DNA of 64,000 nucleotides, taken from a virus. Taxonomy: Duplodnaviria; Caudoviricetes. The translations under genes and the position numbers were made by a program. How positions within the stretch are numbered: the first letter of the stretch is position 1; the number at the start of each line of letters is the position of its first letter. The notes beneath the pieces are model-generated. The model was not told the origin of the DNA and ran no database searches. It worked only from the letters and a program-made list of their open reading frames with translations. Location: the IMG/VR virus record IMGVR_UViG_3300027870_000002, positions 1,202 through 65,201 of that record. One strand, given 5' to 3'. Shown piece after piece: positions 1 to 64,000 of this stretch.

Positions 1-66
1 AAGTGTGTTCTTAGCGACGATGAGCGGGTGCGATTTAATGAGGCCCTCGATCGTTTACAAAAGTGA
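1..66 (+). CDS. Partial C-terminus of probable i-spanin (Rz-like)
   Basis: Frame 1 reads KCVLSDDERVRFNEALDRLQK*, overlapping a lipoprotein ORF as in Rz/Rz1 pairs. Confidence 0.4.
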   Translation, partial: KCVLSDDERVRFNEALDRLQK

Positions 67-247
67 GAGCGTGCAAATAACATGCCCACCGGCATACTTA
101 GAGCCATCGCCAAAACTCGCGCATATTGGCGCTGACGAAAACTATAAAGCATACTCGATGGGCATTGTCATTGACTACCTAATCCTGAGCAATAAGCACA
201 AAGGACTAGTGGACTGTATCGACGAATTTAATTCTGCTCACAAGTAG
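5..247 (+). CDS. Probable o-spanin lipoprotein (Rz1-like), 5' end possibly outside window
   Basis: Lipobox-like MSGC, Pro-rich CPPAYLEPSP, C-terminal helix with Cys; converges on the minus-strand arm. Confidence 0.6.
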   Translation: MFLATMSGCDLMRPSIVYKSESVQITCPPAYLEPSPKLAHIGADENYKAYSMGIVIDYLILSNKHKGLVDCIDEFNSAHK

Positions 248-519
248 AACGGCTTGCCCTCCGGGGTATGCAAAATGTGGTAGTAGGCAACACTAGCATG
301 CTCCTCAATACCAACAGCATCAAGTGTCATATAGGCCTGCAGCTTTTCTGAGTAGTAGCCTACATCAATAGCCGGCGTGTCCTCCTCTGTGGACACGCTC
401 ATAATAACAAGAAGCACGCCCGGTGGAGCATTTCCCTCGGGCGTTTTTTCTATCCAATCCGTGGGGATTGGGGAAGCTTTACGCGTCTTCGTCGTCTTCG
501 ACATCGACACTCTCTTCAC
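238..519 (-). CDS. Hypothetical protein
   Basis: ORF in packed operon. Confidence 0.6.
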   Translation of the reverse strand: MKRVSMSKTTKTRKASPIPTDWIEKTPEGNAPPGVLLVIMSVSTEEDTPAIDVGYYSEKLQAYMTLDAVGIEEHASVAYYHILHTPEGKPFYL

Positions 520-652
520 TCATTTCCTGAAGGATTTCCATTGTCTGAACTAATTTGTCCATGACAATTATGGACCCGTCTTCAATACCAAGCTGTTGGT
601 AGCATTCTTCAATTAGATTAAATGCGGCCTTTACGTCTTCTCGTTCAATCAC
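479..652 (-). CDS. Hypothetical acidic protein (57 aa, absent from ORF track)
   Basis: GTG start overlapping upstream stop; MIEREDVKAAFNLIEECY...DVEDDEDA; fills the gap. Confidence 0.6.
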   Translation of the reverse strand: MIEREDVKAAFNLIEECYQQLGIEDGSIIVMDKLVQTMEILQEMSEESVDVEDDEDA

Positions 653-870
653 TTCTTTTTCCTACTGTTGATTTCCGCGTTAATTAGGCGAAGGAGCGCA
701 CTACTGAACATCTCCTTAGCAAAGCTATTGGCTACCTCCCAGCCGTAGGCCTTGTGCTTCTCTACGCATATGTCAGCCCAACGCTGCACAAACTTCTTGT
801 CGTATTTCACTTCTTCGCTTTGGGCATCTTCAGGAATAGGCTTCGTCATTCCGAGGGTTTGCAGGTCCAT
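649..870 (-). CDS. Hypothetical protein
   Basis: ORF, TAATG coupling. Confidence 0.65.
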   Translation of the reverse strand: MDLQTLGMTKPIPEDAQSEEVKYDKKFVQRWADICVEKHKAYGWEVANSFAKEMFSSALLRLINAEINSRKKK

Positions 871-1223
871 TATGAGTTTAGAAATTTCCTTCTAGCATCG
901 CGGAGTCTCTGCTGTTCTCTAAGCTGACTTTCAGATTTCATCCTAGCATATAGAGTATTAAAAAGATCATCCAGTCCTGTACAAATTATATAGCCACACA
1001 TACCAACATCGCCGGATGCATATAAAGCTACGCCACTATCGTGCTTAAAATAATATGGCGTCTGTATGCGCCACTCATGTAGTGGGATTGCTCTAACCTT
1101 GGCCTGTACTTCGGCCATTTCAGCATCAGTTACATCAGCGCTACAGACGTTAGAACATTCTTCGCTTCGCTCTTTTCCACTTCTGTGTAGCGAGTTCTTG
1201 ACCAAGTTCCACAATCGAGACAT
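870..1223 (-). CDS. Hypothetical protein (start uncertain)
   Basis: ORF in operon. Confidence 0.55.
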   Translation of the reverse strand: MSRLWNLVKNSLHRSGKERSEECSNVCSADVTDAEMAEVQAKVRAIPLHEWRIQTPYYFKHDSGVALYASGDVGMCGYIICTGLDDLFNTLYARMKSESQLREQQRLRDARRKFLNS

Positions 1224-1876
1224 GCAATCCTCTTATAGATTCCTGTTTGGGTTTTGTAATAGCCGCGCTGCTGGATGTGCTTGCTGCCACACGTCGGACA
1301 CACACCCTTATTGCCATACAGATTGTGATTGGGGTGGTTGGCAATCCAAGGCTTGAGCTTCTCGTAAAGCTTCTCTAGAAGCTTGACGTCTTGCATGTTA
1401 TACTTCTTCATCTGGGCCCATGCCTTCTCATTTCCCTGAAGACAATCCACCCACATCTGAAAGCCTTCGTGTTCAAGCTTCTGTCCAATTCCAAGTTCAT
1501 CAGATACATGCTGAAGCTTGTTAGAGGGAAACTTGAATGCGCGCTTTGCCGTCTCTAGCAAGTCAATCTGTTTGTATGGACTCGGAGGAGACATGCCTTC
1601 TTTCAGAAACTCTCTGTTCAAGAGAGGAATGTCATGGCGCTTTCCGTTGTAGCTAACAACGGCATCGGCTTCGTCTAGCAGTGCATGGATAGAGGGTAGG
1701 AAGTGGTTATCGTCATAACGCGCGAATAACATATCCTTCTTACCATACCACTTAGCACTCCAGCACAATACCTTCCCATGATCTAGAAGCTGATCTAGGC
1801 TGAGCGTTTGGTTCCACATTCCCCATACGCCCCCAAGCAAGTACGAGTTTTCAATATCGAGCATTAAGATGTTGAT
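1130..1876 (-). CDS. RNase H-like 3'-5' exonuclease with C-terminal Zn ribbon; probable ATC start at 1876 (ATG alternative at 1864)
   Basis: LDIE, YNGKRHD, YNMQDV motifs; CPTC...CLDC; SD AAGGA 7 nt before ATC. Confidence 0.85.
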   Translation of the reverse strand: MNILMLDIENSYLLGGVWGMWNQTLSLDQLLDHGKVLCWSAKWYGKKDMLFARYDDNHFLPSIHALLDEADAVVSYNGKRHDIPLLNREFLKEGMSPPSPYKQIDLLETAKRAFKFPSNKLQHVSDELGIGQKLEHEGFQMWVDCLQGNEKAWAQMKKYNMQDVKLLEKLYEKLKPWIANHPNHNLYGNKGVCPTCGSKHIQQRGYYKTQTGIYKRIACLDCGTWSRTRYTEVEKSEAKNVLTSVALM

Positions 1877-1879
1877 AGA

Positions 1880-2086
1880 TTAGTCCTTATTGTTATTGAT
1901 TTGTTGGTCCAATATGTCTGCCCACTCTTCTAGCTCTAGCTCCTCTTCGCTATATTCTCTGTCGCAATCGTTGTTATACGATTGCTCCTCATAGAGGAGG
2001 GCCTCCACAAGCCGGTGCTGCTCCAAGAGCTCGCGCCGCGAACGTGGTAGTTGCTTGCCCAAGGGCATCAGCCTTCTCCTTATCAA
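1880..2086 (-). CDS. Hypothetical acidic protein
   Basis: ORF. Confidence 0.5.
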   Translation of the reverse strand: MIRRRLMPLGKQLPRSRRELLEQHRLVEALLYEEQSYNNDCDREYSEEELELEEWADILDQQINNNKD

Positions 2087-2285
2087 TTAGCATTTGAATG
2101 TAATGAATAGCCTTTTCCAAGTCTTCAATACCGCCCTTATTTCTATGACGGCATATGTACTTGATAGCATTGCCTTCTTCAAAGCCCAGATTGTTGGCCT
2201 GAATAAATTCAATGGGCTGTATCTTCATCTGCTTATAATGTGTACCTCCCACTTGCCGATTTAGCGAGTCCATATTATCGGGCAT
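1989..2285 (-). CDS. DUF3310 / T7 gp1.7-like nucleotide kinase family protein
   Basis: QVGGTHY...IQPIEFI...GNAIKYICR...KGGIEDLEKAIHY. Confidence 0.85.
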   Translation of the reverse strand: MPDNMDSLNRQVGGTHYKQMKIQPIEFIQANNLGFEEGNAIKYICRHRNKGGIEDLEKAIHYIQMLIDKEKADALGQATTTFAARALGAAPACGGPPL

Positions 2286-2610
2286 CACCCTCACCCTGAA
2301 GACGTCCCCTAGACTTTCTATTCTCCAACTTCCCAATGTTCATCTCCATCAATGCGCCAATAGAGGTGCCGGTTTCATTGCAATACTGGCTAATCATCCA
2401 TAGGCAATCGCCCATTTCTTTATCCACGCCTTCCTGCCAAGCCGTCATGTCTGTACCAGCATAGTCCCCCCGTACAAGCTTAGCTAACTTGCCCGCTACC
2501 TCGCCGGCCTCGCTGGCTAGCCCGAGGATAAGATACACCATCGCATCCCCCTCTTCGGTGGAGTAGATGGCAAAGTCTTTAGTGCGCTTCTGATATTCTT
2601 CGTTAGTCAA
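2275..2610 (-). CDS. MazG-like nucleotide pyrophosphohydrolase
   Basis: LGLASEAGEVAGK...KEMGDCLW...NIGKL..R; likely TTG start. Confidence 0.85.
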   Translation of the reverse strand: MTNEEYQKRTKDFAIYSTEEGDAMVYLILGLASEAGEVAGKLAKLVRGDYAGTDMTAWQEGVDKEMGDCLWMISQYCNETGTSIGALMEMNIGKLENRKSRGRLQGEGDAR

Positions 2611-2854
2611 TTGAGCAATACCTCGCTTCAGCGCGCACCCACTGCCCGTGGGCATATACAGTCTCACTTCTCAGGCCGCCCTCTGCCCAGTACGATACAC
2701 CAAGACTTCCTCCAAAGCGTTGATCCAAAACATACTTTCCGTCGGTCTCTTTGGTAGTGGTGAAATCTTCATACCTATCAGTGCCGGTTTGCACTCTTAC
2801 GTAGATACATTTAGTTTTCAACTTTCTTTCTATCCTCTCGTGTCTTACCATCAT
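2603..2854 (-). CDS. Hypothetical protein
   Basis: ORF in operon. Confidence 0.55.
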   Translation of the reverse strand: MMVRHERIERKLKTKCIYVRVQTGTDRYEDFTTTKETDGKYVLDQRFGGSLGVSYWAEGGLRSETVYAHGQWVRAEARYCSID

Positions 2855-3197
2855 GGCAGGGCTTACATAAAACTTGTAGGTTGTCTAGTTCACAGAACAA
2901 CGTCTTGACAAAATTAGGCAAGTCTTCCAATGTATTCAAACTACCGCAAGGTTTGATGTGATCTACTGTTACCTCACTATTCGCTTTCCACTTCTTGCAC
3001 TTGGCACATTGGTATTGCCATTTCAGACGCTTGTTCTTCTTGTCCTTGCTGGGGCGCTTGGCTGCATTCAGACAATCGTATATTGGCTTCCATCGCCTGC
3101 TTTTCTGGCGCAACGCCGCCCGAATAAAACTAAAAAACCCCGCCTTTGTCATTGTCCCTGAGGCGAATGGCCGCTCCACGTTGGCCCGTTTAGCCAT
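2811..3197 (-). CDS. HNH endonuclease
   Basis: YQCAKC...VDHIKPCG...NLQVLCKPCHDGKT. Confidence 0.9.
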   Translation of the reverse strand: MAKRANVERPFASGTMTKAGFFSFIRAALRQKSRRWKPIYDCLNAAKRPSKDKKNKRLKWQYQCAKCKKWKANSEVTVDHIKPCGSLNTLEDLPNFVKTLFCELDNLQVLCKPCHDGKTREDRKKVEN

Positions 3198-3472
3198 CAG
3201 ATGTCAGGCGCCTCGTCGTAAGTGTGGCACATCATATCTAAGCTAGGTTGAAAATAATATCGCACTCCATTCCTAGCTACTGAACTATAACCATGTGGCT
3301 CTGTTTGCACGAGGTCCTCTGTGTGCAGCTTCACCGCGCTATTCAGCCCCTTGCACTCAATCACCTGTGGATGGTACACATGCGGCTTGGGCCATAGGGC
3401 CGCACCAATAACAAGCACGCCAAATCCAGCAAAGCCCAACATAATACTCTTACCGATCCATTTAAGTTTCAT
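3197..3472 (-). CDS. Membrane-anchored hypothetical protein
   Basis: N-terminal hydrophobic helix. Confidence 0.6.
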   Translation of the reverse strand: MKLKWIGKSIMLGFAGFGVLVIGAALWPKPHVYHPQVIECKGLNSAVKLHTEDLVQTEPHGYSSVARNGVRYYFQPSLDMMCHTYDEAPDI

Positions 3473-4283
3473 TCCTGCTTCTCCTAATCCAGAGCAGTTT
3501 CTTAACTTCGTCTACAACATTATCAGTGGATATAACACTACCGTCTTCTGCAATATACCCACTTGGGTAGGCCTCTTTCCATGCGCGCCTAACAGCCTTA
3601 TCCATATCCCTAGCACCTTCCAGTAGCTTAGCTGCTGTAATGGGACCTACACCATCAATGCCGGGAATGTTATCTGTCCTGTCTCCCGTCAAGCATTGTA
3701 TGTAGTAGTTAAGCTCTGCCTGCTCATCATCAACTGTCTGCCATTCTTCCTTCTTCCAGTTGTAGTGGATTGATGGGATAGTGAGCAGGTCCTTGTCAAT
3801 GGACACGATAATACTATCATCGCCAGCCTGCTGAATCTCTGTGGCTCTGATGCCTATTTCGTCATCGGCTTCCTGCCCATCAACAACAATCCCCTTCCAT
3901 TTGTTCATGATGTATTGGCGAATAGCATCATAATGCACAGGCTTTGGTTGTACTCTATTAGCTTTGTAGCCGACGATGGTGGCAACATCTTTGCGGAAGT
4001 TGTCCACTCCAGATAGATATACTTCGTGCTTGTCGGCCTTAACACTATCCACAATCTTCAATAGCATTGTGTTGATAATGTGCAATGCGTTCTCTACTGG
4101 CTCTACCTCAATCTCTGTATACAAACATTTTGGATCGAGTCCATACTCAGAGCAGTACCACAAGGCGTCTGCTTTGGTGTTGAACACTGCCGTAGGGTCT
4201 GTCTCTAGCTTCCACTTGGATTTCTGTACAGCAAATCCCGCAGCATAGACGGGGCTATCTGCATCAATCAGCGCTATTCTCAT
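3462..4283 (-). CDS. 5'-3' exonuclease (T7 gp6/FEN-like)
   Basis: LIDAD, YKANR, EADD, SIDKDL, GDRTDNIPGIDGVGPITA. Confidence 0.92.
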   Translation of the reverse strand: MRIALIDADSPVYAAGFAVQKSKWKLETDPTAVFNTKADALWYCSEYGLDPKCLYTEIEVEPVENALHIINTMLLKIVDSVKADKHEVYLSGVDNFRKDVATIVGYKANRVQPKPVHYDAIRQYIMNKWKGIVVDGQEADDEIGIRATEIQQAGDDSIIVSIDKDLLTIPSIHYNWKKEEWQTVDDEQAELNYYIQCLTGDRTDNIPGIDGVGPITAAKLLEGARDMDKAVRRAWKEAYPSGYIAEDGSVISTDNVVDEVKKLLWIRRSRNET

Positions 4284-4400
4284 TAGCCATCCTGTAGCAC
4301 TTCACATAAATGCCGTAATGCTGGTAATACCAAAGCTTTGGATAGAGCGTAGGCGCATGCTTTTTTATCATCATCTGTTTCCACTCGTGGAAAGCTAACA

Positions 4401-4592
4401 TCAAAACCTCGCTACGCTCTTTTCTAAGACAGTGTTGCGAAACGCAAGTTCCCGAATAATGTAAATCAAATCGGTGCGTTCAAGGCTGTTAGCCTGCACA
4501 CTATCAATCAGCTTCATGATTTGCTCGTTGGTGTAGTCAGCGAATTCGCAGGCCTTAGCAGCAGCACCTGAGGAGTATTTCATTCCCATCAC
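4401..4592 (-). CDS. Hypothetical protein
   Basis: ORF. Confidence 0.55.
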   Translation of the reverse strand: MMGMKYSSGAAAKACEFADYTNEQIMKLIDSVQANSLERTDLIYIIRELAFRNTVLEKSVARF

Positions 4593-4852
4593 TTCCTATC
4601 CTTCTTGTGTAGGTCTTTGTTCTCTTTGCTGTAAAACTTCGCGTTTGTATCCGCCACTGCCGGCATTAGTTCCTGTGGCGTTATAATTGCTGAGCAGAGC
4701 AGCACCTGCGTACCATCTAGGGCATACTTCTGATAGTAGGAACATGCGCTCACTACGTTGTTCTCTCCGTCAGAATAACCAAGCCGATAGAATCCAAACA
4801 CAGACAGAAGTGTTAATGCTGATAGTAGGGCTCCTTGAAGAAATTGCTTCAC
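4589..4852 (-). CDS. Membrane-anchored hypothetical protein
   Basis: SD AAGGAGG, N-terminal TM helix. Confidence 0.65.
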   Translation of the reverse strand: MKQFLQGALLSALTLLSVFGFYRLGYSDGENNVVSACSYYQKYALDGTQVLLCSAIITPQELMPAVADTNAKFYSKENKDLHKKDRK

Positions 4853-5031
4853 CGCTCCTCCTTAGTCATTGCTAAGGCGTCCATTAGATAGCCAACTTCT
4901 GTCTGAAGATGGTCTGCCCAATCTACGCCACCGCCTAGCTGTATTTCTATACTAGCTGCTTTAAGCCTATCGGCTATTCTCCTAATAACAAGAGCTTGGC
5001 TTTTAGCGTATGATAAATCTAAACCGGTCAC
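4849..5031 (-). CDS. Hypothetical protein
   Basis: ORF with coupled start and stop. Confidence 0.55.
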   Translation of the reverse strand: MTGLDLSYAKSQALVIRRIADRLKAASIEIQLGGGVDWADHLQTEVGYLMDALAMTKEER

Positions 5032-5160
5032 TTATCTAGCCTCTCACATTGTTCACACCACGCCTTGAACCTATCTGAGGCAAGATATCTTTGCATGTCT
5101 AAGTGCATTACGTAGTTCTCGTCATAGTAATAACAATCGTAAATATATCTTCTACTATTA

Positions 5161-5880
5161 CTACTCAGTTGCGGAGATAAGGGCTTTGTAGCTGACTGGA
5201 AACAGCGGCTCAATAATTGCTGCACACATTTTAGCAATGTCTCTTACCTCCTTCTGCGCATGTGGATCAAGACGGAGCTTTAGGAAATGGGCCCAGTTGC
5301 GTAGATTGCCTGTCATGTAAAAGCTCGTGTACAGATTCTGCGGCAATATCATCCTTGCCTGCTCAGCACAGACACCATTATCGACCATACTCTTGTACAT
5401 TATCAAAACTTGCGATAACACTTCGTCCCTAATGTATTCGTCTACATTATCCCACATTTCGTTGCCACCAGAATACATGTATTCTGCAGCATCATCACTA
5501 CTGCCCTGCTTAACATTCTCAGCAGCCTTGCGCCATTTGTCTGGCCAATAGAATTCCAGATTGTCCTTGACGTAGCGCCTACTGATTTCATTGTAGCTAA
5601 ACGTACGATGGCGATGAATCTGACTGCGAACGAATAGCGGCACCTTCAAACGTAGCGTCGCGCCCTGATGCTCGAAGCATGAGAAATGTTTGTTCTTGGC
5701 TAAGAAGCCAATGAGCTTTTCGTCTTTAGCATCTAGATGCTTCTCAAACCACGTGTCACTATCTTGCGTCGCGAGGGAACATTCGACGATTTTCCATTCG
5801 CTCTCTTTATCCATGGACACTCGCGCCGCGTTAACGGCGCTGAGGTCGGAGCCATAGTGAGTGATATACTCAGCCTTCAT
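5161..5880 (-). CDS. thyX: Flavin-dependent thymidylate synthase
   Basis: HFSCFEH, RHRTFSYNEISRRY, EQARMILP, LRLDPHAQKEVR. Confidence 0.95.
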   Translation of the reverse strand: MKAEYITHYGSDLSAVNAARVSMDKESEWKIVECSLATQDSDTWFEKHLDAKDEKLIGFLAKNKHFSCFEHQGATLRLKVPLFVRSQIHRHRTFSYNEISRRYVKDNLEFYWPDKWRKAAENVKQGSSDDAAEYMYSGGNEMWDNVDEYIRDEVLSQVLIMYKSMVDNGVCAEQARMILPQNLYTSFYMTGNLRNWAHFLKLRLDPHAQKEVRDIAKMCAAIIEPLFPVSYKALISATE

Positions 5881-6088
5881 TCTTCTTCCTGAAGCTGTCG
5901 TTCTTCAAAGCCCAGTCTAGTTTATCTTGCAATGTAAGTAGTGCGTCTTCCAATACCTTATCACCAAGCCCTTCTCGCACATTTATGCGATCTTCTATAA
6001 AGAATGCAGCTGCTACTTTAATTGCACGGCGCTTGCCCGGATTGCGGATAGAGAGTATGATGCTTATTTCGCCGGGAGTATCCGCCAT
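5870..6088 (-). CDS. Hypothetical protein
   Basis: ORF. Confidence 0.6.
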   Translation of the reverse strand: MADTPGEISIILSIRNPGKRRAIKVAAAFFIEDRINVREGLGDKVLEDALLTLQDKLDWALKNDSFRKKNEG

Positions 6089-6756
6089 TAGTACACCACT
6101 GAGGTCATGTTAAACTGCACAGTTTTGGGTGCCGGCTGTGGAACATGTAGGCGCACATTAAACACAACATGCTGACCTAGAGCAATGTAACAGCCCGGCT
6201 TAGTGGGATCAGTGGAGAGTTTTGGAAAGGATTCGCCCGGCCCGCGCGTTGCTGTGCAAGCGCCTGCTACATTGCCCTTCACATTACCACTAAAATCTCC
6301 CACCTGCGTAGACCATGCACCATCTAGAACAGCTCCGTTATAGCTTGAGATGTTCACCATCACCTGCGCCTTGACATTTGGCATAGCATCCAAGGCCACA
6401 TAGCCGGGGCCAGTGAATTGCACAACGGCCGGCGAAGAGCCGTTAGCCCCCGGCCACGGCGTAATACCATCTATGCTATCACGATGGCCAAACAGATTGT
6501 CCCACCTGGTGATGTCAATTGTACGAACGCCGCTACCCGGAACATTGGGATATTTGATAGTGGCAGTGAGCTGCCGACCAGCTGGGTCGGGGGGCACTAC
6601 ACCGCAAGACCCCGGAGACGCGTCACGCATACCGACAAAGGGCGGAGCAACTTCCAGCGTACCACAATAAACGCGTTCGTCAACAATGTGAGTTTGCTTG
6701 GCAGCAAGAGCCGTACCGGAGCCAAGGGCAAGCATTAAAGCTAGAGCAAGTTTCAT
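6088..6756 (-). CDS. Secreted/periplasmic protein with signal peptide
   Basis: SD AGGAG; MKLALALMLALGSGTALA signal; four Cys; beta-rich. Confidence 0.7.
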   Translation of the reverse strand: MKLALALMLALGSGTALAAKQTHIVDERVYCGTLEVAPPFVGMRDASPGSCGVVPPDPAGRQLTATIKYPNVPGSGVRTIDITRWDNLFGHRDSIDGITPWPGANGSSPAVVQFTGPGYVALDAMPNVKAQVMVNISSYNGAVLDGAWSTQVGDFSGNVKGNVAGACTATRGPGESFPKLSTDPTKPGCYIALGQHVVFNVRLHVPQPAPKTVQFNMTSVVY

Positions 6757-6767
6757 AAATTCTCCTG

Positions 6768-8699
6768 TCATTTAATTGGGCAAACGCCGCTAGCGCATTC
6801 ATCGTCACTATCGAAGTTTGCATCATCTACGCGTGTAATAATTTTCGTCTTCTTTACAAGCTTGTTGTATTCCTCTTCCGAGATTTCTTCCAACGGAGCT
6901 TGGTCAAAGCCGTGTTCAGAGTGAAGTAGGAACGATAGGCTCTTGAAGTGCTTGTTGTAGTATTTGCTTAGATACTCCTTGATAGCTGGCAGCTCTTCCT
7001 TCTTGTAATACACCGTACAGCTTACTGCGTTGTCACTCCATTCGGCCTGAAGTCGTCGAACAACTTCGAGCTGGTCGAGCGCCGACATGTCTCTAGCCAA
7101 CGTCGTATGTTCGGGATAGGAGAATGGGAACTCGGCAACCAAAGTTGTACGGTCGACTGATCCATCGAAAGCACGCACAGGTTCAATTCTGAATCCGTGG
7201 TCTTTGATAACCTGCACGAGGGGACTATCAGCAGACAGTCTAATCCGTCTAAGCATGAACCTGGCATACGCAGGATGACAGCCGGGTGTAACACCGGGCA
7301 GAAGGCTGAGGGTTCCTGACGGTTTAACAGTAGTGAGCTTAATGCTCGCAGGCCAGCCTCGTTCCCTCGAATAACTAGCGTCGAATTCTCTAAGCCGTAC
7401 ATAAACTCCTGCAAGCCAGCTCCTCTGCTCTTCGGTTGCTTGAAGATAGCCTGTAATTCCAATACCCATTCGCTGGTTGGCATGGACAATTGCTTCCGTT
7501 TCCTTGTTGTGGCACGGCAGGTTTAAGCTGTGCTTGCATACGCGGTACAGTAGTGTGGCTACATCCAGAAGGTCGTCTTCACTTCGGATGTTGGGAAGGA
7601 AGATTTCAGCAAGGCAGCAAGTTTCGTAATTAGCAAGCGATTGTTCGGCGCACGGATTGAATCCAATAACTTCTTTATCAGCGTACTGACGCTCGCCTGT
7701 TCTGCCGATTGCTCGGGCCAGCTTGAGATTGATGAGTCCGAAAGGTTCACCGTTACCAGTATAACCCTTCCAGATTTCGTCGGGAAGTAATCCAAAGTCG
7801 TTACAGACCACTGAGTTGTTGCTGTTGCTTCGCCAGTTTGGAATTCCACCCAAATCCCATCGCTTGCTTCGGAGATATTGAAAATCATCTGCGTCTCCTA
7901 TTGCTATCTCAGCACTGCGTCGCACATTACCAGCTACGACAATAGCACCGATGATGTTCATAATGTCTAGACAGTCGATGGGACGGAGCTGTTTTCCTTT
8001 GCGTCCTGCAAGAATTGCAGAAATGTTTCCAATTCCTTCACACAAGATTTCAGGTCCGCTAGCTGTTCCTCCAAATCCTCTAATAGGAGCGCCTGCCCCT
8101 CGGACAAGTTGCGTAGAGTACGTAAAACTCGTTTTTGCTCCTTTGTCGAAAGCTGCGCGAAGGGTGTACTCCAGCAGTTTAACCCAGCCCTCCCTACTAT
8201 CCGGGACAATGAAGTCCGCAGAAGCCGAGTCGAGACGTACAGGTCGGGAAAACGATTCCGAAACCTTTGGTAGTTTGTAGACATACTCTCTCTGAATGTT
8301 AAAGCCCACACCACAACCTAGCATTAGCATGTCCATCGTCCATGTGAATGGACGGATGGGCTCGTCTACACAGACGCATGCGCAGTTTTGGAGGCTGGCT
8401 AATCCAAGTCGGTCAACAGTAGATGTCCCGAGTTGCCAGAGGAATCTCCCTGCAACGGCCCCCCTAAGCTGCGCCAAATGATCTGCGAGCCGTTCTTGTT
8501 CTGATACTGTAAGGCCACATCCAAGCTGGTCATTAGCCGCGGTGACAACTCGATAAATAGTGTCTGCCCACTCTTCAGTCGGACTGTCAGGGTCGGATTC
8601 TTTGAGTCGTCTTGCATATGTCCTCTTGAATGTTAGGTAGCCCACAGATGACCACGGTGTTGCAACACTTCGTGTCGTTTGCTGTTCTTCCATGAACAT
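6768..8699 (-). CDS. nrdJ: Class II (B12-dependent) monomeric ribonucleotide reductase
   Basis: KRTYAR, LQNC, GNVRRSA, NPCAEQ, TTVKPSGTLS, C-terminal ECASGVCPIK; no beta subunit nearby. Confidence 0.92.
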   Translation of the reverse strand: MFMEEQQTTRSVATPWSSVGYLTFKRTYARRLKESDPDSPTEEWADTIYRVVTAANDQLGCGLTVSEQERLADHLAQLRGAVAGRFLWQLGTSTVDRLGLASLQNCACVCVDEPIRPFTWTMDMLMLGCGVGFNIQREYVYKLPKVSESFSRPVRLDSASADFIVPDSREGWVKLLEYTLRAAFDKGAKTSFTYSTQLVRGAGAPIRGFGGTASGPEILCEGIGNISAILAGRKGKQLRPIDCLDIMNIIGAIVVAGNVRRSAEIAIGDADDFQYLRSKRWDLGGIPNWRSNSNNSVVCNDFGLLPDEIWKGYTGNGEPFGLINLKLARAIGRTGERQYADKEVIGFNPCAEQSLANYETCCLAEIFLPNIRSEDDLLDVATLLYRVCKHSLNLPCHNKETEAIVHANQRMGIGITGYLQATEEQRSWLAGVYVRLREFDASYSRERGWPASIKLTTVKPSGTLSLLPGVTPGCHPAYARFMLRRIRLSADSPLVQVIKDHGFRIEPVRAFDGSVDRTTLVAEFPFSYPEHTTLARDMSALDQLEVVRRLQAEWSDNAVSCTVYYKKEELPAIKEYLSKYYNKHFKSLSFLLHSEHGFDQAPLEEISEEEYNKLVKKTKIITRVDDANFDSDDECASGVCPIK

Positions 8700-8703
8700 T
8701 CCT

Positions 8704-8955
8704 TTAGTTTGGACGCGCTAGTTCTGCGCCGTCCCAATTAGCTAGCTCTTTGTTCTCCACTTCCTTGAGGAAGTCTTCACAATTGCGACATGTTTGAATA
8801 GCATGGAACAGCAACGTCGTAGATGATTCCGTCACCCCCGTGTCCCTGTTGATAATGCCGTAGCCCTTAACAGCTACACCATCCTCCATGTGATCGTCAA
8901 CAATACAAACATCAAAACGGCCGTATGTAAATAGGCTCTTATTGTTCTCTGTCAT
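8704..8955 (-). CDS. Hypothetical protein
   Basis: ORF with SD. Confidence 0.65.
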   Translation of the reverse strand: MTENNKSLFTYGRFDVCIVDDHMEDGVAVKGYGIINRDTGVTESSTTLLFHAIQTCRNCEDFLKEVENKELANWDGAELARPN

Positions 8956-8963
8956 TACATTCC

Positions 8964-9317
8964 TTAGGAATTAAGCATGTCCGTAAATTTCTGCAGCACA
9001 GCTAGGGCATCTTCACTATCGCCTAGCTCAATAGCATCTGTAGCGGTAATGAGAATATCATACTGTGCTCTGGCGTAAGCATCGTGCTTCGCTTGGAAAG
9101 CCACTTCTTCTTTAGAACGTACATGAGAAGCAATACTGTTCCACGAATTATTGCCCCATATGTTAGACGCTGCTACAAATCCAGCTTTCTCCAATACCTG
9201 CTGGATTTTGACGGCTTTGTCTGGAGAGACTGGTTTGGTGTTATGATGAGCCGCTACGTTGGCTCGTACAATATTGGCCAACTTCTCCTTCAAATACTTC
9301 TTCTGTTCTTTGTTCAC
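8964..9317 (-). CDS. Hypothetical protein
   Basis: ORF with SD GAGGA. Confidence 0.65.
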   Translation of the reverse strand: MNKEQKKYLKEKLANIVRANVAAHHNTKPVSPDKAVKIQQVLEKAGFVAASNIWGNNSWNSIASHVRSKEEVAFQAKHDAYARAQYDILITATDAIELGDSEDALAVLQKFTDMLNS

Positions 9318-9330
9318 TTTAGGTCCTCAG

Positions 9331-9355
9331 AAAGAGAAGGGAGCTTGCGCTCCCC
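9331..9355 (-). terminator. Rho-independent terminator
   Basis: GGGGAGC-GCAA-GCTCCCT followed by TCTCTTT. Confidence 0.7.
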
Positions 9356-9360
9356 TCAGA

Positions 9361-9660
9361 TTAAACAGACAATTCCTTTTCTTGCAATTCTAGCAGAGCG
9401 TTGATAACATCGGGGATGGTGAGTGCAGATGTTTCATAAACCATACCCCCGCCCATCTGCACAAATTCAATGCCCGGATATTCCGTATAGCATGTGTCGC
9501 AAAATCCCTCGACGATGGTAGTGGCCTCTACTCGAATAGGCTTTGGGCTAGCAAGTGCCCTATCAATCTTAACCTTTTCGCTTTTTCTCCAGTCTTGGCT
9601 TTGTTCAGTAAGCCATTGGCGTGCCCACTTATCCATCAACGCTTCATACTTGCTTGCCAC
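9361..9660 (-). CDS. Hypothetical protein with CxxC
   Basis: SD AAGGAG; GFCDTC. Confidence 0.65.
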   Translation of the reverse strand: MASKYEALMDKWARQWLTEQSQDWRKSEKVKIDRALASPKPIRVEATTIVEGFCDTCYTEYPGIEFVQMGGGMVYETSALTIPDVINALLELQEKELSV

Positions 9661-9669
9661 AAATTCTCC

Positions 9670-10260
9670 TTAAGGAATATCAGCGTCTTCAAAGTCGTCA
9701 TGCTCTGGCATAACAGGCGCCTTACGTGCCGGCTTGGCCAGTGCCTGCGCTTCTTCAGGAGCGGTTGCCACAACAGGGCTCTTGTGCGCAGGAGGCGCAA
9801 GGCGCTTGGCGTCGTCGAACAAGCGCGTAGTGTAATGGTCGACATACACTTCGTACATCTCAATCTTTTGTGCGCCCTTGGCTTTGCCGAAATCAATCAT
9901 GTCCTTGGCTAGAAGCGCGTTAACCATTTCGATAGCGTCCTTACGGCTACTCTGGTAGATAATACTATCTTGACGATCAGGCCCTGCTGGAAGCTGACCA
10001 CTCGACCGGGACTGTTTGGTGTTGTCGGGAGCAGCCACTTCTTTGACGGTAGCAGGATCGGCATTCCAATATTCACCATTCTGCGTCGCCTCGAATTCCA
10101 CATACTTACCTTCCAGCTTGGAGAAGTCTTTGCCCTTGGTGCTGTAACGTGTACCGTCTACATACATCGAATACATAAACTTCGGTTCGCCATTCGGCCA
10201 CTTGTACTTGGTCTGAATAGGTGCCGGACAATTTTCAATAAACCCTTTAACCTGCATCAA
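9670..10260 (-). CDS. Single-stranded DNA-binding protein (putative)
   Basis: OB-like N-terminus, acidic tail DDFEDADIP, downstream of DNA polymerase. Confidence 0.7.
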   Translation of the reverse strand: MMQVKGFIENCPAPIQTKYKWPNGEPKFMYSMYVDGTRYSTKGKDFSKLEGKYVEFEATQNGEYWNADPATVKEVAAPDNTKQSRSSGQLPAGPDRQDSIIYQSSRKDAIEMVNALLAKDMIDFGKAKGAQKIEMYEVYVDHYTTRLFDDAKRLAPPAHKSPVVATAPEEAQALAKPARKAPVMPEHDDFEDADIP

Positions 10261-10688
10261 TAGTATTCCTCTCGTAGATGTTCTCTAATCATCATCAATA
10301 GTTGCCCTAAATGATTGAAACCCTTACCTTCACACACGCCCCAATAGGTGTCGTGCCAAGTGTTGCCTTCAATCAATAGGACGTCACCAGTAGCCATAAG
10401 CTTTTGAGCATATTCATCTATGTGAAATTTCTGCAGTAGCAAATCGCACATCACAGACAGCTTAACTTGCTCCCAATCTTTACGAAGCGTTAGCCTATAT
10501 CCCTGAGCCTTGGCTCCATTAGGACTCACCTCCGCCTGCACACGCAGGCGTTCTTCTTTGTCCAACGTCTTCGCTGCCTGATATGCGTGCTCAATAGTCG
10601 GATATTTAACACCGTCTAATTGCACTACGGATGGAGCGAAGTTGGACAGCCATCTATACTCTCCTCCGAAGTAGGTTATGTCTGCCAA
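10257..10688 (-). CDS. NADAR (YbiA-like) family hydrolase
   Basis: WLSNF, EHAYQAAK, LRKDWEQVK, EGNTWHDTYWG, NHLGQLLM. Confidence 0.9.
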   Translation of the reverse strand: MADITYFGGEYRWLSNFAPSVVQLDGVKYPTIEHAYQAAKTLDKEERLRVQAEVSPNGAKAQGYRLTLRKDWEQVKLSVMCDLLLQKFHIDEYAQKLMATGDVLLIEGNTWHDTYWGVCEGKGFNHLGQLLMMIREHLREEYY

Positions 10689-12559
10689 ACTAGTGTCTCC
10701 CTTTCATCTGGAAATGCCTTCACTTTATATCCCTTACCACTACCCCACTTATCCCCCCACTTAATCTCCGCTCCTAGCGGGACAGTGAATTCGTAGCCAT
10801 ACACTTCTTCAAGAAAGTTGTACACGTCTGTTGTGAATGCGTGTGCAATAATCTCCTTGAGCCTGTCCATGTCTGCGTCTTCTCTCACTTCCATGATGAT
10901 AGAGTCATGCACTGTAAGGATGATACGCACAGGCCAATCCTTAAGCTTGCGCCACAAACTTACGAGAACGATGGGGATGATTTCTCCTGTAGCAAATCCC
11001 TGAATGGGATAGTTGAAGATGGAGGTGGTGTTAGTGATGAAGCCGCTCTTCGTCACCGTCGTGTCGGGCCAATAGAAGATGAGCCCGTACGGTGTACGTA
11101 GCTCCTTGTCTCTCAGAACATCATACGTCCAACTGGTTTGTGTCTGATAGATGCCCGAGTATTTCTTCTGGAAGAATTCGCAGTATTTCTTTTCTGCTGG
11201 ATGCTGACCTCTGCCTCCGTACAACGGCTTGAATGTTTGAGGTTTGGCTGGCTGTCGCGCAGCCTTAGCATCAAGTCCCTTAAAATCTGGGTGCGTTCCA
11301 TCGTCTAGAAAAACTGCTGCTGTTGCGGAGTGGATGTCTGCGTCATTACAAATTTCTTCGTATGCCACATCATCGTGCCCCATGTCAGCTGCGACACGGA
11401 ATTCAATTTGACTCCCGTCTGCCTCTAACATCACCCACCCGCTCTCCCGAGGAGTGACGAGTCTCTTATACTCGCGGGGCATGTTCTGCAACTGTGCTGT
11501 CAGCTCGTCTCCATTCTCGTCGATGAGCTTTCTTCCGCTACTGCTAAGTCTGTGTGTGCCTGTGCTTCCCTGATTGAACGCTCCGTGGAAAATACCATTA
11601 TGCTGGTCGCACACATGCTTGAAAAACTTAAGCGTCTTACTTAGCTTAGTGGCCAGTTTAGCCAGTTTAGAATACGTTGAAATAAAGTGGCGTTGTTCTT
11701 TCGTAGCGGCACGGAGCTGGGCGATAGTGCCTGCGGAAGCAGAACGGGCGCCGCCTGCTGTACGCACTGGGTTGCCGCGGCGGTCTTTGACTTCTTCAAA
11801 CCCGAGCGTGTCGTAGAGGAGGCTCGCGACTTGTTGCTTCGAGTTGTAGTTGATGGGCGCGATGCTTTCGAGTTCACGTTTCGTGTCTTCGTGTTCCTTG
11901 ACGACTTGGTAGTATTCTTCTTCGACGGCTTGCTTGTCAAGATGGATTCCTTGTTTTTCAATGTCCGTTAGGACAGGGGTTAGTAGGCAACGAGCATAAA
12001 CTAGGTGAAGCTGTTCTCTCTCTACAATCTCCTCTCTTTGACAACGGAATAGCTCTAAAGTTCCCCGAACATCCTCATAACAATACGCATGTAACATGCT
12101 GCGAGGAATGTTGGCAGGATCGATGCCGAGCTTAATCATCCCACCTACTACATCTTCCTTGCCCTGCAGGCCCCTGCGCACGAGCATGGAATTCAAATCC
12201 TTTAAGAGCCGGCGATTTCCGGCGATGACCCACTCAGCTAACATCGTGTCCCACACGAGAACATCGTGTAGGTCGAGGCCTATACGGTCTAGCCAGCCAA
12301 GCTCAAACTTGGCGTTCTGTGCTACGATGAAGTCTACTTCCTGTACAGCCTTGAGCAATTCCTGCTGCTCGTATTCCTGTCCGAAGCAGCTGTGATATTT
12401 GTTGTCTCTGCTGTCATACCAGACAGCTAGGACAAGTTGGTTGGCGAGATTGAGAGGGCTTCCGAATTCAAGTGTGGTCGTTTCAAAGTCGATGACGAGG
12501 TATGTGCCTGTTAAGTATTTGTCGATAGCGCCCCCTGTACTTCGAATTCTTCTATCAAT
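10676..12559 (-). CDS. Family A DNA polymerase with 3'-5' exonuclease; probable ATT start
   Basis: ExoI YLVIDFET upstream of the ORF-track start; QNAKFE; motif A EADGSQIEFR, B RQPAKPQTFKPLYG, C VHDS. Confidence 0.93.
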   Translation of the reverse strand: MDRRIRSTGGAIDKYLTGTYLVIDFETTTLEFGSPLNLANQLVLAVWYDSRDNKYHSCFGQEYEQQELLKAVQEVDFIVAQNAKFELGWLDRIGLDLHDVLVWDTMLAEWVIAGNRRLLKDLNSMLVRRGLQGKEDVVGGMIKLGIDPANIPRSMLHAYCYEDVRGTLELFRCQREEIVEREQLHLVYARCLLTPVLTDIEKQGIHLDKQAVEEEYYQVVKEHEDTKRELESIAPINYNSKQQVASLLYDTLGFEEVKDRRGNPVRTAGGARSASAGTIAQLRAATKEQRHFISTYSKLAKLATKLSKTLKFFKHVCDQHNGIFHGAFNQGSTGTHRLSSSGRKLIDENGDELTAQLQNMPREYKRLVTPRESGWVMLEADGSQIEFRVAADMGHDDVAYEEICNDADIHSATAAVFLDDGTHPDFKGLDAKAARQPAKPQTFKPLYGGRGQHPAEKKYCEFFQKKYSGIYQTQTSWTYDVLRDKELRTPYGLIFYWPDTTVTKSGFITNTTSIFNYPIQGFATGEIIPIVLVSLWRKLKDWPVRIILTVHDSIIMEVREDADMDRLKEIIAHAFTTDVYNFLEEVYGYEFTVPLGAEIKWGDKWGSGKGYKVKAFPDERETLVWQT

Positions 12560-12693
12560 GAATATTCTCCATTTCCCACTTCTAGTTGGACTTCTGCTAC
12601 CGAAGCATCTTCGTAGGTGGCGAAGACACCAACAACAGTGCTGCCCTCATAATCAAGTCCGTGCTGTAGAACATATACTTTGTTCATCCCCAA
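12511..12693 (-). CDS. Small hypothetical protein
   Basis: VYVL...YEGSTVVGVFAT type small phage protein. Confidence 0.6.
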   Translation of the reverse strand: MGMNKVYVLQHGLDYEGSTVVGVFATYEDASVAEVQLEVGNGEYSLIEEFEVQGALSTNT

Positions 12694-12896
12694 AATCCCA
12701 TGTCCTGTGTTTCCCCGAACGACAAATCGCTATCGTCTGGCTCGCCTTCGTATGGGGGGTCATACACTTGGCTTTCAAGGAACAAAGCCTCGCCGTTTTT
12801 ATTCTTCCCAACACACCGCTCGCCCTTTCCGACACGATAGCCGAGAGCATTCCATTCTTTTAGTGTAAGTCTCTTCATTTGAATTGTCTTCCTCAT
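12684..12896 (-). CDS. Hypothetical protein
   Basis: TLKEWNALGYRVGKGER...LFLESQV. Confidence 0.65.
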   Translation of the reverse strand: MRKTIQMKRLTLKEWNALGYRVGKGERCVGKNKNGEALFLESQVYDPPYEGEPDDSDLSFGETQDMGFWG

Positions 12897-13133
12897 TTGA
12901 ATATGTCCATGTAGAACAGAATAGCAAACAGCGTTAAAGCAAAGGCTTTGTAAAAGCTTGTTATTGTTTTTATGTTCTTAGCCTATGAATATGGAACAAA
13001 AAGAAATAGAGAAAACTAGAAACCAACACCCCCCCTCCCCCTCACGCTTTGTGAAGAGTTTCTCCACTTAAGGAGCCCCCGTTAGGGGAGAACGAAAGAC
13101 AAAAAGAGACAAAGAAAAAGATTTGTAACAGGC

Positions 13134-13160
13134 TTAGACAGCCTTGTCTCAAGAAAGTTC
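13134..13160 (-). promoter_or_regulatory. SigmaE/AlgU-type promoter upstream of the DNA polymerase operon
   Basis: GAACTT-N16-TCTAA. Confidence 0.55.
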
Positions 13161-13310
13161 AATCTCCCCTTCATGTGAGAAGCTAAGTGTCTTATCTTCG
13201 TTGATTTGCTCCAAACATCGGCGATCTTCGTTCATCCTGTGCCAGCCATGCGCAGGGCCTTCTCCTAGGTATAGCCTGCCAAATTGGTCTGTAAATACGT
13301 TGTACTTCAT
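13149..13310 (-). CDS. Hypothetical protein
   Basis: MKYNVFTD... ORF. Confidence 0.5.
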   Translation of the reverse strand: MKYNVFTDQFGRLYLGEGPAHGWHRMNEDRRCLEQINEDKTLSFSHEGEIELS

Positions 13311-13657
13311 ACAAGACTCGCTATTCCTAGATAGGTGAGGGTGTGCAGGTATTGATCCGCACCAAGCAGCCACCAAAACTTCTCGCTGCTCTCGGCCTTC
13401 CAGCCGTAGTGCTTGTTGACGTTCATCTTAGCCCAATCAATGTGGTAGTGGACAACGCCATCCAGCAGCCCAACTGCCAGCGCAGCGGGCAGGCCCAAGC
13501 CCAGCAGGGCTACGATGAAGGCTGTCGCTGCGGCGTGTAGGCCAGCATGCTCAAGACCTCCGGGATGGCCATAAGTTCCCTTGTTCATCCATTGGTAGGG
13601 GCGCTGTAGAAAGAAATCTACAATCAGATGTTTGGTGAATAACCAGAACAGTAGCAT
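13307..13657 (-). CDS. DUF3307 membrane protein
   Basis: KHLIVDFFLQ...HAGLH...HYHIDWAK...GADQYLH. Confidence 0.85.
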   Translation of the reverse strand: MLLFWLFTKHLIVDFFLQRPYQWMNKGTYGHPGGLEHAGLHAAATAFIVALLGLGLPAALAVGLLDGVVHYHIDWAKMNVNKHYGWKAESSEKFWWLLGADQYLHTLTYLGIASLV

Positions 13658-14019
13658 TAGTAGGTCTCCGCGTGCCTTTCTAGCAGGTCCGCAATTTCTG
13701 GAAAAGATAGGTTTAATTCATCATTGCAATATGCAGCACTACACCAGTTCCCACCACAAAACAAAAACGGATTGAAACAGCTACCCTTTACAGGTTCCGT
13801 AATACCTTTAGAAGCGCCCCATTTCGGTGAGGGCACTTCCATATTAGCTTCTACAACACCATCAAGTGCGTGCTGTAAAACCCCCAAACAACAATAGCTA
13901 TCTGTCTTAGCATCAAACATAGTGTGCTTTCCTTGCTGATATTCCCCACTGCGCAAAGCCGCTGTCCACTTCTTCAACAGAAGTTTGGGGATTCTGAATA
14001 TCTTCTCAACGCTTTCCAT
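13657..14019 (-). CDS. Hypothetical phage protein
   Basis: KWTAALRSGEYQQG...CCLGV...SFPEIAD. Confidence 0.7.
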   Translation of the reverse strand: MESVEKIFRIPKLLLKKWTAALRSGEYQQGKHTMFDAKTDSYCCLGVLQHALDGVVEANMEVPSPKWGASKGITEPVKGSCFNPFLFCGGNWCSAAYCNDELNLSFPEIADLLERHAETY

Positions 14020-14554
14020 TTAACACCTCGTCTAATAGAATGGGACGAAAGTTGGTCTGTTCTACGGACACACAGACGTAACGCTCGTCCCTCACAAATT
14101 CTGATATGACGCCAATGCCTGTCATAGTTTCTATTTCTTCGAGGACACTGGTAGCATGCAGATGCCCGTGCACGTTAACAGCCCATCGGTTTAGCTGAGA
14201 TGGATGGACAGGGATGTGCGTGAGAATAGCCTTGCCATGCTGAGAACATCCTCGAACGTCGTCGAAATACTCTGCATATTCGCCTAATGCGCCGGTATCG
14301 TGGTTGCCCTTAACGAGAATTTTACGTCCATTCAATTCCCTCGCAAGCCAAATGTATTTCTTGTTGACAGCGAAATCACCAAGCACATATACCATGTCGT
14401 GGTCATGTACAACAGCGTTCCAATTTTCAATCAGTGCCTTGTTCATATCGTCTGCATTGTCCCAAGGCCGCAGCTTAGTGCCGTCGGCCTTGAGAAATTC
14501 GCATACACCTTGGTGTCCGAAGTGTAGGTCGGCTGTTACAAACGTCTTAGCCAT
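14006..14554 (-). CDS. Calcineurin-like metallophosphoesterase
   Basis: DLHFGH, LGD, GNHD, THIP, HGHLH. Confidence 0.92.
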   Translation of the reverse strand: MAKTFVTADLHFGHQGVCEFLKADGTKLRPWDNADDMNKALIENWNAVVHDHDMVYVLGDFAVNKKYIWLARELNGRKILVKGNHDTGALGEYAEYFDDVRGCSQHGKAILTHIPVHPSQLNRWAVNVHGHLHATSVLEEIETMTGIGVISEFVRDERYVCVSVEQTNFRPILLDEVLNGKR

Positions 14555-14557
14555 ATT

Positions 14558-14797
14558 CTACCCAATCTCCAAGCCCTGTTTGACGGGCGTTCCGTAATCG
14601 GCGCTTTTCTTGGTAAGTTTATTGTATCTAGTTATCAATTCTTGCGCGGCGGCGTACGAAGGCAGCTTTGCATATCTTACGTAAGAGAAAGGCCACCACA
14701 TGGCATCTCTATAAAGGTCGCTATCCAGATAGGTGTATAAAAGCCAGCCACGACGAACAGCGTATGTCCCGTCTTCAAACTTCACAATTTTCATCAC
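14558..14797 (-). CDS. Hypothetical protein
   Basis: ORF. Confidence 0.6.
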   Translation of the reverse strand: MMKIVKFEDGTYAVRRGWLLYTYLDSDLYRDAMWWPFSYVRYAKLPSYAAAQELITRYNKLTKKSADYGTPVKQGLEIG

Positions 14798-15996
14798 ATG
14801 TTCTCCACTCTGGAAATGAATTGGTGCATCTTCACTAGGAATTGCTGATGCAATCCCCCCACCTTATTCTTAGGCAGGCTAATACCGCGGATGCTCTGGC
14901 TCTCGTATTGCTTGGTGACGCCTACACCAATCATCACATCTACAGCAGCAGGAATGCCTGTGTTGCTGAAGTCTACGTCTCCCATGTCCAAGAATATCTT
15001 CTCGTCAGCACTGTCTCCTGCCTGTGTCACACTGATAGCCAAAGCATTGTGCTTCTTAGCCAGATTGCGCATGCCTGTAGCCGCAGCTTCCAGCTGATTG
15101 ACACGGGTGTCAGCCTTAACATGTAGGTTGCGTATCTGATCGACGATGAAACAGTCGGGGCGATACTTTGACAGGATGCGGTCGATGAATTGAGGACTGC
15201 CCGGATTGATGGGAATAAAGCGCAAGTTCGCCCATCCTCGCTCATCTAGCAGCTTCTGCGCAGCTTCTGGGTTGGTCTTGATTTGCTCCTCTGTCATGCC
15301 CGTGAAGCAGCATTGCGCTCTGAGGATGGTGTCCTCGACAGGCTCTTCATTTCCGAAGATGATGACGGACAGTCCCTGATAGGCTAGACCATAGGCCATC
15401 GTAAGGGTGATGGCCGTCTTACCCGTTTCTGGCCGTGCATATACGAGGAAGTGGTGGCCTCGTCTAGTCTTGCCGCGTAGCGCGTCATTCAGTGCCTTGG
15501 GCAGCATCTTGATACGAGCACCAATATCTGATAGCTCTTCGATTACAGAAGCAATGGATACGTTGTGGTATTCTTCTTCATCATCTTCCTCCGCTGTCTC
15601 AGCGATGTTGTCGTATTCAGCACGCAGGTCTTCGATAGCCTTCTCGTCTCCGTTCAGGAGCGCTTCAGCTAAGCGATTGCCTACGTCTTTCTTACGCCCA
15701 TCCAACACAAGATGGGCTACATTCTCAGCCGACACATCCATTGCTGCGCATTCACGCAGGTAGTTGACATAGACGTTGCTGCTCTTGTCTGGCAAATCGT
15801 TTCGGATTTGCTGTTCGATAATATCTACATCAACTTTCTCCGCCTTTATGTCCCGTTCATACCACTTGTTGAACATGCCCAGAAGCAGTGTGGTGTACGG
15901 GCTATACCCGTCTTTGATGTCAGAGCTACCAGCAATCTTGGAGAATGCACTCCTAGATTTGATGGCAGCTGCGACAATTTTCTTTTCGATGCTCAT
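14794..15996 (-). CDS. DnaB-like replicative helicase
   Basis: Walker A ARPETGKT, NEE, IVDQ, SVTQA, KNK. Confidence 0.92.
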   Translation of the reverse strand: MSIEKKIVAAAIKSRSAFSKIAGSSDIKDGYSPYTTLLLGMFNKWYERDIKAEKVDVDIIEQQIRNDLPDKSSNVYVNYLRECAAMDVSAENVAHLVLDGRKKDVGNRLAEALLNGDEKAIEDLRAEYDNIAETAEEDDEEEYHNVSIASVIEELSDIGARIKMLPKALNDALRGKTRRGHHFLVYARPETGKTAITLTMAYGLAYQGLSVIIFGNEEPVEDTILRAQCCFTGMTEEQIKTNPEAAQKLLDERGWANLRFIPINPGSPQFIDRILSKYRPDCFIVDQIRNLHVKADTRVNQLEAAATGMRNLAKKHNALAISVTQAGDSADEKIFLDMGDVDFSNTGIPAAVDVMIGVGVTKQYESQSIRGISLPKNKVGGLHQQFLVKMHQFISRVENM

Positions 15997-16817
15997 GCAA
16001 ACATCCTAGCGATCTCTTCTGAAGGCGTATCCTTCAAGTCTTTCTTCAAGGGCATGAAAGACACGTTGTCAATGATGCCCTGTAGCTGGCGCACATACTT
16101 AGCGCCAATTTCTTTAGCATCCTCGTCCAAAGCAAATATCAAACGCTTAGGTTTGAAGCGCACAAGTTCATCAATCTTTCCATTGGAAAGTTGCGTAGAC
16201 AGCAGTGCGCAGCAATCCACCTTGGCAAACCTAGCCGTCTTTATAGCAGACAACTGATCTTCCACAACCACCAGTGCCGTTGCTAGGTTAGACTGTGAAA
16301 CATACAGGCGGTTCCCTCCCATGAAGTGGAAGGACATGCATGCGGCAGCGCTATCGCTTAGGTAGGTGAGGGCCTTTGGCGTCTCGCCAGAGAGGCTCCG
16401 CAGCGTATACCCTACGCACCTACAGAGGCGGTCTTTGATGGGCATAGCGAGCCTGCCACGACCGCTGGGCACCCATCTAAATCCCTCCCAATTGATGTCA
16501 GCATTAGTGAGTTCATACTTATCCTTCAACACCTCCCTCACACCTGTGGGGATGTCCTCAAAGGGAACCAGTAGCTTCTCATGGGCTACGGTTTTTCGTG
16601 GTACGTTAGAAACAGCGCCTGTATTCATGGCGAGGCTCCCTTTAAATCCGCACTTTGCCCTAAAGCAAATCCACTGTATCTTGGCAGGAGATACATTGAT
16701 AGACAACGACTGGTCATGGTTAAGACCACCCTTGCACGAGGGGCATCTCAGTTTGCTGTGCTGTCCCTGCCCCAACTGCAGGGCTATCAACTTTACTTGG
16801 CTCCTTAAATCTATCAT
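15993..16817 (-). CDS. DNA primase (Zn finger + TOPRIM)
   Basis: CPSC...CFRAKC; VVVEDQLSA; LDEDA. Confidence 0.9.
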   Translation of the reverse strand: MIDLRSQVKLIALQLGQGQHSKLRCPSCKGGLNHDQSLSINVSPAKIQWICFRAKCGFKGSLAMNTGAVSNVPRKTVAHEKLLVPFEDIPTGVREVLKDKYELTNADINWEGFRWVPSGRGRLAMPIKDRLCRCVGYTLRSLSGETPKALTYLSDSAAACMSFHFMGGNRLYVSQSNLATALVVVEDQLSAIKTARFAKVDCCALLSTQLSNGKIDELVRFKPKRLIFALDEDAKEIGAKYVRQLQGIIDNVSFMPLKKDLKDTPSEEIARMFA

Positions 16818-17379
16818 CGATATTCACCCGAAGCCTACTAAATCGCGTCTTGACTTGTTTAATTGCATTTGCAAAAGTACGCTTGGTCCAACTGAGGGTA
16901 GGCGGCGTAATGGGCATGTTCCTAAGAATATGTGTACTGTGCAGATATCTGGAGTTGGTGATAAGAAGCATCACCATTAGCAAACTGGAGCCCGGATGTA
17001 CAGGGTTCTCAAATAAAGGGGAGCACATGTATGTCCATTTTTTCCCGGCCACAATGGCCGCCATAATGTCCCCCGTACAGGCGGTAATGGCGGTTTCCTT
17101 AACTATGGCGTTTCCACGTAAAGGCGACAGATCGAGATGCCGCTCCAGACTGCTTGTGTTATTCAAATTGTCTGAAAGGATAACACTACTATTTCCAAAT
17201 TTCGCTATGAATGCCTTCATAAACGCGTCAGAATTTACAACCGCCGTGAGATGCTCCTTTGAAGTGAGGGGCCCTACAACCTTCAAGAAAGCAATATCAT
17301 TAAGCCCGCAGTTGCTTGAGCACTGCTTCGCGTACCCTCCAATACTAAACTTCTTATCTTCAAAATAAAATTCAGACAT
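16720..17379 (-). CDS. Hypothetical protein (NCG/CCG-motif family)
   Basis: SSNCGLN...FENPVHPG. Confidence 0.65.
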   Translation of the reverse strand: MSEFYFEDKKFSIGGYAKQCSSNCGLNDIAFLKVVGPLTSKEHLTAVVNSDAFMKAFIAKFGNSSVILSDNLNNTSSLERHLDLSPLRGNAIVKETAITACTGDIMAAIVAGKKWTYMCSPLFENPVHPGSSLLMVMLLITNSRYLHSTHILRNMPITPPTLSWTKRTFANAIKQVKTRFSRLRVNIDDRFKEPSKVDSPAVGAGTAQQTEMPLVQGWS

Positions 17380-18818
17380 TACACATTACCCATTAGAGCC
17401 GGATCACGACAGCATGTTGCACAAATCGGATAGGCGCCTGCGCCTGACGTGTGCCACCCTAGATGAGGAGCATCGGCCAAACTAATGTTGCAGGTGCAGT
17501 TGCTACACCCATCCTTTACCAAGCTGAGAAATTCACCGACAGTCACAAGCTTACCTCGTGGCCCTTTAACACCGGCCGCCCAAGGAATGTCATCTAAGTC
17601 ATCTAAATCTGCAAGCGTTGGCGGCTCTTCTGTTTTAGATTCCTTGCGCTCACGCTCTTCATTTGTAAAGAAAGACACGTCAGGAGGAGACAGGATGATT
17701 ACAGACTGGCATATCCCCGTCTTCTTGTCGATGATGTTTCGCATACCGATGACATTGCACAGAACGCGGTCTGCATCACGCACATTTTCCATCACTGTTT
17801 GAGACATGCTGCGAATCACCGCGTCCTTGATGATTGCAGCCTCATCATCGACCTCAGTGATTAGTTCGCCACGCAAGTCCCAGCGCTGTTGATTAGTGGT
17901 GCCAACAGATTCTCTTGCAATCTCTGCCCGCGAGAAAAAGAATTCTACCTTCTCCATGTGCTTAAACCCACTCTTGTTCAGAGCTGTGGGGGTATAGAGG
18001 TCTTCCACTAGAAGGTTGGCGTTGTCAGTTACCAGTCGCGAAGACCCGCTAGGCCGAAGATGCTCCCGTGGAGCGTGGGCAGTTGCAACGGCGCGCTTGG
18101 GTTCTGGTACAGCTTCCACAGCATACTGTCGCAAATCTCCTCGCGGATCAAACGTATAGATTTGCCCCTTCTCTGGGTAAACTGGGCGCTCGATAGCCAA
18201 GCCATTGCGGGAAGCCAGAGCATACAACATCTGGGCTTCTGATGCAATCAGCATCTGGTTCTTGCCATCAACGTATGCCCAGTGAATGGGGCGGCCACCA
18301 TTAGCAGCGATATGAATGCGGTTGTCTGGAGTGCTAGCCCAAACAAGGGCGTAGGCACCATGCAGATGATTAGCCATAGCATCCAGTGCGCCGTGTTTGG
18401 CAATCTTGTAGTAGAGCCAGTCACTGTCAACCTCGAAGCTGACATTATCCTCTTTGCGCATCCATGTATTCAACGTGCCGTTGTGCACGCCGATAATCAT
18501 ACCGTCATCAGTGTAGTGCTCAAACGGATGAGCATTCTCTTGAGAGACAGTACCATGTGTTGCAGCACGATGGTGCATGATGGTGGCAAGGCTAGTGTCT
18601 GCATCCTTGAAGAAATCTTGTGCCCGCTTGTTGCGAGCAAAGTGGTAACCATCCACGTCAAGCTTGTGGTGGCGAATGTTCCATCCCTTATTCACCTGAA
18701 ACACGCCAGTGCTGTCGTCGCCTCTCACCAAGCCCCAGATGGAGCCCTGAAGCATGTATTGTTGAAGCCCTTGGTTGTAGCCAGTGTCGCCGTTAATGAT
18801 GCCAAGAATTCCGCAAAT
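17379..18818 (-). CDS. Class II (Ntn) glutamine amidotransferase; ATT start giving M-C-G-I-L-G
   Basis: AAGGAG-N8-ATT TGC GGA ATT; RGDDSTG, HHRAATHG, NAHPF, HNGT, VDSD. Confidence 0.92.
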   Translation of the reverse strand: MCGILGIINGDTGYNQGLQQYMLQGSIWGLVRGDDSTGVFQVNKGWNIRHHKLDVDGYHFARNKRAQDFFKDADTSLATIMHHRAATHGTVSQENAHPFEHYTDDGMIIGVHNGTLNTWMRKEDNVSFEVDSDWLYYKIAKHGALDAMANHLHGAYALVWASTPDNRIHIAANGGRPIHWAYVDGKNQMLIASEAQMLYALASRNGLAIERPVYPEKGQIYTFDPRGDLRQYAVEAVPEPKRAVATAHAPREHLRPSGSSRLVTDNANLLVEDLYTPTALNKSGFKHMEKVEFFFSRAEIARESVGTTNQQRWDLRGELITEVDDEAAIIKDAVIRSMSQTVMENVRDADRVLCNVIGMRNIIDKKTGICQSVIILSPPDVSFFTNEERERKESKTEEPPTLADLDDLDDIPWAAGVKGPRGKLVTVGEFLSLVKDGCSNCTCNISLADAPHLGWHTSGAGAYPICATCCRDPALMGNV

Positions 18819-18830
18819 GACGCTTTCTCC

Positions 18831-20000
18831 TTAAATGTTGTAGTCTTCGTCAAACACATCATGAAATTCGTCCACAACCGCTTCGCGCATCTCAGGCTCT
18901 GGCGCTCGGTCTTGCAACAAAACTTGGTTGTCGCGTCTTACCATTACACGCTGTGCATTCCTCATAGCATCTATGGCCCGCTGCACCGGGTCGCCTTCAA
19001 ATATGTCTACACCTACACGCCCACCTCTCAGGGGAATGCCTTGCGGACGGGCTGGTTCTGCCACCGCCTCTTTCGTCTTTACCTTAGCCGGCTTAGCCAC
19101 ACGCCCGCGCTTGCTTAGCAAGAACGGATTGTCCGGCTCGTTCCACATATAGGCAGGGACTGGCTTCTTGCTGTGAAGAATGCGCAGGTGTCGTGCATCT
19201 GCAATGGCTGACATCACATCTTCTTTCCGCACGTATGGCAAAATTGCCTTGCTCGCCGTAGTAAAAACCACATCAACTAAAGCACCCAGCCCATTGGCAT
19301 TTAGATAGTCGACAGGATCGACATTAACTTCCTTGCCAAACTTGCGAAAGCTGGTGCAGATGTTTACCCAGTCGAGGATGCGCTGCTTGTCAAACGTCGT
19401 CGGCAGATGCCGAAACTCTAGGGTCCCCTGTGTGTACAGAGGGATGAAGTTGATTGCCTGATACTTTGAGAACGCCCGATCGCGGGGTAAATTGTTCTTA
19501 GCCCATCCGTAAAGCAGCTGTGAAATGCCGCCAAAATCTCGCTGGCTAAGACAGATGGGGTCGCAGAAGCCGCAGGCTTCGCGCCATTCACCAGCGAAAC
19601 GAAACAATGCCTTCTCAAAAAGAATGTAAGAGAGGACACAGTTCAAGAATTCTGTGTTGTTATTCTCATTCATGTCAGTCATATCAACATGAAGGTGGAT
19701 GCCGGCACGGGGGTAGCCAACATCGAAGTTGTTTTTGATTGCGAAGTCACAGAACGTGTTAATAGCCTCACGTATCTGGCTCCCAACCATCCCACCGTTG
19801 GTGGTGAATTCCATTCCATTGTTGCGCAGACTATCGTCTCTGTGGGGGGTCCAGTCTGAAATAGAATTCTTCGTCACTGGAATGTTGCACGCCTCCACCT
19901 CTACTTCAATACCCACCTTGCAGAATGGATCGACAAGAGAGGTGTCTTGCGCGGGCACCTTATGCACCTTGTGACCAAACACATTTCCTAATGCACTCAT
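18831..20000 (-). CDS. Amidoligase (COOH-NH2 ligase family)
   Basis: VGIEVEVE, DDSLRNNGMEF, GIHLH, KYQAIN, GTLEFRH. Confidence 0.88.
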   Translation of the reverse strand: MSALGNVFGHKVHKVPAQDTSLVDPFCKVGIEVEVEACNIPVTKNSISDWTPHRDDSLRNNGMEFTTNGGMVGSQIREAINTFCDFAIKNNFDVGYPRAGIHLHVDMTDMNENNNTEFLNCVLSYILFEKALFRFAGEWREACGFCDPICLSQRDFGGISQLLYGWAKNNLPRDRAFSKYQAINFIPLYTQGTLEFRHLPTTFDKQRILDWVNICTSFRKFGKEVNVDPVDYLNANGLGALVDVVFTTASKAILPYVRKEDVMSAIADARHLRILHSKKPVPAYMWNEPDNPFLLSKRGRVAKPAKVKTKEAVAEPARPQGIPLRGGRVGVDIFEGDPVQRAIDAMRNAQRVMVRRDNQVLLQDRAPEPEMREAVVDEFHDVFDEDYNI

Positions 20001-20359
20001 TGCTTACTCCAGTCGCCGCTTGTCACAACCTTGTGTAGAGAAAGCGTATCATCGTGGTCCATAGTGTACACCCACGCGGGGCCGCCAGACGTTTCCACCT
20101 TCTGGCGCTGATAGAAGTGGGGATGGCCTTCCAGTCCGTCCAGATTGCGCAGTGTTGGCGCATCCACTTGATACAACTCCAAATGTAGGTCGGTATTACC
20201 GTGCACACTGATGGCAGGAAAGGGTCCAAGAGAGTACATCGTGCCACGCAACTTGGCGTTACCCAAAAACTCTGATGATTCAAGCAGACGGTGATTACCG
20301 TAGCCCTTGCGCAGTGTGCCATACACTCCAACAACAGCAGGGAACATTACATCATTCAT
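19997..20359 (-). CDS. Gamma-glutamylcyclotransferase
   Basis: VYGTLRKG, LDGLEGHPHFYQR. Confidence 0.92.
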   Translation of the reverse strand: MNDVMFPAVVGVYGTLRKGYGNHRLLESSEFLGNAKLRGTMYSLGPFPAISVHGNTDLHLELYQVDAPTLRNLDGLEGHPHFYQRQKVETSGGPAWVYTMDHDDTLSLHKVVTSGDWSKQ

Positions 20360-20967
20360 GAAAGCTCCTCATTAAAAAGCGCGGCTGCATCTTTGTTATC
20401 CCACACCCACTTAACACCGTCCTTGCTGTAAGCTACACGTTCGTTCTTAAACATGATAATGAACGGAGCTTCCTTATGCTGGCCCAGACACACGGCCCAG
20501 TTGTGGGACAGGGCAAATCCAACAGACGATGGCTCATCAATCAGGCGCTTTACGGCGTCGCTAAGGCGCATGAATGACGGAGCAAATATCTGTTTAGCCA
20601 CCTGAGAGTTTAGCTGTGCATTGTGCAACACCTCTTGCCGCACACCCAGCACGTCGTACACACCGAGAATTTCTGAAGGGACGGACACAACAATCGCAGG
20701 CGGAATCACACCCTTCTCGCGCCGACGGCCAGCATGGCGTTCGATGTAAAACAAATGCGCGCCATTGTTGATAGAGCGAAAGCCGAGCTTGGGGGTTTGG
20801 ACGTGCTTCCAGTCAAGCTCCTCCAAAGGAATAGAGGATTTGTCTGACAAGTTGATGCAACTGCCTTGGCCATTACCAATCACCTGCACCACGTCCCCTG
20901 TGTGAGGATGCAGTATCCACGCCCCAGTATAATACCCTAAAAAATCTGCTTTTGCATATCGGTGCAT
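20356..20967 (-). CDS. Hypothetical protein of the amidoligase cluster
   Basis: Coupled ORF inside the cluster. Confidence 0.7.
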   Translation of the reverse strand: MHRYAKADFLGYYTGAWILHPHTGDVVQVIGNGQGSCINLSDKSSIPLEELDWKHVQTPKLGFRSINNGAHLFYIERHAGRRREKGVIPPAIVVSVPSEILGVYDVLGVRQEVLHNAQLNSQVAKQIFAPSFMRLSDAVKRLIDEPSSVGFALSHNWAVCLGQHKEAPFIIMFKNERVAYSKDGVKWVWDNKDAAALFNEELS

Positions 20968-21803
20968 TACACTTCCTCTGGTAGTTCACAAAAATCGTGC
21001 CACTGCTGCGAGATGTTATCGTACTGGTTTCCAGCAATGCGCGACGTGTTAACTGCCTGCTGAATCGTTGCCCAGTCCACCTCTTGGTGGAATCTGCGGA
21101 ATTCGTTCGGCCTGCTAACAATCGTCTGAGCTGCTAGGATGATGCGCTCTGCCCTCACTAGGTTGTTCATCCAATACGCCGACGGCGTGCGGTATTCCAC
21201 ACCGTAAGGCTTGGAACGATAGAGGCCCGCTAGCCCATAAAACTGGCGCCGCAGGGGCTGGGGATCGGCACCATCCATGACGTCAAACATGTACGTCAAA
21301 TCGAGGCCCTTGATGAGAGCCCATTCTGGTATGAAGCCGTCTTCGCCCGGCTCTTTCTTTTCATATCCAATGTGGATGTGCCCACCAAAGAAGCGCGACA
21401 TGCCGAACTTCTTGGGGTCGGGAGGGAGGCGCCGTGCCCCACGCTCATATGCCAAGTAATCGGGGTCACAGCCGAAGGTGTTGGCCTTTGGGTGCTGCAG
21501 CTGGGCTGCCTCAAAGGTGGCGCCGTCTGTCACGTAGTAGGAATGTCCGACTCCGAAGTATTTCCCCACCACTGGCTGTAACTCTTTCATGGCAGTAGCC
21601 ATGGCGTTGCGGAACTTCTTCGGTTCAACGGGGGCGATATTGAACTCAAGAGCAACACCGTCTTCTTGAATTTTAAGTCCCACTTTTGAACCTTCAACAG
21701 CAAAGGGCTCTTGCTTTGTGCCCGGCACCACGTCAACGCATGGAACAAAACGCGAGCCACTAATGATTGCCAGCTCTGGATCGCAGCCGCAAGTAATCTT
21801 CAT
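20967..21803 (-). CDS. phiEco32-like COOH-NH2 ligase type 2
   Basis: GCDPE, EDGVALEFNI, FGCDPD, GGHIHIG, RSKPYGVEYRTPS. Confidence 0.9.
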   Translation of the reverse strand: MKITCGCDPELAIISGSRFVPCVDVVPGTKQEPFAVEGSKVGLKIQEDGVALEFNIAPVEPKKFRNAMATAMKELQPVVGKYFGVGHSYYVTDGATFEAAQLQHPKANTFGCDPDYLAYERGARRLPPDPKKFGMSRFFGGHIHIGYEKKEPGEDGFIPEWALIKGLDLTYMFDVMDGADPQPLRRQFYGLAGLYRSKPYGVEYRTPSAYWMNNLVRAERIILAAQTIVSRPNEFRRFHQEVDWATIQQAVNTSRIAGNQYDNISQQWHDFCELPEEV

Positions 21804-21804
21804 A

Positions 21805-22212
21805 CTAAGCACTCTCCTTTGGAGTTAAGGAAGCAGGTTGTGGAATCCACGGATGCCATTCTTTCTTTTCCTTGGCAGGATGTATCACCTTGTTAATAGC
21901 GGCGGCAATCTGCTTGCGCAAAGTGCGGCGCTCTTTCTTTGAAGGCTTGCGCAAAAACTGCTCACGCAATGTGGCGGCCATGTCGAGGTTGGGGCCTTCT
22001 TTATCAATACTACTATCACCAATCACCAGCTTGTATTGACTTGGGTCTTTGCGCCAGTCGGCCGTCCACACGCCCGTCAAGATTTCTCCTGTTTGCAGGG
22101 CGCCGCGGCATCTTGCCATGGCCTCTTCTTCTTTTTTAATCCACGCATACCCAAAACGCTTTCCTCCTTTGGGCGTTGTGACACGCATGATTGCGACAAG
22201 AGGCTCGCTCAT
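21805..22212 (-). CDS. Hypothetical basic protein
   Basis: ORF. Confidence 0.6.
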   Translation of the reverse strand: MSEPLVAIMRVTTPKGGKRFGYAWIKKEEEAMARCRGALQTGEILTGVWTADWRKDPSQYKLVIGDSSIDKEGPNLDMAATLREQFLRKPSKKERRTLRKQIAAAINKVIHPAKEKKEWHPWIPQPASLTPKESA

Positions 22213-23117
22213 TCTTTCTTCTCCAAGAGAAGCTGCTGCTTATACCATTCGGGAAATCCCGCCTGTGCTCTGGATGCCCAACGTTTCTTGAACATGACGA
22301 ACAATTCCTCCTTGAAATTGTCCTTCTCTTCTTCCACCATGTCACGCCAGATTTCAGCCATGAGAATGCCAATGTCCTTTGGCTCTCCTACTAGCTTACC
22401 ATCATCACGCAGGTGCTGCACAGCCTTGTGCCAGCGCGCTTCAGTTTTGTACTTGTCGAATAGAAGTTCGAGTGCGTCCTTCTTACCCATCCAATCTGGG
22501 TTGTTGGCGTGTTTCTCCTTGAATTGCTCACTCACATACTTGAGGACAGTGAGAGGATAAATCATCCCCGCAAAGTCCATTGGGCGAGTGTAGTCCTTGA
22601 TGACGATGCCTTCAATATCAGCACCACCAAGCTGACTCTTACCAGCCGCCTTCATCATGTCTGCAAATTCCTGCAAACTTCCGAAGGTGACATTACCTAG
22701 GAGTCGTACGCACTCCACACCAAGCAAATCAGCAGTGCGCTGCACAGTGTCATAATCACTGCCTCTGGTACGGTCAAAATCAAAAACACCAAACAGCGCA
22801 ATGTGGTTAAGAGGAATCCTATCGTACGCGAGCGTATTGTGACGAGGAGTTTTAAGAGTTTCTCCATAATATGATGTGCCTTTTGCGAGCTTGTGTTGAA
22901 TAGAACGCACATACTCTACAGCAGGGCGGAACATATCGTTTGGGTATTCAGGGTCGATAGCCTGCCCCTTACTACGGCAATGCAGCTTGCCATTTTCATC
23001 GAGTCCGAATGCAAACATGGACCCATCCACCTTCTCTGTCACTTCAACAGGCCGACCAATAACAAGGTCGGAATATTTCCCCACAAGGGGGAGAATCTTG
23101 GGATAGCTCTTAATCAT
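22209..23117 (-). CDS. RNA ligase (Rnl2-like nucleotidyltransferase)
   Basis: YPKI, TEKVDGS, YGE, FGVFD, EGIVIK, KYVSEQFKE. Confidence 0.85.
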   Translation of the reverse strand: MIKSYPKILPLVGKYSDLVIGRPVEVTEKVDGSMFAFGLDENGKLHCRSKGQAIDPEYPNDMFRPAVEYVRSIQHKLAKGTSYYGETLKTPRHNTLAYDRIPLNHIALFGVFDFDRTRGSDYDTVQRTADLLGVECVRLLGNVTFGSLQEFADMMKAAGKSQLGGADIEGIVIKDYTRPMDFAGMIYPLTVLKYVSEQFKEKHANNPDWMGKKDALELLFDKYKTEARWHKAVQHLRDDGKLVGEPKDIGILMAEIWRDMVEEEKDNFKEELFVMFKKRWASRAQAGFPEWYKQQLLLEKKE

Positions 23118-23419
23118 TATTCGATTTCCTCTACAAGCCTCTTGATTACGAATGAGTTGATGTCACTCCACCTCTGGTACTCTTTCACCCAGCGCTCGGC
23201 CTCCATTTTGGAATCCATGCTGGTGAAATACGTAGTGCCCTTATAAACACCCCACCTAACCTCAGGCTCGCGCTTGATTCGATAGTCCTCAGGATTTTGC
23301 AGGAACGAGGGGTCGTTGTTTACTGACCAAATTCCAGCCATGTTTTTTATTTCAATATCAGTACCTTCTGAGAAGGCTTTGATAATGGGTAACATCTTTG
23401 CCCAATGTACTCTATTCAT
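23117..23419 (-). CDS. Hypothetical phage protein
   Basis: IIKAFSEG..IE...YRIK. Confidence 0.7.
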   Translation of the reverse strand: MNRVHWAKMLPIIKAFSEGTDIEIKNMAGIWSVNNDPSFLQNPEDYRIKREPEVRWGVYKGTTYFTSMDSKMEAERWVKEYQRWSDINSFVIKRLVEEIE

Positions 23420-24028
23420 TACAAGCTCTCCGTAATACGCTGACGAATGTCAGCAAGGGTTTCAAATCTAAGCGTAGCACCGTAAGAAAACACAGGCTCC
23501 AAGAAGCCTTCGGCCGACGCATCATCCAGAGAGGCCTCGTCTCTGTATGTGTACTTCCCATCCTCATCAATCTCTACAACAACGCCGCCCTTCTGGCTCT
23601 TTTTAACGCCGTCGTCTGTCTTCGGGTCTTTGAAAATGTGGCGCTCTTGTCCGTCAACCACACACAGGGTGGACTTGAGAGCGAAGCCGAAGGTATCGCG
23701 CGTGTTGTACTGGTAGGTAAAGGAACCAATACCAAACACGACGTTGATGGAGGCAAAGCCCTTCTGCTTGAGCCCCTCGCAAATATCCTTGGCGCGCTGT
23801 AGCGTAATGCTATCGCCATAGATGCAGCCGATGTGGCTGTCTAGGAGCTTATATCCCTTTGCTGTTTCTGTTCCTCCAAACAACTCCCACAGTATTTGCA
23901 CGACACCTTTGTGTTCAGGAGTGCCAGCAGGCGCAGATACTATACACCACCTGCGTCTTGTCTGGGTATTGCAGACGGTGGGACAGCTTGTAGAAGTCGG
24001 CCAACAACATTGCTTGCAAACCCTTCAT
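23419..24028 (-). pseudogene. Nicotinamide phosphoribosyltransferase-like (Namat/Nampt) gene with large out-of-frame internal deletion
   Basis: N-terminal MKGLQAMLLADFYKLSHRLQYPDKTQVVYS joined out of frame at 23937/23938 to SAPAGTPEHKGVVQILW...IYGDSIT...TRDTFGFALK...KKSQKG. Confidence 0.85.
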
Positions 24029-24495
24029 GCGTCTTCTCCTGTGTACACATGGAACGTGGCGTCTGGGAATTCGTTCAATACAGCTTCTGTCAGTTCCCAA
24101 GGAACGCCAAACTTGCCGCTATTAATCTTCGGCATTGTCAAATCAACCCCGTATCGTACTGCCTTGGCGATAGCCCTACGTGTGCTATCCACAATAGTGG
24201 GCACATCATCAACGTCGGGACCGTAACCTTCTGACGTGAACAGACACACGACTGCCCCGTCGTCCCCTACCATGTAGGACGCATCTCCGCGTGTGGGCTT
24301 GGCTCCAATAGTTCCTAGCACTGGTCGCCGCGGAGCTTGACGACATAGCGTTTCATACACACTAAAAGCGCCGGGAAAGCGCTCCTTGAATTCAACAGCA
24401 ATACCACTGCCCCAAACACCCTTACAATTGCAAGCATGAGCAAACACGCTGTCTTTTGGAGCGTCCCACAGGCTGCCCTTGTGATAAACAATCAT
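24025..24495 (-). CDS. Macrodomain protein (Poa1p/DarG-like ADP-ribose hydrolase)
   Basis: KGSLW, HACNCKGVWGSGIA, MPKINSGKFGVPW. Confidence 0.88.
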   Translation of the reverse strand: MIVYHKGSLWDAPKDSVFAHACNCKGVWGSGIAVEFKERFPGAFSVYETLCRQAPRRPVLGTIGAKPTRGDASYMVGDDGAVVCLFTSEGYGPDVDDVPTIVDSTRRAIAKAVRYGVDLTMPKINSGKFGVPWELTEAVLNEFPDATFHVYTGEDA

Positions 24496-25262
24496 GTGAA
24501 CACTTCCACACCGCCAGCAAATATCTGCTTGATGCCTGCGTCCCTTAGCACTTGTGTGCCTTTGCTGAAGATACCGTGGGATACATAGAGAATGATCCAT
24601 GCTTTGGAGCACTTCTCTCGGATCAGCTTCGCCAGCGCGATGAAGGTTGCTCCCCCATCACATATGTCGTCCACGATAAGGATGCGTGTATCCAAGGTAG
24701 GATGTTCTTTGATATCAGGAATCTTCATACCAACAATACGCCCTGTTGCAGGGTCTCTTTCTTTTGTAGCAGATATAATCGCCTCTGGATTGAACGCGGC
24801 GCCGTAGCGTCGATAGGCACCCTCATCCGGGAAAAGGACAAAATCTATGCATTCTTCAAATGCGAACATATCCATGGCATCTCGGTCGAGGGCCAAGTTT
24901 TTAAATCCCGGCAGGAGTTCTGAAACAAGCGCTGGATTGTGAACATCGTAGGAAATTACTTTGCTGAATTTCAAGGCATTGAGCAGCTTGAGGAACGCGC
25001 GCAGGGCGAATGTCGTGTCGTTGCTAATCTCCTTGTCCTGTCGTGCATATGGCATATACGGCATGTGCAATGTCGTGTCCATACGCCCACCATCCACAAG
25101 CATCTTCAGCTGAGCAACGTGCATGAATTCTGCCTCGTTCTCAAACTTCCAATGAATGCAATTGTCGCTCTTGAGAATGGCCTTTTCAGGCACATGCCAC
25201 ACCTGTGATGTTTTGTCAGGGAACATCGTTGGTGTGATGAGATAGTTGTTGAGAAGTATCAT
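24492..25262 (-). CDS. Ribose-phosphate pyrophosphokinase-like protein (probable NARP1 Adps)
   Basis: FPD, PYMPYARQD, DVHN, PDEGA, IVDDICDGGATF, VSHGIFSKG; adjacent to Nampt-like gene. Confidence 0.88.
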   Translation of the reverse strand: MILLNNYLITPTMFPDKTSQVWHVPEKAILKSDNCIHWKFENEAEFMHVAQLKMLVDGGRMDTTLHMPYMPYARQDKEISNDTTFALRAFLKLLNALKFSKVISYDVHNPALVSELLPGFKNLALDRDAMDMFAFEECIDFVLFPDEGAYRRYGAAFNPEAIISATKERDPATGRIVGMKIPDIKEHPTLDTRILIVDDICDGGATFIALAKLIREKCSKAWIILYVSHGIFSKGTQVLRDAGIKQIFAGGVEVFT

Positions 25263-25645
25263 TCCTCTTCTTCCCATTCGATTTCGTGATAGCTGAGAGC
25301 GCCTGGGTATAACATTTTCGCCTCTTCTTCAGTAGCTTTCACATAACGTCCCACAATCATGAGATTTTCTACAAAGCTGCTGGTTTGACGAGCAATCCAG
25401 CCCTTCTTCTTCACTGTATTGGGAAGCAACTTGCGTGTAGTGCCTCCGCCGGTGTCGTCTAGGCACACACCATCTGGCCCAAACACACGATAGAGAGTTT
25501 GCCCCGGCCGGGAGTGCATGGCTACAAAACACTCCCCAGCAATTTCACTAAGAACACACCACGTTTCCCACATAAAACCGTCGCCGCCGGGAAGCGTTTG
25601 CTGCGCGACATTTGAGCGATAGGCTTTGCCTACTTCAAGCTTCAT
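25259..25645 (-). CDS. Hypothetical protein
   Basis: MKLEVGKAYR, N-terminus resembles 28666..28998. Confidence 0.65.
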   Translation of the reverse strand: MKLEVGKAYRSNVAQQTLPGGDGFMWETWCVLSEIAGECFVAMHSRPGQTLYRVFGPDGVCLDDTGGGTTRKLLPNTVKKKGWIARQTSSFVENLMIVGRYVKATEEEAKMLYPGALSYHEIEWEEEE

Positions 25646-25944
25646 ACAATTTCCTCAAGGCCAAATTCCTTGCGTTCCAGCTGCATAACATCAACAGCGT
25701 CTTCGTACGAAGGCCTCTCAACGCTGAAGCCATAATTGGCGTCACGGAATTGGAAATAACGACGCCGAGCCACCTGTCTACCAGTTCGGCGGCAGAATTG
25801 GTCGTCTGGATTGCGCAATGCTGCGCAGCCATACCAAACGCCGTCGTTCTCCTTGCGGAAGAAGACAGATGCTACATCGTCAATGTGGAAGTACAGCTCT
25901 TCATGCGTGGTAGATTTGTGCGGATGTGCAATCTTCGTGTTCAT
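25642..25944 (-). CDS. Hypothetical protein
   Basis: NPDDQFCRRTGR motif. Confidence 0.7.
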   Translation of the reverse strand: MNTKIAHPHKSTTHEELYFHIDDVASVFFRKENDGVWYGCAALRNPDDQFCRRTGRQVARRRYFQFRDANYGFSVERPSYEDAVDVMQLERKEFGLEEIV

Positions 25945-26765
25945 GTCCTCTCCTTTAGCCAAGAAACAAATGCGTTCGTATACGCTTCTTTCGTACTACC
26001 TGCTTCAATGCCCGGCGCACTGTTAATTTCACACACCACTTCTACACCAGAAGTGTGATTGGCGAGAATATCCACAGCGCAATGCTGTGCTCCTACCGCA
26101 TCAGCAGCGGCAAGAGCAAGAGCACTGAGACGCTCACGATAATTACGCTCGTCACAAGAGAGAGCTTGTGTTGTGAACACCCATCCATTTCCATGAACGC
26201 GGATGAGAGCTTGGTCTTCAGATTGTTCAAACCCATTACGTTTCCTTTTCTGTTGGATTAAAACGACGTTACCAAAAGCCACGTGAACGCGATACTCAGC
26301 ATGCTTGCGAAAATAGCGCGTGTATAGAGGCGCAGCCGGAATGTTTCCTCCACGACGCACAACGACAATACCACTACCACTGTGACCAGTAGTTGTGAGA
26401 CGAGCGATAATTTTCCCATCTTCTTCGAGCCACCCTTTGACCGTCTGTTCGTGAGCCAGTGTCCGCTCTGCGTCCAAGGCAAACTGCAAGTGGGGAACAT
26501 TTTTGCCCATCAGCTCCACAAGCGTCTTGCGCTTGTCCTGACAATTGGCCACACTTTCGGCGCTGTTCGACGACGTTAGCCGACGTTGCCGGAAGAAGCG
26601 GGGAGTTTGCGACACGCCCCAATTGAGGACAATTCTGTCTCCTCGCGTCCTGCGCTCGCTATCAACAGACGCAAGGCCTACAGGCACGCCCATAGCAGCG
26701 CTTATAGCTGTGGCCAAGACACGGGCTCCTTGAGAGCCCGGATTGCGCAGCATTGTAATTGTCAC
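25941..26765 (-). CDS. ATP-grasp ligase (RimK/YheC-like)
   Basis: LNWG, DKRKT, GHSGSGI, EYRVHV, AVD, EINSAPG. Confidence 0.9.
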   Translation of the reverse strand: MTITMLRNPGSQGARVLATAISAAMGVPVGLASVDSERRTRGDRIVLNWGVSQTPRFFRQRRLTSSNSAESVANCQDKRKTLVELMGKNVPHLQFALDAERTLAHEQTVKGWLEEDGKIIARLTTTGHSGSGIVVVRRGGNIPAAPLYTRYFRKHAEYRVHVAFGNVVLIQQKRKRNGFEQSEDQALIRVHGNGWVFTTQALSCDERNYRERLSALALAAADAVGAQHCAVDILANHTSGVEVVCEINSAPGIEAGSTKEAYTNAFVSWLKERT

Positions 26766-27277
26766 TTAGATGCCTCCTCCTTCCTGCTCACAGAGAACAG
26801 CAGTGTGCGGACGGGACTTCCGTGGCTGCCCGGATACCACGGAGACATGGTGAGGACAGCCTTGTTACGCTCGCCCGACACGTTCTTCAAGCGCTGAATA
26901 TGCTTCAAGACGTACTTGTCTGCACAGCCGTCTTTAACATCAGCGATGAGGTAGGTATGGCGTGCGGCGCATGTGTCGATGAGACTGCGGAAAATGTTTG
27001 CACCAGTAGGGGCCCTGTCTCGCTCTGCTTTCCATTCATTTTCTTCTAGTGGCTCGCACTCGCTATCGCCCCACCCATCATTAAAGTCGTCGCCTTTGTA
27101 TTTTCCAACCTTGTCCACCCGCCAATCACACAATACCGTTTGGGCGCAGCAATAGGGAAACTCTTCACATTCCCACCGTAAATCAAGAAGCTCCTTTCCT
27201 ACGCGTATAAACATTGTTAGCTCCGCAAAATCCACAGGAAAATTTTGTTTCCAGAATTCTTGTTGACATTCTCCCAC
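26762..27277 (-). CDS. Hypothetical protein (CC-motif family)
   Basis: FPYCCAQ...WYPGSHGSPV. Confidence 0.65.
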   Translation of the reverse strand: MGECQQEFWKQNFPVDFAELTMFIRVGKELLDLRWECEEFPYCCAQTVLCDWRVDKVGKYKGDDFNDGWGDSECEPLEENEWKAERDRAPTGANIFRSLIDTCAARHTYLIADVKDGCADKYVLKHIQRLKNVSGERNKAVLTMSPWYPGSHGSPVRTLLFSVSRKEEASK

Positions 27278-27672
27278 ACAAGCTCAAGCTTGTCTTCTCC
27301 AAACACCCAACGAGCCAGCCCAATTAGCAGGCCGTTCTGTACATCAGCGAACAGAGAGCTCCGCACACCATCACAAAGGTAGCTTGACAAACTGTCTTTG
27401 AGTGAGGCCGGGTCGGGATAGATGATGTATCCGTGCCGCTCTTGGAGCGGCTTTGAGGTTGTCCATGCAGTACCTCCGTAGCAGACATTTAATCCGCAAC
27501 ATCCACGATACTCTCCTTTATACACTCCCACACCGAGCCATGCAAAACCTGCAGCCTTAAATGTCTGCATCCATGCCGGAAGTGCATCAAACTCTTCTTG
27601 CGTAATTGGGCAGGCAAGCATCATGTCAGTGACTCCCCTTAGCACACACTTGATAAGATTCGTATTCGGCAT
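27217..27672 (-). CDS. Hypothetical protein (CCG-motif family)
   Basis: RGCCGLN...NKNSGNKIFLW. Confidence 0.65.
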   Translation of the reverse strand: MPNTNLIKCVLRGVTDMMLACPITQEEFDALPAWMQTFKAAGFAWLGVGVYKGEYRGCCGLNVCYGGTAWTTSKPLQERHGYIIYPDPASLKDSLSSYLCDGVRSSLFADVQNGLLIGLARWVFGEDKLELVWENVNKNSGNKIFLWILRS

Positions 27673-27883
27673 AGTTGATGCGCGCCTTTGTCTGCACTGG
27701 GCGCACGCTCATGTCCAAATCGAACACACAATCCTTTGGCGGATTGCTGTGCAAATCGACAGAGACGTTGTGCCCCACCTTCAAATACAAGCTGTTGTTC
27801 TTCACTGTCACAACACCAATGGTGTCATCGGACAGGGCGCGAAAAAGGGAGCCAATAGCCAGCTGATTGAATTTCATGTTCAT
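27626..27883 (-). CDS. Hypothetical protein
   Basis: MKFNQLAIGSLF...YLKV. Confidence 0.6.
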   Translation of the reverse strand: MNMKFNQLAIGSLFRALSDDTIGVVTVKNNSLYLKVGHNVSVDLHSNPPKDCVFDLDMSVRPVQTKARINYAEYESYQVCAKGSH

Positions 27884-27944
27884 ATTCCTGCAAGCGTAGC
27901 ACGTGCTACGACAAAGGGCCCTGTTTCCAAGGCCCTTTAACGTA

Positions 27945-28355
27945 TCAGCCGTGTTTTACAAGAGAGGCGGCATATTCAAGCAGCCACACCTTTGGGGCAA
28001 TCCAAAGCTTGATAAGCTCAAAAATATTGCCCAAAGAAGCTGTAAGCGTAAGAATACTTATAATTGCGGCCGCAGCACACGACGCCCCGCGCGACATCTC
28101 AGCTTCGTCTGTCAATTTGCCGGCGGGCCAGCGCCACTTGTCCGTTATGTTCCAAATCTTTTTGGAAGCAACACAAACGCCAACAAGCACAGACAATTCC
28201 ACACCGGCATATAGGCCAGCTTCGGCCATGTGCCATTTAATAAGCTGCTGTACTACATCTGGCGCTTGGTCTTTCAGAAATTCAGCGCCCGCTGTTGCTG
28301 CATCAATTGCGTTCTTGAGAATTTCATTGACGGTGTTTTGCAATTGCTCGTTCAT
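27945..28355 (-). CDS. Membrane protein
   Basis: QAPDVVQQLIKW, two TM helices, WIAPKVWLLEY. Confidence 0.75.
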   Translation of the reverse strand: MNEQLQNTVNEILKNAIDAATAGAEFLKDQAPDVVQQLIKWHMAEAGLYAGVELSVLVGVCVASKKIWNITDKWRWPAGKLTDEAEMSRGASCAAAAIISILTLTASLGNIFELIKLWIAPKVWLLEYAASLVKHG

Positions 28356-28669
28356 GTGTGTACAACCCTCTTGACGTTAAATGCTTTTATTGCTAATTGA
28401 CATCCCTTGCATGGCTTTGCACACAAAGGCGCGCCCTGCGCCCCATAACGCTCAATTACAAGCTTATGTGGAATGCCTCGTTTGCTAGCCTTGATGAGTG
28501 CAGCTAGCTCGGCGTGGAGATAAATGCGTTCTGCATTTCCAGAGAGAGAAGCAAAATGTGCTTGAAGTCGATGTGTCTTTGAGTAAGAATTCTCTTCTTC
28601 AGCAAGTAGCCTCCCTCTCTTGTCATACACAGCGGCAATAACGCGCTGTCTAGCTGTCCTTATGCTCAC
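28352..28669 (-). CDS. Cytidine/deoxycytidylate deaminase-fold protein
   Basis: HAE and PCKGC Zn motifs. Confidence 0.8.
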   Translation of the reverse strand: MSIRTARQRVIAAVYDKRGRLLAEEENSYSKTHRLQAHFASLSGNAERIYLHAELAALIKASKRGIPHKLVIERYGAQGAPLCAKPCKGCQLAIKAFNVKRVVHT

Positions 28670-28998
28670 ATTTCGTATTCAACTTCCTTGATTACAAAAG
28701 CACCATTCTTAGCGATTTGTTTTGCATTGGCCTCGTCCATACAAACGGTGTGGGTCAAACCACTGATTTCCCACACAACCAGATAGGCCTTCCTAATGTC
28801 CTTCTCAGGAATCAAATCCTTCATGCACGAGGTCGGCGCGTACCGTCCGTTAGGAAGATATGTGTGAACCATCTCAATACCGTTATTCAAAACCAAGCCC
28901 ACAACACTGCGCTCGTGTTTCATATCTACAGCTACGACACGAACATCTTGTCCGTAGCCATTCTTATACGTCTTTCCCACTTCAATTGGCTTAGCCAC
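28666..28998 (-). CDS. Hypothetical protein
   Basis: SD AAGGAG; IEVGKTYK. Confidence 0.7.
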   Translation of the reverse strand: MAKPIEVGKTYKNGYGQDVRVVAVDMKHERSVVGLVLNNGIEMVHTYLPNGRYAPTSCMKDLIPEKDIRKAYLVVWEISGLTHTVCMDEANAKQIAKNGAFVIKEVEYEM

Positions 28999-29015
28999 TT
29001 TAGTTCTCCTTTAGT

Positions 29016-29092
29016 TGGCGCGCCTAGAGGAATTCGAATCCCCAACCTGCTACTTAGAAAGAAGCTGCTCTATCCAGTTGAGCTATAGGCGC
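29016..29092 (-). tRNA. tRNA-Arg(UCU)
   Basis: Cloverleaf GCGCCTA...TAGGCGC-G-CCA; loop TT-TCT-AA; U-U mismatch in anticodon stem. Confidence 0.9.
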
Positions 29093-29099
29093 AAATGAT

Positions 29100-29283
29100 T
29101 TAGCTCAAGCTGCCGAGCCAGTTCCAGAACGCATAGAGCGCCCAAAAAACAAAAACAATGATATGGGAGACGATGACATACATCCATCCGGTGAGCCACC
29201 AATTTTCCCACGGACGGGCGGAAAAGGCCCCCACCAAAAACATCACCACCAGTAGGGCCACGTAAGTTTGATAGCTGTTCATG
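29100..29283 (-). CDS. Small membrane protein
   Basis: MNSYQTY..., two hydrophobic helices. Confidence 0.6.
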
Positions 29284-29289
29284 TCTTTA

Positions 29290-29730
29290 TCACAGAGAAA
29301 TAGCGAATTTGTTCTTGATGTTCTGCATCGTCTTGTCAGGGACGCCGTGAACACTGGCCTTCCCATGACGATTTTCAACAATGAGGCTGACAAACCTGTA
29401 GCCCGCCTCAACAGCGGGCTGCTGATAGGCCTCAATGTGTGCCGTTTCAGCAGACGTATTGCTGATGACAATATACGGCGTCTTATTTCTCAACGCCTTG
29501 TCAAACTCAGCACGGCAATGGGCATGCACGCCGTCAAGCTTGCGCCAGTCGAAGTCGTATTCACCCTTCTCATTCACCATCCACTTATCGGCTTCGATGT
29601 GAACGACAGGAATGTTGTCCTCAGGAAATTCGTCAACACGACGAGACAAGTTGATGAGCTGAATGAGTTCTTCAGCCAACGATGTTTTGCCGCTGCCCGG
29701 CAAGCCTCTCAAGAAAATAACAAGCATCAA
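29290..29730 (-). CDS. P-loop (AAA_33/polynucleotide kinase-like) protein
   Basis: RGLPGSGKTS, EAD, SNT, HGVP. Confidence 0.85.
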   Translation of the reverse strand: MMLVIFLRGLPGSGKTSLAEELIQLINLSRRVDEFPEDNIPVVHIEADKWMVNEKGEYDFDWRKLDGVHAHCRAEFDKALRNKTPYIVISNTSAETAHIEAYQQPAVEAGYRFVSLIVENRHGKASVHGVPDKTMQNIKNKFAISL

Positions 29731-29836
29731 ATCTCTCCCGGTTTTGCGTCGCGCTCCGGCATGTAGACGGGCGTATAGATGTATGTTCCATCACGATGCC
29801 GCCCAGTGATGGTGAGAAGCCAACAAGCTGGAATTC

Positions 29837-30182
29837 TCATTTCGCCTCCTGTTTCTCTCGCCATTTTATGTAGGCGCCAATCGTAGGATTGGTTATGGCG
29901 TTATAAAGATGCATGGCGCAGTGAGCGTAACCCTGATTTCCACATTTCGTAGCTCGCTCATATTCCGCAACTAAGAAATCTCGTTCTTTTTCCGCTGTGC
30001 TTGGCTCCTGCGCGGGTGGATGCCCTCACGCGTGTGAGTGCCGCGTTCCACCCTTCATGTCGTGCATCTTCCTCGCCAGTGCATAGGATTGCTTCTCCGA
30101 TACAGTTGATGACGTACCACGCTGGCAACACCGCTCCCGCCGCTGCCGAGCTTTCACTGGTTGGGGGTTTGGTCATCACCAT
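29837..30182 (-). pseudogene. Frameshifted modular (Ead/Ea22-type) gene
   Basis: ...GWNAALTRVR continues only in the +1 frame as HPPAQEPSTAEKERDFLVAEYERAT...QEAK*. Confidence 0.5.
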
Positions 30183-30379
30183 AGCTCCCTGTTTCCGGCT
30201 GCGATATCCCACCCGATTTGCCAATGCTCAATGTCACCATTGAGGTACACAAGATCGGCCTCGTAGGAATGACTGTCTCGCGCCCTACCTTCGCGCTGCG
30301 CTTCGTAGCCTCGCTTCCGATACGACTTCTCGCACGCGTACATGTAAGCCTGCTCACCAGCGTGTTGCTGACACATCAC
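30176..30379 (-). CDS. Hypothetical protein
   Basis: RGYEA...HWQIGWD. Confidence 0.6.
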   Translation of the reverse strand: MMCQQHAGEQAYMYACEKSYRKRGYEAQREGRARDSHSYEADLVYLNGDIEHWQIGWDIAAGNRELW

Positions 30380-31305
30380 TCCCCCTTCCGCTGCGCGGCG
30401 ATTGTTCGCAACTGGCGTTGCTCCTCGATGGCTGCGTCGATGCGATCAGCCCATGCCTCAAGCGTCTGCGACGTGTGTTTGCCGTTGTTGACCAAGCGCG
30501 TCCGCATTTCAAGCGCGATAGCGTTCAACGCATCTCTCGCATCCGCGAGACTTGTCGAGCTACTCGACGTTTCGCTGGCGCTCGGTTGGGGGCGGAGGTA
30601 GAGGGGTGTCGTATGCCACGCCAATTGCGCGGTCCCCGGCCATGAAAACGCACGGCTCGCGCGCGGATCAGTCGGATCGCAATAGGCTGCCGGAGTTACC
30701 TCCGCCTGCGCTTCCGGGGCGGGGTGGGCATGGAAGTCGGCCGTTGTCGCCTTGGACCATTTCGAGTACCGAAGTGCATCAGCGATCAGCGTTTCGCGCA
30801 GCGGTTCGTGCGCGCCCATACCGAGCGCGAAACGCAACGGCTGACCGATCGGGCTATTGCCGCCCTGGTGGTGATACAGCACCCACGCGATTGCGCCACG
30901 TGCCGAGTCGGTGAACTCCGGCGACATTTCCACCGGCTCACCACTCCCAACGCCGCGCGGGAATGCGGATTGGATCAGGTCCGCGGCACGTTCCATGTTG
31001 TCGGCGATCTCATCGTAGGCGCCGTCTTTGCTCAATCCGCGCAGGTGCGCGGCGTCGTCACCAAGGCATGCCGCGATGCTTTCGGAGTCTTCCGGCTCGC
31101 TCTGCTCGTGTTTGCGCTCAAATTCACAAGCCTCAGTAGCGAGGAACGCGGCGCACCCATGGAAGGCGAAAGCGTCATGGGACTCTGCCTTATCAAGATC
31201 GCTCATAAACTTATCGTAGGCCCGAGCTTTTGCCCAATCACTCGGCTTGCCTTCGCCGCTGTGGGCGTATTTCTCGTTGGCACTCGTTGGGGTGGGGGTG
31301 TTCAT
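30376..31305 (-). CDS. GC-rich modular Ead/Ea22-like protein (309 aa)
   Basis: Starts MNTPTPTS at an ATGA overlap; linker modules HPAPEAQAEVTPAAY and PLYLRPQPS. Confidence 0.65.
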   Translation of the reverse strand: MNTPTPTSANEKYAHSGEGKPSDWAKARAYDKFMSDLDKAESHDAFAFHGCAAFLATEACEFERKHEQSEPEDSESIAACLGDDAAHLRGLSKDGAYDEIADNMERAADLIQSAFPRGVGSGEPVEMSPEFTDSARGAIAWVLYHHQGGNSPIGQPLRFALGMGAHEPLRETLIADALRYSKWSKATTADFHAHPAPEAQAEVTPAAYCDPTDPRASRAFSWPGTAQLAWHTTPLYLRPQPSASETSSSSTSLADARDALNAIALEMRTRLVNNGKHTSQTLEAWADRIDAAIEEQRQLRTIAAQRKGE

Positions 31306-31463
31306 GGTTGTGCTCTGAGGTAGTGGAACGACACGCAACCGGTTCCAAGGTTGCGCGACATGTACATGGTCCAAAGCGCGGCGATCAGGCTCGCGCCCAC
31401 GTAAACGCATCTGTGCCGATTGGCGTCGGCGTCCCAAAATGAAATCTCGTATCGCGATCCCAT
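31302..31463 (-). CDS. Hypothetical protein (53 aa, absent from ORF track)
   Basis: SD GAGGA; MGSRYEISFWDADANRHRCVYVGASLIAALWTM...; TGA overlaps next ATG. Confidence 0.6.
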   Translation of the reverse strand: MGSRYEISFWDADANRHRCVYVGASLIAALWTMYMSRNLGTGCVSFHYLRAQP

Positions 31464-31515
31464 TACGGCATTTCCTCGCGTTTGGGTTTTTCGCCATATG
31501 CTATGGCTCGGGGGT

Positions 31516-31716
31516 TCATGTGTCTATTCCTGCAACATACGGCACTTTATTGCTGTCATCGAGCACATATACGGGAATCTTTGTCTTGTTTCTGCGCTGC
31601 TCCCTGTCAGCCTTGCGTTTGGCAATAGCAAGATTTAGCAACGCCTTACCTTGGCGCAGGTGGTGGAGAAAACGGCCAGAGGCCGGGTCGAGAATTGGCA
31701 CCATTACTCTAAACAT
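31516..31716 (-). CDS. Hypothetical basic protein
   Basis: SD GGAG, ORF. Confidence 0.55.
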   Translation of the reverse strand: MFRVMVPILDPASGRFLHHLRQGKALLNLAIAKRKADREQRRNKTKIPVYVLDDSNKVPYVAGIDT

Positions 31717-31734
31717 GTTGCATTCTCCAAAAAT

Positions 31735-31791
31735 TGGTGGGCCCTATGGGGATCGAACCCATCTTTCGCGACTTCTCCTTTGAAAGGGCCC
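31735..31791 (-). ncRNA. tRNA-like minihelix (acceptor stem, T arm and CCA; no D or anticodon arm)
   Basis: GGGCCCT-22nt-ATGGG TTCGATC CCCAT-AGGGCCC-A-CCA. Confidence 0.7.
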
Positions 31792-31799
31792 ATTGAATT

Positions 31800-31876
31800 T
31801 GGTGGGCGCGGCTGGGCTCGAACCAGCGACCAAGCGATTATGAGTCGCCTGCTCTAACCAACTGAGCTACACGCCC
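31800..31876 (-). tRNA. tRNA-Ile2(CAU), lysidine type
   Basis: GGCGA-CT CAT AA-TCGCT anticodon arm as in ileX-type tRNA; CCA encoded. Confidence 0.9.
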
Positions 31877-31888
31877 GACGATTTAATT

Positions 31889-32048
31889 GTGCACCACCCT
31901 CGCTCGTGCTACTTGCGACGAATAAGGGCGGCCGCCAACCGTAGCAAAACGTGTACGGCTGGACCCTCTGTTTTGCACGAACACTTCGCGGATTGCGATA
32001 TGCGGGCTGCAGGGGATGCAGCCTTTATTTTTTTGTTGTTCTCGTGCA
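31889..32048 (-). ncRNA. Candidate structured RNA upstream of tRNA-Ile2
   Basis: Stems CCAGCCGTA/TACGGTTGG, CCGCCCT/AGGGTGG, GGCTGC/GCAGCC; G-U pairs favour the minus strand. Confidence 0.4.
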
Positions 32049-32171
32049 GCCATCGACGCGCTTTGTGTTGAGTATACGTCACGTCTATCTCCCGATAGTA
32101 GTTGGAGACGTCTCTCGATTTCTTTGACTGTTTGAATATTGTTGCGTCTAAGCAGCTTGCTCTGTAGATGC

Positions 32172-32312
32172 TTATTCAAAATATTCCTCTTGCTCTTTGT
32201 CTTTGCGGAGCATCTCACGACACTCCAGCTCGTAACAATCTTCGCACAGACACTTCGTGCCGGACGTGTAAACAGCAAACGCACGCCCACATTCAGAGCA
32301 TGGCACGTTCAT
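32172..32312 (-). CDS. Small Zn-finger protein (46 aa)
   Basis: MNVPCSECGRAF...CLCEDCYE. Confidence 0.55.
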   Translation of the reverse strand: MNVPCSECGRAFAVYTSGTKCLCEDCYELECREMLRKDKEQEEYFE

Positions 32313-32314
32313 AG

Positions 32315-32500
32315 CTACTTCTTGACGCGCGCCGCGCGCTTAATGGCGTTGCTGCCAATGTCGTAGCTTTGTCCACACATCTGGTCGCGGCTCTTCGGAA
32401 TGCCGTTGTCATGCAACGGCTTGGGAGTGCTGATATGCACCCAATTCTCGGAAGCGGTGCGAAAAGCGCGGCGGGAGGCGGTGGTAGATTTGGTGTACAT
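32315..32500 (-). CDS. Hypothetical protein
   Basis: SD AAGGA; MYTKSTT... Confidence 0.6.
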   Translation of the reverse strand: MYTKSTTASRRAFRTASENWVHISTPKPLHDNGIPKSRDQMCGQSYDIGSNAIKRAARVKK

Positions 32501-32570
32501 GGCATTTCCTTGCATTCGTGCCAATTGCACGACACAACGGCCTTAGCAACAAAGCCGTTGTAGCGAACAA

Positions 32571-32768
32571 TTATCTCTTTTCTTGTTCAAAGCGCTTTTG
32601 CGCTATGTGTAATTCATGCAGTGCATCTCGTGCGTCATCGTACATGCCCATGTCATAGAACATGTTAAAGACCGCCTTGTCTCTCTTGGCCAAAGAAACA
32701 GAAAATGCAGCATTTGCATGCTGCTTCTCTTGTTGCCTCATTTTATCAATAACAGCTAAGGCGTTCAT
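32571..32768 (-). CDS. Hypothetical protein
   Basis: ORF with SD. Confidence 0.6.
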   Translation of the reverse strand: MNALAVIDKMRQQEKQHANAAFSVSLAKRDKAVFNMFYDMGMYDDARDALHELHIAQKRFEQEKR

Positions 32769-32803
32769 GCACCTATTCCTAGGCCAACAGGCTGCGTATT
32801 CAT

Positions 32804-33169
32804 TTATTTCAATCCCTTGGGTGGCTGCAAACTGAATCTGTTACACAAGTCGAGCACGTCCCGCTTGAAGAGATTGATAAAAGCAGGCCCGGCGTACCCG
32901 CTGTTGGCGTCGTGGCAGATTTGCAAATGGTGCACAAAAGCTGCTTCATGCGAGCTAACACGCCCTTCATTAACAAGAAAAAGCCAACTTCCTGTGAGAG
33001 TTTCTCTTCCAGATGGTTTAAGAAAAGGAGCGGCAGCGCATCCAATACCTGCGTAGGAGCAATTGCCATTCCGCATAGAAGGCTCGCCATTCTTGAGAAC
33101 ATGCGCAACAGACATGTTCAACAATTCTTGTTTGGACAAGTTTTTAAATCCCGGAATTGTGTGTTTCAT
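32804..33169 (-). CDS. Hypothetical phage protein
   Basis: HVLKNGEPS...CSY...CAA...LQICHD. Confidence 0.7.
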   Translation of the reverse strand: MKHTIPGFKNLSKQELLNMSVAHVLKNGEPSMRNGNCSYAGIGCAAAPFLKPSGRETLTGSWLFLVNEGRVSSHEAAFVHHLQICHDANSGYAGPAFINLFKRDVLDLCNRFSLQPPKGLK

Positions 33170-33342
33170 GTGAACATTCTCCAAAGCAAATAGAGAGAAG
33201 AAGCAACAAGAACAACATTCCACACAACAAAGCCCTTGCTCTGCTTGTGTGGCTTATTGCTCACCTGAAAAGAGAAAGCAGTGAATTGCGGATAGGTCGC
33301 ACGCAATGCTTTGCGTTGCTCCCGTGTGCTTGGATAGTTCAT
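33166..33342 (-). CDS. Small membrane protein (58 aa, absent from ORF track)
   Basis: MNYPSTREQRK...VVWNVVLVASSLYLLWRMFT; ATGA coupling at both ends. Confidence 0.55.
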   Translation of the reverse strand: MNYPSTREQRKALRATYPQFTAFSFQVSNKPHKQSKGFVVWNVVLVASSLYLLWRMFT

Positions 33343-33728
33343 TTCTTATTTCCCATCATTGAATTTACCCAAGCAGCATTAATTTCCGCCTGCTTGGCAT
33401 ACATTTCTGCCTGTATTTGCGACGGTAGCTTGTTTGCGCCTCCCTGCTTATGCAGGGACGGAGAATCTTCTGTCCTGTACGTTCTGCACCAAATACAACG
33501 AAACACATCAGGCCCATGCGTAGCCTTACAGCCCTTGCATTGCCATCCACATGCCTGCGGCTTTGCAGGAGCGCGTTCGAATTTGGGCTCCATGCTGTCC
33601 AACATTTTTGCTACCGCATGGATACCAATACGCCCTCCCTGATTGTAGCGTGCTGGTGGAGGAGGCGGGGGAGGGTCGGGCGGCTCTGGCGCCCTAAATT
33701 TCTGGTAGCTAAACATAGTCCAGCCCAT
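33339..33728 (-). CDS. Early protein: poly-Pro, capsid-derived peptide, RanBP2-like Zn finger
   Basis: RIGIHAVAKMLDSMEP matches capsid residues 13-28; WxCxxCxxxHx6CxxC. Confidence 0.75.
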   Translation of the reverse strand: MGWTMFSYQKFRAPEPPDPPPPPPPARYNQGGRIGIHAVAKMLDSMEPKFERAPAKPQACGWQCKGCKATHGPDVFRCIWCRTYRTEDSPSLHKQGGANKLPSQIQAEMYAKQAEINAAWVNSMMGNKK

Positions 33729-33955
33729 TACAGAAGGCCCATTTCAGCAAGCTTGACATTATGTGCACGAATATCCTGTGCGTAGAGACTTTTACTACTT
33801 TCTCGGCGCCATTTGTGCCGCTCGCGGACGGAATAGTCGTCCACCATAATACCGTCGCGCCTCATGGACACAACCACTTTCTCACAAACGTCTTCTTCAA
33901 ACAGTGCTGTATTGTAGACAGTGCGCATTACAATTCTCCAAGCAATTCTTTCCAA
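33728..33955 (-). CDS. Hypothetical protein
   Basis: ORF. Confidence 0.55.
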   Translation of the reverse strand: MERIAWRIVMRTVYNTALFEEDVCEKVVVSMRRDGIMVDDYSVRERHKWRRESSKSLYAQDIRAHNVKLAEMGLL

Positions 33956-34143
33956 AACGCAGGAATCCGCTCGTCCCTATAGAACGGGTCGGCTGGTGTG
34001 GCCCTTATAATGTCTGCAAGCTCTGCGTCAAACCAATACAGAGCATTAAACAAACATTGCCCTTTGCGCCATGCACCTCGGCTCTCGCGGAGCATAGAGT
34101 CCGCGCGCCTACTAATAGCGGCAGCGAAGTCTTGTTTGTTCAT
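33928..34143 (-). CDS. Hypothetical phage protein
   Basis: WRKGQCLFNAL...DPFYRD. Confidence 0.7.
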   Translation of the reverse strand: MNKQDFAAAISRRADSMLRESRGAWRKGQCLFNALYWFDAELADIIRATPADPFYRDERIPAFWKELLGEL

Positions 34144-34231
34144 TCCAGTGGCTCCTTATCAATCCAGCACCAGAGAATTGCGGCAATAGAGCCCGCAATA
34201 ATGATGATATAAGCAATGCAGAGCCAATCCC

Positions 34232-34414
34232 TCACACTTTTCCCTTTGTTTTGTTTGCTTTGTCCCAAGATGGGTTGGCAAACTTCAAGAGGTCACGTCG
34301 GCGTATTAGAGACGCCACGGCCGGATCATTTACACTTTTGCAGTTGGCCACCACCTCATGAGTGATTTGGCTGTCCAAATCCCTTATGCGCTGTCTTACT
34401 TCGGTAATTTTCAT
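34232..34414 (-). CDS. Hypothetical early protein
   Basis: SD AAGGAGG. Confidence 0.65.
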   Translation of the reverse strand: MKITEVRQRIRDLDSQITHEVVANCKSVNDPAVASLIRRRDLLKFANPSWDKANKTKGKV

Positions 34415-34516
34415 ACACCCTCCTTATAAACAAGGCATTGTCAATCATGCTGCAACGCTATTAGCGCGAACATGCTTGAAAATGCGTTATTCACCAATTG
34501 CACACCCCTAATTGCG

Positions 34517-34567
34517 ATTATCTGATATGCGAATGATTCTCATTACCTATCGCTAATGATTCTCATT
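34517..34567. promoter_or_regulatory. Two tandem Fur-box-like operators
   Basis: AATGATTCTCATT twice; GGTAATGAGAATCATTCGC is 15/19 to the Fur consensus. Confidence 0.6.
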
Positions 34568-34593
34568 TGAGGCTAAAACCCAGACACGACAAT

Positions 34594-34628
34594 GCCCCTA
34601 GGGAATGAATCCCTAGGGGCGTTTCTTT
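34594..34628. terminator. Strong hairpin terminator after the 281-aa early gene
   Basis: GCCCCTAGGGA-ATGAA-TCCCTAGGGGC. Confidence 0.75.
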
Positions 34629-34640
34629 ATGCTTTATTGC

Positions 34641-35486
34641 TTACGCGGCAACCCTCGCCGGCTCCGCGTCCATGTTTGCAAGGCTTTCGCCTTCACCCTC
34701 GCTTGCGCCTTCCGTAGGCGTTTCCGACCCCTGCGCGGCCTTCCGCGCCGTATCAAACTTGGCGGCCCATGGGCCAATTGCTTGGATGAAACCGTCCTGC
34801 AATGCCTCATCGGCCGAATCTGCCGATACAATGATCGTTGTGAGAAGTTCCGCGATCATAGCTACCGCGGGATTGTCATTGCCCAAAATGGCCTTCTTGA
34901 ACTCATCGGCCATTGCCGCCGCATTCTTGACGCCTTCCGCCTTCGCGATTCGTTCCGCCTTCACGTCTTCGGGCAGCGCTTCGATTTCCGCTTTGATGCG
35001 CGCCTCGTCCAGCTGCCGTTGCGTCATGGACGCTTCAAGCTCCACGCCGGCCCGAATCGCATTGGCGATACGTGACCGGTAGTTTTCCGCCGTGTCCAGC
35101 GCCGCCTTTACCTGCCGATCCAGACGGAACTTGCTTCCGTACAGGTGTGCCAAGCGCTTTTCCACTTTCACGGGAACCGCTTGTTTCCCATCGTCTACCT
35201 GGACGATTTGTGACAGTCCGCCCATGCCGGCGTCATCCAGCGCGCGAAGAATGGACGCGCTTTGCAATTCGCGCTTTACATCGGCGAAGGCGCGATTTAC
35301 CGCATCTTCCGCTTCCGTGCCAGTCTTCTCGCCGATGGCATGAATCGCCAGCGTTACGCTGTCTTTCCATGCGTTGGACGTGACGTTGCGTGAGATTGCC
35401 GTAGTCAGCTTGTTTTGCAGCAAGCCGAACGCTACCAGAGCCGCGCCGGAAAGGCCGTTTTTGTGGGTTGTGATGCCGATAGTCAT
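34641..35486 (-). CDS. First early protein, helical, function unknown
   Basis: SD GGAG, own terminator, Ala/Lys/Glu-rich, GC-biased codons. Confidence 0.8.
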   Translation of the reverse strand: MTIGITTHKNGLSGAALVAFGLLQNKLTTAISRNVTSNAWKDSVTLAIHAIGEKTGTEAEDAVNRAFADVKRELQSASILRALDDAGMGGLSQIVQVDDGKQAVPVKVEKRLAHLYGSKFRLDRQVKAALDTAENYRSRIANAIRAGVELEASMTQRQLDEARIKAEIEALPEDVKAERIAKAEGVKNAAAMADEFKKAILGNDNPAVAMIAELLTTIIVSADSADEALQDGFIQAIGPWAAKFDTARKAAQGSETPTEGASEGEGESLANMDAEPARVAA

Positions 35487-35571
35487 GGTAAAATCTCCGT
35501 TAGGTTGTCTATGGCATAACGTGCGTTATTGCACGCTATGCGCCTAATATACTGGGAACAAGCGCCTACCC

Positions 35572-35599
35572 ATTATCGGATATGCGAATGATTCTCATT
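35572..35599. promoter_or_regulatory. Fur-box-like operator; 27/28 direct repeat of 34517-34544
   Basis: ATTATCGGATATGCGAATGATTCTCATT. Confidence 0.6.
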
Positions 35600-35734
35600 T
35601 ACACTAGGCGCATAGCGCGCAAGCGAGGGGATTTTCAAAGAACAAGCCGCGTCCGCCAGCCGTCCCGTTTCGGGATAGCCGCCGCCGCCCGGACACAGGT
35701 CCAGTCGGCAAGCCTAGTATGCACCAGGAAACGT

Positions 35735-35890
35735 AAAGATGGTGTAAAGGAGATGTAAAGAGATGTAAAGACTTGTGAATGCAAATACGAATGATTCGCA
35801 TTCGCATATCACATAAGCCACATTGTATACATATGTACAGGCGGAGCCGCTAGCATGTACATACATACTATCCCCCATTGTATACATTGT
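35735..35890. repeat. Short repeats (GTAAAG x4, CATTGTATACAT x2) in the probable terminus region
   Basis: Visible in sequence; non-coding divergent junction. Confidence 0.5.
35788..35810. promoter_or_regulatory. Fourth Fur-box-like site, inverted
   Basis: Reverse complement GATATGCGAATGCGAATCATTCG. Confidence 0.5.
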
Positions 35891-36253
35891 GTTCGCTGTT
35901 GCCAATTGTTCGCTTCGCTCCTTCTGCCACATATTGCATATGTTGCCGATGCTTAGAAGTATAGGGCTACCTCTCTCCACCTTTCTCTATGTCCCCATTG
36001 CTATTAGTATACTTGTACGCACGTACGCTCTGCTGCCCGCACACGCTGCGCTGCACAGATGGAGAAAGGGAAAGGTATACGGGCAGGCAGGAGCCGTCCA
36101 GCCTAGGGAAAGAAAAAAGAAGCAGCAGCCACAACCCCCCGCCGTAGCAGCTTCGCTTTGATGGGACCCGTTGTGGTGGAGTGGTACCTAAACTCTCTCT
36201 GTAGAGAGCGTCCGGGAAATGACAGAAAATAGCCGAACATAACAGAAGATGGG

Positions 36254-36280
36254 GAATTTAATGGCAGAAATATTGTCTAA
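36254..36280 (+). promoter_or_regulatory. SigmaE-like promoter at the start of the late arm
   Basis: GAATTT-N16-TCTAA. Confidence 0.45.
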
Positions 36281-36316
36281 ACAAATAATGAATAATGAAT
36301 TTAATACAAGGATGCT

Positions 36317-36766
36317 ATGGATATTGAGGAATTGATAAGGAACGTAAAGGACAGCGGACGTATCGTACGCGACCCCACTAGGGTGCGCAGGAAGCCCAAG
36401 GAGAGGCGACGAGGCAAAGGGAGATGGGCAGATAGCCCTGAAGGCAGAGCGAGCCTCAGAGAGGCTGACAGGAGGTATTGGCGCAGTGTGTCAGGGCGCT
36501 GGAGACAGCTGAAGAAGGAATACGAAAGAAGAGGACAGGAATGGAACATCAGCCTGAGCCAATGGAAATGGCTGTGGGAAGAAGCGGGGGTGGCTCAAGT
36601 TGGAGAAAAAAGGATGTTAGTGTTTCAGCTGAGGGGGCGGGGGAAGGGAGATGCTAGGCTGTACAGGATAAACCAAGAAGATGGGTGGAACATAAATAAC
36701 GTAGTAGTGTTGTACAAAGGAGAGGTAGTGGCCAACGGAAGGAAGTGGAAGGGTGGAGACATCTAA
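36317..36766 (+). CDS. Basic, degenerate HNH-like protein
   Basis: RRGQEWNISLSQW..W...RGRGKG...LYRINQEDGWNINNV. Confidence 0.6.
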   Translation: MDIEELIRNVKDSGRIVRDPTRVRRKPKERRRGKGRWADSPEGRASLREADRRYWRSVSGRWRQLKKEYERRGQEWNISLSQWKWLWEEAGVAQVGEKRMLVFQLRGRGKGDARLYRINQEDGWNINNVVVLYKGEVVANGRKWKGGDI

Positions 36767-36953
36767 GCAGCGCAGGGAACGGTATTTGAGGAGACAGCTT
36801 AAAGGCCTATCAGAGCCAGAGAAGGCTGAGAAGCTTAAGCACCTTATAGAGCAGGAGACGCTAGACAAGTGGCGGGAGATGGGACTAAAGGCATGGGCTG
36901 ATTGGCACAGGAGTAAGGAGCCGGGAACTTTTGACGGGGGCACGGATGTCTAA
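36753..36953 (+). CDS. Hypothetical protein
   Basis: ORF. Confidence 0.6.
   Translation: METSKQRRERYLRRQLKGLSEPEKAEKLKHLIEQETLDKWREMGLKAWADWHRSKEPGTFDGGTDV
36925..36953 (+). promoter_or_regulatory. SigmaE-like promoter ahead of the RNA cluster
   Basis: GAACTT-N18-TCTAA (long spacer). Confidence 0.35.
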
Positions 36954-36956
36954 GGA

Positions 36957-37115
36957 CCGCACAGCTGGCTTTACAGCGCCTAGATGTTCGACGGCCCGGA
37001 GCGGCCGGTCGCTAGGAGAGCCGAGGAAGCGCTGGCATAGCACAATGCGTCGAGGGCACATTCGCCTGCGAGCTACTTGATAAGTCTATGTGTGGAGCAG
37101 GGACGCTCCTTTCTT
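36957..37115 (+). ncRNA. Candidate multibranch structured RNA
   Basis: Nested stems CCGCACA/TGTGTGG, CAGCGC/GCGCTG, CCTAG/CTAGG, CGAC/GTCG; final GGAGC/GCTCC hairpin with U tract. Confidence 0.45.
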
Positions 37116-37192
37116 CTGAACTTAACTCAGTCTGGTAGAGAGCTCGCTTTGGAAGCGAGAAGTCGTAGGTTCAAATCCTACAGTTCAGACCA
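37116..37192 (+). tRNA. tRNA-Pro(UGG)
   Basis: CTGAACT/AGTTCAG acceptor; CTCGC-TT TGG AA-GCGAG; CCA. Confidence 0.9.
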
Positions 37193-37197
37193 ACAAT

Positions 37198-37272
37198 AGA
37201 TTGCTAGTTTAAAGGCAAAACGACAGTCTCCAAAACTGTTAGATGTGGGTTCGAGTCCTACGCAATCTGCCA
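37198..37272 (+). tRNA. tRNA-Trp(CCA)
   Basis: AGATTGC/GCAATCT acceptor; ACAGT-CT CCA AA-ACTGT; CCA. Confidence 0.88.
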
Positions 37273-37275
37273 ATA

Positions 37276-37700
37276 TGCCTGATGTGAGGCTTTAAGAGTA
37301 GACGGCCAGAAGCCAAAGCTCACACATCTTACGTCTACATAGGTTGGGCCCTACCAGAGAGGGGGCCTATTGAAACAGACCTCCGGCGAGAGCCGGCTTG
37401 AAAAATAAAGATGGTAGTGGCGTCCTACCTGCGCAGCTGGTCTGCGAAGCAGCAACGGCGTGGTCTGATAATTCAATCTGTGTAGATGAGACAATGGGCT
37501 GCAAAGCCTCATGAACAGCACAGCGTAAAGAGAAAGGATTGAATGTATAATTCAAGCCCACCTCTCTAGTGATGTTATTTAGGATATACTAGCTTCTTCT
37601 TTTTAGTATATACGTAATAACAGAGCGTGTCAAAGCGTAAGCGTCATAAGACATAATTGCGCCTGTAGTAAACGTAAGACAATTGTAACACTACAAATAG
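37276..37700 (+). ncRNA. Candidate large structured RNA
   Basis: No plausible ORF; GNRA hairpins CCGGC-GAGA-GCCGG and GGCT-GCAA-AGCC; several long-range stems. Confidence 0.45.
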
Positions 37701-37710
37701 GACTACTGAC

Positions 37711-37995
37711 ATGGCATATCGTGAACACATCCACAAGAATGGTAGCTTTGAGCTGAGCGAGAAGGGCACCCTCATTAAGTGCTTTGATGAAATCTCTGCT
37801 GGCACTATCACTCCTCAGTCAGCGCCGGGCGCACTTACTGACAGTTCTGGCGGTACTCCCGGTACTACGCTTGCGGCTGTTGTAGGCACCACCTACTCCA
37901 CTGACATCCCAGCTATTCGTAATTGGATTGCTTCGCTGAACGACGCTATCAATGACCTTAAGGCAGCCCTAGTTGCAGCCGGTGTCCTTGAGTAA
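37711..37995 (+). CDS. Head fibre/decoration-like protein
   Basis: ALTDSSGGT...IASLNDAINDLKAALVAAG. Confidence 0.55.
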   Translation: MAYREHIHKNGSFELSEKGTLIKCFDEISAGTITPQSAPGALTDSSGGTPGTTLAAVVGTTYSTDIPAIRNWIASLNDAINDLKAALVAAGVLE

Positions 37996-38241
37996 GTGTG
38001 GCAAGTAATAAAGAAATGGCTATCCAGCTCTAAGTTTGTTCTTACAGCTGGAAGCCTTATAGCCACATTCGCGTTAGTGGCAATTGGTAGAGACGTTAGG
38101 CAGCTGGAGCTAATTGTTCCAGCCATATTAGCATTCTACAACGCAGCCAACATAGCCGGCGATATGGCTAGACGCAAGCTCGGAGAATTCAAAGATGGCA
38201 CAGTCGACAGCGATAGCAGCAACAACAGCAGCGGGGGATAG
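37996..38241 (+). CDS. Putative holin
   Basis: Two TM segments after SSKF; near endolysin. Confidence 0.6.
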   Translation: MWQVIKKWLSSSKFVLTAGSLIATFALVAIGRDVRQLELIVPAILAFYNAANIAGDMARRKLGEFKDGTVDSDSSNNSSGG

Positions 38242-38503
38242 TAGCGACATCACTGTCACCACCACGCCTATACAGCTCACCATGTATAGTGGTGAAACTG
38301 ATGGCTCTTTTGGTAGAGCCAAAATCAAAATCCTCAAGAAGGTGGGTACAGGATACCAGCCTCTACAAGAGGGTAATGTGACAAAGAGGAACAAAGACTG
38401 CTTTCTATTCAACACAATGCGAGGGTATACACTTACAGCCCCCGGCGTTTATTTGGTTAGGAAAGAAGCAACAGCAAAGAGTGTTGGCGTATATCAGGAC
38501 TAA
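38195..38503 (+). CDS. Hypothetical (probable virion) protein
   Basis: Beta-rich ORF. Confidence 0.65.
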   Translation: MAQSTAIAATTAAGDSSDITVTTTPIQLTMYSGETDGSFGRAKIKILKKVGTGYQPLQEGNVTKRNKDCFLFNTMRGYTLTAPGVYLVRKEATAKSVGVYQD

Positions 38504-38508
38504 TTTGT

Positions 38509-38964
38509 ATGTCCGCATGGCAGGAAATGGAGAAGGAAGAGATTAAGGCCGATGAGGGCCTTAGGCTCACAGCATACCCAGACCCACTTACTAAGGCAGA
38601 GCCTTACACTATTGGATATGGGCATACAGGAAAAGACGTCAAGCCGGGCTTAGTGATTACTAAGGAACAGGCAGACGAATTGTTTGAAACGGATTTTGAA
38701 GAGGCAGTGACAGAAGCAGCACAGGCAGTTCCATTCTTTTCAGCCCTTGACGGGGCGCGAAAGGGGGCACTAGTAAATCTAGCCTTTAACCTTGGGGGCA
38801 AGAAGCTTGCAGAGTTTCATGGCACGCTAGCAGCTTTAGACAGTGGCGACTACACAAGCGCCGCTTTGCATTTGATGAACAGTAGATATGCACGGCAGGT
38901 TAGGGGCAGGGCTGTTAGGCTTGCTTACCGCCTCCGTACTGGTGAATACGCACTACGAACCTAA
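38509..38964 (+). CDS. Endolysin, GH24 lysozyme
   Basis: DEGLRLTAYPD...TIGYGH...FNLG...SRYARQVRGRA. Confidence 0.93.
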   Translation: MSAWQEMEKEEIKADEGLRLTAYPDPLTKAEPYTIGYGHTGKDVKPGLVITKEQADELFETDFEEAVTEAAQAVPFFSALDGARKGALVNLAFNLGGKKLAEFHGTLAALDSGDYTSAALHLMNSRYARQVRGRAVRLAYRLRTGEYALRT

Positions 38965-39397
38965 AGAGGAACCTGTGGCTAAGACGCCTAGCAAGAGCGA
39001 CACATCTGAAATCCCTGTGATGATTTTGACCAATGAGCGAACACCGTTTAAAGCTCAGCAGATATTGATGTTATATAAGGCTGCAAGTATGGCGCAGCTA
39101 GCATACATGGATGGTATGCACCCAGAGACGGGTGAGATTGTTCCTCTTCTGGTGGGTTTAGAGCCCACAGAAAATGCAACACAGTTTAAGGTGTATCCAC
39201 TAGCTACGCTTATTGACAAGCTAAGTGATATACCACAATACCTAGTTCCAGACGGCCAAGGCGGCTATATGGACTACCGAGTTAAGGAAGCAACAGATGA
39301 ACTCCCACAACCCTTTGGAGACGAAGGAACCGAAAAAGAGGGGCCGGCCCCGGAAGGACAAGGCAGCTCTGACGGAGACGGGGGAACATTGGGCTGA
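38942..39397 (+). CDS. Hypothetical protein
   Basis: GTG start, MNTHYE... Confidence 0.65.
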   Translation: MNTHYEPKEEPVAKTPSKSDTSEIPVMILTNERTPFKAQQILMLYKAASMAQLAYMDGMHPETGEIVPLLVGLEPTENATQFKVYPLATLIDKLSDIPQYLVPDGQGGYMDYRVKEATDELPQPFGDEGTEKEGPAPEGQGSSDGDGGTLG

Positions 39398-39794
39398 CGC
39401 CCTACTCCGCATCTACTCTGAGGGCGGTACAGATATAGAAGTTTGTAAAGCCCTTAAGATGAGCAGAAAGAGTTTTGATAGACGAGAGCGGGACGATCCC
39501 GCTTTCGCCGATCTAGTTGAACATGGCCGCCTGTGTTCTCAGGCGTGGTGGTTGGAACTAGGTCGTAAATGCGCCAAGGCAGGAGCACCAGCGCAGGCCT
39601 TCTCCTTCTGGGACAAGTGGATGAAAAATCGTTATGGCTGGGCCGATAAGGTGGAAACATCTGATGGCAAGCAGATTAACGAGATGAGTAGCGACGAGAT
39701 TGCTGCACGTATTAAGCAGCTCAATGCAAAGATTGAAAAGAAGCCCGCCAACATTGAGATACAAAATCTCATGGCCGGAACAAAGGTGAATTAA
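39297..39794 (+). CDS. Terminase small subunit
   Basis: GRP, HTH-like segment, SQAWW, MKNRYGWADK; directly before TerL. Confidence 0.85.
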   Translation: MNSHNPLETKEPKKRGRPRKDKAALTETGEHWADALLRIYSEGGTDIEVCKALKMSRKSFDRRERDDPAFADLVEHGRLCSQAWWLELGRKCAKAGAPAQAFSFWDKWMKNRYGWADKVETSDGKQINEMSSDEIAARIKQLNAKIEKKPANIEIQNLMAGTKVN

Positions 39795-41425
39795 TGGATT
39801 CTGAGTTGGAAGCTAGGGTAACAACTCTAATTTCAAAATCGAAAGAGTCGTCTGTTTCTAACTCGGACTTATATGAGCTTCTCCAGCTCATCGAGGAAAT
39901 GGAGAAGCGCGAAGAATACAGTGGATTGGCAAAGCGCTTTAAGCCGGACACTCCGTATTCAATTGTCAATCTTCCAAAGCACAAGGCTTTCTTTGATGCC
40001 ACCAAGTGGTATCGAGAGATTCTTCTGCTTGGAGGCAACCGTAGTGGTAAGACCCAGAGTGGGGCATACATCCTCGCTGCGGCAGCTACTGGACTCTATC
40101 CCGATTGGTGGGATGGTGTAAGATTTGACGGCCCTATCAATGCATGGGCTGTAGGAAAGACAGGACAGACAACTCGCGACACAGTACAAGAGGCTCTTAT
40201 GGGGCCTGTTGGCGCAGAAGGCACTGGCCTAATTCCTCTGCATTGCATTGGCAAGAAGGTGAGGCTGCCGGGTACACCAAATGCCTATGACACAGTGGAA
40301 GTATTGCACACGTCAGGTAAGTGGTCAACCATCGGCTTCAAGAGCTACAAGCAAGATACTCCGAGCTTCTACGGAACCGCGCGACATCTTGTGTGGCTGG
40401 ATGAGCCTGCTCCTGAGGATATTTATAATGAGTGCTTGATTCGTACATCTGTTCTGCCGGGAGGCGGAGAGGGTCGCATCATTCACACCATCACACCTAA
40501 GGAAGGTTTGACGCGCCTACTGGCTGACTTCCTATCCAAATGTGATTTGCTAGCCGGTACGGAAAAGATTCAAGGTATTGATAAGGCAGCAGCCATGATG
40601 GCGCTGGAGGGCGGTAGTAGCAAAGACGCCCTAACTATTTTGTATGGAGACGAAGCCAAGGGCGTAAAGACGGCACACCACAGAGCAGCTATTGCTATTG
40701 GGTGGGACGATATTCCTTGGATGAGCGATGACGCTAAGCGGGAAATCCTAGACTCTACGCCCCCACATCTGCGGGCTACGGTTAGTCAGGGTATTCCAAC
40801 AGTTGGTGATGGCGCTGTATACCGCATTCCTTTGGAGATGGTTGTTCTCAATCAAAACCAGACGTTTGTTATACCTCCACATTACAAAAAGATTTATGGT
40901 ATGGATGTAGGCTGGAATCGCACTGCCGCCGTGTTTGGGGCACTTGATCCAGACACAGACACTCTCTACATCTATGCTGAGCACTACGTAGAGCACCAGC
41001 CACCAGAAGTACACGCAGCCCGCATTAAAGGAATTGCACAAGACTGGATGCCGGGAGCTATTGACCCAGCTGCGGGTAAGAGCAAGGACGCCTATGGCGA
41101 TGACCTGCTCAAGATGTACCAGAAGCTTGGGCTCCGAGTAAGGGCAGCAAACAATAGCGTAGAGTCTGGGATTATGAAAGTTAGCAGCATGCTCACGCAG
41201 GGCAAGCTGAAGTTCTTTCCCAATACTTACAACCTACAGAATGAATACCTCACCTATCATCGCGATGATGGAAACATTGTAAAAGAAAACGATCACGCAT
41301 TAGATGCACTTCGGTATTTGGTAGTCAGTCTGCCTTGGGCAAAGCCCACACCAGCTTCTACTGCCATAAGTGCACAGACAAGATTTAAAGCTCCACAAGC
41401 CAATAGGTATAGATATAGTGTCTAA
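39794..41425 (+). CDS. Terminase large subunit
   Basis: GGNRSGKT, WLDE, GMDVGW, DHALDALRY. Confidence 0.95.
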   Translation: MDSELEARVTTLISKSKESSVSNSDLYELLQLIEEMEKREEYSGLAKRFKPDTPYSIVNLPKHKAFFDATKWYREILLLGGNRSGKTQSGAYILAAAATGLYPDWWDGVRFDGPINAWAVGKTGQTTRDTVQEALMGPVGAEGTGLIPLHCIGKKVRLPGTPNAYDTVEVLHTSGKWSTIGFKSYKQDTPSFYGTARHLVWLDEPAPEDIYNECLIRTSVLPGGGEGRIIHTITPKEGLTRLLADFLSKCDLLAGTEKIQGIDKAAAMMALEGGSSKDALTILYGDEAKGVKTAHHRAAIAIGWDDIPWMSDDAKREILDSTPPHLRATVSQGIPTVGDGAVYRIPLEMVVLNQNQTFVIPPHYKKIYGMDVGWNRTAAVFGALDPDTDTLYIYAEHYVEHQPPEVHAARIKGIAQDWMPGAIDPAAGKSKDAYGDDLLKMYQKLGLRVRAANNSVESGIMKVSSMLTQGKLKFFPNTYNLQNEYLTYHRDDGNIVKENDHALDALRYLVVSLPWAKPTPASTAISAQTRFKAPQANRYRYSV

Positions 41426-43706
41426 GCAAACAGAACAGACAGATTCCGCCGCCGAAGAGCTTATAGATCAACTAGCTGAACAGCTAGCGCACGAGCTTAC
41501 TCAACAGGCTGCCGTTAAGGAGGAGATTAATGCCAACTTAGCGAAGGATATTGAGGGTAAGCTGTCTGCTCGTATGGCCACACGTAAGGTGAAGGAGAAC
41601 CAGTGGCTCGAAAGCCTGCGTCTCTACCTCGGCTCTCTGTCCACTTACAATACTGTCACAGGTGACTACCCGTTTGGCACAGCCAATGATAGAACTCTTC
41701 TGCATCGGCCGGAAGTAAATATTGTTAGAGAAAAATGTGAAACCGCCGTTGCACAGACAATGGCGTTTCAGTTTGCTGCCGGTGACAAGAATTGGAGTTT
41801 GCGCCCACCACAGATGGCGGAGCTAGACGAAGATGACATGCGCCAAATTATGGAGATGCAGCCGCAGGGCGCGCCTCCTCTAACGCCGGAAGAAGTATTG
41901 GCAGCTCGCATCGATTTGATGGAGCGCCAGATGATGACAGATTTGGAAAATTGTAACTACGGAGCAGAGGCTCGCAAGGCGGGCAATGACCGAGTAGTTA
42001 TGGGCACGGGTATCATGAAGTTGCCCACCAACAGCACACAGGTTAAAAAAACCTACATAAAGCAGCCTGATAGTCAGGGCCGCCCACAGCGTATCCCCAA
42101 GCTAGTTGCAGAACTAGTTCCTTCCGTCTATCGTGTAAACCCTTGGTACTTCTTCCCAGATAATGCTGTCGCTGACATCAATGATGCAGAAGACAGTATT
42201 GAAGTGCACCCTATGAGTAAGACTCAGCTCCGAGAGCTGTGCCACAATCCGGGCTTTGATAAAGACGTGATTGAAGAGTGCATCAAAGAAGAGCCCAAGA
42301 ACTACATCAATAGCCCCTTCAATGATCCTGCCTATTTAACGCAAGGCATCAATCTGCTCAAGAATAGGTTCTTGGTACTAGAGTACCATGGCCCTATGAA
42401 GCGAGAAGATTTGGAAAAGTTGGGCAAGGCCTCCGCCGTAGAAAATCCATGTGATGAGTATTACATGGAAATCTGGGTGTGCAACAGCCGTGTTATTCGT
42501 ATGGAGTTTTCCAATCTGGAAGGATGCCAGCGCGTACCTTATGTTGTGTGCCCGTGGGAACCAGACCCAGCTACAGTGTTTGGATTTGGTGTACCAATGC
42601 TCGTGCGTGATAGACAGCGTACGGTAAACGAATGCAATAAGATGATGCTGGACAATGCAGGTATTTCTGCTGGTCCTCAGACAATTGTTGACACCACACT
42701 AATCAACCCTGCTGATGGCGTCCTTGAATGCACGCCTTGGAAGGTTTGGTATGTTAATGAATTTGGCGCAGACACAACCAAGGCTATTCAGTTCTTTATG
42801 CCGCCCAATGCCTTTGAAGGCTTGTCGGCTTTGTTCTCTCTCAATCTAGGTTTGGCGGATAAGGAAAGCTCGATCCCCAACCTGTCTATGAATATGAACA
42901 ATCCTACTGGCGCACAGGATAGCGCTACGGGTATGGCTATTGCTCAGGCTAATGCCCAGAGCCCGCTCTTCTACAAGAGTGAGCAGTGGGACGATTGTAT
43001 CACTAAGCCTCTTATCAAGGCTATGTACGAATGGGAAATGCAGTACAACCCTAATGATGCTATTAAGGGTACGTACGATATTGATGTCAAGACGTCCACA
43101 GCAATGCTACAGAATAGCATCAATCAGCAGAAGCTTGAGAAGCTTATGATGATGATGAGCCAGCCAAACAATCCGGTTAGTGAATGGATTGAGATCGATG
43201 GGCTTGCTTCCGCATTCTTGAACGGTATGCACCTGCCAAGCGCGGGCATTGTTAAGAGCCCACAAAAGGTACAGGCAGAAAGAGCGCAGCGCCCACCGCC
43301 GCCGCCCGACCCGAATATGCTTAAGGCTCAGGCTGAAATGTCTAAGGTGGAAGTTGACAAACAGCGCCTTGCCCTCGAAGCACAGAAGCTGCAGCTTGAG
43401 GCTAATCAGAAGCACATGGAAGCGCAGATGGAATATGATGCGCAGCTCCGTACTGATGCTGTACGAGACAAAGAAGCTACTGCCAGCGTAATGAAGGCGC
43501 GCTACGACTACCTCGCTCAGATGGCCAATCTGGCATCGAAGGACGAACAAGAGCGCACCAAGATTGTCGCTGATATGAATATGCATTCCTTGGAACAGGA
43601 AACACAGAGGTTCCTTGGGGGCGCTGAAATTGCTATGCGAGCTAGAGATCAAAAGCTCAAAGAGCAAGAGCTGGAAGTAAAACGTAAAACCGGAACTGGT
43701 ATTTAA
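41418..43706 (+). CDS. Portal protein
   Basis: GTGIMK, VNPWYFFPD, FGFGVP, SATGMAI, long C-terminal coiled coil; follows TerL. Confidence 0.9.
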   Translation: MSKQTEQTDSAAEELIDQLAEQLAHELTQQAAVKEEINANLAKDIEGKLSARMATRKVKENQWLESLRLYLGSLSTYNTVTGDYPFGTANDRTLLHRPEVNIVREKCETAVAQTMAFQFAAGDKNWSLRPPQMAELDEDDMRQIMEMQPQGAPPLTPEEVLAARIDLMERQMMTDLENCNYGAEARKAGNDRVVMGTGIMKLPTNSTQVKKTYIKQPDSQGRPQRIPKLVAELVPSVYRVNPWYFFPDNAVADINDAEDSIEVHPMSKTQLRELCHNPGFDKDVIEECIKEEPKNYINSPFNDPAYLTQGINLLKNRFLVLEYHGPMKREDLEKLGKASAVENPCDEYYMEIWVCNSRVIRMEFSNLEGCQRVPYVVCPWEPDPATVFGFGVPMLVRDRQRTVNECNKMMLDNAGISAGPQTIVDTTLINPADGVLECTPWKVWYVNEFGADTTKAIQFFMPPNAFEGLSALFSLNLGLADKESSIPNLSMNMNNPTGAQDSATGMAIAQANAQSPLFYKSEQWDDCITKPLIKAMYEWEMQYNPNDAIKGTYDIDVKTSTAMLQNSINQQKLEKLMMMMSQPNNPVSEWIEIDGLASAFLNGMHLPSAGIVKSPQKVQAERAQRPPPPPDPNMLKAQAEMSKVEVDKQRLALEAQKLQLEANQKHMEAQMEYDAQLRTDAVRDKEATASVMKARYDYLAQMANLASKDEQERTKIVADMNMHSLEQETQRFLGGAEIAMRARDQKLKEQELEVKRKTGTGI

Positions 43707-43719
43707 CTCGGGAGATTCT

Positions 43720-43923
43720 GTGGCTGTTTCTTTTACAAATGAGACATGGGCGTATATTGAGGCGCAGATAGATACTGTTATAAAAAACAAGGTCGCCATC
43801 TGTACCAACTCTCAATCTTCGTACAAGGACTTGCTGCTAGCTCAAGGAGCTATTGCCGCGCTTAAAACGATAAAAACTCTGCCGCTCGCTGCACAGCGTG
43901 CCGCTAACACAAGAGAGACATAA
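43720..43923 (+). CDS. Small head-module protein
   Basis: W...QGAIAALK, between portal and scaffold. Confidence 0.7.
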   Translation: MAVSFTNETWAYIEAQIDTVIKNKVAICTNSQSSYKDLLLAQGAIAALKTIKTLPLAAQRAANTRET

Positions 43924-44981
43924 TGGAACCGGAAAACATTTCTGTAGATGATGCACAGAAACTCCTAGAAGAAAGTTTTGCCTCCTTCCAAAAGGACGCA
44001 CCTCCGCTACAAATTGCACCACAAGAGCCAGAGCCCGCCGCCACACCTGAGCCGGCCGAGGTAGTTGATACAGCAACGGAGCCTGTTGAAAAGGCTCCTA
44101 CCAAAGAGGAACCTGAAGCAACTACTCCTACTGAAGAGCCTCCGGCTAAGCCCGAGAAATCAGCAGATAAGTATGCTTGGGTAGAGAAAGTGCCCGAAGA
44201 CGTGCGGGCACACGTACTGGAAGAGATTAACCAGCGAGCAGCTGCATATCAGCAGTGGGCTAGTAACAATGGTCGAATCAGTTCCATGCAGAAGAAGATT
44301 CTCGAATTAACACGAGAATTGACAAGTCGAACGCCGGCTGAAACGCCCGCACCAGCACGACCAGCCCCTACTACTCCTGAGGGCTGGGCCACTCTGAACA
44401 AAGACGACCCTGAACTCGCTAGCGCGGTGGAGGCTCGGATTAAGGCAGAAGTAGAGGCTGCTGTAGGTCCCCTAAAGGACGCACTACAGGAGGTCCGAAA
44501 GTCTGGTGATGCTCTGTATGAGTATAATCATCAGCAATATGTAGAGGAACAAAGAGCGGCGCTTAGTGCGCAGGTTAGCAACTATGAAGAAGTGGTGACG
44601 AGTGATTCTTTCAAGCATTGGGTGATGAACATTGCCCCCGAAGCTATTAGAAACACAGCCCTTCATTCAGTAGAGGCAAAGGACGCTATCGGTGTACTGC
44701 GGTATTATGCAGACGATATGATCCGCCTTGGGTATGCTCAGCCTAGTACACAACAGCCCCCAACTCAGGCTTCCGCTGCATCTTCGCTTGCACCAACACC
44801 CAGTTCTTCCACAGTTGATAAGATTGTCGAAGAGCGTGGTAGAAAGGCAGGCGCTCCTACGGTTGTAAAGTCTCCGCCAGCTCTTTCAGCACGAGGCCCT
44901 ATTGATCCAAAGGGTCCGGTACGGAAAGAAGATGCGGATGCAATCTTCCTAGAAGCATGGAAATCACTACATAAAACTTAA
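43923..44981 (+). CDS. Capsid scaffolding protein
   Basis: Acidic/Pro-rich N-terminus, coiled coil, precedes capsid gene. Confidence 0.75.
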   Translation: MEPENISVDDAQKLLEESFASFQKDAPPLQIAPQEPEPAATPEPAEVVDTATEPVEKAPTKEEPEATTPTEEPPAKPEKSADKYAWVEKVPEDVRAHVLEEINQRAAAYQQWASNNGRISSMQKKILELTRELTSRTPAETPAPARPAPTTPEGWATLNKDDPELASAVEARIKAEVEAAVGPLKDALQEVRKSGDALYEYNHQQYVEEQRAALSAQVSNYEEVVTSDSFKHWVMNIAPEAIRNTALHSVEAKDAIGVLRYYADDMIRLGYAQPSTQQPPTQASAASSLAPTPSSSTVDKIVEERGRKAGAPTVVKSPPALSARGPIDPKGPVRKEDADAIFLEAWKSLHKT

Positions 44982-45002
44982 CCCTAGTAAAGGAAATATC
45001 TA

Positions 45003-46004
45003 ATGGACACTTTTGTCACTTATGGTGATATTTCTCCTCGCGTTGGTATCCATGCGGTAGCTAAAATGCTAGACCGCATCGAGCCGATTCTCGTTCTGGA
45101 GAAGTATGCTCTTGTCACTCCGCTGCCTAAGAATGTGGGCGAAGTGATTAAATGGCGCCGTGTGCGTCCGCTTGTTGTTTCGACCCAGACCATCACCGAA
45201 GGTGTTACTCCGCCACCGGAGCAGCTGGTTTATGAAGACGTCACCACTGTCATTGCGCAGTTTGGTGGATGGATTCAGTACACTGATAAGATTGCAGACT
45301 TGCATGAAGATAAGGTGCTGGACGATTGCATGACCGTTCTTGCGGATCAGGCTGCGTCCACTAAGGAAGCTATCCTCTGGGGTATTCTCCGTGGCGGCAC
45401 CAACGTCTACTACGCAAACGGCATTGCGCGTACGGATGTGAATACCCCGATTGACCTAGACTTGGTTAATGCGGCGGTTAATTTCCTGAAGCGCAATCAT
45501 GGCAAGAAGATCACCACGCGTCTTGCGGCTGGTCCGAATATTGCCACTGAGCCTGTCAATTCGAGCTATGTGGGCTTCTCGCACATCGACCTCGAAACTG
45601 ACATCCGCAACATGGATAGCTTTGTCCCTGTCGAGAAGTATGGCAGCGGCACTCCTATTGATGGCGAGTGGGAAATTGGCAAGGTGAATGAAGTTCGCTT
45701 CATCCTGTCGCCGCAGCTGTCTGCCTTCGCAGATGCTGGTGGTACTGCAGGCTCAATGCGCTCTACTTCCGGCACCAGCGCCGACGTCTACCCTGTCGTA
45801 ATCGTTGCCAAGAACGCGTACGGTACTGTTCCTCTGAAGGGTGTGTCCGCAGTCGAAATGGCTGTGACCAATCCTAAGATGGGCACGCCGGGCGATGCCA
45901 TGGGCCAGCGCGGCAGTGTTTCGTGGAAGATTTACTATCAGGCTGTTCGCCTTGCGGAACAGTGGATGGTTCGTCTCGAAGTTGCAGCAACGGCACTTGG
46001 CTAA
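45003..46004 (+). CDS. Major capsid protein (N4 gp56-like)
   Basis: YGDISPR, LPKN, ITEGVTP, EIGKVNEVRFI, DAMGQRGSVSWK. Confidence 0.93.
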   Translation: MDTFVTYGDISPRVGIHAVAKMLDRIEPILVLEKYALVTPLPKNVGEVIKWRRVRPLVVSTQTITEGVTPPPEQLVYEDVTTVIAQFGGWIQYTDKIADLHEDKVLDDCMTVLADQAASTKEAILWGILRGGTNVYYANGIARTDVNTPIDLDLVNAAVNFLKRNHGKKITTRLAAGPNIATEPVNSSYVGFSHIDLETDIRNMDSFVPVEKYGSGTPIDGEWEIGKVNEVRFILSPQLSAFADAGGTAGSMRSTSGTSADVYPVVIVAKNAYGTVPLKGVSAVEMAVTNPKMGTPGDAMGQRGSVSWKIYYQAVRLAEQWMVRLEVAATALG

Positions 46005-46018
46005 TATAGGAGAATCAA

Positions 46019-46603
46019 ATGGCTAAGAACTTCAAAACTCGTACTTATCTTGCAAACTCACGCCTTCGTCCAGCGGAACAGAACGAAGCTGCAGAATGCA
46101 CGCTGACCTATACGTTCAAGGATGGTGTTAATCCGACTAGTGGAGATAAAATCTACTTTGGTAAGATTGGCGAGAACGTCGTTATTACGCAGTTCCAGCT
46201 CACGCTGGACAAGTTTGACTCGAACGCCTCAGCGGCGCTCGCGGGCAAGCTTGGCACTACGGCAAGCGATGCTTGTCTGCTTGCGGCTGCGACAGTGCTT
46301 CAGACCAACACCACGGGCGCAAAGAACTTTGCTCGTGTTGATGGAGAGGCGACGGCAATTGACAGCTTTGCTGTTACGCCGTATGCTCCACAGTCCACGG
46401 TGCAGGACCTCATCCTGACGTTCTCCGCTAACGCGGGAACGGCGTATACTACGGGCAACCGCAGTATTTCGCTCCGCGTGAAGTACCAGTATGCGTATCC
46501 GGGTACCACTCTGCTTGGTGTGTCTGCTTCCAACTATCCGTTCTCGGGTAGCAAGGTTGAAGGCGAGCCGGTCATTGAGGATTACAACGGTAACGCGCCG
46601 TAA
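46019..46603 (+). CDS. Virion structural/decoration protein
   Basis: Co-transcribed with capsid gene, beta-rich. Confidence 0.65.
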   Translation: MAKNFKTRTYLANSRLRPAEQNEAAECTLTYTFKDGVNPTSGDKIYFGKIGENVVITQFQLTLDKFDSNASAALAGKLGTTASDACLLAAATVLQTNTTGAKNFARVDGEATAIDSFAVTPYAPQSTVQDLILTFSANAGTAYTTGNRSISLRVKYQYAYPGTTLLGVSASNYPFSGSKVEGEPVIEDYNGNAP

Positions 46604-46640
46604 GGCAAATGCAAGGCAATTAGCAACAATCACCAAGGAA

Positions 46641-46668
46641 AGGGCTCTCAGCAATGGGAGCCCTCTTC
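46641..46668 (+). terminator. Hairpin terminator after capsid operon
   Basis: AGGGCTCTC-AGCAAT-GGGAGCCCT then CTT. Confidence 0.55.
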
Positions 46669-46686
46669 CCGAAGAAGAGGCTAAAC

Positions 46687-47298
46687 ATGAGTGTTATTTT
46701 AAAAGAACTGCGTGAACAGCTTGAAATTCTCCCCATTGGAGAATTGCGTCAGAAGGCAAGTAAGCATTTTGGTATGCGCCTATCGCGTGATGATACTAAA
46801 GAAGACATTATCAATCGCATAGTTGGTGCAGCATCAAAGCAGAACTTCGCCCGAGAAGTGGCTTCGGCAGATGTTTTGCCTGAGCCGGGTTGGACACGTA
46901 TTCGAGTGCACCCTGTTCCACAGCGATCTACTTTCCCGTTCTTCGCTGCTATCAATGGCGTTTCCATCTTCATTCCTTTCAGTGTCGATGTAGACGTCCC
47001 CACTAAGTTTATTGCCATGCTCCGTAACGCTCAGGAAATGGGCATCAGTACGGACGACTTTGGTAATAAGACGGAACAGCTGCAGGATAGTTATCCATTC
47101 TCTCTAATCCATACGACGCCGGGACCTGACCCGCGGCCGGGTGGCGAAAAGCAGAGAGAACGAAAGATTGCTGCTAAGAAGCTATTTGAGGAAGAGCACG
47201 GCTATTGGCCGAAGGACTCCGAAGTTAAGGAACTCCGCCAAGAGATTGCGCGAGCCAAGCTTCTAAAGAGCATCATGCAGACCGAGGATGGGGCGTAA
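46687..47298 (+). CDS. N4 gp55-like protein with Rho-N-like helix pair
   Basis: ELRQKA...TKEDIINRI; INGVSIFIP. Confidence 0.55.
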   Translation: MSVILKELREQLEILPIGELRQKASKHFGMRLSRDDTKEDIINRIVGAASKQNFAREVASADVLPEPGWTRIRVHPVPQRSTFPFFAAINGVSIFIPFSVDVDVPTKFIAMLRNAQEMGISTDDFGNKTEQLQDSYPFSLIHTTPGPDPRPGGEKQRERKIAAKKLFEEEHGYWPKDSEVKELRQEIARAKLLKSIMQTEDGA

Positions 47299-47325
47299 GC
47301 CCCGTTCTTCTTACAGGAATAAAGA

Positions 47326-49149
47326 ATGGCCCAGACTACCAAAACATATCTAGAACTAGTCAATGACACTATCGACGAATCTGGAGAAGAACTAACTCTC
47401 TTCCGGGAAGATGGGTCAGACTTTGCTACTAATAGCGAAGCTATGAAAAACCGCTTTAAGAAGTGGGTTAAGCGCGCGTGGCTTGATATTCAGGAAGACG
47501 CTAATGATTGGCAGTGGCTTAACGAAACTGCCGTTGTTAACATCACTCCGGGGATCATGTTCTATTCACCTTCCCCTATTACTGCGGGCACTGCTAATAT
47601 AAACCCTGCGGCGCTGATTGACGTTGATGACTCCACACAAGTGAGCGGTCTTAATGTCAGTAGCGTACAGGTCGTTAGTTCCCAATATCCCAATGAGCAG
47701 TTTACTGGACAGCGTGGGCATTACTTGGGTTATATGGATTTGCTTTATGATGATTATAGCTACACCAACCAGCATGTGCTGGACTTCGGCCTTAAGGCTG
47801 GCGGTGAGCGCCTGACACGCGAAGGTAATGGTCGCGTAAGTTTTATTGTAACCACGTCTAGCAGCGCTGCTCATACAGCAGCCGGCTTTATGGACGTAGG
47901 CGATGTTGTGAGCTCTGTCACTATAACCAACAACCAGACTACTGTGAGCAACACGTACACACTTATTAGCGGCAGAATTGATAGCAAGGAAGTTACTGAC
48001 GAGGGATTTGTCACCTTAAAAGTTTCTTACGCCAGTGTATTTGGCAGCTTCTTCGCCAAGCTTATTGAGCATGCTGAAGCGTCCGTATCAGAATTTGATG
48101 TGTCATTTAGTCTGGACGTCGCCACTTCTGAAGGCTCAAAAACTATATCTGGTACCATCCGCTTTGATGACATTGGCAATCAGTTTGTGACGACAGGTTC
48201 TATCACCCCTGTAGATTACAAGGTAGACTTCAGTGGCTTTATCACTGCAGGCAACGGCGTGTCTATTGGGGATAGTTTGGTGGACATACGCTACTCCACT
48301 ACACATCTGGGTGATACAATCTCTGTCAATACGGCATCGGTAATGGTAGTTACGGATATGTTTCCGAGCACTACTAGTGGAGCCCTGTCTCTGAGTGTTA
48401 TCGAGGATTCTGGTATCGGCACACAAATTAACGCAGACAATAGTGAAACTACTAAGTGCTGGTCACTATGGTCGGCACTGCTATGTGCGGCTGCACCTGT
48501 TTGCCAAGCGAATCTTCCGGGTATACTGGCTTATAAAGATGCCACGGCTGGTGTAACTATTGGCCTGTATAATGTAGCAACGTCCACTGTCTTAACTACG
48601 TTCTCTTTTACCTATCAGACGCCATACAACTACATCAATTATGTGCACAGTTGGAAGAGCTACGATTGGTCAGAAGAGACGGCCACGGATGATTTTGTCA
48701 AGTCCATACGCCAGATAGACCAGTCTACTTTCCGTATTATTAACCACGAAGACCCTACTCCTCCGGGTGAGCGTGCGCTTTCATATGTACCGTGGGGCGT
48801 GTTCCAGTCGCGTTACGACTACGCAAGCGCTATTCCAAACAGGCCGCGCATTATAACGGAAGACAACATGGGGCGCTGGAGATTTTATCCTCCTGTTGAT
48901 AAGCCTTATACGATTGAATTTAACTACATACGTGGCAGCCAGAAGTTGGAAAATGCCAATGATGTTCCGAGAGGAATGCCTGATGAGTATGTAGACATGA
49001 TTATGTGGAAGGCTCTGACATACTATGGTGAGTATGATGAGCAGCCCGCGGTTGCTTCGCGTGCCAACAAAAACTACAAGAACATCTTGCTAACTATTCA
49101 GCAAGAACTTCGCAATCCCTTTTACTTCCGTCCGGCACCTCTGTACTGA
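47326..49149 (+). CDS. Head-tail adaptor with large beta-rich insertion
   Basis: TYLELVN...WVKRAW..IQ..WQWL and FYPPVDKPY...P.GMPDEY..MIMWKAL..Y termini. Confidence 0.7.
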   Translation: MAQTTKTYLELVNDTIDESGEELTLFREDGSDFATNSEAMKNRFKKWVKRAWLDIQEDANDWQWLNETAVVNITPGIMFYSPSPITAGTANINPAALIDVDDSTQVSGLNVSSVQVVSSQYPNEQFTGQRGHYLGYMDLLYDDYSYTNQHVLDFGLKAGGERLTREGNGRVSFIVTTSSSAAHTAAGFMDVGDVVSSVTITNNQTTVSNTYTLISGRIDSKEVTDEGFVTLKVSYASVFGSFFAKLIEHAEASVSEFDVSFSLDVATSEGSKTISGTIRFDDIGNQFVTTGSITPVDYKVDFSGFITAGNGVSIGDSLVDIRYSTTHLGDTISVNTASVMVVTDMFPSTTSGALSLSVIEDSGIGTQINADNSETTKCWSLWSALLCAAAPVCQANLPGILAYKDATAGVTIGLYNVATSTVLTTFSFTYQTPYNYINYVHSWKSYDWSEETATDDFVKSIRQIDQSTFRIINHEDPTPPGERALSYVPWGVFQSRYDYASAIPNRPRIITEDNMGRWRFYPPVDKPYTIEFNYIRGSQKLENANDVPRGMPDEYVDMIMWKALTYYGEYDEQPAVASRANKNYKNILLTIQQELRNPFYFRPAPLY

Positions 49150-52100
49150 TGACGACATATAGCCAATACCAGCCCACAGCTATCGCCCTAGACAGTGGAC
49201 TAGATTTCATTACGCCTAAGGTTGTAGTTAATGGCGGAAGTCTCAGTGGCTGTTTTAATTTTGAGCGTACGGATAGGAATGGGTACTCTCGCATTTACGG
49301 ATATGAGCCATATGATGGGAGTGCTAATGCATCTCTAGCATACACCAACTCTGTGTACTTAACACACGCAGTTCCTACGCACGCGCCTCTAGCATTGGAG
49401 GCGTTGCGCATTGCTGGACGTGAAAAGATTTTAGGTATTGTAGTTAGCACGACTTCTACTAAATCGCTAATCATCGTGTATGATTTTGACGAGTGGAGAC
49501 TAGTGCTGACAGCCGTTAACGCTGGTAACACTATTTCACTGGAAGTTCCGAGCACCAATAGAGCAATCACTGTTTCTGCTATCGTGTCCTTTGAAGAAGG
49601 CTATACACCCACTGGTGATGCCAAGGCGCTGACACTCGCAAAAAATACCTACTACAAACAGATGGCCGCGAACGTCACTTATCCCGGCGCTGCTATCAAT
49701 CCGATTATTGGCCTTCACGGCTTTAAGGACGATTTGTATGCTGTCAAAGATTTGCAGATGGTATATTTCAATTCTAGCACAACAGATCAAATTTATCCAA
49801 ATGTTTATACTACTAGCCTAGACCCTGCGAACGAGCCTTTTTACATTGCTAATGTGCGCTTGCTACATGGTGACTGGGCTACTTCGGATGCTGAAGGCAT
49901 CTTGGAGATTATTACACTAGCGGGCATACTCCCATCTAATGGCGCATATAGCGCGGATGGCGCAGCTTTCACTTTAGTAGATATGCCTGCGGATCAGCAT
50001 GTAACAAATGCTGGCTTGTGGAAAACTACGTCTTTCCTAGACACTCCCTATACTGGAGGCTGGGAAGATGTGCATTTGGGGTTTGAAATTAATTTTGAAG
50101 ACGGCACTGCATATGGCCCGTTTCGGGCCGCTCGTCGTGGAAAGTTTTCCAACTTTACCACAGACGTAGCTACAGCGGATGGTCACGGAACCACAGGCTC
50201 CACAACTAATGCCTCTGGCACTGGCGGGCAAGTTACTGGCACATGGTCCATCACTCCTGCTGGTAATGTCCCTGCGTCTGTAAACAATGAGACTGGCACT
50301 GTCAATCGTGCTAAGTGCACTCTCACAGGCACTGTTGCTCCTGTAAATATTCCACACATTGATTTAGGTGCATTAGATATTCCTGACATCTCCAGCATAG
50401 CTGGAGCAGAAGTCAGGGGCGTAGAGGTTGTTATACGCCGCGTCAATCGAGCCGTGCCCAGCTTTTCTGGATACTTGTCTGTTGCAGCTCATTTGCAAAC
50501 AAGTGGTACAGACATTACAGGCGCGTCAGTGTACGAACTTGAAATTCCTCCAAACGATTTTAATGGCACCACTGTATTTGGTGGTCCAGAGGATTTGTGG
50601 GGGCTTGATGCTGCGGGCATGAAGGCGGTTCTCGATCCTAGTACGCTAGGTTTACGCATGGATGTCACTATGCAGCCGTCTAGCAGCGGTAGTTCCAACA
50701 CCAATGTGCTGGAGTTATATGACGTTAAAGTGCGTGTATACTTCACACAGCAGGTTACGCAATACTACTTCTATGACGGAGTGGATGACGTCACCGCTGA
50801 TGTAACCTACGCTTTTGTCACCAGCACAGATGACAATGCTTGGGAAGAAGGTGCATCAGGTACGTTGCAAGTAACAAACATACAGCCTCATGGTGCAGCA
50901 ACACGCACTTACATTAAGGACGGCGATCAGGTGTGGACGGGTCCTCTGGGCACCGGATTGCAAATTGCCACAATGTCGTCTGAGATGGTTTACAATGGCC
51001 TAGATACACTAGCAGAGCTAGAGGAAGCTTCCAGCCGTTATTCTTTCATCAACTCCAATTTCTTTGCTGATGAGGATTTTGAGGGGATGTACGGCGTGTC
51101 GGGAGCTGGCAGAGCCTTTGCTTATGACGGCTTCTATTTCACTCGTATATTCACACAGTCGGATGCTACTAAAGATAAGCCTAGGCATATAGCAAGTCAC
51201 CAGTTTCATCTGGCTCTTGGCTATAGAGCTGGTGCAGTGTTACTCTCTGTAACTGGTAATCCACTAGATTTTCTCGGGCTAGACGGTGGTGTAGAGATTG
51301 ACACAGGCGATCCTGTAACGGGCTTTGCCCGCATGCAGGGCACTACGCTGGGCATTTTTTGTAAAGATAGCATTCAGGGACTAGTGGGCACTAGTGCAGA
51401 TAACTTTGCACTTAACATGCTCAATCCGTACGAGGGGGCTATTGAATTTACTGTCGGCGATATTGGCCGACCTGTCTACTGTTCGTATAGAGGTATTTCC
51501 TTCTTCGAGCAGTCGGCTGCTTATGGCGACTTTGAGGGACAGCGCTTATCCTATATGATTAGTCCGTGGCTACTGCCGCGCCTATCCGGTGCTACCAATC
51601 CTCTGGGAGTAGCAAATGCCACAGCAGGCCCAACTACGGCCTATGTGGTGCGCTCTAAGAATCAGTATCGTCTACAGTTTGGAGATGGTTACCGTCTGAC
51701 AATGACGCTGGTTGGACCAGAGCAGCAGCCTATGTTCACTATTCAAGCTGATAGCTTGTATGATGAGGATGGTCTGTTTTTGGGGTATTTCACGCCTAGA
51801 GCAGAGACCAGCTTTGTGGACAGCGTTGGTAAAGAACATATCTACCTGTCACATTATTCCGAATCTGTACCGCTCGATGAGTATTACGCCTACGAAATGG
51901 AAAAGAGTTGGACATATAATGGTGTTGGTATTCCGGCGTACATCATCAGTAATGAGAACTTCTTGGGCACGCCTTACAACTACGACAATCCACGCAAGAT
52001 ACGACTGCATGGGCTATCGTTAGGGTATGCGCCTATCAAGGTTAGAGTTGATAAAGACTACAATAAAAACAACCTACTTTACACGACAGATAGAGAGTCT

Positions 52101-52334
52101 GTTCCAACAAGTTTGCCCATTGAGCCAGCGGAAACGCTGTCTTACGACTATAACCCCGTAACTAGTATGGCGCAGATTGCTGCTAGAGGAAGAAGCTTCT
52201 CTATGCGATTTATGTCATACGATCCAGACAATCAGCCAGCATACATCACTGATCCTGTTTATGCTGACGTGTGCCCACCATTTGTGTTGCAGGCGTTAAT
52301 GCTTCAGTACACAGAGAATAAAGGAGACGAGTAA
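49149..52334 (+). CDS. Tail nozzle/tube protein (P22 gp10-like)
   Basis: GLDFITP...GYSRIYGYEPYDG; beta-propeller-like; KNQYRL. Confidence 0.7.
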   Translation: MTTYSQYQPTAIALDSGLDFITPKVVVNGGSLSGCFNFERTDRNGYSRIYGYEPYDGSANASLAYTNSVYLTHAVPTHAPLALEALRIAGREKILGIVVSTTSTKSLIIVYDFDEWRLVLTAVNAGNTISLEVPSTNRAITVSAIVSFEEGYTPTGDAKALTLAKNTYYKQMAANVTYPGAAINPIIGLHGFKDDLYAVKDLQMVYFNSSTTDQIYPNVYTTSLDPANEPFYIANVRLLHGDWATSDAEGILEIITLAGILPSNGAYSADGAAFTLVDMPADQHVTNAGLWKTTSFLDTPYTGGWEDVHLGFEINFEDGTAYGPFRAARRGKFSNFTTDVATADGHGTTGSTTNASGTGGQVTGTWSITPAGNVPASVNNETGTVNRAKCTLTGTVAPVNIPHIDLGALDIPDISSIAGAEVRGVEVVIRRVNRAVPSFSGYLSVAAHLQTSGTDITGASVYELEIPPNDFNGTTVFGGPEDLWGLDAAGMKAVLDPSTLGLRMDVTMQPSSSGSSNTNVLELYDVKVRVYFTQQVTQYYFYDGVDDVTADVTYAFVTSTDDNAWEEGASGTLQVTNIQPHGAATRTYIKDGDQVWTGPLGTGLQIATMSSEMVYNGLDTLAELEEASSRYSFINSNFFADEDFEGMYGVSGAGRAFAYDGFYFTRIFTQSDATKDKPRHIASHQFHLALGYRAGAVLLSVTGNPLDFLGLDGGVEIDTGDPVTGFARMQGTTLGIFCKDSIQGLVGTSADNFALNMLNPYEGAIEFTVGDIGRPVYCSYRGISFFEQSAAYGDFEGQRLSYMISPWLLPRLSGATNPLGVANATAGPTTAYVVRSKNQYRLQFGDGYRLTMTLVGPEQQPMFTIQADSLYDEDGLFLGYFTPRAETSFVDSVGKEHIYLSHYSESVPLDEYYAYEMEKSWTYNGVGIPAYIISNENFLGTPYNYDNPRKIRLHGLSLGYAPIKVRVDKDYNKNNLLYTTDRESVPTSLPIEPAETLSYDYNPVTSMAQIAARGRSFSMRFMSYDPDNQPAYITDPVYADVCPPFVLQALMLQYTENKGDE

Positions 52335-53200
52335 TGCCTACTTCACCCCCAAATGATACCATTGGCCACGGTACGTACAACCAGTCGGGAACCTATTCCA
52401 CAGGCATAGGAAACTTCAACAACCTCCCGGCTGGCATTTCTAATGCTGGTGGTAACACTGGCAACAACGCATACACACGCGCTGTCATGCCGAACGAACT
52501 TGTCAGCAATCAGCTAAATGGATTGCTAGCAGGCAATAGCGCCTACATGCAGAACGCTCGTCGTTCTGGTATGGACATGGCCAATTCTAGGGGCCTACTG
52601 AATAGTAGCATGGCTGCTGGTAATTCACAGCTGGCTGCCATTAATGCTGGTATGCCTATTGCTCAGGCAGACGCGGGAGCGTATGGCGCGGCTGCTGGCC
52701 AAAATCTCAGTGCCCTTAACACCATCCTAGCTAATAGCCAAGACAATGCCACATCGGAACGCAACGCAGCTCAGGCTGCTGGTGCTAGTATATACAATGC
52801 TGACCAAGACTACCGCTTAGGTATGAACACTCTTGGCTACAATGGACAGCAAGCTGGCCTCAATCGTGGCTTCCAAGACTACATGGCGCAGCAGGGATAT
52901 AGGCAGCAAAATCAGCGCGACGCCTTCAATCTTGGCGGTAGCCTGCTTCTTGGTGACCAGAGTTTTACACATGGTATGTATGCTAACAATGCAGACAACC
53001 CGTTCGCTATCAATGATCCTGAGTCATTCCAAGGCTACATTGATTTTGCCAACCAGAACAGCGGATCATATTACGACAATCTATTCAATTACAGCACTAA
53101 CGGCGGACAGGCTGCTCCTAATTGGCAGGAGAATAGCCAATGGTATTCGTCTCCTAATTATCAACAGCAGCCCTATCCGGGCTATGGCGGAGGTCGCTAA
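52334..53200 (+). CDS. Ejection (internal virion) protein
   Basis: N/G/Q/A-rich; ANSRGLLNSSMAA. Confidence 0.7.
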   Translation: MPTSPPNDTIGHGTYNQSGTYSTGIGNFNNLPAGISNAGGNTGNNAYTRAVMPNELVSNQLNGLLAGNSAYMQNARRSGMDMANSRGLLNSSMAAGNSQLAAINAGMPIAQADAGAYGAAAGQNLSALNTILANSQDNATSERNAAQAAGASIYNADQDYRLGMNTLGYNGQQAGLNRGFQDYMAQQGYRQQNQRDAFNLGGSLLLGDQSFTHGMYANNADNPFAINDPESFQGYIDFANQNSGSYYDNLFNYSTNGGQAAPNWQENSQWYSSPNYQQQPYPGYGGGR

Positions 53201-53772
53201 TGGACGACTATGATTTCAGCTGGGGCACCAGTGACTATAGTGACAACTATAGCGACGACTACGGTAACTTTGGAGACGATAGCACATGGAATGCTTCTGA
53301 TCCATATGCCAATGCTGATTGGACGGGCTGGGATGGCAGTGATTATGGCGGCGATGCCTCGTCAGGCCCTACTGCAACTGGTTCTTCTAGCGGCGGGTTT
53401 GACTGGACCCGCTATCTGCTACAGGCAGGGGCGGGCTTTGCACAAGGCGCTATGGCCGGTAAGATGAGCAAAGAACAGATGCTCATGGCCGAGAAGCTTG
53501 CTGAGCAGCAATATGCATTTAAGAAAGCAGAAGATGAGAAGTATTATCAGGCTCATGGTAAGCAGCTCTCTGATGCTTATGGTAAATACAAGCAGTATTA
53601 CACTAAGCCGACAGATCATGGACCTAACAATCCTACCTCTCTATTTGGATTGCTAGCTCCAAAGACACCTGCTACGCAGGCTGTTAATGGTTATGCCTTC
53701 GATCCAGAAGGTGCCTATCCTAGTTCTTATGAAGGGCGCGGAGTTTTGGGAGTAAATCCATATGGCCGTTGA
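53200..53772 (+). CDS. Probable ejection protein
   Basis: D/Y/G/W low-complexity N-terminus, Gly-rich helix. Confidence 0.6.
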   Translation: MDDYDFSWGTSDYSDNYSDDYGNFGDDSTWNASDPYANADWTGWDGSDYGGDASSGPTATGSSSGGFDWTRYLLQAGAGFAQGAMAGKMSKEQMLMAEKLAEQQYAFKKAEDEKYYQAHGKQLSDAYGKYKQYYTKPTDHGPNNPTSLFGLLAPKTPATQAVNGYAFDPEGAYPSSYEGRGVLGVNPYGR

Positions 53773-54217
53773 GCACGACATTGAACTAGCTAAAAACCTC
53801 GTACTAGCGCCTATCCTGCACCACAAAGAGCAACTTGATAGGCTGGCTAAGTCTATGAGGGCAGCGGGGCCACGCGCTCCGCTCGTACTGGCTAAGGCCC
53901 TGACACAGGACTTTCTTCATGCCAAAAAGGCCCTCATAAAGAACAAGCTTCCAGTAGACCCGAAGGCGTGGATAGCTGAAGGCGGTGTATTTGACCAAGT
54001 GATTAAGGAAGTTTGCGAACTCCTGTCGGCTAAATTGGGTCAAAGCATACTAGATGGGCGCTTTATGGTAGCTGTTAAGGGGGCCCTAGTAAAGGCGCTA
54101 CACGCCGATGAGATGGCCTCCAAGAAGTCACCAGCACCTGCCCCCGAGGCTATGCCTCCGGCAGCCCCTATGGGCCCACAGGGCGCTCCTATGCCAGCAT
54201 TTGAGGGTATGCAATGA
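53762..54217 (+). CDS. Hypothetical virion-module protein
   Basis: ORF. Confidence 0.65.
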   Translation: MAVEHDIELAKNLVLAPILHHKEQLDRLAKSMRAAGPRAPLVLAKALTQDFLHAKKALIKNKLPVDPKAWIAEGGVFDQVIKEVCELLSAKLGQSILDGRFMVAVKGALVKALHADEMASKKSPAPAPEAMPPAAPMGPQGAPMPAFEGMQ

Positions 54218-54984
54218 ACATTGGACTATTAGGCGGATTGGCTGGAGCTTTCGGTTCCCTGAGCAAGGGGATTGACAGCTACTATGAGAAGAAGGACGAG
54301 CGCGAGGCTATGGAGCGTAAGCTCGAACTCACCAAGCGCCTACAGCTAGAAGTGTTGAAAGCTAAGCAGGAGTATGCCGAGAAGAATCCAGAATACAAGC
54401 ACTTTGTGCAGACGCCTTCTGGTGACATTATGGGCTTCTCCGAGTCGGGCGCAAGCCAGCGCTATCCGGGCACGCCTGAAGATAAACAAATCAACGCTGA
54501 TAAGGTGTCAGGACTCAATGCCTATCGTGAGCATAAGGTGGCTGTCGATCAGGCTATGCTCGATCCGAAGATTGGCCTTCTTGGCGCACAGACAACCAAG
54601 GCCCAAGCAGAGGCCGAGAGGGCTCTTCATCCGCAGCCAAAGGGCAAGCCTGCGCCTCCGCCAAATCTAAAGACGCCAGCACAGCTGATGAAGATTAAGG
54701 CAGACATGACTAAGCAGATGTTTGGCGCAGACGCCATTACAGATGGTGAGATTGCAGACATTAGAAGTAAGCCTACGCAGACGCCAGCTGATGCCCAAAT
54801 CTTACAACAGTATCAGGCACAGCAAGCTTCTCTAGCTGAGAAGATGGCATTTTATAAGCAGATGACTGCTGATGATGCTACAAAGTATGCGACGCCCGGC
54901 CTGTTAGCCCCTGCGGCTGCGGCGGCTGGTGCACCTGAAGATGCAGAACCTGACGGCTTCGATGACTTGATTCCACATCAATGA
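54214..54984 (+). CDS. Probable ejection protein
   Basis: GLLGGLAGAFG N-terminus, coiled coil. Confidence 0.65.
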   Translation: MNIGLLGGLAGAFGSLSKGIDSYYEKKDEREAMERKLELTKRLQLEVLKAKQEYAEKNPEYKHFVQTPSGDIMGFSESGASQRYPGTPEDKQINADKVSGLNAYREHKVAVDQAMLDPKIGLLGAQTTKAQAEAERALHPQPKGKPAPPPNLKTPAQLMKIKADMTKQMFGADAITDGEIADIRSKPTQTPADAQILQQYQAQQASLAEKMAFYKQMTADDATKYATPGLLAPAAAAAGAPEDAEPDGFDDLIPHQ

Positions 54985-57900
54985 CAGAATTTGAAATTCT
55001 CCAGCGTAAGGCACTAGACGCAATCAACCGCGGGGCTGATCCCGCGGCTGTTAACGCTCGTCTAAAATCTCTTGCTGTAAGCAAGGGCTTTGCTGACGAC
55101 AAGACGGAATTCAATCTACAGAAAGAGCCCACGTTTGACAATGTTAAGAGCGACTTCAATAATGTCCAGAGCGGTAGCTCCACTGACGCGTGGAAGAATG
55201 TAGAAGCGGGCGCTGATACAAACGACTTTGCAAATGACAGCCCATATGTAGCACGTGCGAAAACCCTAGTTCGTAATGAAACTAAGGCTGGCGTTGGCCT
55301 AGCTCTAAAGGGCTTGGGCGGTGTGGCTGTTGCCGCAGGTGCTGTGCCAGAATTGCTGAAGCTGCCGTTTGGAGGACTAAACTCCCTTGGGGAGGGCAAT
55401 CCGGCGTTTGCTGCCGCTAAGGCGCTGAGTGAAACAGGCGATGAAATACGCTCTGGTGCACACGGACTAGGTGCTGACGCTGGTAATATTGCTGGCGGTA
55501 TTCTACCAACATCTATTGTTGGCCTTGCTCCTATGGAAGCAGCCGATGAGGCTACTGACGGCAAGAGTCTTTCCGATGCCTACAAAAATCTAGCCAAGGG
55601 CACGGCTATTACAGAAGCGCAGCTCGCTTCTGGCTTGCTATTCAGAGCAGCCCCCGGCTTGGGGGGCGTCCTTAAGCGCGCAGCTGTACAGATTCCTAGC
55701 AGCGTAGCTCTAACTGCTGCAGATAAGAAGCTGTCTGGTGAAGAGATTACAAAGAAGGATTTAGAAGTTGCTGCTGGTATGGGTGCATTTGGCTCTCTGT
55801 TTAAAGAGGCCCCTTCCACTAAGAAGGCAATGCCCGACTTAGCCAAGACAGGCGACGCAGCTATTGATGCTGGTATGGACTTCGCTGCTAAGGCAGCAGG
55901 AGAGAAGCCCGCTGCCTACGACTTTGAAGCAGCTGCTAAGCGCCAAGAAGATATTATCAAGCGCCGCACAGCTCCAGAACAAACAGATATGTTCACCACG
56001 TCTGGTGAATCCGCGGTGCAGGGAGATATGTTTGGTAAGCCTGTGGACGCCTCTTTGGCGGAAGCTCGCCGTGCTGAGGACATACAATCTCCTGTCACGC
56101 GCAACCCAGATCAGCAGGCAGCTCTAGAGAAAAGCTATTTCCAGCAGCGCCAAGAGCGCCTACGCGCACAGCGCGAGGCTGCGGATGCTGCTACACGCGA
56201 ACAAGGCCTACGCCAACTTGAGGAACAACATGCAGCTGGTGACAATCCTGAAGCTTCTTCTCCTCATCCCGATTTCTGGGATGTTGGTGTACCTCGCAAT
56301 GAGCAGCCTGTGGAATCTACTATCCAAGGGACGCCGGACAACCCCACTGGATATACAGAAGAGGCTCCTAACGAAGCAATGCGCCAAGCTTTTGCTGACG
56401 CAGGAACAAGACGCGCGCTCGGACTGCAGAATGAAAACCTCTACCCAGACATTCGGCAAGAGCCGGCGCCAGAAGCACGGCCGCCAGTAGAAGACATTGC
56501 GCCTCCACAGCAAGACCTATTTCAGCCTACACAGCCAGAGGTTGTGGAGCAGGCTCAGACACAGCTGCCGTTTCCAGAGCAGCCTGACATGTTCAACACT
56601 GGTGATACCCCTAACACATTCAAGCCTTACAGCAAAGAGCCTGTTACGACAGCGCCAGTACCTAACAAGCCGCGCTCTTTAGAAGAGAGTATTGCGGAGA
56701 TGAAATCTCGTCGCGCTGGTATAACAGCTGCGGCTCCTATGGGCTTTGATGAAATTAGGAATGCAGAAGGTGCTGGCGTGTTTGCCAAAAACCACAACAT
56801 TCCTGCTACTATGATGGACAAGCTGGCTTCCAATAAACTCCATGGTACAGACGTTGTTGAGGGTATTATCAACTCTGTGAATATTCCAGATGGGGAAGCG
56901 AAGCAGCATATCAGAGAACTGAAAACTGCTATGGGCCGCTTTGGTGGCGGTGAGGTTAAGGTTGAGATTAATGACGCCCACAATCCTGTGCACAAAGAGA
57001 TTGTAGACAGAGCTAATGCTCATGGCAATCTACCATTTGCGCAGAGCCGTGCGTTGTATGATCCAGTAACACATACCATCCTTCTGAACAAGAATGCTTC
57101 TCTAGCTACTTTAGCTCACGAGGTGGATCACGCTGTTACATATATGGCACTCGATCTTGGGGAACAGGGCAAGCTGCGTGGTACTGCACATCAGGCTTAC
57201 AAAGACCTAAATCAACTGCATGGCGCATTAGAGAAATATGTTACAGAAAATTCTGCTGAGATTGGTAGACGCGATTTAGCCAGTGGCAAGTCTAGGGAAG
57301 AGGCTAACGCTGGCCACGGCCGCCGTATTTACGGCATGTCCAATCTGAAAGAACTTAGTGCCGAACTGCGTTCCAATCAGGACTTCCGCAACTATCTGAA
57401 GACAATCAAACCCGCCGATTTGGATTTGGGCAAGATTAGAAATCATTACATTCGCAAAGCAAAGAGTGTATTTGATGCCTTTACAAAGGGCTTCAGCAAG
57501 CTGCTCGGCTTGTCAGATAAGGGCGACACTGCCTACGATATGCTCTACAAAGCGCATGACAAATTCTTCTCGTCTATTGACGAGAGGGACGCGTCAGCTA
57601 TGCGTGACATTAAACGCACACAGCGTTCTGGCGTAGACGCTCCCAATCTGGATTTCCTCGGAGAGCAGGCGATGCCGCGCTCTGTGGAGGATAGTCTTGT
57701 TGGCGCAAAGCGCCTAGGCAAAACTATACTTAGATCGAAGGGACTAGAGCCACTAGCTACTCAGGCGCGCAACGTGCGCGAGGGTATTTCTGCTGTGGGT
57801 GATGCGGAAGCAGCGCAGGCTGGTAATCGCCTGAAGGCTGTTGTTACGTCTGCCAATAGAGAGGCTGTAGGCAAGGCGCTTGCTGGTGACATTGATGCAC

Positions 57901-60662
57901 TGAAGAGCCTCGACCCAAAAGCCAAGGCTGTTGTCAAGCAGGAAATCCTTAACAACTACGACAACTCTGTAAAGATTGCAGAGCAGATTGTTGCTGATCC
58001 TAATAAGACGCCAGAGCATGAGGCTATCGCTCACAAAATAATTGAGAATGCTGGCCGCTACCAGACGCGCGTGTACGAGGCGGATTTGGGCACTAAGTAC
58101 ATGAAGCAGAAGCTTCAGCTTGCCGACGATGCCCGTGCTAAGATCGCAGCTGGCCAAGAAATCTCTGATGTTGAGCTGCGCTCTCTAAAGGATGTGGATG
58201 CTGCTAAGAAGTATTTGCAGAACCACTGGCTGCCTACGACGGATAAGCTTCCGTCTATGAAGAACGCAGACTTGGAGGAGCTGTACAAGTTTCATACCGG
58301 CCTTGCGCCGGATCAGCAATTTAAAGGCCTCGATCCTAAGGATCGAAAGCTCGCGATGGCTGGTGCCGTGGCTGAGAAGCTTCGTCAGATGACTGACCCA
58401 GAGAATACTCTCGACCAGATTGTCCGTAGCGTTGCTGGACTTGGTGAGAAGGGCAATACCAATCGCCAATACTACGCAGGCATGCGTAGAAGTGCGGACG
58501 TGTATTCCCATCTGCAACATGTGCCAGAAGAGCTGCGCAATTTCTGGGGAGAGGTGACAGAACCAATTGCACGGCAAGTGGCGACCATTCGTGCCCAGTA
58601 TAATTACATGTCCAACTTGGCTTCGCAGAATCACCTGCGTGAGACTGGTCTTACTTCTGGCCTGTTCTCTAACAATCGCACCAAGGAGCATTCTGAAGTA
58701 TTGACTGGCGAGAAGATGGGCCCTCTGCAGGGAATGTTCGTCTCCCCCGATACCAAGAAGGCTGTGGACAGCGTGTTCACTATGAACAGTGCTGTAGGCG
58801 ATTTGCTGGACAGTGCTCTGGCAGACAGGTCTGGCGCTTCACTGATGGTCAATGCTGCTGCTAAAGTGGGTAAGGGCATCACGCAAGTGGCGGGTATTAC
58901 CAAGCTCGCGTCTGTCTTAGGCAATGTTGGTAATCTCGCGAACAACTTCATTGGCTCACATCTGCAGCTACTCTCTAATGGAAACATCAATCCAGTGATG
59001 TGGAGTAAGGGCGCGAAGACGATGCTTGATAGCATGCTTATTGAGCGCCGCAGCTCTATGACGCCTGACGTCAAGGATGCTCTGCGCTATAAGCTGTTGG
59101 AATTTTCCCACATCCAAGAGCTGCAAAAGAACAACGCCAAGAGTCGTATGGCCGAGTACATCAAGACCGCCTCTGACCAGCCAGACCCTCTCATGTATTT
59201 GAAGAAGGCTTTGGACGCAGGCAAGATTCCTCTGGAAACATATAAAGAGGTCTATGGGGCTATGGACCTTTGGACCAAGCTTGCCAACTGGCATAATGAA
59301 GCGGATTTCTGGAAGCAGCACAATGAGAAGTATAATCTGGGCCTATCTGAAGATCAGATTAAACAGTCTGTTGCAGATAGAATTAATGACACTAACATCA
59401 CTCCGTCCTTAGCGCCACAGCTTATCAAGGGATTGGAACGTTATGGCATTACGCGCTTCGCAACTTACTACGCAGAGGTTGCGCGTACGTCCAAGAATAA
59501 CGCCCTTATTGGCGTTAAGGATATGGCGGATAGTGTTAAAGGCGATTTCAAACCTGACTTGTTCTGGCATGGCTTTAAGCGCCTCGCGGGAACTTCGGCC
59601 AGTGTTGCGGCACAGAACAAGCAGATTGCTATGCTGGCAGCAGGCATTGCTGGAGCTATGGGCCTTGCCACTGAGCAGATGAGTGAAGACGATCCTCGTC
59701 GCAAGTATATGAAGAAGGACGACTTCCTCAAGAACACTGATCCTTTGATTGTCAAAGACCCCTTACATCCAGAAGCTGGCGAATACTCATTTGACTTGAG
59801 TCGGCCTGATCCATACGGTCCTATCTCTATGCCTGCCCGCAACTTCATAGAAGCCGCTACTAAGGCAGCTAAAGGAGACAAGGAAGGCGCTATGGAAAGT
59901 CTAAAGCTCGGTGCTGATAATGTTAGCAGCCTATGGGCGCCTAATACAATGTGGAAGGCTATTGCAAATATTGCAGCTGCCAAGGCTCCGGGAATCAAGC
60001 ACACAGCTCCCGAATTCTACAACAGCAGTATGGAGACATTGACAGGCTTGGGACTAACCACTAAGGCTGCAGACAGATTGCTCACAGCAATTCAGCCTGT
60101 AGAACCAAAGACAATTCTTAATATTCTAGCTTCTAAGGAAGTAAAAAGTCCGGGGCTTGCTGGTGCTGTGGCGTCTGGTCTAGGTGTAAATGAATTCAAT
60201 GTCGGTAAGGATATTGGTGCTTACCTTGGTGCTAAAGCCAAGAATGACATCAATGACGCCAAGAGTGAATACCTGTCCTTGCTAAAGCAGGATTTCCAGA
60301 GTAGTCCTGAAAGAATTGAGAAGGCCTTCGTGTCCAGCCTAAAGCAGGCAGCTGGGCCTTACAATAAGCTAGCATCTGCTGTAGAAGCAGCAAAGGCGCA
60401 GGGCACTAGCCGCAGTGATTTGGTAAAACTCCTTAAGGCCTCTGGCGTTAGTGATGACATGTCCAGAGCTTTGATTAGAGGTAAGTCGCTGCAAGCTAAA
60501 GACATTTCTGGAGATTTGAGTAAAGATTTGCAAGGCGACCTGATAGAGAGTATCAGCGACCCTACTAAGAAACGCGAAGCCAATCGTAGATTTAGACAAA
60601 ACGAGCGGGAAATCAATGCGCTCATTCGTAAATACAGAAACGTAGACCTCTCTACACTATAA
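54981..60662 (+). CDS. Large internal virion protein with zincin-like HExxH domain
   Basis: 1893 aa; ALYDP...ILLN...LAHEVDH...E; no RNA polymerase motifs seen. Confidence 0.8.
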   Translation: MTEFEILQRKALDAINRGADPAAVNARLKSLAVSKGFADDKTEFNLQKEPTFDNVKSDFNNVQSGSSTDAWKNVEAGADTNDFANDSPYVARAKTLVRNETKAGVGLALKGLGGVAVAAGAVPELLKLPFGGLNSLGEGNPAFAAAKALSETGDEIRSGAHGLGADAGNIAGGILPTSIVGLAPMEAADEATDGKSLSDAYKNLAKGTAITEAQLASGLLFRAAPGLGGVLKRAAVQIPSSVALTAADKKLSGEEITKKDLEVAAGMGAFGSLFKEAPSTKKAMPDLAKTGDAAIDAGMDFAAKAAGEKPAAYDFEAAAKRQEDIIKRRTAPEQTDMFTTSGESAVQGDMFGKPVDASLAEARRAEDIQSPVTRNPDQQAALEKSYFQQRQERLRAQREAADAATREQGLRQLEEQHAAGDNPEASSPHPDFWDVGVPRNEQPVESTIQGTPDNPTGYTEEAPNEAMRQAFADAGTRRALGLQNENLYPDIRQEPAPEARPPVEDIAPPQQDLFQPTQPEVVEQAQTQLPFPEQPDMFNTGDTPNTFKPYSKEPVTTAPVPNKPRSLEESIAEMKSRRAGITAAAPMGFDEIRNAEGAGVFAKNHNIPATMMDKLASNKLHGTDVVEGIINSVNIPDGEAKQHIRELKTAMGRFGGGEVKVEINDAHNPVHKEIVDRANAHGNLPFAQSRALYDPVTHTILLNKNASLATLAHEVDHAVTYMALDLGEQGKLRGTAHQAYKDLNQLHGALEKYVTENSAEIGRRDLASGKSREEANAGHGRRIYGMSNLKELSAELRSNQDFRNYLKTIKPADLDLGKIRNHYIRKAKSVFDAFTKGFSKLLGLSDKGDTAYDMLYKAHDKFFSSIDERDASAMRDIKRTQRSGVDAPNLDFLGEQAMPRSVEDSLVGAKRLGKTILRSKGLEPLATQARNVREGISAVGDAEAAQAGNRLKAVVTSANREAVGKALAGDIDALKSLDPKAKAVVKQEILNNYDNSVKIAEQIVADPNKTPEHEAIAHKIIENAGRYQTRVYEADLGTKYMKQKLQLADDARAKIAAGQEISDVELRSLKDVDAAKKYLQNHWLPTTDKLPSMKNADLEELYKFHTGLAPDQQFKGLDPKDRKLAMAGAVAEKLRQMTDPENTLDQIVRSVAGLGEKGNTNRQYYAGMRRSADVYSHLQHVPEELRNFWGEVTEPIARQVATIRAQYNYMSNLASQNHLRETGLTSGLFSNNRTKEHSEVLTGEKMGPLQGMFVSPDTKKAVDSVFTMNSAVGDLLDSALADRSGASLMVNAAAKVGKGITQVAGITKLASVLGNVGNLANNFIGSHLQLLSNGNINPVMWSKGAKTMLDSMLIERRSSMTPDVKDALRYKLLEFSHIQELQKNNAKSRMAEYIKTASDQPDPLMYLKKALDAGKIPLETYKEVYGAMDLWTKLANWHNEADFWKQHNEKYNLGLSEDQIKQSVADRINDTNITPSLAPQLIKGLERYGITRFATYYAEVARTSKNNALIGVKDMADSVKGDFKPDLFWHGFKRLAGTSASVAAQNKQIAMLAAGIAGAMGLATEQMSEDDPRRKYMKKDDFLKNTDPLIVKDPLHPEAGEYSFDLSRPDPYGPISMPARNFIEAATKAAKGDKEGAMESLKLGADNVSSLWAPNTMWKAIANIAAAKAPGIKHTAPEFYNSSMETLTGLGLTTKAADRLLTAIQPVEPKTILNILASKEVKSPGLAGAVASGLGVNEFNVGKDIGAYLGAKAKNDINDAKSEYLSLLKQDFQSSPERIEKAFVSSLKQAAGPYNKLASAVEAAKAQGTSRSDLVKLLKASGVSDDMSRALIRGKSLQAKDISGDLSKDLQGDLIESISDPTKKREANRRFRQNEREINALIRKYRNVDLSTL

Positions 60663-60672
60663 GGAAATAGAT

Positions 60673-61134
60673 ATGTTCACTCCACAATCGGCATTATATG
60701 GTATGCGTGGTATGTATGGCGATGGTGCTCCCTATCGCAATAGGAGCGCTGAGCAACTCCGCGGCTACACTGGTGGCAATCCCAACCTTCCAATGCACAA
60801 CCGTGCTGCTATGCCGCAGTTTGCGAGTGGTAGCGGTCTTTATGACCGGCCCAATCCGGGGGCTGCGATGGGCACAGGCGTTAACGCCAGTGTAGGTCAG
60901 CTTATGGGAATGCAACAAGGGCCTGTAATGCCACAAATGCCGGCCAGCGCGCCGGGCGCGCAGGTGGCTTCTATGCCTGCACAGCAGATGCCAATTCCTA
61001 CTGGCAGGCCACAGGTTCCCGGCTACGGCCAAATGGGGGCTCAGGGATCACTACCATCCAAGCCTATGATGATTCGTAATGGGCAGCAGCGGCGCACTGT
61101 AATGCCTATCATGGGGCCGAGAAATGCCTACTGA
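60673..61134 (+). CDS. Low-complexity M/G/P/Q-rich protein
   Basis: SD AAGGA; composition. Confidence 0.65.
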   Translation: MFTPQSALYGMRGMYGDGAPYRNRSAEQLRGYTGGNPNLPMHNRAAMPQFASGSGLYDRPNPGAAMGTGVNASVGQLMGMQQGPVMPQMPASAPGAQVASMPAQQMPIPTGRPQVPGYGQMGAQGSLPSKPMMIRNGQQRRTVMPIMGPRNAY

Positions 61135-61891
61135 TGTAGGGCGCCAACTTACTGGCACTGCCGTCGGTATGGGAATAGGAAGGGGTTTAGGAGAGCTAGG
61201 TATACGCTCGCCTGTACCTCTGCCCAGCTTCTACAATGCCGGCAGTGATCATCCGTGGAGGGACAGTCAGGCACGTAGGATGCTGCAGGGGGATCGTCGC
61301 GCGTGGGCGGGATATGGTAGAGGAGTTGCTGATAGAGCCATTGGTGGCGCTATAGCGGGCCCAATCGGCGCCATGGTTGCGCCGTGGGTAGATAGGCACA
61401 TTGTCATGCCAGCGTGGCAAGGCATCAAGGACATATTCCATAGAGACGCGCCCACAGGCACAGTCACTGTTGGTGACTTGAATGACACCTCTGGATTTGA
61501 TAACCAGCAAATTGATCCATGGACTGGTGAGCGTGTGACAATGCCGTCCTTCTCCAACTATGGCCCATATGCTTCTGGTTATCAGGGACTAGGTGGAGAT
61601 AGTCATCAGAACGAGTACCCGGAATTTACTGACTATTCTTCAGATAGCGGCCCCGAATATGAAGGCCCGTATAGCCCAGAGCATTATGGACTAGAGGCTC
61701 CTATGCCATCATTTGGAGCAGGTAATCACTTCAGCTATAGCCAAGCAGGCGGCGGTAGCGGCGCTGGTTTATGGGATGGTGGAGGTGGAATGCGCTCTTT
61801 TGTTGTGAACACAGGCAGTTTGAATTCTTCTAATTACAGTGGTATTGATTCAGGTCAAGGCCGCAAGAAGGGCACTTCTCCTAGAAACTAA
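61124..61891 (+). CDS. Gly-rich hypothetical protein
   Basis: Glycine-zipper-like GGAIAGPIGAMV. Confidence 0.65.
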   Translation: MPTDVGRQLTGTAVGMGIGRGLGELGIRSPVPLPSFYNAGSDHPWRDSQARRMLQGDRRAWAGYGRGVADRAIGGAIAGPIGAMVAPWVDRHIVMPAWQGIKDIFHRDAPTGTVTVGDLNDTSGFDNQQIDPWTGERVTMPSFSNYGPYASGYQGLGGDSHQNEYPEFTDYSSDSGPEYEGPYSPEHYGLEAPMPSFGAGNHFSYSQAGGGSGAGLWDGGGGMRSFVVNTGSLNSSNYSGIDSGQGRKKGTSPRN

Positions 61892-61905
61892 CACTGGACC
61901 ATACT

Positions 61906-62151
61906 ATGCTTAATATAAACGAACGCTTGGCTATTGTAGAAACGCAAATAGAAACCATGGCTGAGCATGCGGAACAACGCGCAGAAAAGCAAGATGAGAT
62001 TTTGGAACTACTGTCTTCTATCCAAGAAGAGATAACACGCTACAAAGGTTTTCTAGGCGGCATAGTTTTTGTGCTGTCTTGCATGGGCGCGTTTCTATAC
62101 AAGTTTGGAGCACCCATAATCAAAGCCTTGTCTATTAAAACTGGTGGATAA
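61906..62151 (+). CDS. Coiled-coil plus C-terminal TM protein (holin-like)
   Basis: ERLAIVE...RYKGFLGGIVFV. Confidence 0.6.
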   Translation: MLNINERLAIVETQIETMAEHAEQRAEKQDEILELLSSIQEEITRYKGFLGGIVFVLSCMGAFLYKFGAPIIKALSIKTGG

Positions 62152-62558
62152 TGCCAAAGCCAATTGACCTTTCTAACTTTACTGTTGTAAAATTTGGTAA
62201 TGCGGACATTGAGCGCAACTACATCAATGATATTCTGCATGCATTAGCTGCCAAAGATGAGCAGCTTGCCGCTGAGTTGGTAAATATTTCTAACGGCGGC
62301 GGTACATTTTCAATTGCATGGGGGACCATTGAAGGCACACTTTCATCACAGGTAGACCTGCAAGACGCGCTTAATGCTAAGGCCAATCTATCAGGCGCCA
62401 CTTTCACTGGCCCAGTAAGTGCAGCTACGCTATCCAGTACAACACAATCACCCGGCGACAACTCGACGAAAGTTGCGACGACAGCCTTCGTTGCTGCCGC
62501 TACTTCGGGCGGCTCCAGCACGACGGCCCGTCGAATTGTGCTATTGGAGGCGTACTGA
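62151..62558 (+). CDS. Tail-fibre-related protein
   Basis: WGTIEGTLSSQVDLQDAL; KANLSGATFTG; GDNSTKVATTAFV. Confidence 0.7.
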   Translation: MPKPIDLSNFTVVKFGNADIERNYINDILHALAAKDEQLAAELVNISNGGGTFSIAWGTIEGTLSSQVDLQDALNAKANLSGATFTGPVSAATLSSTTQSPGDNSTKVATTAFVAAATSGGSSTTARRIVLLEAY

Positions 62559-63325
62559 TGTTGCTCGACACAACCAGCAAGACAGTCGAGGTAGTTCTCG
62601 GCGGCGCCGTCACTACGAATCAGCTCGACATCACGTTCGATGTAACCGAAACGGTTGACATTGATGCGGTATCGCTGCTGAGCGTGACGAACAACACGAC
62701 AGCAGTGACGGCCGTCAGCGCCCCGGCAAGCGGCAAGGTCAACAAGGTGGTTGGCGGTAGGATCGTCAATCGCGACACAGTTTCTGCGCGCGTGATTGTT
62801 CGGATTTTCGATGGCACGAATCGCTATCAAGAAGTTGATGTTGACCTCGCTCCACGGTCGACATTGCAGTACGACGGGAAGAAGTGGACGGTCCTGATCG
62901 CTGATGGCTCTATCAAGACCGGCGTGATAGGACCTGCAGGTGCTGCCGGAGCAACGGGCGCAACGGGCGCCACAGGTGCCACGGGCGCGACGGGCGCTAC
63001 CGGTGCAACAGGCCCGGCCGGCGCGGTCAACGTGGCTGGCGTCAACGATCAGGCGGGTTCGAGCTATACCCTCGTCTTGGCCGATAACGGCTATGACGTA
63101 CGCTGCTCACACGCATCTGCTTTCACGCTGACTGTCCCGCCGAATAGCTCGGTCGCATTCCCCATCGGAGCAGTGATACTGATCTCGCAGGGATCGACCG
63201 GCACCGTCTCCATCGTCGGCGGATCGGGTGTGACCCTGCGCGCGGCCAATGGATCGACGACGACGGCCATCTACGATGCTCGTGGACTTGAGCAGACAGA
63301 CATTGATGTTTGGAGAATCTGGTGA
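62558..63325 (+). CDS. Collagen-repeat fibre protein
   Basis: (G-A-T)n triplets; YTLVLAD...TVPPNSSVAFPIG domain. Confidence 0.8.
   Translation: MLLDTTSKTVEVVLGGAVTTNQLDITFDVTETVDIDAVSLLSVTNNTTAVTAVSAPASGKVNKVVGGRIVNRDTVSARVIVRIFDGTNRYQEVDVDLAPRSTLQYDGKKWTVLIADGSIKTGVIGPAGAAGATGATGATGATGATGATGATGPAGAVNVAGVNDQAGSSYTLVLADNGYDVRCSHASAFTLTVPPNSSVAFPIGAVILISQGSTGTVSIVGGSGVTLRAANGSTTTAIYDARGLEQTDIDVWRIW
62930..63022 (+). repeat. Collagen-like Gly-X-Y coding repeat
   Basis: GPAGAAGATGATGATGATGATGATGATGPAG. Confidence 0.85.
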
Positions 63326-63936
63326 GTCTGCTTCTTTTGGCGAGGGCCGCCGCCAATCACCGGAAGACGACGTGGAGCACGACAAACGTCGCAGCCGGCA
63401 TCGCGCTATCCAATGGCAACCTGACCGCCACACGCACCGGCATCTCCAGTTTCTTTGAATCGGTGAAGGCAACGCTCGGCATTGATTCCAGCAGTCCGGG
63501 CGGTCGTATGTTTGAAATCTACATTGACGAAGCCACAACGTCCCCGTTCTGCACCATTGGCGTTGCTACATCCGCCGCTCCCGTTTCCGCGAATGCGTGC
63601 GGCCAGGACTCAGAGGGCTGGGCGTACTACCAGCAAACTGGCCAGTCGTACCACAGCAATTCTCTGGCGAGCTACGGAACAGCCTACACAACCGGCGACC
63701 GCATCGCTGTCTTCCTGCGCGCTGGCAAATTGTGGTTTGCAAAAAACGGGACGTGGCAGAACAGCGGCGATCCGAACTCGAACACGGGCGAGGCGTTCAG
63801 CGGCATTAGCGGAATCGTGTTCCCGATGATCTCGCTGTACAGCGTCAGCCCGCCTCCGCACCAGATGACCGGACGGTTCTCGGCGACAGACATTGTTACC
63901 ACGATCCCGACGGGTGGGGCGCCTTGGGGAGTGTGA
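63322..63936 (+). CDS. SPRY/B30.2-like beta-sandwich protein (receptor-binding candidate)
   Basis: LSNGNLTAT, FEIY, IGVA, GDRIAV, GKLWFAKNGTW. Confidence 0.75.
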   Translation: MSLLLLARAAANHRKTTWSTTNVAAGIALSNGNLTATRTGISSFFESVKATLGIDSSSPGGRMFEIYIDEATTSPFCTIGVATSAAPVSANACGQDSEGWAYYQQTGQSYHSNSLASYGTAYTTGDRIAVFLRAGKLWFAKNGTWQNSGDPNSNTGEAFSGISGIVFPMISLYSVSPPPHQMTGRFSATDIVTTIPTGGAPWGV

Positions 63937-64000
63937 CTTAGCGCATCGGCGCACCCTCCGCCAGCAGTGGTCGGAGGAACACCCCTGATGTTCATTTACG

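Follow-up and report, generated by a model that had tools for sequence, protein, structure and literature searches.

Three enzyme genes on the minus strand

The window analysed here, 64,000 nucleotides of the phage record IMGVR_UViG_3300027870_000002:1202-65201 (phage of ~65 kb; record of 65.2 kb), carries on its minus strand genes for a class II (Ntn) glutamine amidotransferase (GATase), a family A DNA polymerase and a DnaQ/RNase H-like exonuclease. We refer to ATT, ATC and ATA starts collectively as ATH, and to ATG, GTG and TTG as canonical starts. The original prediction that all three enzymes have near-cognate starts proved to be real: in the polymerase and the GATase no canonical start precedes essential residues, and for all three both homologue alignments and relatives agree. 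A second assembly, made independently by Logan from a single run that is probably the source sample, has 0 differences from the window over positions 1000-19000 at a word depth of ~205.

The GATase coding sequence (17379..18818, minus strand; 479 codons plus stop) matches the Pfam model GATase_6 with 46.1 bits (cut-off 27), and also GATase_4 and GATase_7. Its ATT start (18816..18818) is the codon just before the catalytic Cys1 and follows the Shine-Dalgarno (SD) motif TAAGGAG (18827..18833) with an 8-nt spacer, in the arrangement TAAGGAG-AAAGCGTC-ATT-TGC-GGA-ATT-CTT-GGC. The TAA of this motif is the stop codon of the upstream amidoligase gene (Amidoligase_2; 18831..20000, minus strand), 12 nt before the ATT. 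There is no in-frame canonical start between the stop at 18833 and the ATG at 18755; homology to the orthologue in the nearest relative, G001, extends from codon 0 after the stop, and the first canonical start comes only at codon 25. In a 30-sequence profile the cysteine after the ATT aligns with Cys1 of GlmS (1xff, E 5e-23) and PurF (1ecb/1ao0). C1 and G2 are invariant in these 30 sequences, as are H111, N112, G113 and D130, aligned to the HNG of GlmS.

The polymerase (10676..12526, minus strand; 616 codons plus stop, ATC start) has an N-terminal 3'-5' exonuclease domain, matches DNA_pol_A with 130.5 bits and is 46% identical to the polymerase of phage StenR_269 across residues 1-611. Its Exo I Asp-Phe-Glu (DFE in LVIDFETT; 12482..12490), corresponding to D13, F14 and E15, which are invariant in alignment A1, lies 5' of the first canonical start, a TTG at 12358 that is 44 codons past the Exo I Asp. 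Between the stop at 12649 and this TTG, no ATG, GTG or TTG occurs in the polymerase frame. The exact start codon is uncertain, with ATH alternatives in frame at 12559 (ATT; GGAG, spacing 6) and 12493 (ATC). The most likely site is the ATC at 12524..12526, favoured by conservation: GCT-ATC-GAC behind an SD is common to the window and G001. The SD-like AGGGGG (12531..12536; AGGGGG-CGCT, 4-nt spacer) corresponds to AGGAGG with a G.U wobble position and would be expected to pair with the anti-SD. A 58-codon upstream ORF in another frame (12511..12687, minus strand) overlaps the start, its stop lying 13-16 nt past the ATC.

The exonuclease (1130..1876, minus strand; 248 codons plus stop, ATC start) ends in a four-Cys element and matches RNase_H_2 with 51.7 bits. 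Its start region, AAGGA-CTAATCT-ATC-AAC-ATC-TTA-ATG-CTC-GAT-ATT-GAA, reads as had been described beforehand: the ATC (1874..1876) has a 7-nt spacer to the SD TAAGGA (1884..1889), and the ATG (1862..1864) stands 19 nt from it. The ATC occupies the family start position, six codons before the Asp. The ATG, just two codons before the Asp, is best read as an internal Met5 within predicted strand 3-10, and in G001 it is TCT (Ser). D7 and E9 are invariant among 25 homologues, and an AF2 model (mean pLDDT 83.6; 94 for residues 1-10) places both on strand 3-10, giving D-x-E in the first strand. A 62-codon upstream ORF (1880..2068, minus strand) stops at a TAA (1882..1880) in the exonuclease frame, 3 nt before the ATC.

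Start codons among related phages

The nearest relative (G001/L003; 64 kb, IMG/VR), whose polymerase is 73% identical to that of the window, is its sister genome, and only 33% of their 4-fold sites (1139/3413) are identical, i.e. these sites are saturated. It retains the ATT of the GATase and the ATC of both the polymerase and the exonuclease in the same places. Its polymerase start reads AAGGAG-CTGCT-ATC-GAC, with an in-frame TAA three codons upstream and no canonical start before DFET; its exonuclease has TAA-GCT-ATC at the equivalent site and offers no ATG alternative. Conservation in relatives, which had been named in advance as a test of these starts, was thus borne out, with three of three kept in the nearest relative and ATH recurring in these families. 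Most relatives nevertheless use ATG. The next-nearest genomes (L090/L091; polymerase 65% identical) have ATG polymerase starts, and the L091 GATase also starts at ATG. More distant are StenR_269 and DES1, ~65 kb podophages (unclassified Caudoviricetes) in which the replication and amidoligase-GATase module is syntenic with that of the window; StenR_269 is 46% identical to it in the polymerase and 37% in the GATase. Their start codons differ from those of the window: in StenR_269 the GATase begins with ATG and the exonuclease with GTG, and in DES1 the polymerase begins with ATG and the GATase with TTG.

At family level, the codon preceding Cys1 of the GATase is ATG in 31 of 39 loci, GTG in three, TTG in one and ATT in four. 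A further 11 distinct metagenome loci have ATG (eight) or ATT (three), two of the latter (L120 and L122) having an in-frame TTG upstream as well. Among 30 exonuclease loci, the family start position holds ATG in 16, TTG in two, GTG in one and ATC in three, and eight start at other positions. The polymerase lacks any canonical start before the Asp in six of 82 loci (the window, L003, L006, L011, L007 and L008), and likewise in L093 and L094; in L012 the sole canonical start before the Asp is a TTG at -1. The ATT of the L012 polymerase occupies the same site as the ATG of M-T-L-P-x-F-L in L009, L010 and DES1. Among the loci of the window's clade that have no canonical start before the Asp or, like L012, only the TTG at -1, polymerase start positions vary (-12, -19, -15, -11/-12, -23), and every one is ATH. 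For the StenR_269 polymerase, 70 of 81 homologue alignments reach upstream of the annotated ATG, and its true start is most likely an ATT (AGGAGG-ACTA-ATT) overlapping the upstream TAA. ATH is borne by different genes in different lineages. L012 has ATT in the polymerase and in a FEN with GTG in the GATase, and L013 has ATT in the GATase with ATA or TTG in the polymerase.

Of 96 crude ORFs in the window, eight have an SD of at least 5 nt followed by ATH ahead of the first canonical start, so that this bare pattern alone is not diagnostic. The three genes stand above chance because catalytic or family-typical N-terminal residues precede any canonical start and because the ATH aligns with the ATG, GTG or TTG of homologues. 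When 867 plus-strand ORFs, grouped into 73 clusters, were screened without bias, ATH was supported by homology only in the polymerase, the GATase, the exonuclease and one FEN. Among eight control families, including the helicase, the primase, the gene downstream of the polymerase and the amidoligase, non-ATG calls were no commoner in clade members than in other genomes (p=0.57), the calls coming from a crude automatic caller that often returned none. In three families with such missing calls, clade members were checked by eye and have ATG or TTG starts.

A well-spaced SD precedes every ATH in the window and its relatives. SDs of at least 6 nt are found in two of the three ATH genes (three of three if AGGGGG is counted) versus 16 of 91 canonical genes, a difference that with only three ATH genes and the strict motif reaches p=0.09. 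The stop of an upstream ORF lies within 30 nt of the ATH start in 13 of 14 cases, among them the overlaps ATAA and TAATT in L007/L008 and StenR_269. In genomes as compact as these, a nearby upstream stop is normal whatever the gene, and this proximity does not discriminate in favour of coupling.

Probable attenuated initiation and its alternatives

We consider it probable (about 0.7) that the GATase, polymerase and exonuclease are translated from AUU, AUC and AUC, respectively, and that a weak start combined with a long SD keeps their output low. Initiator fMet-tRNA would read the near-cognate codon on a ribosome directed there by the long SD, with the start either overlapping the upstream cistron or lying only a few nucleotides from its stop codon. 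The weak codon would slow initiation and leave little catalytic protein relative to the operon neighbours, while the long SD would keep the weak site recognisable. In the GATase, removal of the initiator Met would then expose the Cys1 nucleophile. Such low output was presumably selected for, and coupling to the upstream cistron may contribute to it. AUU, AUC and AUA are given as 1-2% of AUG in E. coli reporters by one source (bioRxiv 10.1101/063800); another puts AUU 6-8-fold below AUG (PMC3592434). "Deliberate throttling", as the original prediction put it, is the most economical reading and fits known attenuation by non-canonical starts with extended SDs; the IF3 gate that it offered beside this found no support.

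That the ATH codons are not starts at all is very improbable. The genes would then be pseudogenes, assembly errors, or read-through or frameshift fusions with the upstream ORF, followed by self-processing in the case of the Ntn amidotransferase. Some PurF enzymes do have a propeptide, an in-frame upstream TAA precedes the GATase and exonuclease starts in the window, and the ORF overlapping the polymerase start could enter the polymerase frame by a -1 shift. However, no slippery heptamer was seen in the sequence of the polymerase junction, and the reading frame of the upstream gene relative to the enzyme gene changes between genomes: the amidoligase TAA is in frame in the window, whereas in G001 the amidoligase stops 22 nt upstream of the GATase in a different frame, and the polymerase of G001 is preceded by an in-frame TAA, whereas the ORF upstream of the polymerase in the window is out of frame. 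All three ORFs are also full length and intact across several independent contigs, the second assembly is free of differences, and each ATH has a well-spaced SD. Tolerated drift, in which a change from ATG to ATH is nearly neutral where a strong SD and coupling suffice and codons flip with no adaptive or regulatory role, is harder to dismiss but still unlikely. The fixed GATase position varies freely among relatives (ATG, GTG, TTG, ATT), ATC and ATG differ between close relatives, and in optimised contexts in vitro AUA and AUU mRNAs are reported at 50-95% of AUG (PMC5499595). Since ATG serves in L090/L091 and in the majority of relatives, these phages can do without the weak start, which could be nearly neutral. 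Yet drift would not be expected to confine ATH to 4 of 73 ORF clusters and spare the control families of the same genomes, nor to yield ATH each time that the start site moved within the polymerase clade. The ATT, ATC and ATC shared with G001 have also been kept despite synonymous saturation, the chance of retaining three third bases at 0.33 each being ~0.04.

The attenuation preferred above must also be weighed against a coordinated set of AUU/AUC genes whose translation is timed by IF3 status or by some other signal from host physiology, be it through an early phage protein that relaxes start-codon discrimination or through a shift of the IF3:mRNA ratio in infection. We regard such a set as improbable. 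The window and G001 both have, and have both kept, the full trio of ATH genes, and in several clade members two or more replication enzymes carry a weak start (L012, L013). In E. coli extracts, AUU mRNAs are described as the class that responds most strongly to added IF3, to temperature and to nutrient state (PMC5499595), and IF3 overexpression is described as reducing coupled re-initiation and blocking M13 growth (PMC2268962). However, the co-occurrence in the window and G001 is a single evolutionary event because they are sister genomes; these two are also the only genomes in which ATH in the polymerase and in the GATase coincide in the contingency table ([[2,5],[2,30]]), where the association is not significant (Fisher p=0.14), and L090/L091 use ATG as noted. 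The 65.2 kb record gave no match at E<=1 to IF3_N, IF3_C or Pkinase domains, and no translation factor was found among 40 window proteins scanned against Pfam. The phage tRNA(CAU), in which G1 pairs with C72 and whose identity to tRNA-Ile genes of E. coli is 91-93%, is of the tRNA-Ile2 type and not an initiator. RNA structure at the three starts does not exceed that of shuffled sequences (z = 0.04, 1.00, 1.01), and none is conserved. Some new factor whose domains match nothing known may still gate the starts, but nothing found shows that the three weak starts form a coordinated timing switch, and we do not retain that part of the original prediction.

Relation to known non-canonical starts

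The phage genes would represent further instances of the known attenuation by a non-canonical start and an extended SD. One close parallel is E. coli infC, where, according to PMC3592434, an AUU stands behind an SD, the weak codon limits output, and the thrS junction UAA-GGU-AUU has a 3-nt gap, a layout that the phage exonuclease repeats in TAA-TCT-ATC. However, infC is autoregulatory, its product being the very factor that discriminates against AUU, whereas the phage enzymes are a polymerase, an exonuclease and an amidotransferase, and no IF3 domain was found in the phage record. There is a small chance that a deep clade of ~60-66 kb podophages maintains weak AUU/AUC/AUA starts by selection, in the polymerase and, within sub-lineages, in exonucleases and the amidotransferase, re-creating them whenever the start site moves and so tying synthesis of replication enzymes to host initiation fidelity (IF3 level, ppGpp, temperature). 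If true, the phage would have a sensor or timer of its own that works, in principle, as infC autoregulation does.

The StenR_269 paper (PMC10747016) does not mention start codons (0 occurrences of the term). E. coli pcnB encodes an enzyme held low by an inefficient AUU start; bioRxiv 10.1101/063800 counts it as the second such gene confirmed in E. coli, and PMC13009471 has it among its references. It is a single chromosomal gene, whereas the phage has three such genes in one genome and uses AUC besides AUU. In S. aureus, cvfC1 (AUU), ccpN (AUA) and infC (AUA) are described as conserved and all furnished with extended SDs, their starts giving ~10% of AUG in reporters with a medium-dependent value for ccpN (PMC13009471). 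That set comprises cellular regulators of a Gram-positive host and was ribosome-profiled, whereas the phage starts are known from comparative sequence. The phage genes resemble it in the long SDs, TAAGGAG, TAAGGA and AGGGGG, that precede their ATH codons.

Start codons of three replication-module genes

The window comprises bases 1202-65201 of a 65,201-base IMG/VR virus record whose completeness is rated 100%. Roughly the first 37 kb carry minus-strand genes of a replication and nucleotide-metabolism module, and plus-strand structural genes follow. Genes identified with Pfam are an RNase H-like exonuclease, a 5'-3' exonuclease (FEN), ThyX, a class II RNR, a NADAR protein, a family A DNA polymerase, a DnaB-like helicase, a primase, a class II glutamine amidotransferase adjoining amidoligase, GGACT, COOH-NH2 ligase and ATP-grasp genes, an RNA ligase, NAPRTase fragments, a Macro-domain protein and a PRPP-synthetase-like protein. 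Among named phages, the nearest are Xanthomonas phage DES1 and Stenotrophomonas phage StenR_269, the latter syntenic and with a polymerase of 46% identity; the two are podophages for which their describers proposed a new family (PMC10747016). A Megablast search of window positions 1-20000 against 50,697 phage records gave no match. The nearest relative is an IMG/VR contig, L003 (whole record G001, 64,258 bases), with 73% identity in the polymerase, 70% in the exonuclease and 38% in the amidotransferase.

The amidotransferase gene (minus strand, ATT 18818) has the junction TAAGGAG-AAAGCGTC-ATT-TGC-GGA-ATT-CTT-GGC, with no canonical start (ATG, GTG or TTG) from the in-frame stop to an ATG 21 codons downstream. 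A single-sequence phmmer search of PDB with this protein returned no matches. A profile of 30 amidotransferase sequences aligns its cysteine to Cys1 of GlmS (1xff, E 5e-23) and PurF, which pins the position of the start. The codon before this cysteine in 39 loci is ATG (31), GTG (3), TTG (1) or ATT (4: the window, L003, L013 and L075), and every ATT among them has a Shine-Dalgarno (SD) sequence at an aligned spacing of 7-8. Eleven further distinct metagenome contigs, counted after setting aside seven rows that duplicate IMG/VR contigs, have ATT in three (L104, L120 and L122, the last two also with an in-frame TTG 18 codons upstream) and ATG in eight. The DES1 gene starts at TTG. When 5' ends were compared (window 18813-18833, minus strand; L104:4430-4456; L003:2473-2496), the ribosome-binding site and first codons (GGAGAAAG[C/T]GTC-ATT-TG[C/T]-GGA-ATT) were near-identical in DNA between the window and L104, despite only 34% identity of the proteins and 42% of the polymerases. 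A constrained initiation region could account for this likeness, as could exchange of the 5' end of the gene.

At the exonuclease (minus strand), the junction is TAAGGA-C-TAA-TCT-ATC-AAC-ATC-TTA-ATG-CTC-GAT-ATT-GAA; the ATC at 1876 lies 7 nt and the ATG 19 nt from AAGGA, and the sequence and spacings of the original prediction are thus read directly in the window. This TAA ends an upstream ORF of 62 codons, itself with a strong SD. The family start lies six codons before the Asp (M-K/R-I/V-L-x-L-D-I-E) and is ATG in 16, TTG in two, GTG in one and ATC in three (the window, L003 and L016) of 30 loci, the remaining eight starting elsewhere. In an AlphaFold2 model (pLDDT 83.6; residues 1-10 at 94) the first strand spans residues 3-10 (ILMLDIEN), and a start at Met5 would cost two strand residues. 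The proposal that ATC restores the first beta-strand was correct, but the gain predicted by the model is modest.

The polymerase frame (minus strand) has 96 open codons before its first canonical codon, TTG 12358, and the Exo I motif LVIDFETT lies inside this open stretch. AGGGGG-CGCT precedes ATC 12526; this codon is the most likely start, with ATT 12559 and ATC 12493 as alternatives, a choice that rests on conservation with one relative. No canonical codon occurs between the stop and the Asp in 6 of 82 loci (the window, L003, L006, L011, L007 and L008). In L012 the sole such codon is a TTG adjoining the Asp, and L093/L094 provide a further case without a canonical start before the Asp among the best 14 of 80 metagenome loci. 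The ATT of L012 stands at the same site as the ATG of M-T-L-P-x-F-L in L009, L010 and DES1. On the polymerase tree, loci with near-cognate ATT, ATC or ATA (ATH) starts fall into one clade with the window, and StenR_269 belongs to a neighbouring clade. The distance of the start from the Asp varies within the clade (-12, -19, -15, -11/-12 and -23 codons), and each of these starts is ATH.

The original prediction that the three near-cognate starts are real held up, both in the window itself and in a survey of relatives: all three codons (ATT, ATC and ATC) are kept in L003, and ATH recurs in all three gene families. The L003 amidotransferase reads TAA-GGA-GAA-CGT-GCC-ATT-TGT-GGT, its polymerase TAA-GGA-GCT-GCT-ATC-GAC followed by VVVDFET, and its exonuclease TAA-GCT-ATC-CGT-ATA-CTG-TCT-CTA-GAC-ATT-GAA, where the codon opposite the window's ATG encodes Ser and the first canonical codon comes 20 codons in, past the D-I-E motif. 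Four-fold degenerate sites are saturated between the window and G001 (1139/3413, or 33% identical), and the three start codons are still identical. G001 counterparts were found for 56 of the 96 crude window ORFs, and an aligned canonical start is missing in only these three. In twelve other pairs the alignment runs a few codons upstream of the start, and in each of them an ATG or GTG marks the beginning of the shared protein or lies just before it; their extra upstream match is translated SD region. A look for sequencing runs gave one DNA run, probably of the source sample, and no RNA run. Assembly error at the three starts is unlikely, because a second assembly, made from that DNA run, matches window 1000-19000 with no differences at a word depth of about 205.

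Specificity for particular genes

Relatives in IMG/VR were recovered with a polymerase query and then an alignment query, which gave 80 loci with 10 kb flanks; a metagenome scan gave 80 more. An IMG/VR scan with the amidotransferase as a single protein yielded five pattern matches, none of them confirmed. Many loci are related, so that locus counts are not event counts, and the gene set and SD scoring were home-made. In 8 of the 96 crude window ORFs, an in-frame ATH behind an SD of at least 5 nt came before the first canonical start; the SD motif used misses the AGGGGG of the polymerase. Only the amidotransferase and exonuclease among these eight had homology backing. Two other candidates were inspected and rejected: ATT 14854 lies inside the 3' end of the helicase gene, with a GTG-ATG start downstream, and ATC 62390 is followed by an ATG at a TGATG junction. 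Judged from these sequences, the SD plus ATH pattern alone is not enough, and homology decides.

We screened every stop-to-stop ORF of at least 80 codons in 83 loci (4,892 ORFs; 867 plus-strand ORFs in 73 clusters with enough divergent homologues) for conserved protein upstream of the first canonical codon. The 53 plus-strand ORFs flagged comprise eight polymerases, five amidotransferases, two exonucleases, four FENs, 14 others that were inspected and 20 remaining rows, which include alternate-frame RNR shadows, split RNR and helicase pieces and duplicates. One amidotransferase flag (L016) is false, the start being ATG. Canonical starts were found for 13 of the 14 other inspected ORFs; the exception, L016:19210-19624, is an HNH-like homologue of window 2814..3197, aligned from the first codons, in which ATG, GTG and TTG are absent for 70 codons and ATH is absent from the 70 codons that lead up to the first GTG. 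Among rows assigned or inspected, homology-supported ATH starts were confined to the polymerase, amidotransferase and exonuclease and to the FEN of L012 (GAGGTGA-AGA-ATT).

Eight families served as controls (helicase, primase, the gene after the polymerase, FEN, amidoligase, GGACT, COOH-NH2 ligase and ThyX). With a crude caller, their non-ATG calls showed no enrichment in the clade (25/65 vs 100/289 outside, p=0.57), and in three families the clade members with 'none' calls proved on inspection to start at ATG or TTG. Since these families are not enriched, whereas non-ATG amidotransferase starts are (5/9 in the clade vs 4/30 outside, p=0.018), ATH starts belong to particular genes and not to the genome or host as a whole. 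The gene directly downstream of the polymerase (window 9670-10260, minus strand) is 204 codons long, lacks a Pfam match and occurs in 78 loci; its start is TTG in clade members L003, L005, L006, L011 and L010, and possibly also in the window (TTG-ATG).

Probable weak initiation and the proposed timing switch

An SD of at least 6 nt precedes two of the three ATH genes (all three if AGGGGG is counted) vs 16 of 91 canonical genes, and an upstream ORF ends within 30 nt in 13 of 14 ATH cases, including ATAA and TAATT overlaps. Because a long SD in front and a close upstream end match a combination known from the literature, we read the three ATH codons as genuine weak starts, probably selected to hold enzyme amounts down; the comparisons show their positions, and their low output we infer. 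Coupling to the upstream cistron may contribute. Attenuation of translation by a near-cognate start behind a strong SD is a known type, of which the three phage genes are further members. Conserved AUU/AUA starts of S. aureus have the same combination, with output about 10% of AUG (PMC13009471), and the phage exonuclease junction mirrors the E. coli thrS-infC junction UAA-GGU-AUU (PMC3592434). Output from AUU, AUC and AUA in E. coli reporters is put at 1-2% of AUG (bioRxiv 10.1101/063800) or 6-8-fold below it (PMC3592434). Three ATH starts in about 94 phage genes are far above the 0.004-0.024% given for annotated bacterial starts (PMC5499595). Among open-access papers and bioRxiv main texts, we found none describing AUU or AUC starts on phage polymerase, exonuclease or amidotransferase genes.

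The original prediction took the three enzymes for a possible regulon acting as a translational timing switch, either deliberately throttled or gated by IF3 status. It is partly supported: throttling is the most economical reading, with low output inferred, but neither a coordinated set nor a phage-driven IF3 gate is supported. AUU mRNAs are described as responding to IF3, to temperature and to nutrient state (PMC5499595) and IF3 excess as lowering coupled re-initiation (PMC2268962), and because of these responses output from the phage starts may depend on state. Against coordination, the next-nearest relatives, L090/L091 (polymerase 65% identical), start the polymerase at AGGAGG-GACACA-ATG, and the L091 amidotransferase starts at ATG. 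ATH falls on different genes in different lineages, and polymerase and amidotransferase ATH starts coincide in only two loci, which are sisters (Fisher p=0.14). IF3_N, IF3_C and protein-kinase models had no match in the record, nor did Pfam reveal a translation factor among 40 proteins scanned.

Operator-like RNA structure at the starts was likewise rejected: eight folded 90-nt windows gave z values from -2.04 to +1.01 and no common structure, and the values at the window's three starts (0.04, 1.00 and 1.01) show nothing beyond shuffled controls. A phage-encoded initiator tRNA was rejected too. The tRNA at 31800-31876 (minus strand), which ARAGORN calls Met(CAT), has a paired G1:C72 and the anticodon stem GGCGA/UCGCU and shares 91-93% identity with genes that are annotated as tRNA-Ile in E. 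coli; most likely, then, it is a tRNA-Ile2 of the lysidine type, reading AUA. The other three of the four window tRNAs are Arg(TCT) 29016-29092, Pro(TGG) 37116-37192 and Trp(CCA) 37198-37272.

Annotation of StenR_269 and further loci

The annotated polymerase ATG of StenR_269 (L002, OR838459.1, locus 11950-12021) lies six codons before the Exo I Asp, and 70 of 81 homologue alignments run upstream of it, where the conserved N-terminal motif PIFVGPQGLDIY is found. An ATT preceded by AGGAGG shares bases with the upstream TAA (TAATT). The published start is probably too short, and the polymerase of StenR_269, a phage cultured on Stenotrophomonas rhizophila, probably starts at ATT, which makes throttling or timing of phage replication enzymes by weak starts directly testable. 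Gene callers limited to ATG, GTG and TTG would truncate or miss such genes; beginning at the first canonical start would cost the polymerase its Exo I motif and the amidotransferase its Cys1 nucleophile. Since Cys1 fixes its start position, the Ntn amidotransferase is a natural reporter.

Several other loci have unusual reading frames. FEN, which has a normal ATG start in the window (3465..4283), is split in three divergent relatives (L013:18079-18200, L015:20640-20780 and L041:3830-3960; also L098 and L122): the N-terminus (M...LVD) ends at TAG in one frame and the rest (DILxYR...) follows in the -1 frame, with 5 extra nt spanning or adjoining the TAG and an Asp codon on each side, 8 nt apart. 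The arrangement suggests either a recurrent site of frameshifting or bypass, or else a short leader ORF that is conserved.

A nadV/NAPRTase-like gene (window 23120-24657, minus strand) appears broken. A frame of 37 codons there begins with an ATG behind AGGAG and overlaps the stop codon (TGA) of the Macro-domain ORF (24028..24612); its sequence, MKGLQAMLLADFYKLSH..., we take to resemble a phosphoribosyltransferase N-terminus. Pfam matches NAPRTase (profile positions 119-221 of 239) in a different frame, 23422..24024, which has no canonical start before codon 41, and the Macro and NAPRTase ORFs (23422..24657) have no counterpart in G001. On the plus strand, a 1098-codon ORF (49041..52334) overlaps the end of a 609-codon ORF (47323..49149) by about 108 nt (window 49041-49149). 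Its G001 alignment starts 13 codons upstream of the ATG at a CTG-ATG-A junction, probably because the upstream gene that it overlaps is conserved.

Follow-up and report, generated by a model that had tools for sequence, protein, structure and literature searches.

Why does a small zinc-finger protein, encoded in the leftward arm of a phage genome, carry a peptide that recurs in the N-terminal arm of the same phage's major capsid protein? We addressed this question in a stretch of 64,000 nucleotides (the window), whose source record represents a complete 65-kb phage. A sequence-only reading of the window had proposed that this protein, ORF129, displays the capsid peptide early in infection, either as a decoy for a capsid sensor or as a ligand of scaffold or capsid.

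ORF129 and its copy of the capsid arm

The following features were assigned to ORF129 and to the head of its operon.

33339..33728, minus strand: ORF129 (P0001), zinc-finger protein of 129 aa with an ATG start, from the ORF list
33654..33692, minus strand: poly-proline linker, aa 13-25, APEPPDPPPPPPP, from the translation
33585..33632, minus strand: copy of the capsid N-arm, aa 33-48, RIGIHAVAKMLDSMEP, 13/16 aa and 40/48 nt identical to the phage's own capsid
33474..33551, minus strand: RanBP2/NZF-type zinc finger, aa 60-85, with proposed ligands C64, C67, C78 and C81
33345..33422, minus strand: C-terminal helix, aa 103-128, from the AF2 helix and the family alignment
34517..34565, minus strand: operator/promoter-like repeats at the head of the ORF129 operon (repeat family D3/I4/I5)
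34591..34623, no strand assigned: terminator-like hairpin with a 14-bp stem, between gene 34641-35486 and the ORF129 operon

ORF129 looks like a coding gene, with a codon-usage log-odds of +0.136 in its own frame, against values of -0.31 to -0.47 in the other five. Its start overlaps the stop of the upstream ORF (TAATG), and its stop overlaps the start of the downstream ORF (ATGA). In the leftward arm, where the replication genes are, the gene is close to the promoter-proximal end and, judging by this position alone, its expression would be early. The palindrome AATGAGAATCATT is present twice within the operator/promoter-like repeats, and is followed by GATAAT.

The donor features lie in the head module, as follows.

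43923..44981, plus strand: scaffold-like gene between portal and capsid, 352 aa
about 44913-44978, plus strand: C-terminal helix of the scaffold, the proposed docking site
45003..46004, plus strand: major capsid protein gene, the donor, 333 aa
45039..45086, plus strand: donor segment, capsid aa 13-28, RVGIHAVAKMLDRIEP, predicted N-arm helix

By sequence comparison, the donor gene product is an HK97-fold major capsid protein. It matched PF25209 at 30.7 bits (cut-off 27) and capsid chains in the PDB at E 9.3e-21, and a tblastn search matched 130 phage records, of which the best rows are annotated as major capsid protein (best 45.8%). Its N-arm segment (aa 13-28) is conserved in the capsids of relatives. 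The AF2 model of the capsid protein was too poor (pLDDT 38) to corroborate the fold, with an N-arm helix predicted therein at residues 12-24. The product of the neighbouring gene is probably the scaffold, judging by its position and composition; homologues were identified at the same place in 5 relatives, and its only family match was a PHROG of unknown function.

The coordinates and sequences of the copy and of the capsid segment were as previously claimed, and recomputation returned the same identities. A BLASTP comparison of ORF129 with its own major capsid protein gave 13/18 at E 9e-7, and at the nucleotide level the copy is identical to its own capsid gene at 40/48 positions, to the capsid gene of the related genome G002 at 33/48, and to that of G001 at 28/48. 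On sequence evidence, the copy is derived, in frame, from the capsid gene of its own lineage. It corresponds to one structural unit, the N-arm helix predicted in the low-confidence capsid model, retains the donor's acidic residues D and E, and is itself modelled as a helix at residues 36-43, again at low confidence.

A chance origin of the match was rejected, as a 24-nt core pattern of the copy occurs exactly twice in the window and in 0/100 shuffles, and as copy and donor were the only non-overlapping pair at E < 0.01, own antisense shadow aside, in an all-against-all BLASTP of the 581 stop-to-stop frames of 50 aa or more in the window. The two segments also form the best inverted repeat of the window (43 nt at 88%), with an exact core of 19 nt. 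An assembly chimera was similarly rejected, since the copies differ at 8/48 positions, lie in opposite orientation and are 11.4 kb apart. A diversity-generating retroelement pair was rejected because the repeat spans 48 nt, as opposed to ~100 nt or more, and because the changes (C/T, A/G, A/T, T/C, G/A, A/C, G/C, C/G) are not adenine-specific; no reverse transcriptase was identified among the ~29 proteins of the genome that were scanned against Pfam or PHROGs.

Our recount of the eight nucleotide differences agrees with the earlier one: five are synonymous (CGT/CGC, GCA/GCT, TTG/CTA, which counts as two, and CCC/CCG) and three are non-synonymous (ATT/GTT, AGC/CGC, ATG/ATC). Five differences fall at third codon positions and none at second. 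When these were polarised with two outgroup capsid genes, 7/8 were placed on the ORF129 branch and one was ambiguous, indicating that the copy evolves faster than its donor. The changes on the ORF129 branch comprise 4 synonymous and 3 non-synonymous substitutions, over 12 and 36 sites respectively (dN/dS ~0.25). The sequence-only reading had taken this pattern as a sign of selection on the peptide; the differences do lean synonymous, but the evidence for selection is weak, with a Fisher p of 0.055 that becomes 0.017 only if the ambiguous site is added.

The zinc finger and a family with exchangeable flanks

The peptide is preceded by the poly-proline linker and followed by the finger motif, as had been described; the only intragenomic matches of the linker are low-complexity, at E 0.07 or worse. 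The motif, W62-x-C64-x2-C67-x3-H71-x6-C78-x2-C81, fits the spacing of the RanBP2/NZF consensus, W-x-C-x2-C-x3-N-x6-C-x2-C, a pattern that is visible also in the alignment with Nup153. The consensus N position is occupied by H in ORF129 and by N in the other nine aligned family members, and the columns G61, W62, C64, C67, C78, W80, C81 and R82 are invariant in the family.

The earlier assignment of the finger to the RanBP2-like class was borne out by the family profile, which matched Nup153 (E 3.3e-4), RYBP (E 7.8e-4) and RanBP2 (E 5.7e-3) in the PDB. At E up to 1, this profile matched 42 distinct PDB sequences, most of them named as RanBP2/NZF fingers and a few as small zinc proteins of other kinds. 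The top Foldseek matches of the finger, which has a pLDDT of about 87 in the predicted ORF129 model, belonged without exception to the RanBP2/NZF class (25 aa superposed at rmsd 0.5-0.8 A), at E values of 0.065 or worse that are poor because the domain is tiny. PF00641 was matched by 4/10 family members (best E 0.003), with ORF129 below the gathering threshold. On motif and profile match, the ORF129 finger is of RanBP2/NZF type, and may bind zinc. It shares the tryptophan and four-cysteine spacing and the profile, and tentatively the predicted fold, with the fingers of Nup153, RanBP2, RYBP, TAB2 and ZRANB2, but a phage-infected bacterium should contain none of the known partners of these fingers, Ran, ubiquitin and eukaryotic RNA. 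In the literature passages surveyed, no RanBP2-type finger was reported for phages.

ORF129 matched no Pfam family at E up to 1, no PHROG, and no entry of the ESM Atlas with a score of 0.9 or more. The cultured-phage database contained no match to positions 33000-34200 (megablast), nor to ORF129 or its family members P0016, P0013 and P0010 (tblastn). In a word-index protein search, ORF129 as query returned itself alone, and a query with the family alignment returned 6 proteins. By exhaustive phmmer searches, we identified a small set of proteins that share the RanBP2/NZF-type finger and have variable flanks. On these sequence comparisons, ORF129 is an accessory zinc-finger protein and not an orphan, as a small phage protein family exists.

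A metagenome scan for the family identified 5 loci, 3 of them no longer than about 2 kb. Two complete relatives lack the family, its profile matched 0/4 of the records G001-G004, and the sole match of ORF129 in its nearest relatives was to the capsid N-terminus of G002. We identified no relatives of P0014, P0007 or P0004 in viral contigs, and no longer protein matching P0014 aa 16-58 in the word-index search. The C-terminal helix of ORF129 (EMY-KQ-E-N--W) is common to part of the family. A scaffold-like tail in ORF129 was considered and rejected, the comparison with its own scaffold scoring 21, a value reached by 363/1000 shuffles.

We compared the pre-finger regions of family members with the first 60 aa of six capsids, and the post-finger regions with the last 60 aa of six scaffolds, using 1000 shuffles for each; for P0014, P0019, P0004 and P0007 these head proteins came from other records. 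Before the finger, ORF129 scored 70 against its own capsid (0/1000 shuffles) and P0014 scored 74 against the capsid of G005 (0/1000; 16/28 identical, E 4e-7), followed by P0019 at 38 (1/1000) and P0004 at 28 (9/1000). After the finger, P0016, which is the family member of G005, scored 89 against that genome's own scaffold (0/1000), P0007 scored 71 (0/1000), and P0018 and P0019 each scored 41 (2/1000 and 4/1000). In the G005 record P0016 matched, besides itself, only the C-terminus of the scaffold (E 6.9e-7), with 22/26 identical nt in the core. As about 140 flank comparisons were made, chance alone would put one or two of them below p = 0.01, and the P0004 match is therefore doubtful. Flanks of several members thus resemble head-assembly proteins, and such peptides recur within the family.

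No head-protein peptide was identified at p < 0.01 in 7/14 members (P0006, P0008, P0010, P0012, P0013, and the members of G006 and L016). The G005 member is also unlike its own capsid, with 507/1000 shuffles reaching its score, indicating that the family can do without the peptide, which does not follow the capsid in every member. The expectation that homologues would follow their own capsid was thus upheld in part: P0014 has another capsid-type N-terminus, but the G005 member copies the scaffold C-terminus and the G006 member copies neither (against its own capsid, 874/1000 shuffles reach the score).

Comparison of closely similar members places the peptides in a patch that can be replaced. 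Over aa 56-119, P0014 and P0013 share 89% identity, but they are unrelated before the finger. Between the genes of G005 (L010) and L015, a patch of ~50 nt is replaced, with almost full identity over ~75 nt before it and ~100 nt after it (boundaries read by eye from the alignment).

Such replacement, even between near-identical genes, is what might be seen if illegitimate recombination or gene conversion had pasted pieces of the scaffold-capsid junction into a linker that is disordered and tolerates insertions, leaving a neutral mosaic remnant in which the peptide is roleless. We regard this as unlikely. It would be consistent with an insert that lies in low-confidence, probably disordered sequence, with the half of the family that has no such peptide, with two donor regions that adjoin on the genome (the 3' end of the scaffold gene and the 5' end of the capsid gene), with a selection test that is not significant at 0.05, and with the concentration of changes on the ORF129 branch. 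However, every strong case is in frame and in the sense orientation, the pieces come from two termini that bind each other in model phages, and at least two genomes for which the own donor is known show copies. The substitutions are moreover conservative (V/I, I/M, L/M, A/S) and lean synonymous, and no other gene in the window has any such copy.

The same comparisons bear on a reading at the level of nucleic acid, in which both transcripts would retain the shared 48 nt as a DNA or RNA site, recognised for instance by a regulator of capsid translation, and the zinc finger might bind this site and autoregulate. The exact 19-nt core would suit such a site, as would the fact that no donor piece lies farther than about 110 nt from a capsid start codon, and an out-of-frame match of 12/13 nt between the G005 gene and its own capsid 5' end. 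Some RanBP2-type fingers, such as that of ZRANB2, which is among the Foldseek matches, bind single-stranded RNA. The codon-position bias of the differences nevertheless points to protein, the likeness in G005 and P0014 is stronger at the protein than at the nucleotide level, and no significant structure or third copy was found; we consider this reading highly improbable.

Possible docking on the head-assembly machinery

Two sources describe how scaffold and coat meet in model phages. In 80alpha, the C-terminal 21 residues of the scaffold bind the coat N-arm helix (PMC5644958); in P22, residues D14, E15 and E18 of the gp5 N-arm are bound by helices at the gp8 C-terminus (PMC9965877). By analogy with these two phages, we assume that a coat-scaffold contact of this kind exists in the present phage group. 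As the C-terminal helix of the scaffold grips the coat N-arm helix in those phages, the ORF129 copy may dock on the scaffold C-terminus.

Our preferred reading, which rests on this analogy and which we put forward tentatively, is that ORF129 uses the peptide to attach to the scaffold as the procapsid assembles. The variable flanks of the finger family would have taken up short in-frame pieces of resident head-assembly genes, more than once. The piece copied into ORF129, the N-arm helix of the major capsid protein, would let it attach to the scaffold (43923-44981) at its coat-binding C-terminus, and members with a copy of the scaffold C-terminus would dock on the coat N-arm instead. The likeliest outcome would be that the zinc-finger protein is carried as cargo into the assembling procapsid, analogous to the internal proteins of T4 and to cargo fused to the P22 scaffold, and it may have a later role. 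Among the mechanisms that the sequence-only reading had raised, scaffold binding fits the family pattern, in which both halves of the presumed coat-scaffold interface recur. Co-folding ORF129 aa 20-60 with scaffold aa 150-352, from an alignment of 5 rows and without controls, scored 0.00 against a mark of 0.32 and speaks neither for nor against this contact.

Two further observations stand against docking. The ORF129 gene is located in the early/replication arm, outside the head module, and packaged proteins are more often encoded with late genes. Separately, the donor segments adjoin in the genome, making a local mutational cause of the recurrence possible.

The peptide evidence applies equally if ORF129 docks in the same manner and instead blocks or times the coat-scaffold contact, as an assembly modulator that delays head assembly or interferes with a co-infecting relative. 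The precedent is CpmB of SaPI1, whose homologous, scaffold-like C-terminus acts at the coat N-arm site in competition with the 80alpha scaffold (PMC5644958), and the early-arm position of ORF129 would suit a timing role. Against this, as the copy is most similar to its own capsid, the resident phage should be affected in its own assembly no less than a competitor; the source record, a complete 65-kb phage, shows no satellite or size-redirection context, and half of the family members (7/14) lack the peptide. Such a competitor thus appears quite unlikely. CpmB is a non-scaffold protein with a copy-like version of the scaffold's C-terminal helix-and-hook, and the G005 member P0016 and P0007 have a similarly scaffold-like tail, but ORF129 does not. 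CpmB is, however, a satellite protein directed at a helper phage, whereas here a phage copies its own genes, and what ORF129 has is the other half of the interface, the coat N-arm, with no evident dimerisation domain or size-redirection role.

Host defence offers another context for a head-protein peptide. Lit, via the Gol peptide, is switched on by binding capsid protein. CapRel is switched on in the same way, and for CapRel, CBASS and Thoeris the reported triggers or sites of escape include capsid and scaffold proteins (PMC13728456). An early protein that displays a capsid or scaffold epitope might occupy a host sensor of head proteins, or mask the epitope from it, and a patchy distribution, a fast-changing patch and a location in the early arm are typical of, or at least compatible with, accessory genes engaged in an arms race. 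An early decoy would however be expected to set these sensors off, because they are activated by binding their trigger, and a decoy alone leaves unexplained why the recurring pieces are precisely the two termini that bind each other. In CapRel, Lit/Gol, CBASS and Thoeris, head proteins are likewise the recognised epitopes, but these are host sensors and not phage proteins. In the literature passages surveyed, we found no phage-encoded capsid decoy or mimic, or similar anti-defence protein. The decoy interpretation has no direct support in our sequence comparisons; we do not favour it, and consider it very unlikely.

Related systems and significance

To return to docking with carriage into the procapsid, the T4 capsid targeting sequence is N-terminal, is cut off by the prohead protease and is not known to be a copy of the coat. 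The ORF129 peptide differs in being internal (aa 33-48), and in a non-systematic look at the head module we noticed no protease gene between portal and capsid. In encapsulins, cargo-loading peptides bind the shell directly, and a short peptide suffices for loading. The T4 internal proteins are similarly diverse, small accessory proteins, often anti-defence, which a short peptide loads into the prohead core, and their family is likewise patchy and fast-changing (PMC3012670). In P22, cargo fused to the C-terminal part of the scaffold is encapsidated (PMC9962691), so that in this system also a short shell-binding or scaffold-derived peptide places a foreign protein inside an HK97-fold shell; the P22 case is however engineered.

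More broadly, the family may repeatedly capture either half of the coat-scaffold interface from the resident genome as an exchangeable procapsid address label, a generalisation that we regard as possible but somewhat doubtful. With the same reserve, such a label could allow a small effector to be packaged and to be delivered together with the DNA, or could conceal head proteins from immune sensors. We know of no precedent for the coat N-arm as the copied half of the interface, and its use as a portable docking peptide would, if true, be a new principle.

If this reading is correct, phages would re-address small proteins to the head by copying a coat or scaffold piece of 16-35 aa into a linker, and a self-derived targeting label would join the capsid targeting sequence of T4 and the scaffold mimicry of the satellite protein CpmB. 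Copies of the coat N-arm or scaffold C-terminus would then be a signature of packaged or injected effectors in uncultured phages, and would supply peptides with which cargo could readily be loaded into phage capsids. Should the peptide be inert, the recurrent in-frame capture of pieces from one 200-bp locus still shows how phage orphan genes are pieced together.

The capsid peptide within ORF129

We identified, in the virus record (65,201 bases, rated complete, 64,000 of them covered by the window), a peptide shared by the zinc-finger protein ORF129 and the N-terminus of the phage's own capsid protein:

33339..33728, minus strand: ORF129, 129 aa
33585-33632, minus strand: ORF129 peptide, translated as RIGIHAVAKMLDSMEP
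45003..46004, plus strand: capsid gene, 333 aa
45039-45086, plus strand: capsid peptide, translated as RVGIHAVAKMLDRIEP

The two segments are identical at 13/16 amino acids and 40/48 nucleotides, confirming the copy reported in the sequence-only reading, and the match is far above chance. BLASTP of the two proteins gave E 9e-7, the 24-nt core occurred twice in the window as against 0/100 shuffles, and the pair formed both the top inverted repeat of the window and the sole non-overlapping pair at E < 0.01 in an all-against-all comparison of 581 stop-to-stop frames of >= 50 aa. In a tblastn search of the window with ORF129, the next best hits were low-complexity proline stretches at E 0.07 or worse. 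Since the copies have diverged, are in opposite orientation and lie 11.4 kb apart, misassembly is not a credible source of the repeat. Proline-rich low-complexity stretches at the portal C-terminus (43257-43313) and the scaffold N-terminus (44016-44156) weakly resemble the poly-Pro linker of ORF129 (E 0.07-0.23), a likeness that is probably compositional only.

We compared the 48-nt segment with the capsid genes of two related virus records, G002 (88% capsid identity, fragment) and G001 (68%, complete). The ORF129 segment is closest to its own capsid (40/48, with 33/48 to G002 and 28/48 to G001), so its copying, or its latest conversion, took place inside this phage's lineage. Own and G002 capsids agree at 39/48 over the same segment. 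Of the eight differences, one is ambiguous and seven arose on the ORF129 branch (4 synonymous, 3 non-synonymous); since its origin the copy has changed faster than the donor. The dN/dS of about 0.25 (12 synonymous, 36 non-synonymous sites) leans towards the selection on the peptide proposed earlier, but the support is marginal (Fisher p 0.055, or 0.017 with the ambiguous synonymous change counted in), giving a hint rather than a demonstration of constraint. A DNA or RNA site shared by the ORF129 and capsid genes would be a poor fit, as the codon-position pattern of the differences agrees poorly with it.

The finger family and its genomic setting

Word-index searches with ORF129 returned only the protein itself, and exhaustive phmmer against 1.84 billion representatives gave 17 hits with E <= 1e-3. 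Nine of these are small proteins (64-139 aa) that have in common the block C-G-W-x-C-x-x-C-x-A-x-N-x6-C-x-W-C-R-x-Y-R; a short hydrophobic N-terminus (M-P-W-x-x-I-A...) is usual among them, and a C-terminal helix frequent; the remainder are long multi-repeat proteins in which the finger alone aligned. The family profile matched solved RanBP2/NZF fingers (Nup153 at E 3.3e-4; also RYBP and RanBP2), and the AF2 finger (pLDDT about 87) could be superposed on them with an rmsd of 0.5-0.8 A across 25 residues, although the E-values were weak. The label "RanBP2-like" thus holds, with ORF129 having H for the usual N. Pfam PF00641 matched 4/10 family members (best E 0.003), and did not match ORF129 itself.

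Two viral contigs (G005 and G006) carry the family, a metagenome scan gave five family loci and an alignment search two more proteins; no member was found in cultured phages, and the family profile had no match in four related records, two of them complete. The genes flanking ORF129 had no match in G001. More broadly, the promoter-proximal leftward arm (30376-35486), with its 281-aa and 373-aa proteins and ORF129 lacking matches in G001, appears not to be kept in this nearest complete relative (capsid 68% identical). ORF129 is an accessory gene, the region around it changes fast, and its family is rare and patchy. The zinc-finger gene of G005 (locus L010) follows a DnaQ-like exonuclease ORF (L010 2441-2902, ATGA overlap) and precedes a small ORF whose signal sequence, MKKLILVVSTLLLGAC, is of the lipoprotein type (L010 3243-3488). 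The family therefore occupies different neighbourhoods in different phages.

The codon-usage score is positive in the ORF129 frame only (1 of 6 frames). At both ends ORF129 overlaps a neighbouring ORF, by its ATG with the upstream stop and by its own stop with the downstream ATG. It is gene 4 or 5 in a leftward operon that begins after a hairpin and operator-like repeats:

34591-34623: terminator-like hairpin
34517-34565, 35572-35599 and 35790-35816: operator-like palindrome AATGAGAATCATT or close variants
35730-35775: 4 or 5 tandem GTAAAG-containing repeats (cgtaaaga tggtgtaaag gagatgtaaa gagatgtaaa ga) in the divergent intergenic region

Further left, this arm encodes an RNA ligase, DnaB-like helicase, DNA polymerase A, ribonucleotide reductase, thymidylate synthase and exonuclease; the rightward arm encodes endolysin, terminase, portal, the scaffold-like gene, capsid and tail genes. 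From the place of ORF129 in the leftward operon and replication arm, we infer that its expression would be early. The palindromes lie two in tandem before the ORF129 operon, one at the next leftward promoter region and one, inverted, before the rightward arm, so that both units may have a common regulator. The GTAAAG repeats are iteron-like and could act as an origin-like site or bind a regulator. Replication-arm genes resembling glutamine amidotransferase, amidoligase and ribosomal protein S6 glutaminyl transferase (17379-20000 and 25941-26765) could, with the RNA ligase (22209-23117), make up a module that modifies nucleotides or proteins. No confident family match, at E up to 1e-5, was obtained for two very large proteins of the late arm, the 1061-aa protein (49149-52334) in Pfam or PHROG and the 1893-aa protein (54981-60662) in a PHROG scan.

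Head-protein peptides across the family

The patch preceding the finger is replaceable. The family proteins P0013 and P0014 are unrelated ahead of the finger, yet share 89% identity in the finger and what follows it, and between the G005 gene and that of family locus L015 a ~50-nt patch is swapped within almost fully identical flanks (alignment read by eye). P0010, the closest relative of ORF129 across the finger (58% identity, BLASTP having aligned the finger region only), has about 15 residues from proline run to finger, compared with about 33 in ORF129 (sequences read by eye), which makes the capsid piece look inserted into a linker that was already there.

For 14 family proteins, we compared the pre-finger region with aa 1-60 of six capsids from the clade, using 1000 shuffles each. 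ORF129 against its own capsid scored 70 (0/1000) and P0014 scored 74 (0/1000) against the capsid of G005 type, with P0014 aa 20-46 resembling capsid aa 2-29 (16/28 identical, E 4e-7). Scores were weaker for P0019 (38, 1/1000) and P0004 (28, 9/1000), and the other 10 of the 14 showed no capsid likeness at p < 0.01. The proposal that each homologue's peptide tracks its own capsid thus had a mixed outcome, as these ten include the G005 (507/1000) and G006 (874/1000) members, each set against its own capsid. The G005 patch (gene at L010 2902-3246) matches codons 17-21 of its own capsid gene (L012) at 12/13 nt, CTACGCGGAC.AA, but out of frame; this may be what a frameshift has left of an older capsid copy, or may be due to chance (p roughly 0.01).

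Post-finger regions were compared with the C-terminal 60 aa of six scaffold-like proteins for the 10/12 P-numbered members with tails long enough, leaving out the G006 and L016 members. P0016, G005's own member, scored 89 against G005's own scaffold (0/1000), P0007 scored 71 (0/1000), and P0018 and P0019 both scored 41 (2/1000 and 4/1000). ORF129 was not significant against its own scaffold (363/1000), nor were P0004, P0008, P0010, P0013 and P0014 against the scaffolds. Within the G005 record P0016 matches itself and the scaffold C-terminus only (E 6.9e-7), with a nucleotide core of 22/26 in which the changes are two synonymous and one V/I codon. With some 140 comparisons in all, the 0/1000 results can be relied on, whereas that for P0004 cannot. 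Head-protein peptides thus recur in the ORF129 family.

Neutral patchwork, with the ORF129 peptide as a mosaic remnant, is a serious alternative: half of the family is without such a peptide, the patch turns over quickly and the selection test is marginal. The donor regions moreover adjoin (scaffold stop 44981, capsid start 45003), so that a mutational bias at this one place could give the appearance of recurrence. On the other side, frame and sense are consistent, the substitutions are conservative and there is no other intragenomic copy.

A putative docking label at the head-assembly interface

The borrowed peptides correspond to a coat N-terminal arm and a scaffold C-terminus, which would be mutual binding partners by analogy with 80alpha and P22. 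In 80alpha, the last 21 residues of the scaffold grip the coat N-arm helix, a site for which SaPI1 CpmB competes via a homologous C-terminus (PMC5644958); in P22, D14, E15 and E18 of the gp5 N-arm are bound by gp8 C-terminal helices (PMC9965877). The segment copied into ORF129 spans a predicted N-arm helix (capsid aa 12-24, low-confidence model), and its acidic residues are kept. Since the borrowed termini bind each other in these solved phages and the helix and acidic residues are kept, the ORF129 peptide may be a docking label for the coat-binding end of the scaffold, and the label of G005-type members would be directed at the coat N-arm. Carriage of the zinc-finger protein into the procapsid would be the most likely consequence. 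We infer both docking and transport from sequence relations, which are what was observed.

Identical docking could also serve to compete with or time assembly, although the phage would then obstruct its own assembly. The immune-sensor decoy suggested in the sequence-only reading is possible but less likely, with nothing specific in its favour: capsid and scaffold proteins are known immune triggers (PMC13728456), but those sensors fire upon binding.

The nearest known cases to the docking label are CpmB, the common targeting peptide by which T4 internal proteins are loaded (PMC3012670) and the encapsidated scaffold-fused cargo of P22 (PMC9962691); the function of ORF129 proposed here derives from its sequence. 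The literature consulted yielded neither a phage protein with a copy of its own coat N-arm nor a phage RanBP2-type finger family, though catalogues of anti-defence proteins may hold such cases. The copy itself is real, and the earlier interpretation of it is supported in part: it is no one-off oddity, but what was found favours the head-assembly interface over an immune decoy.
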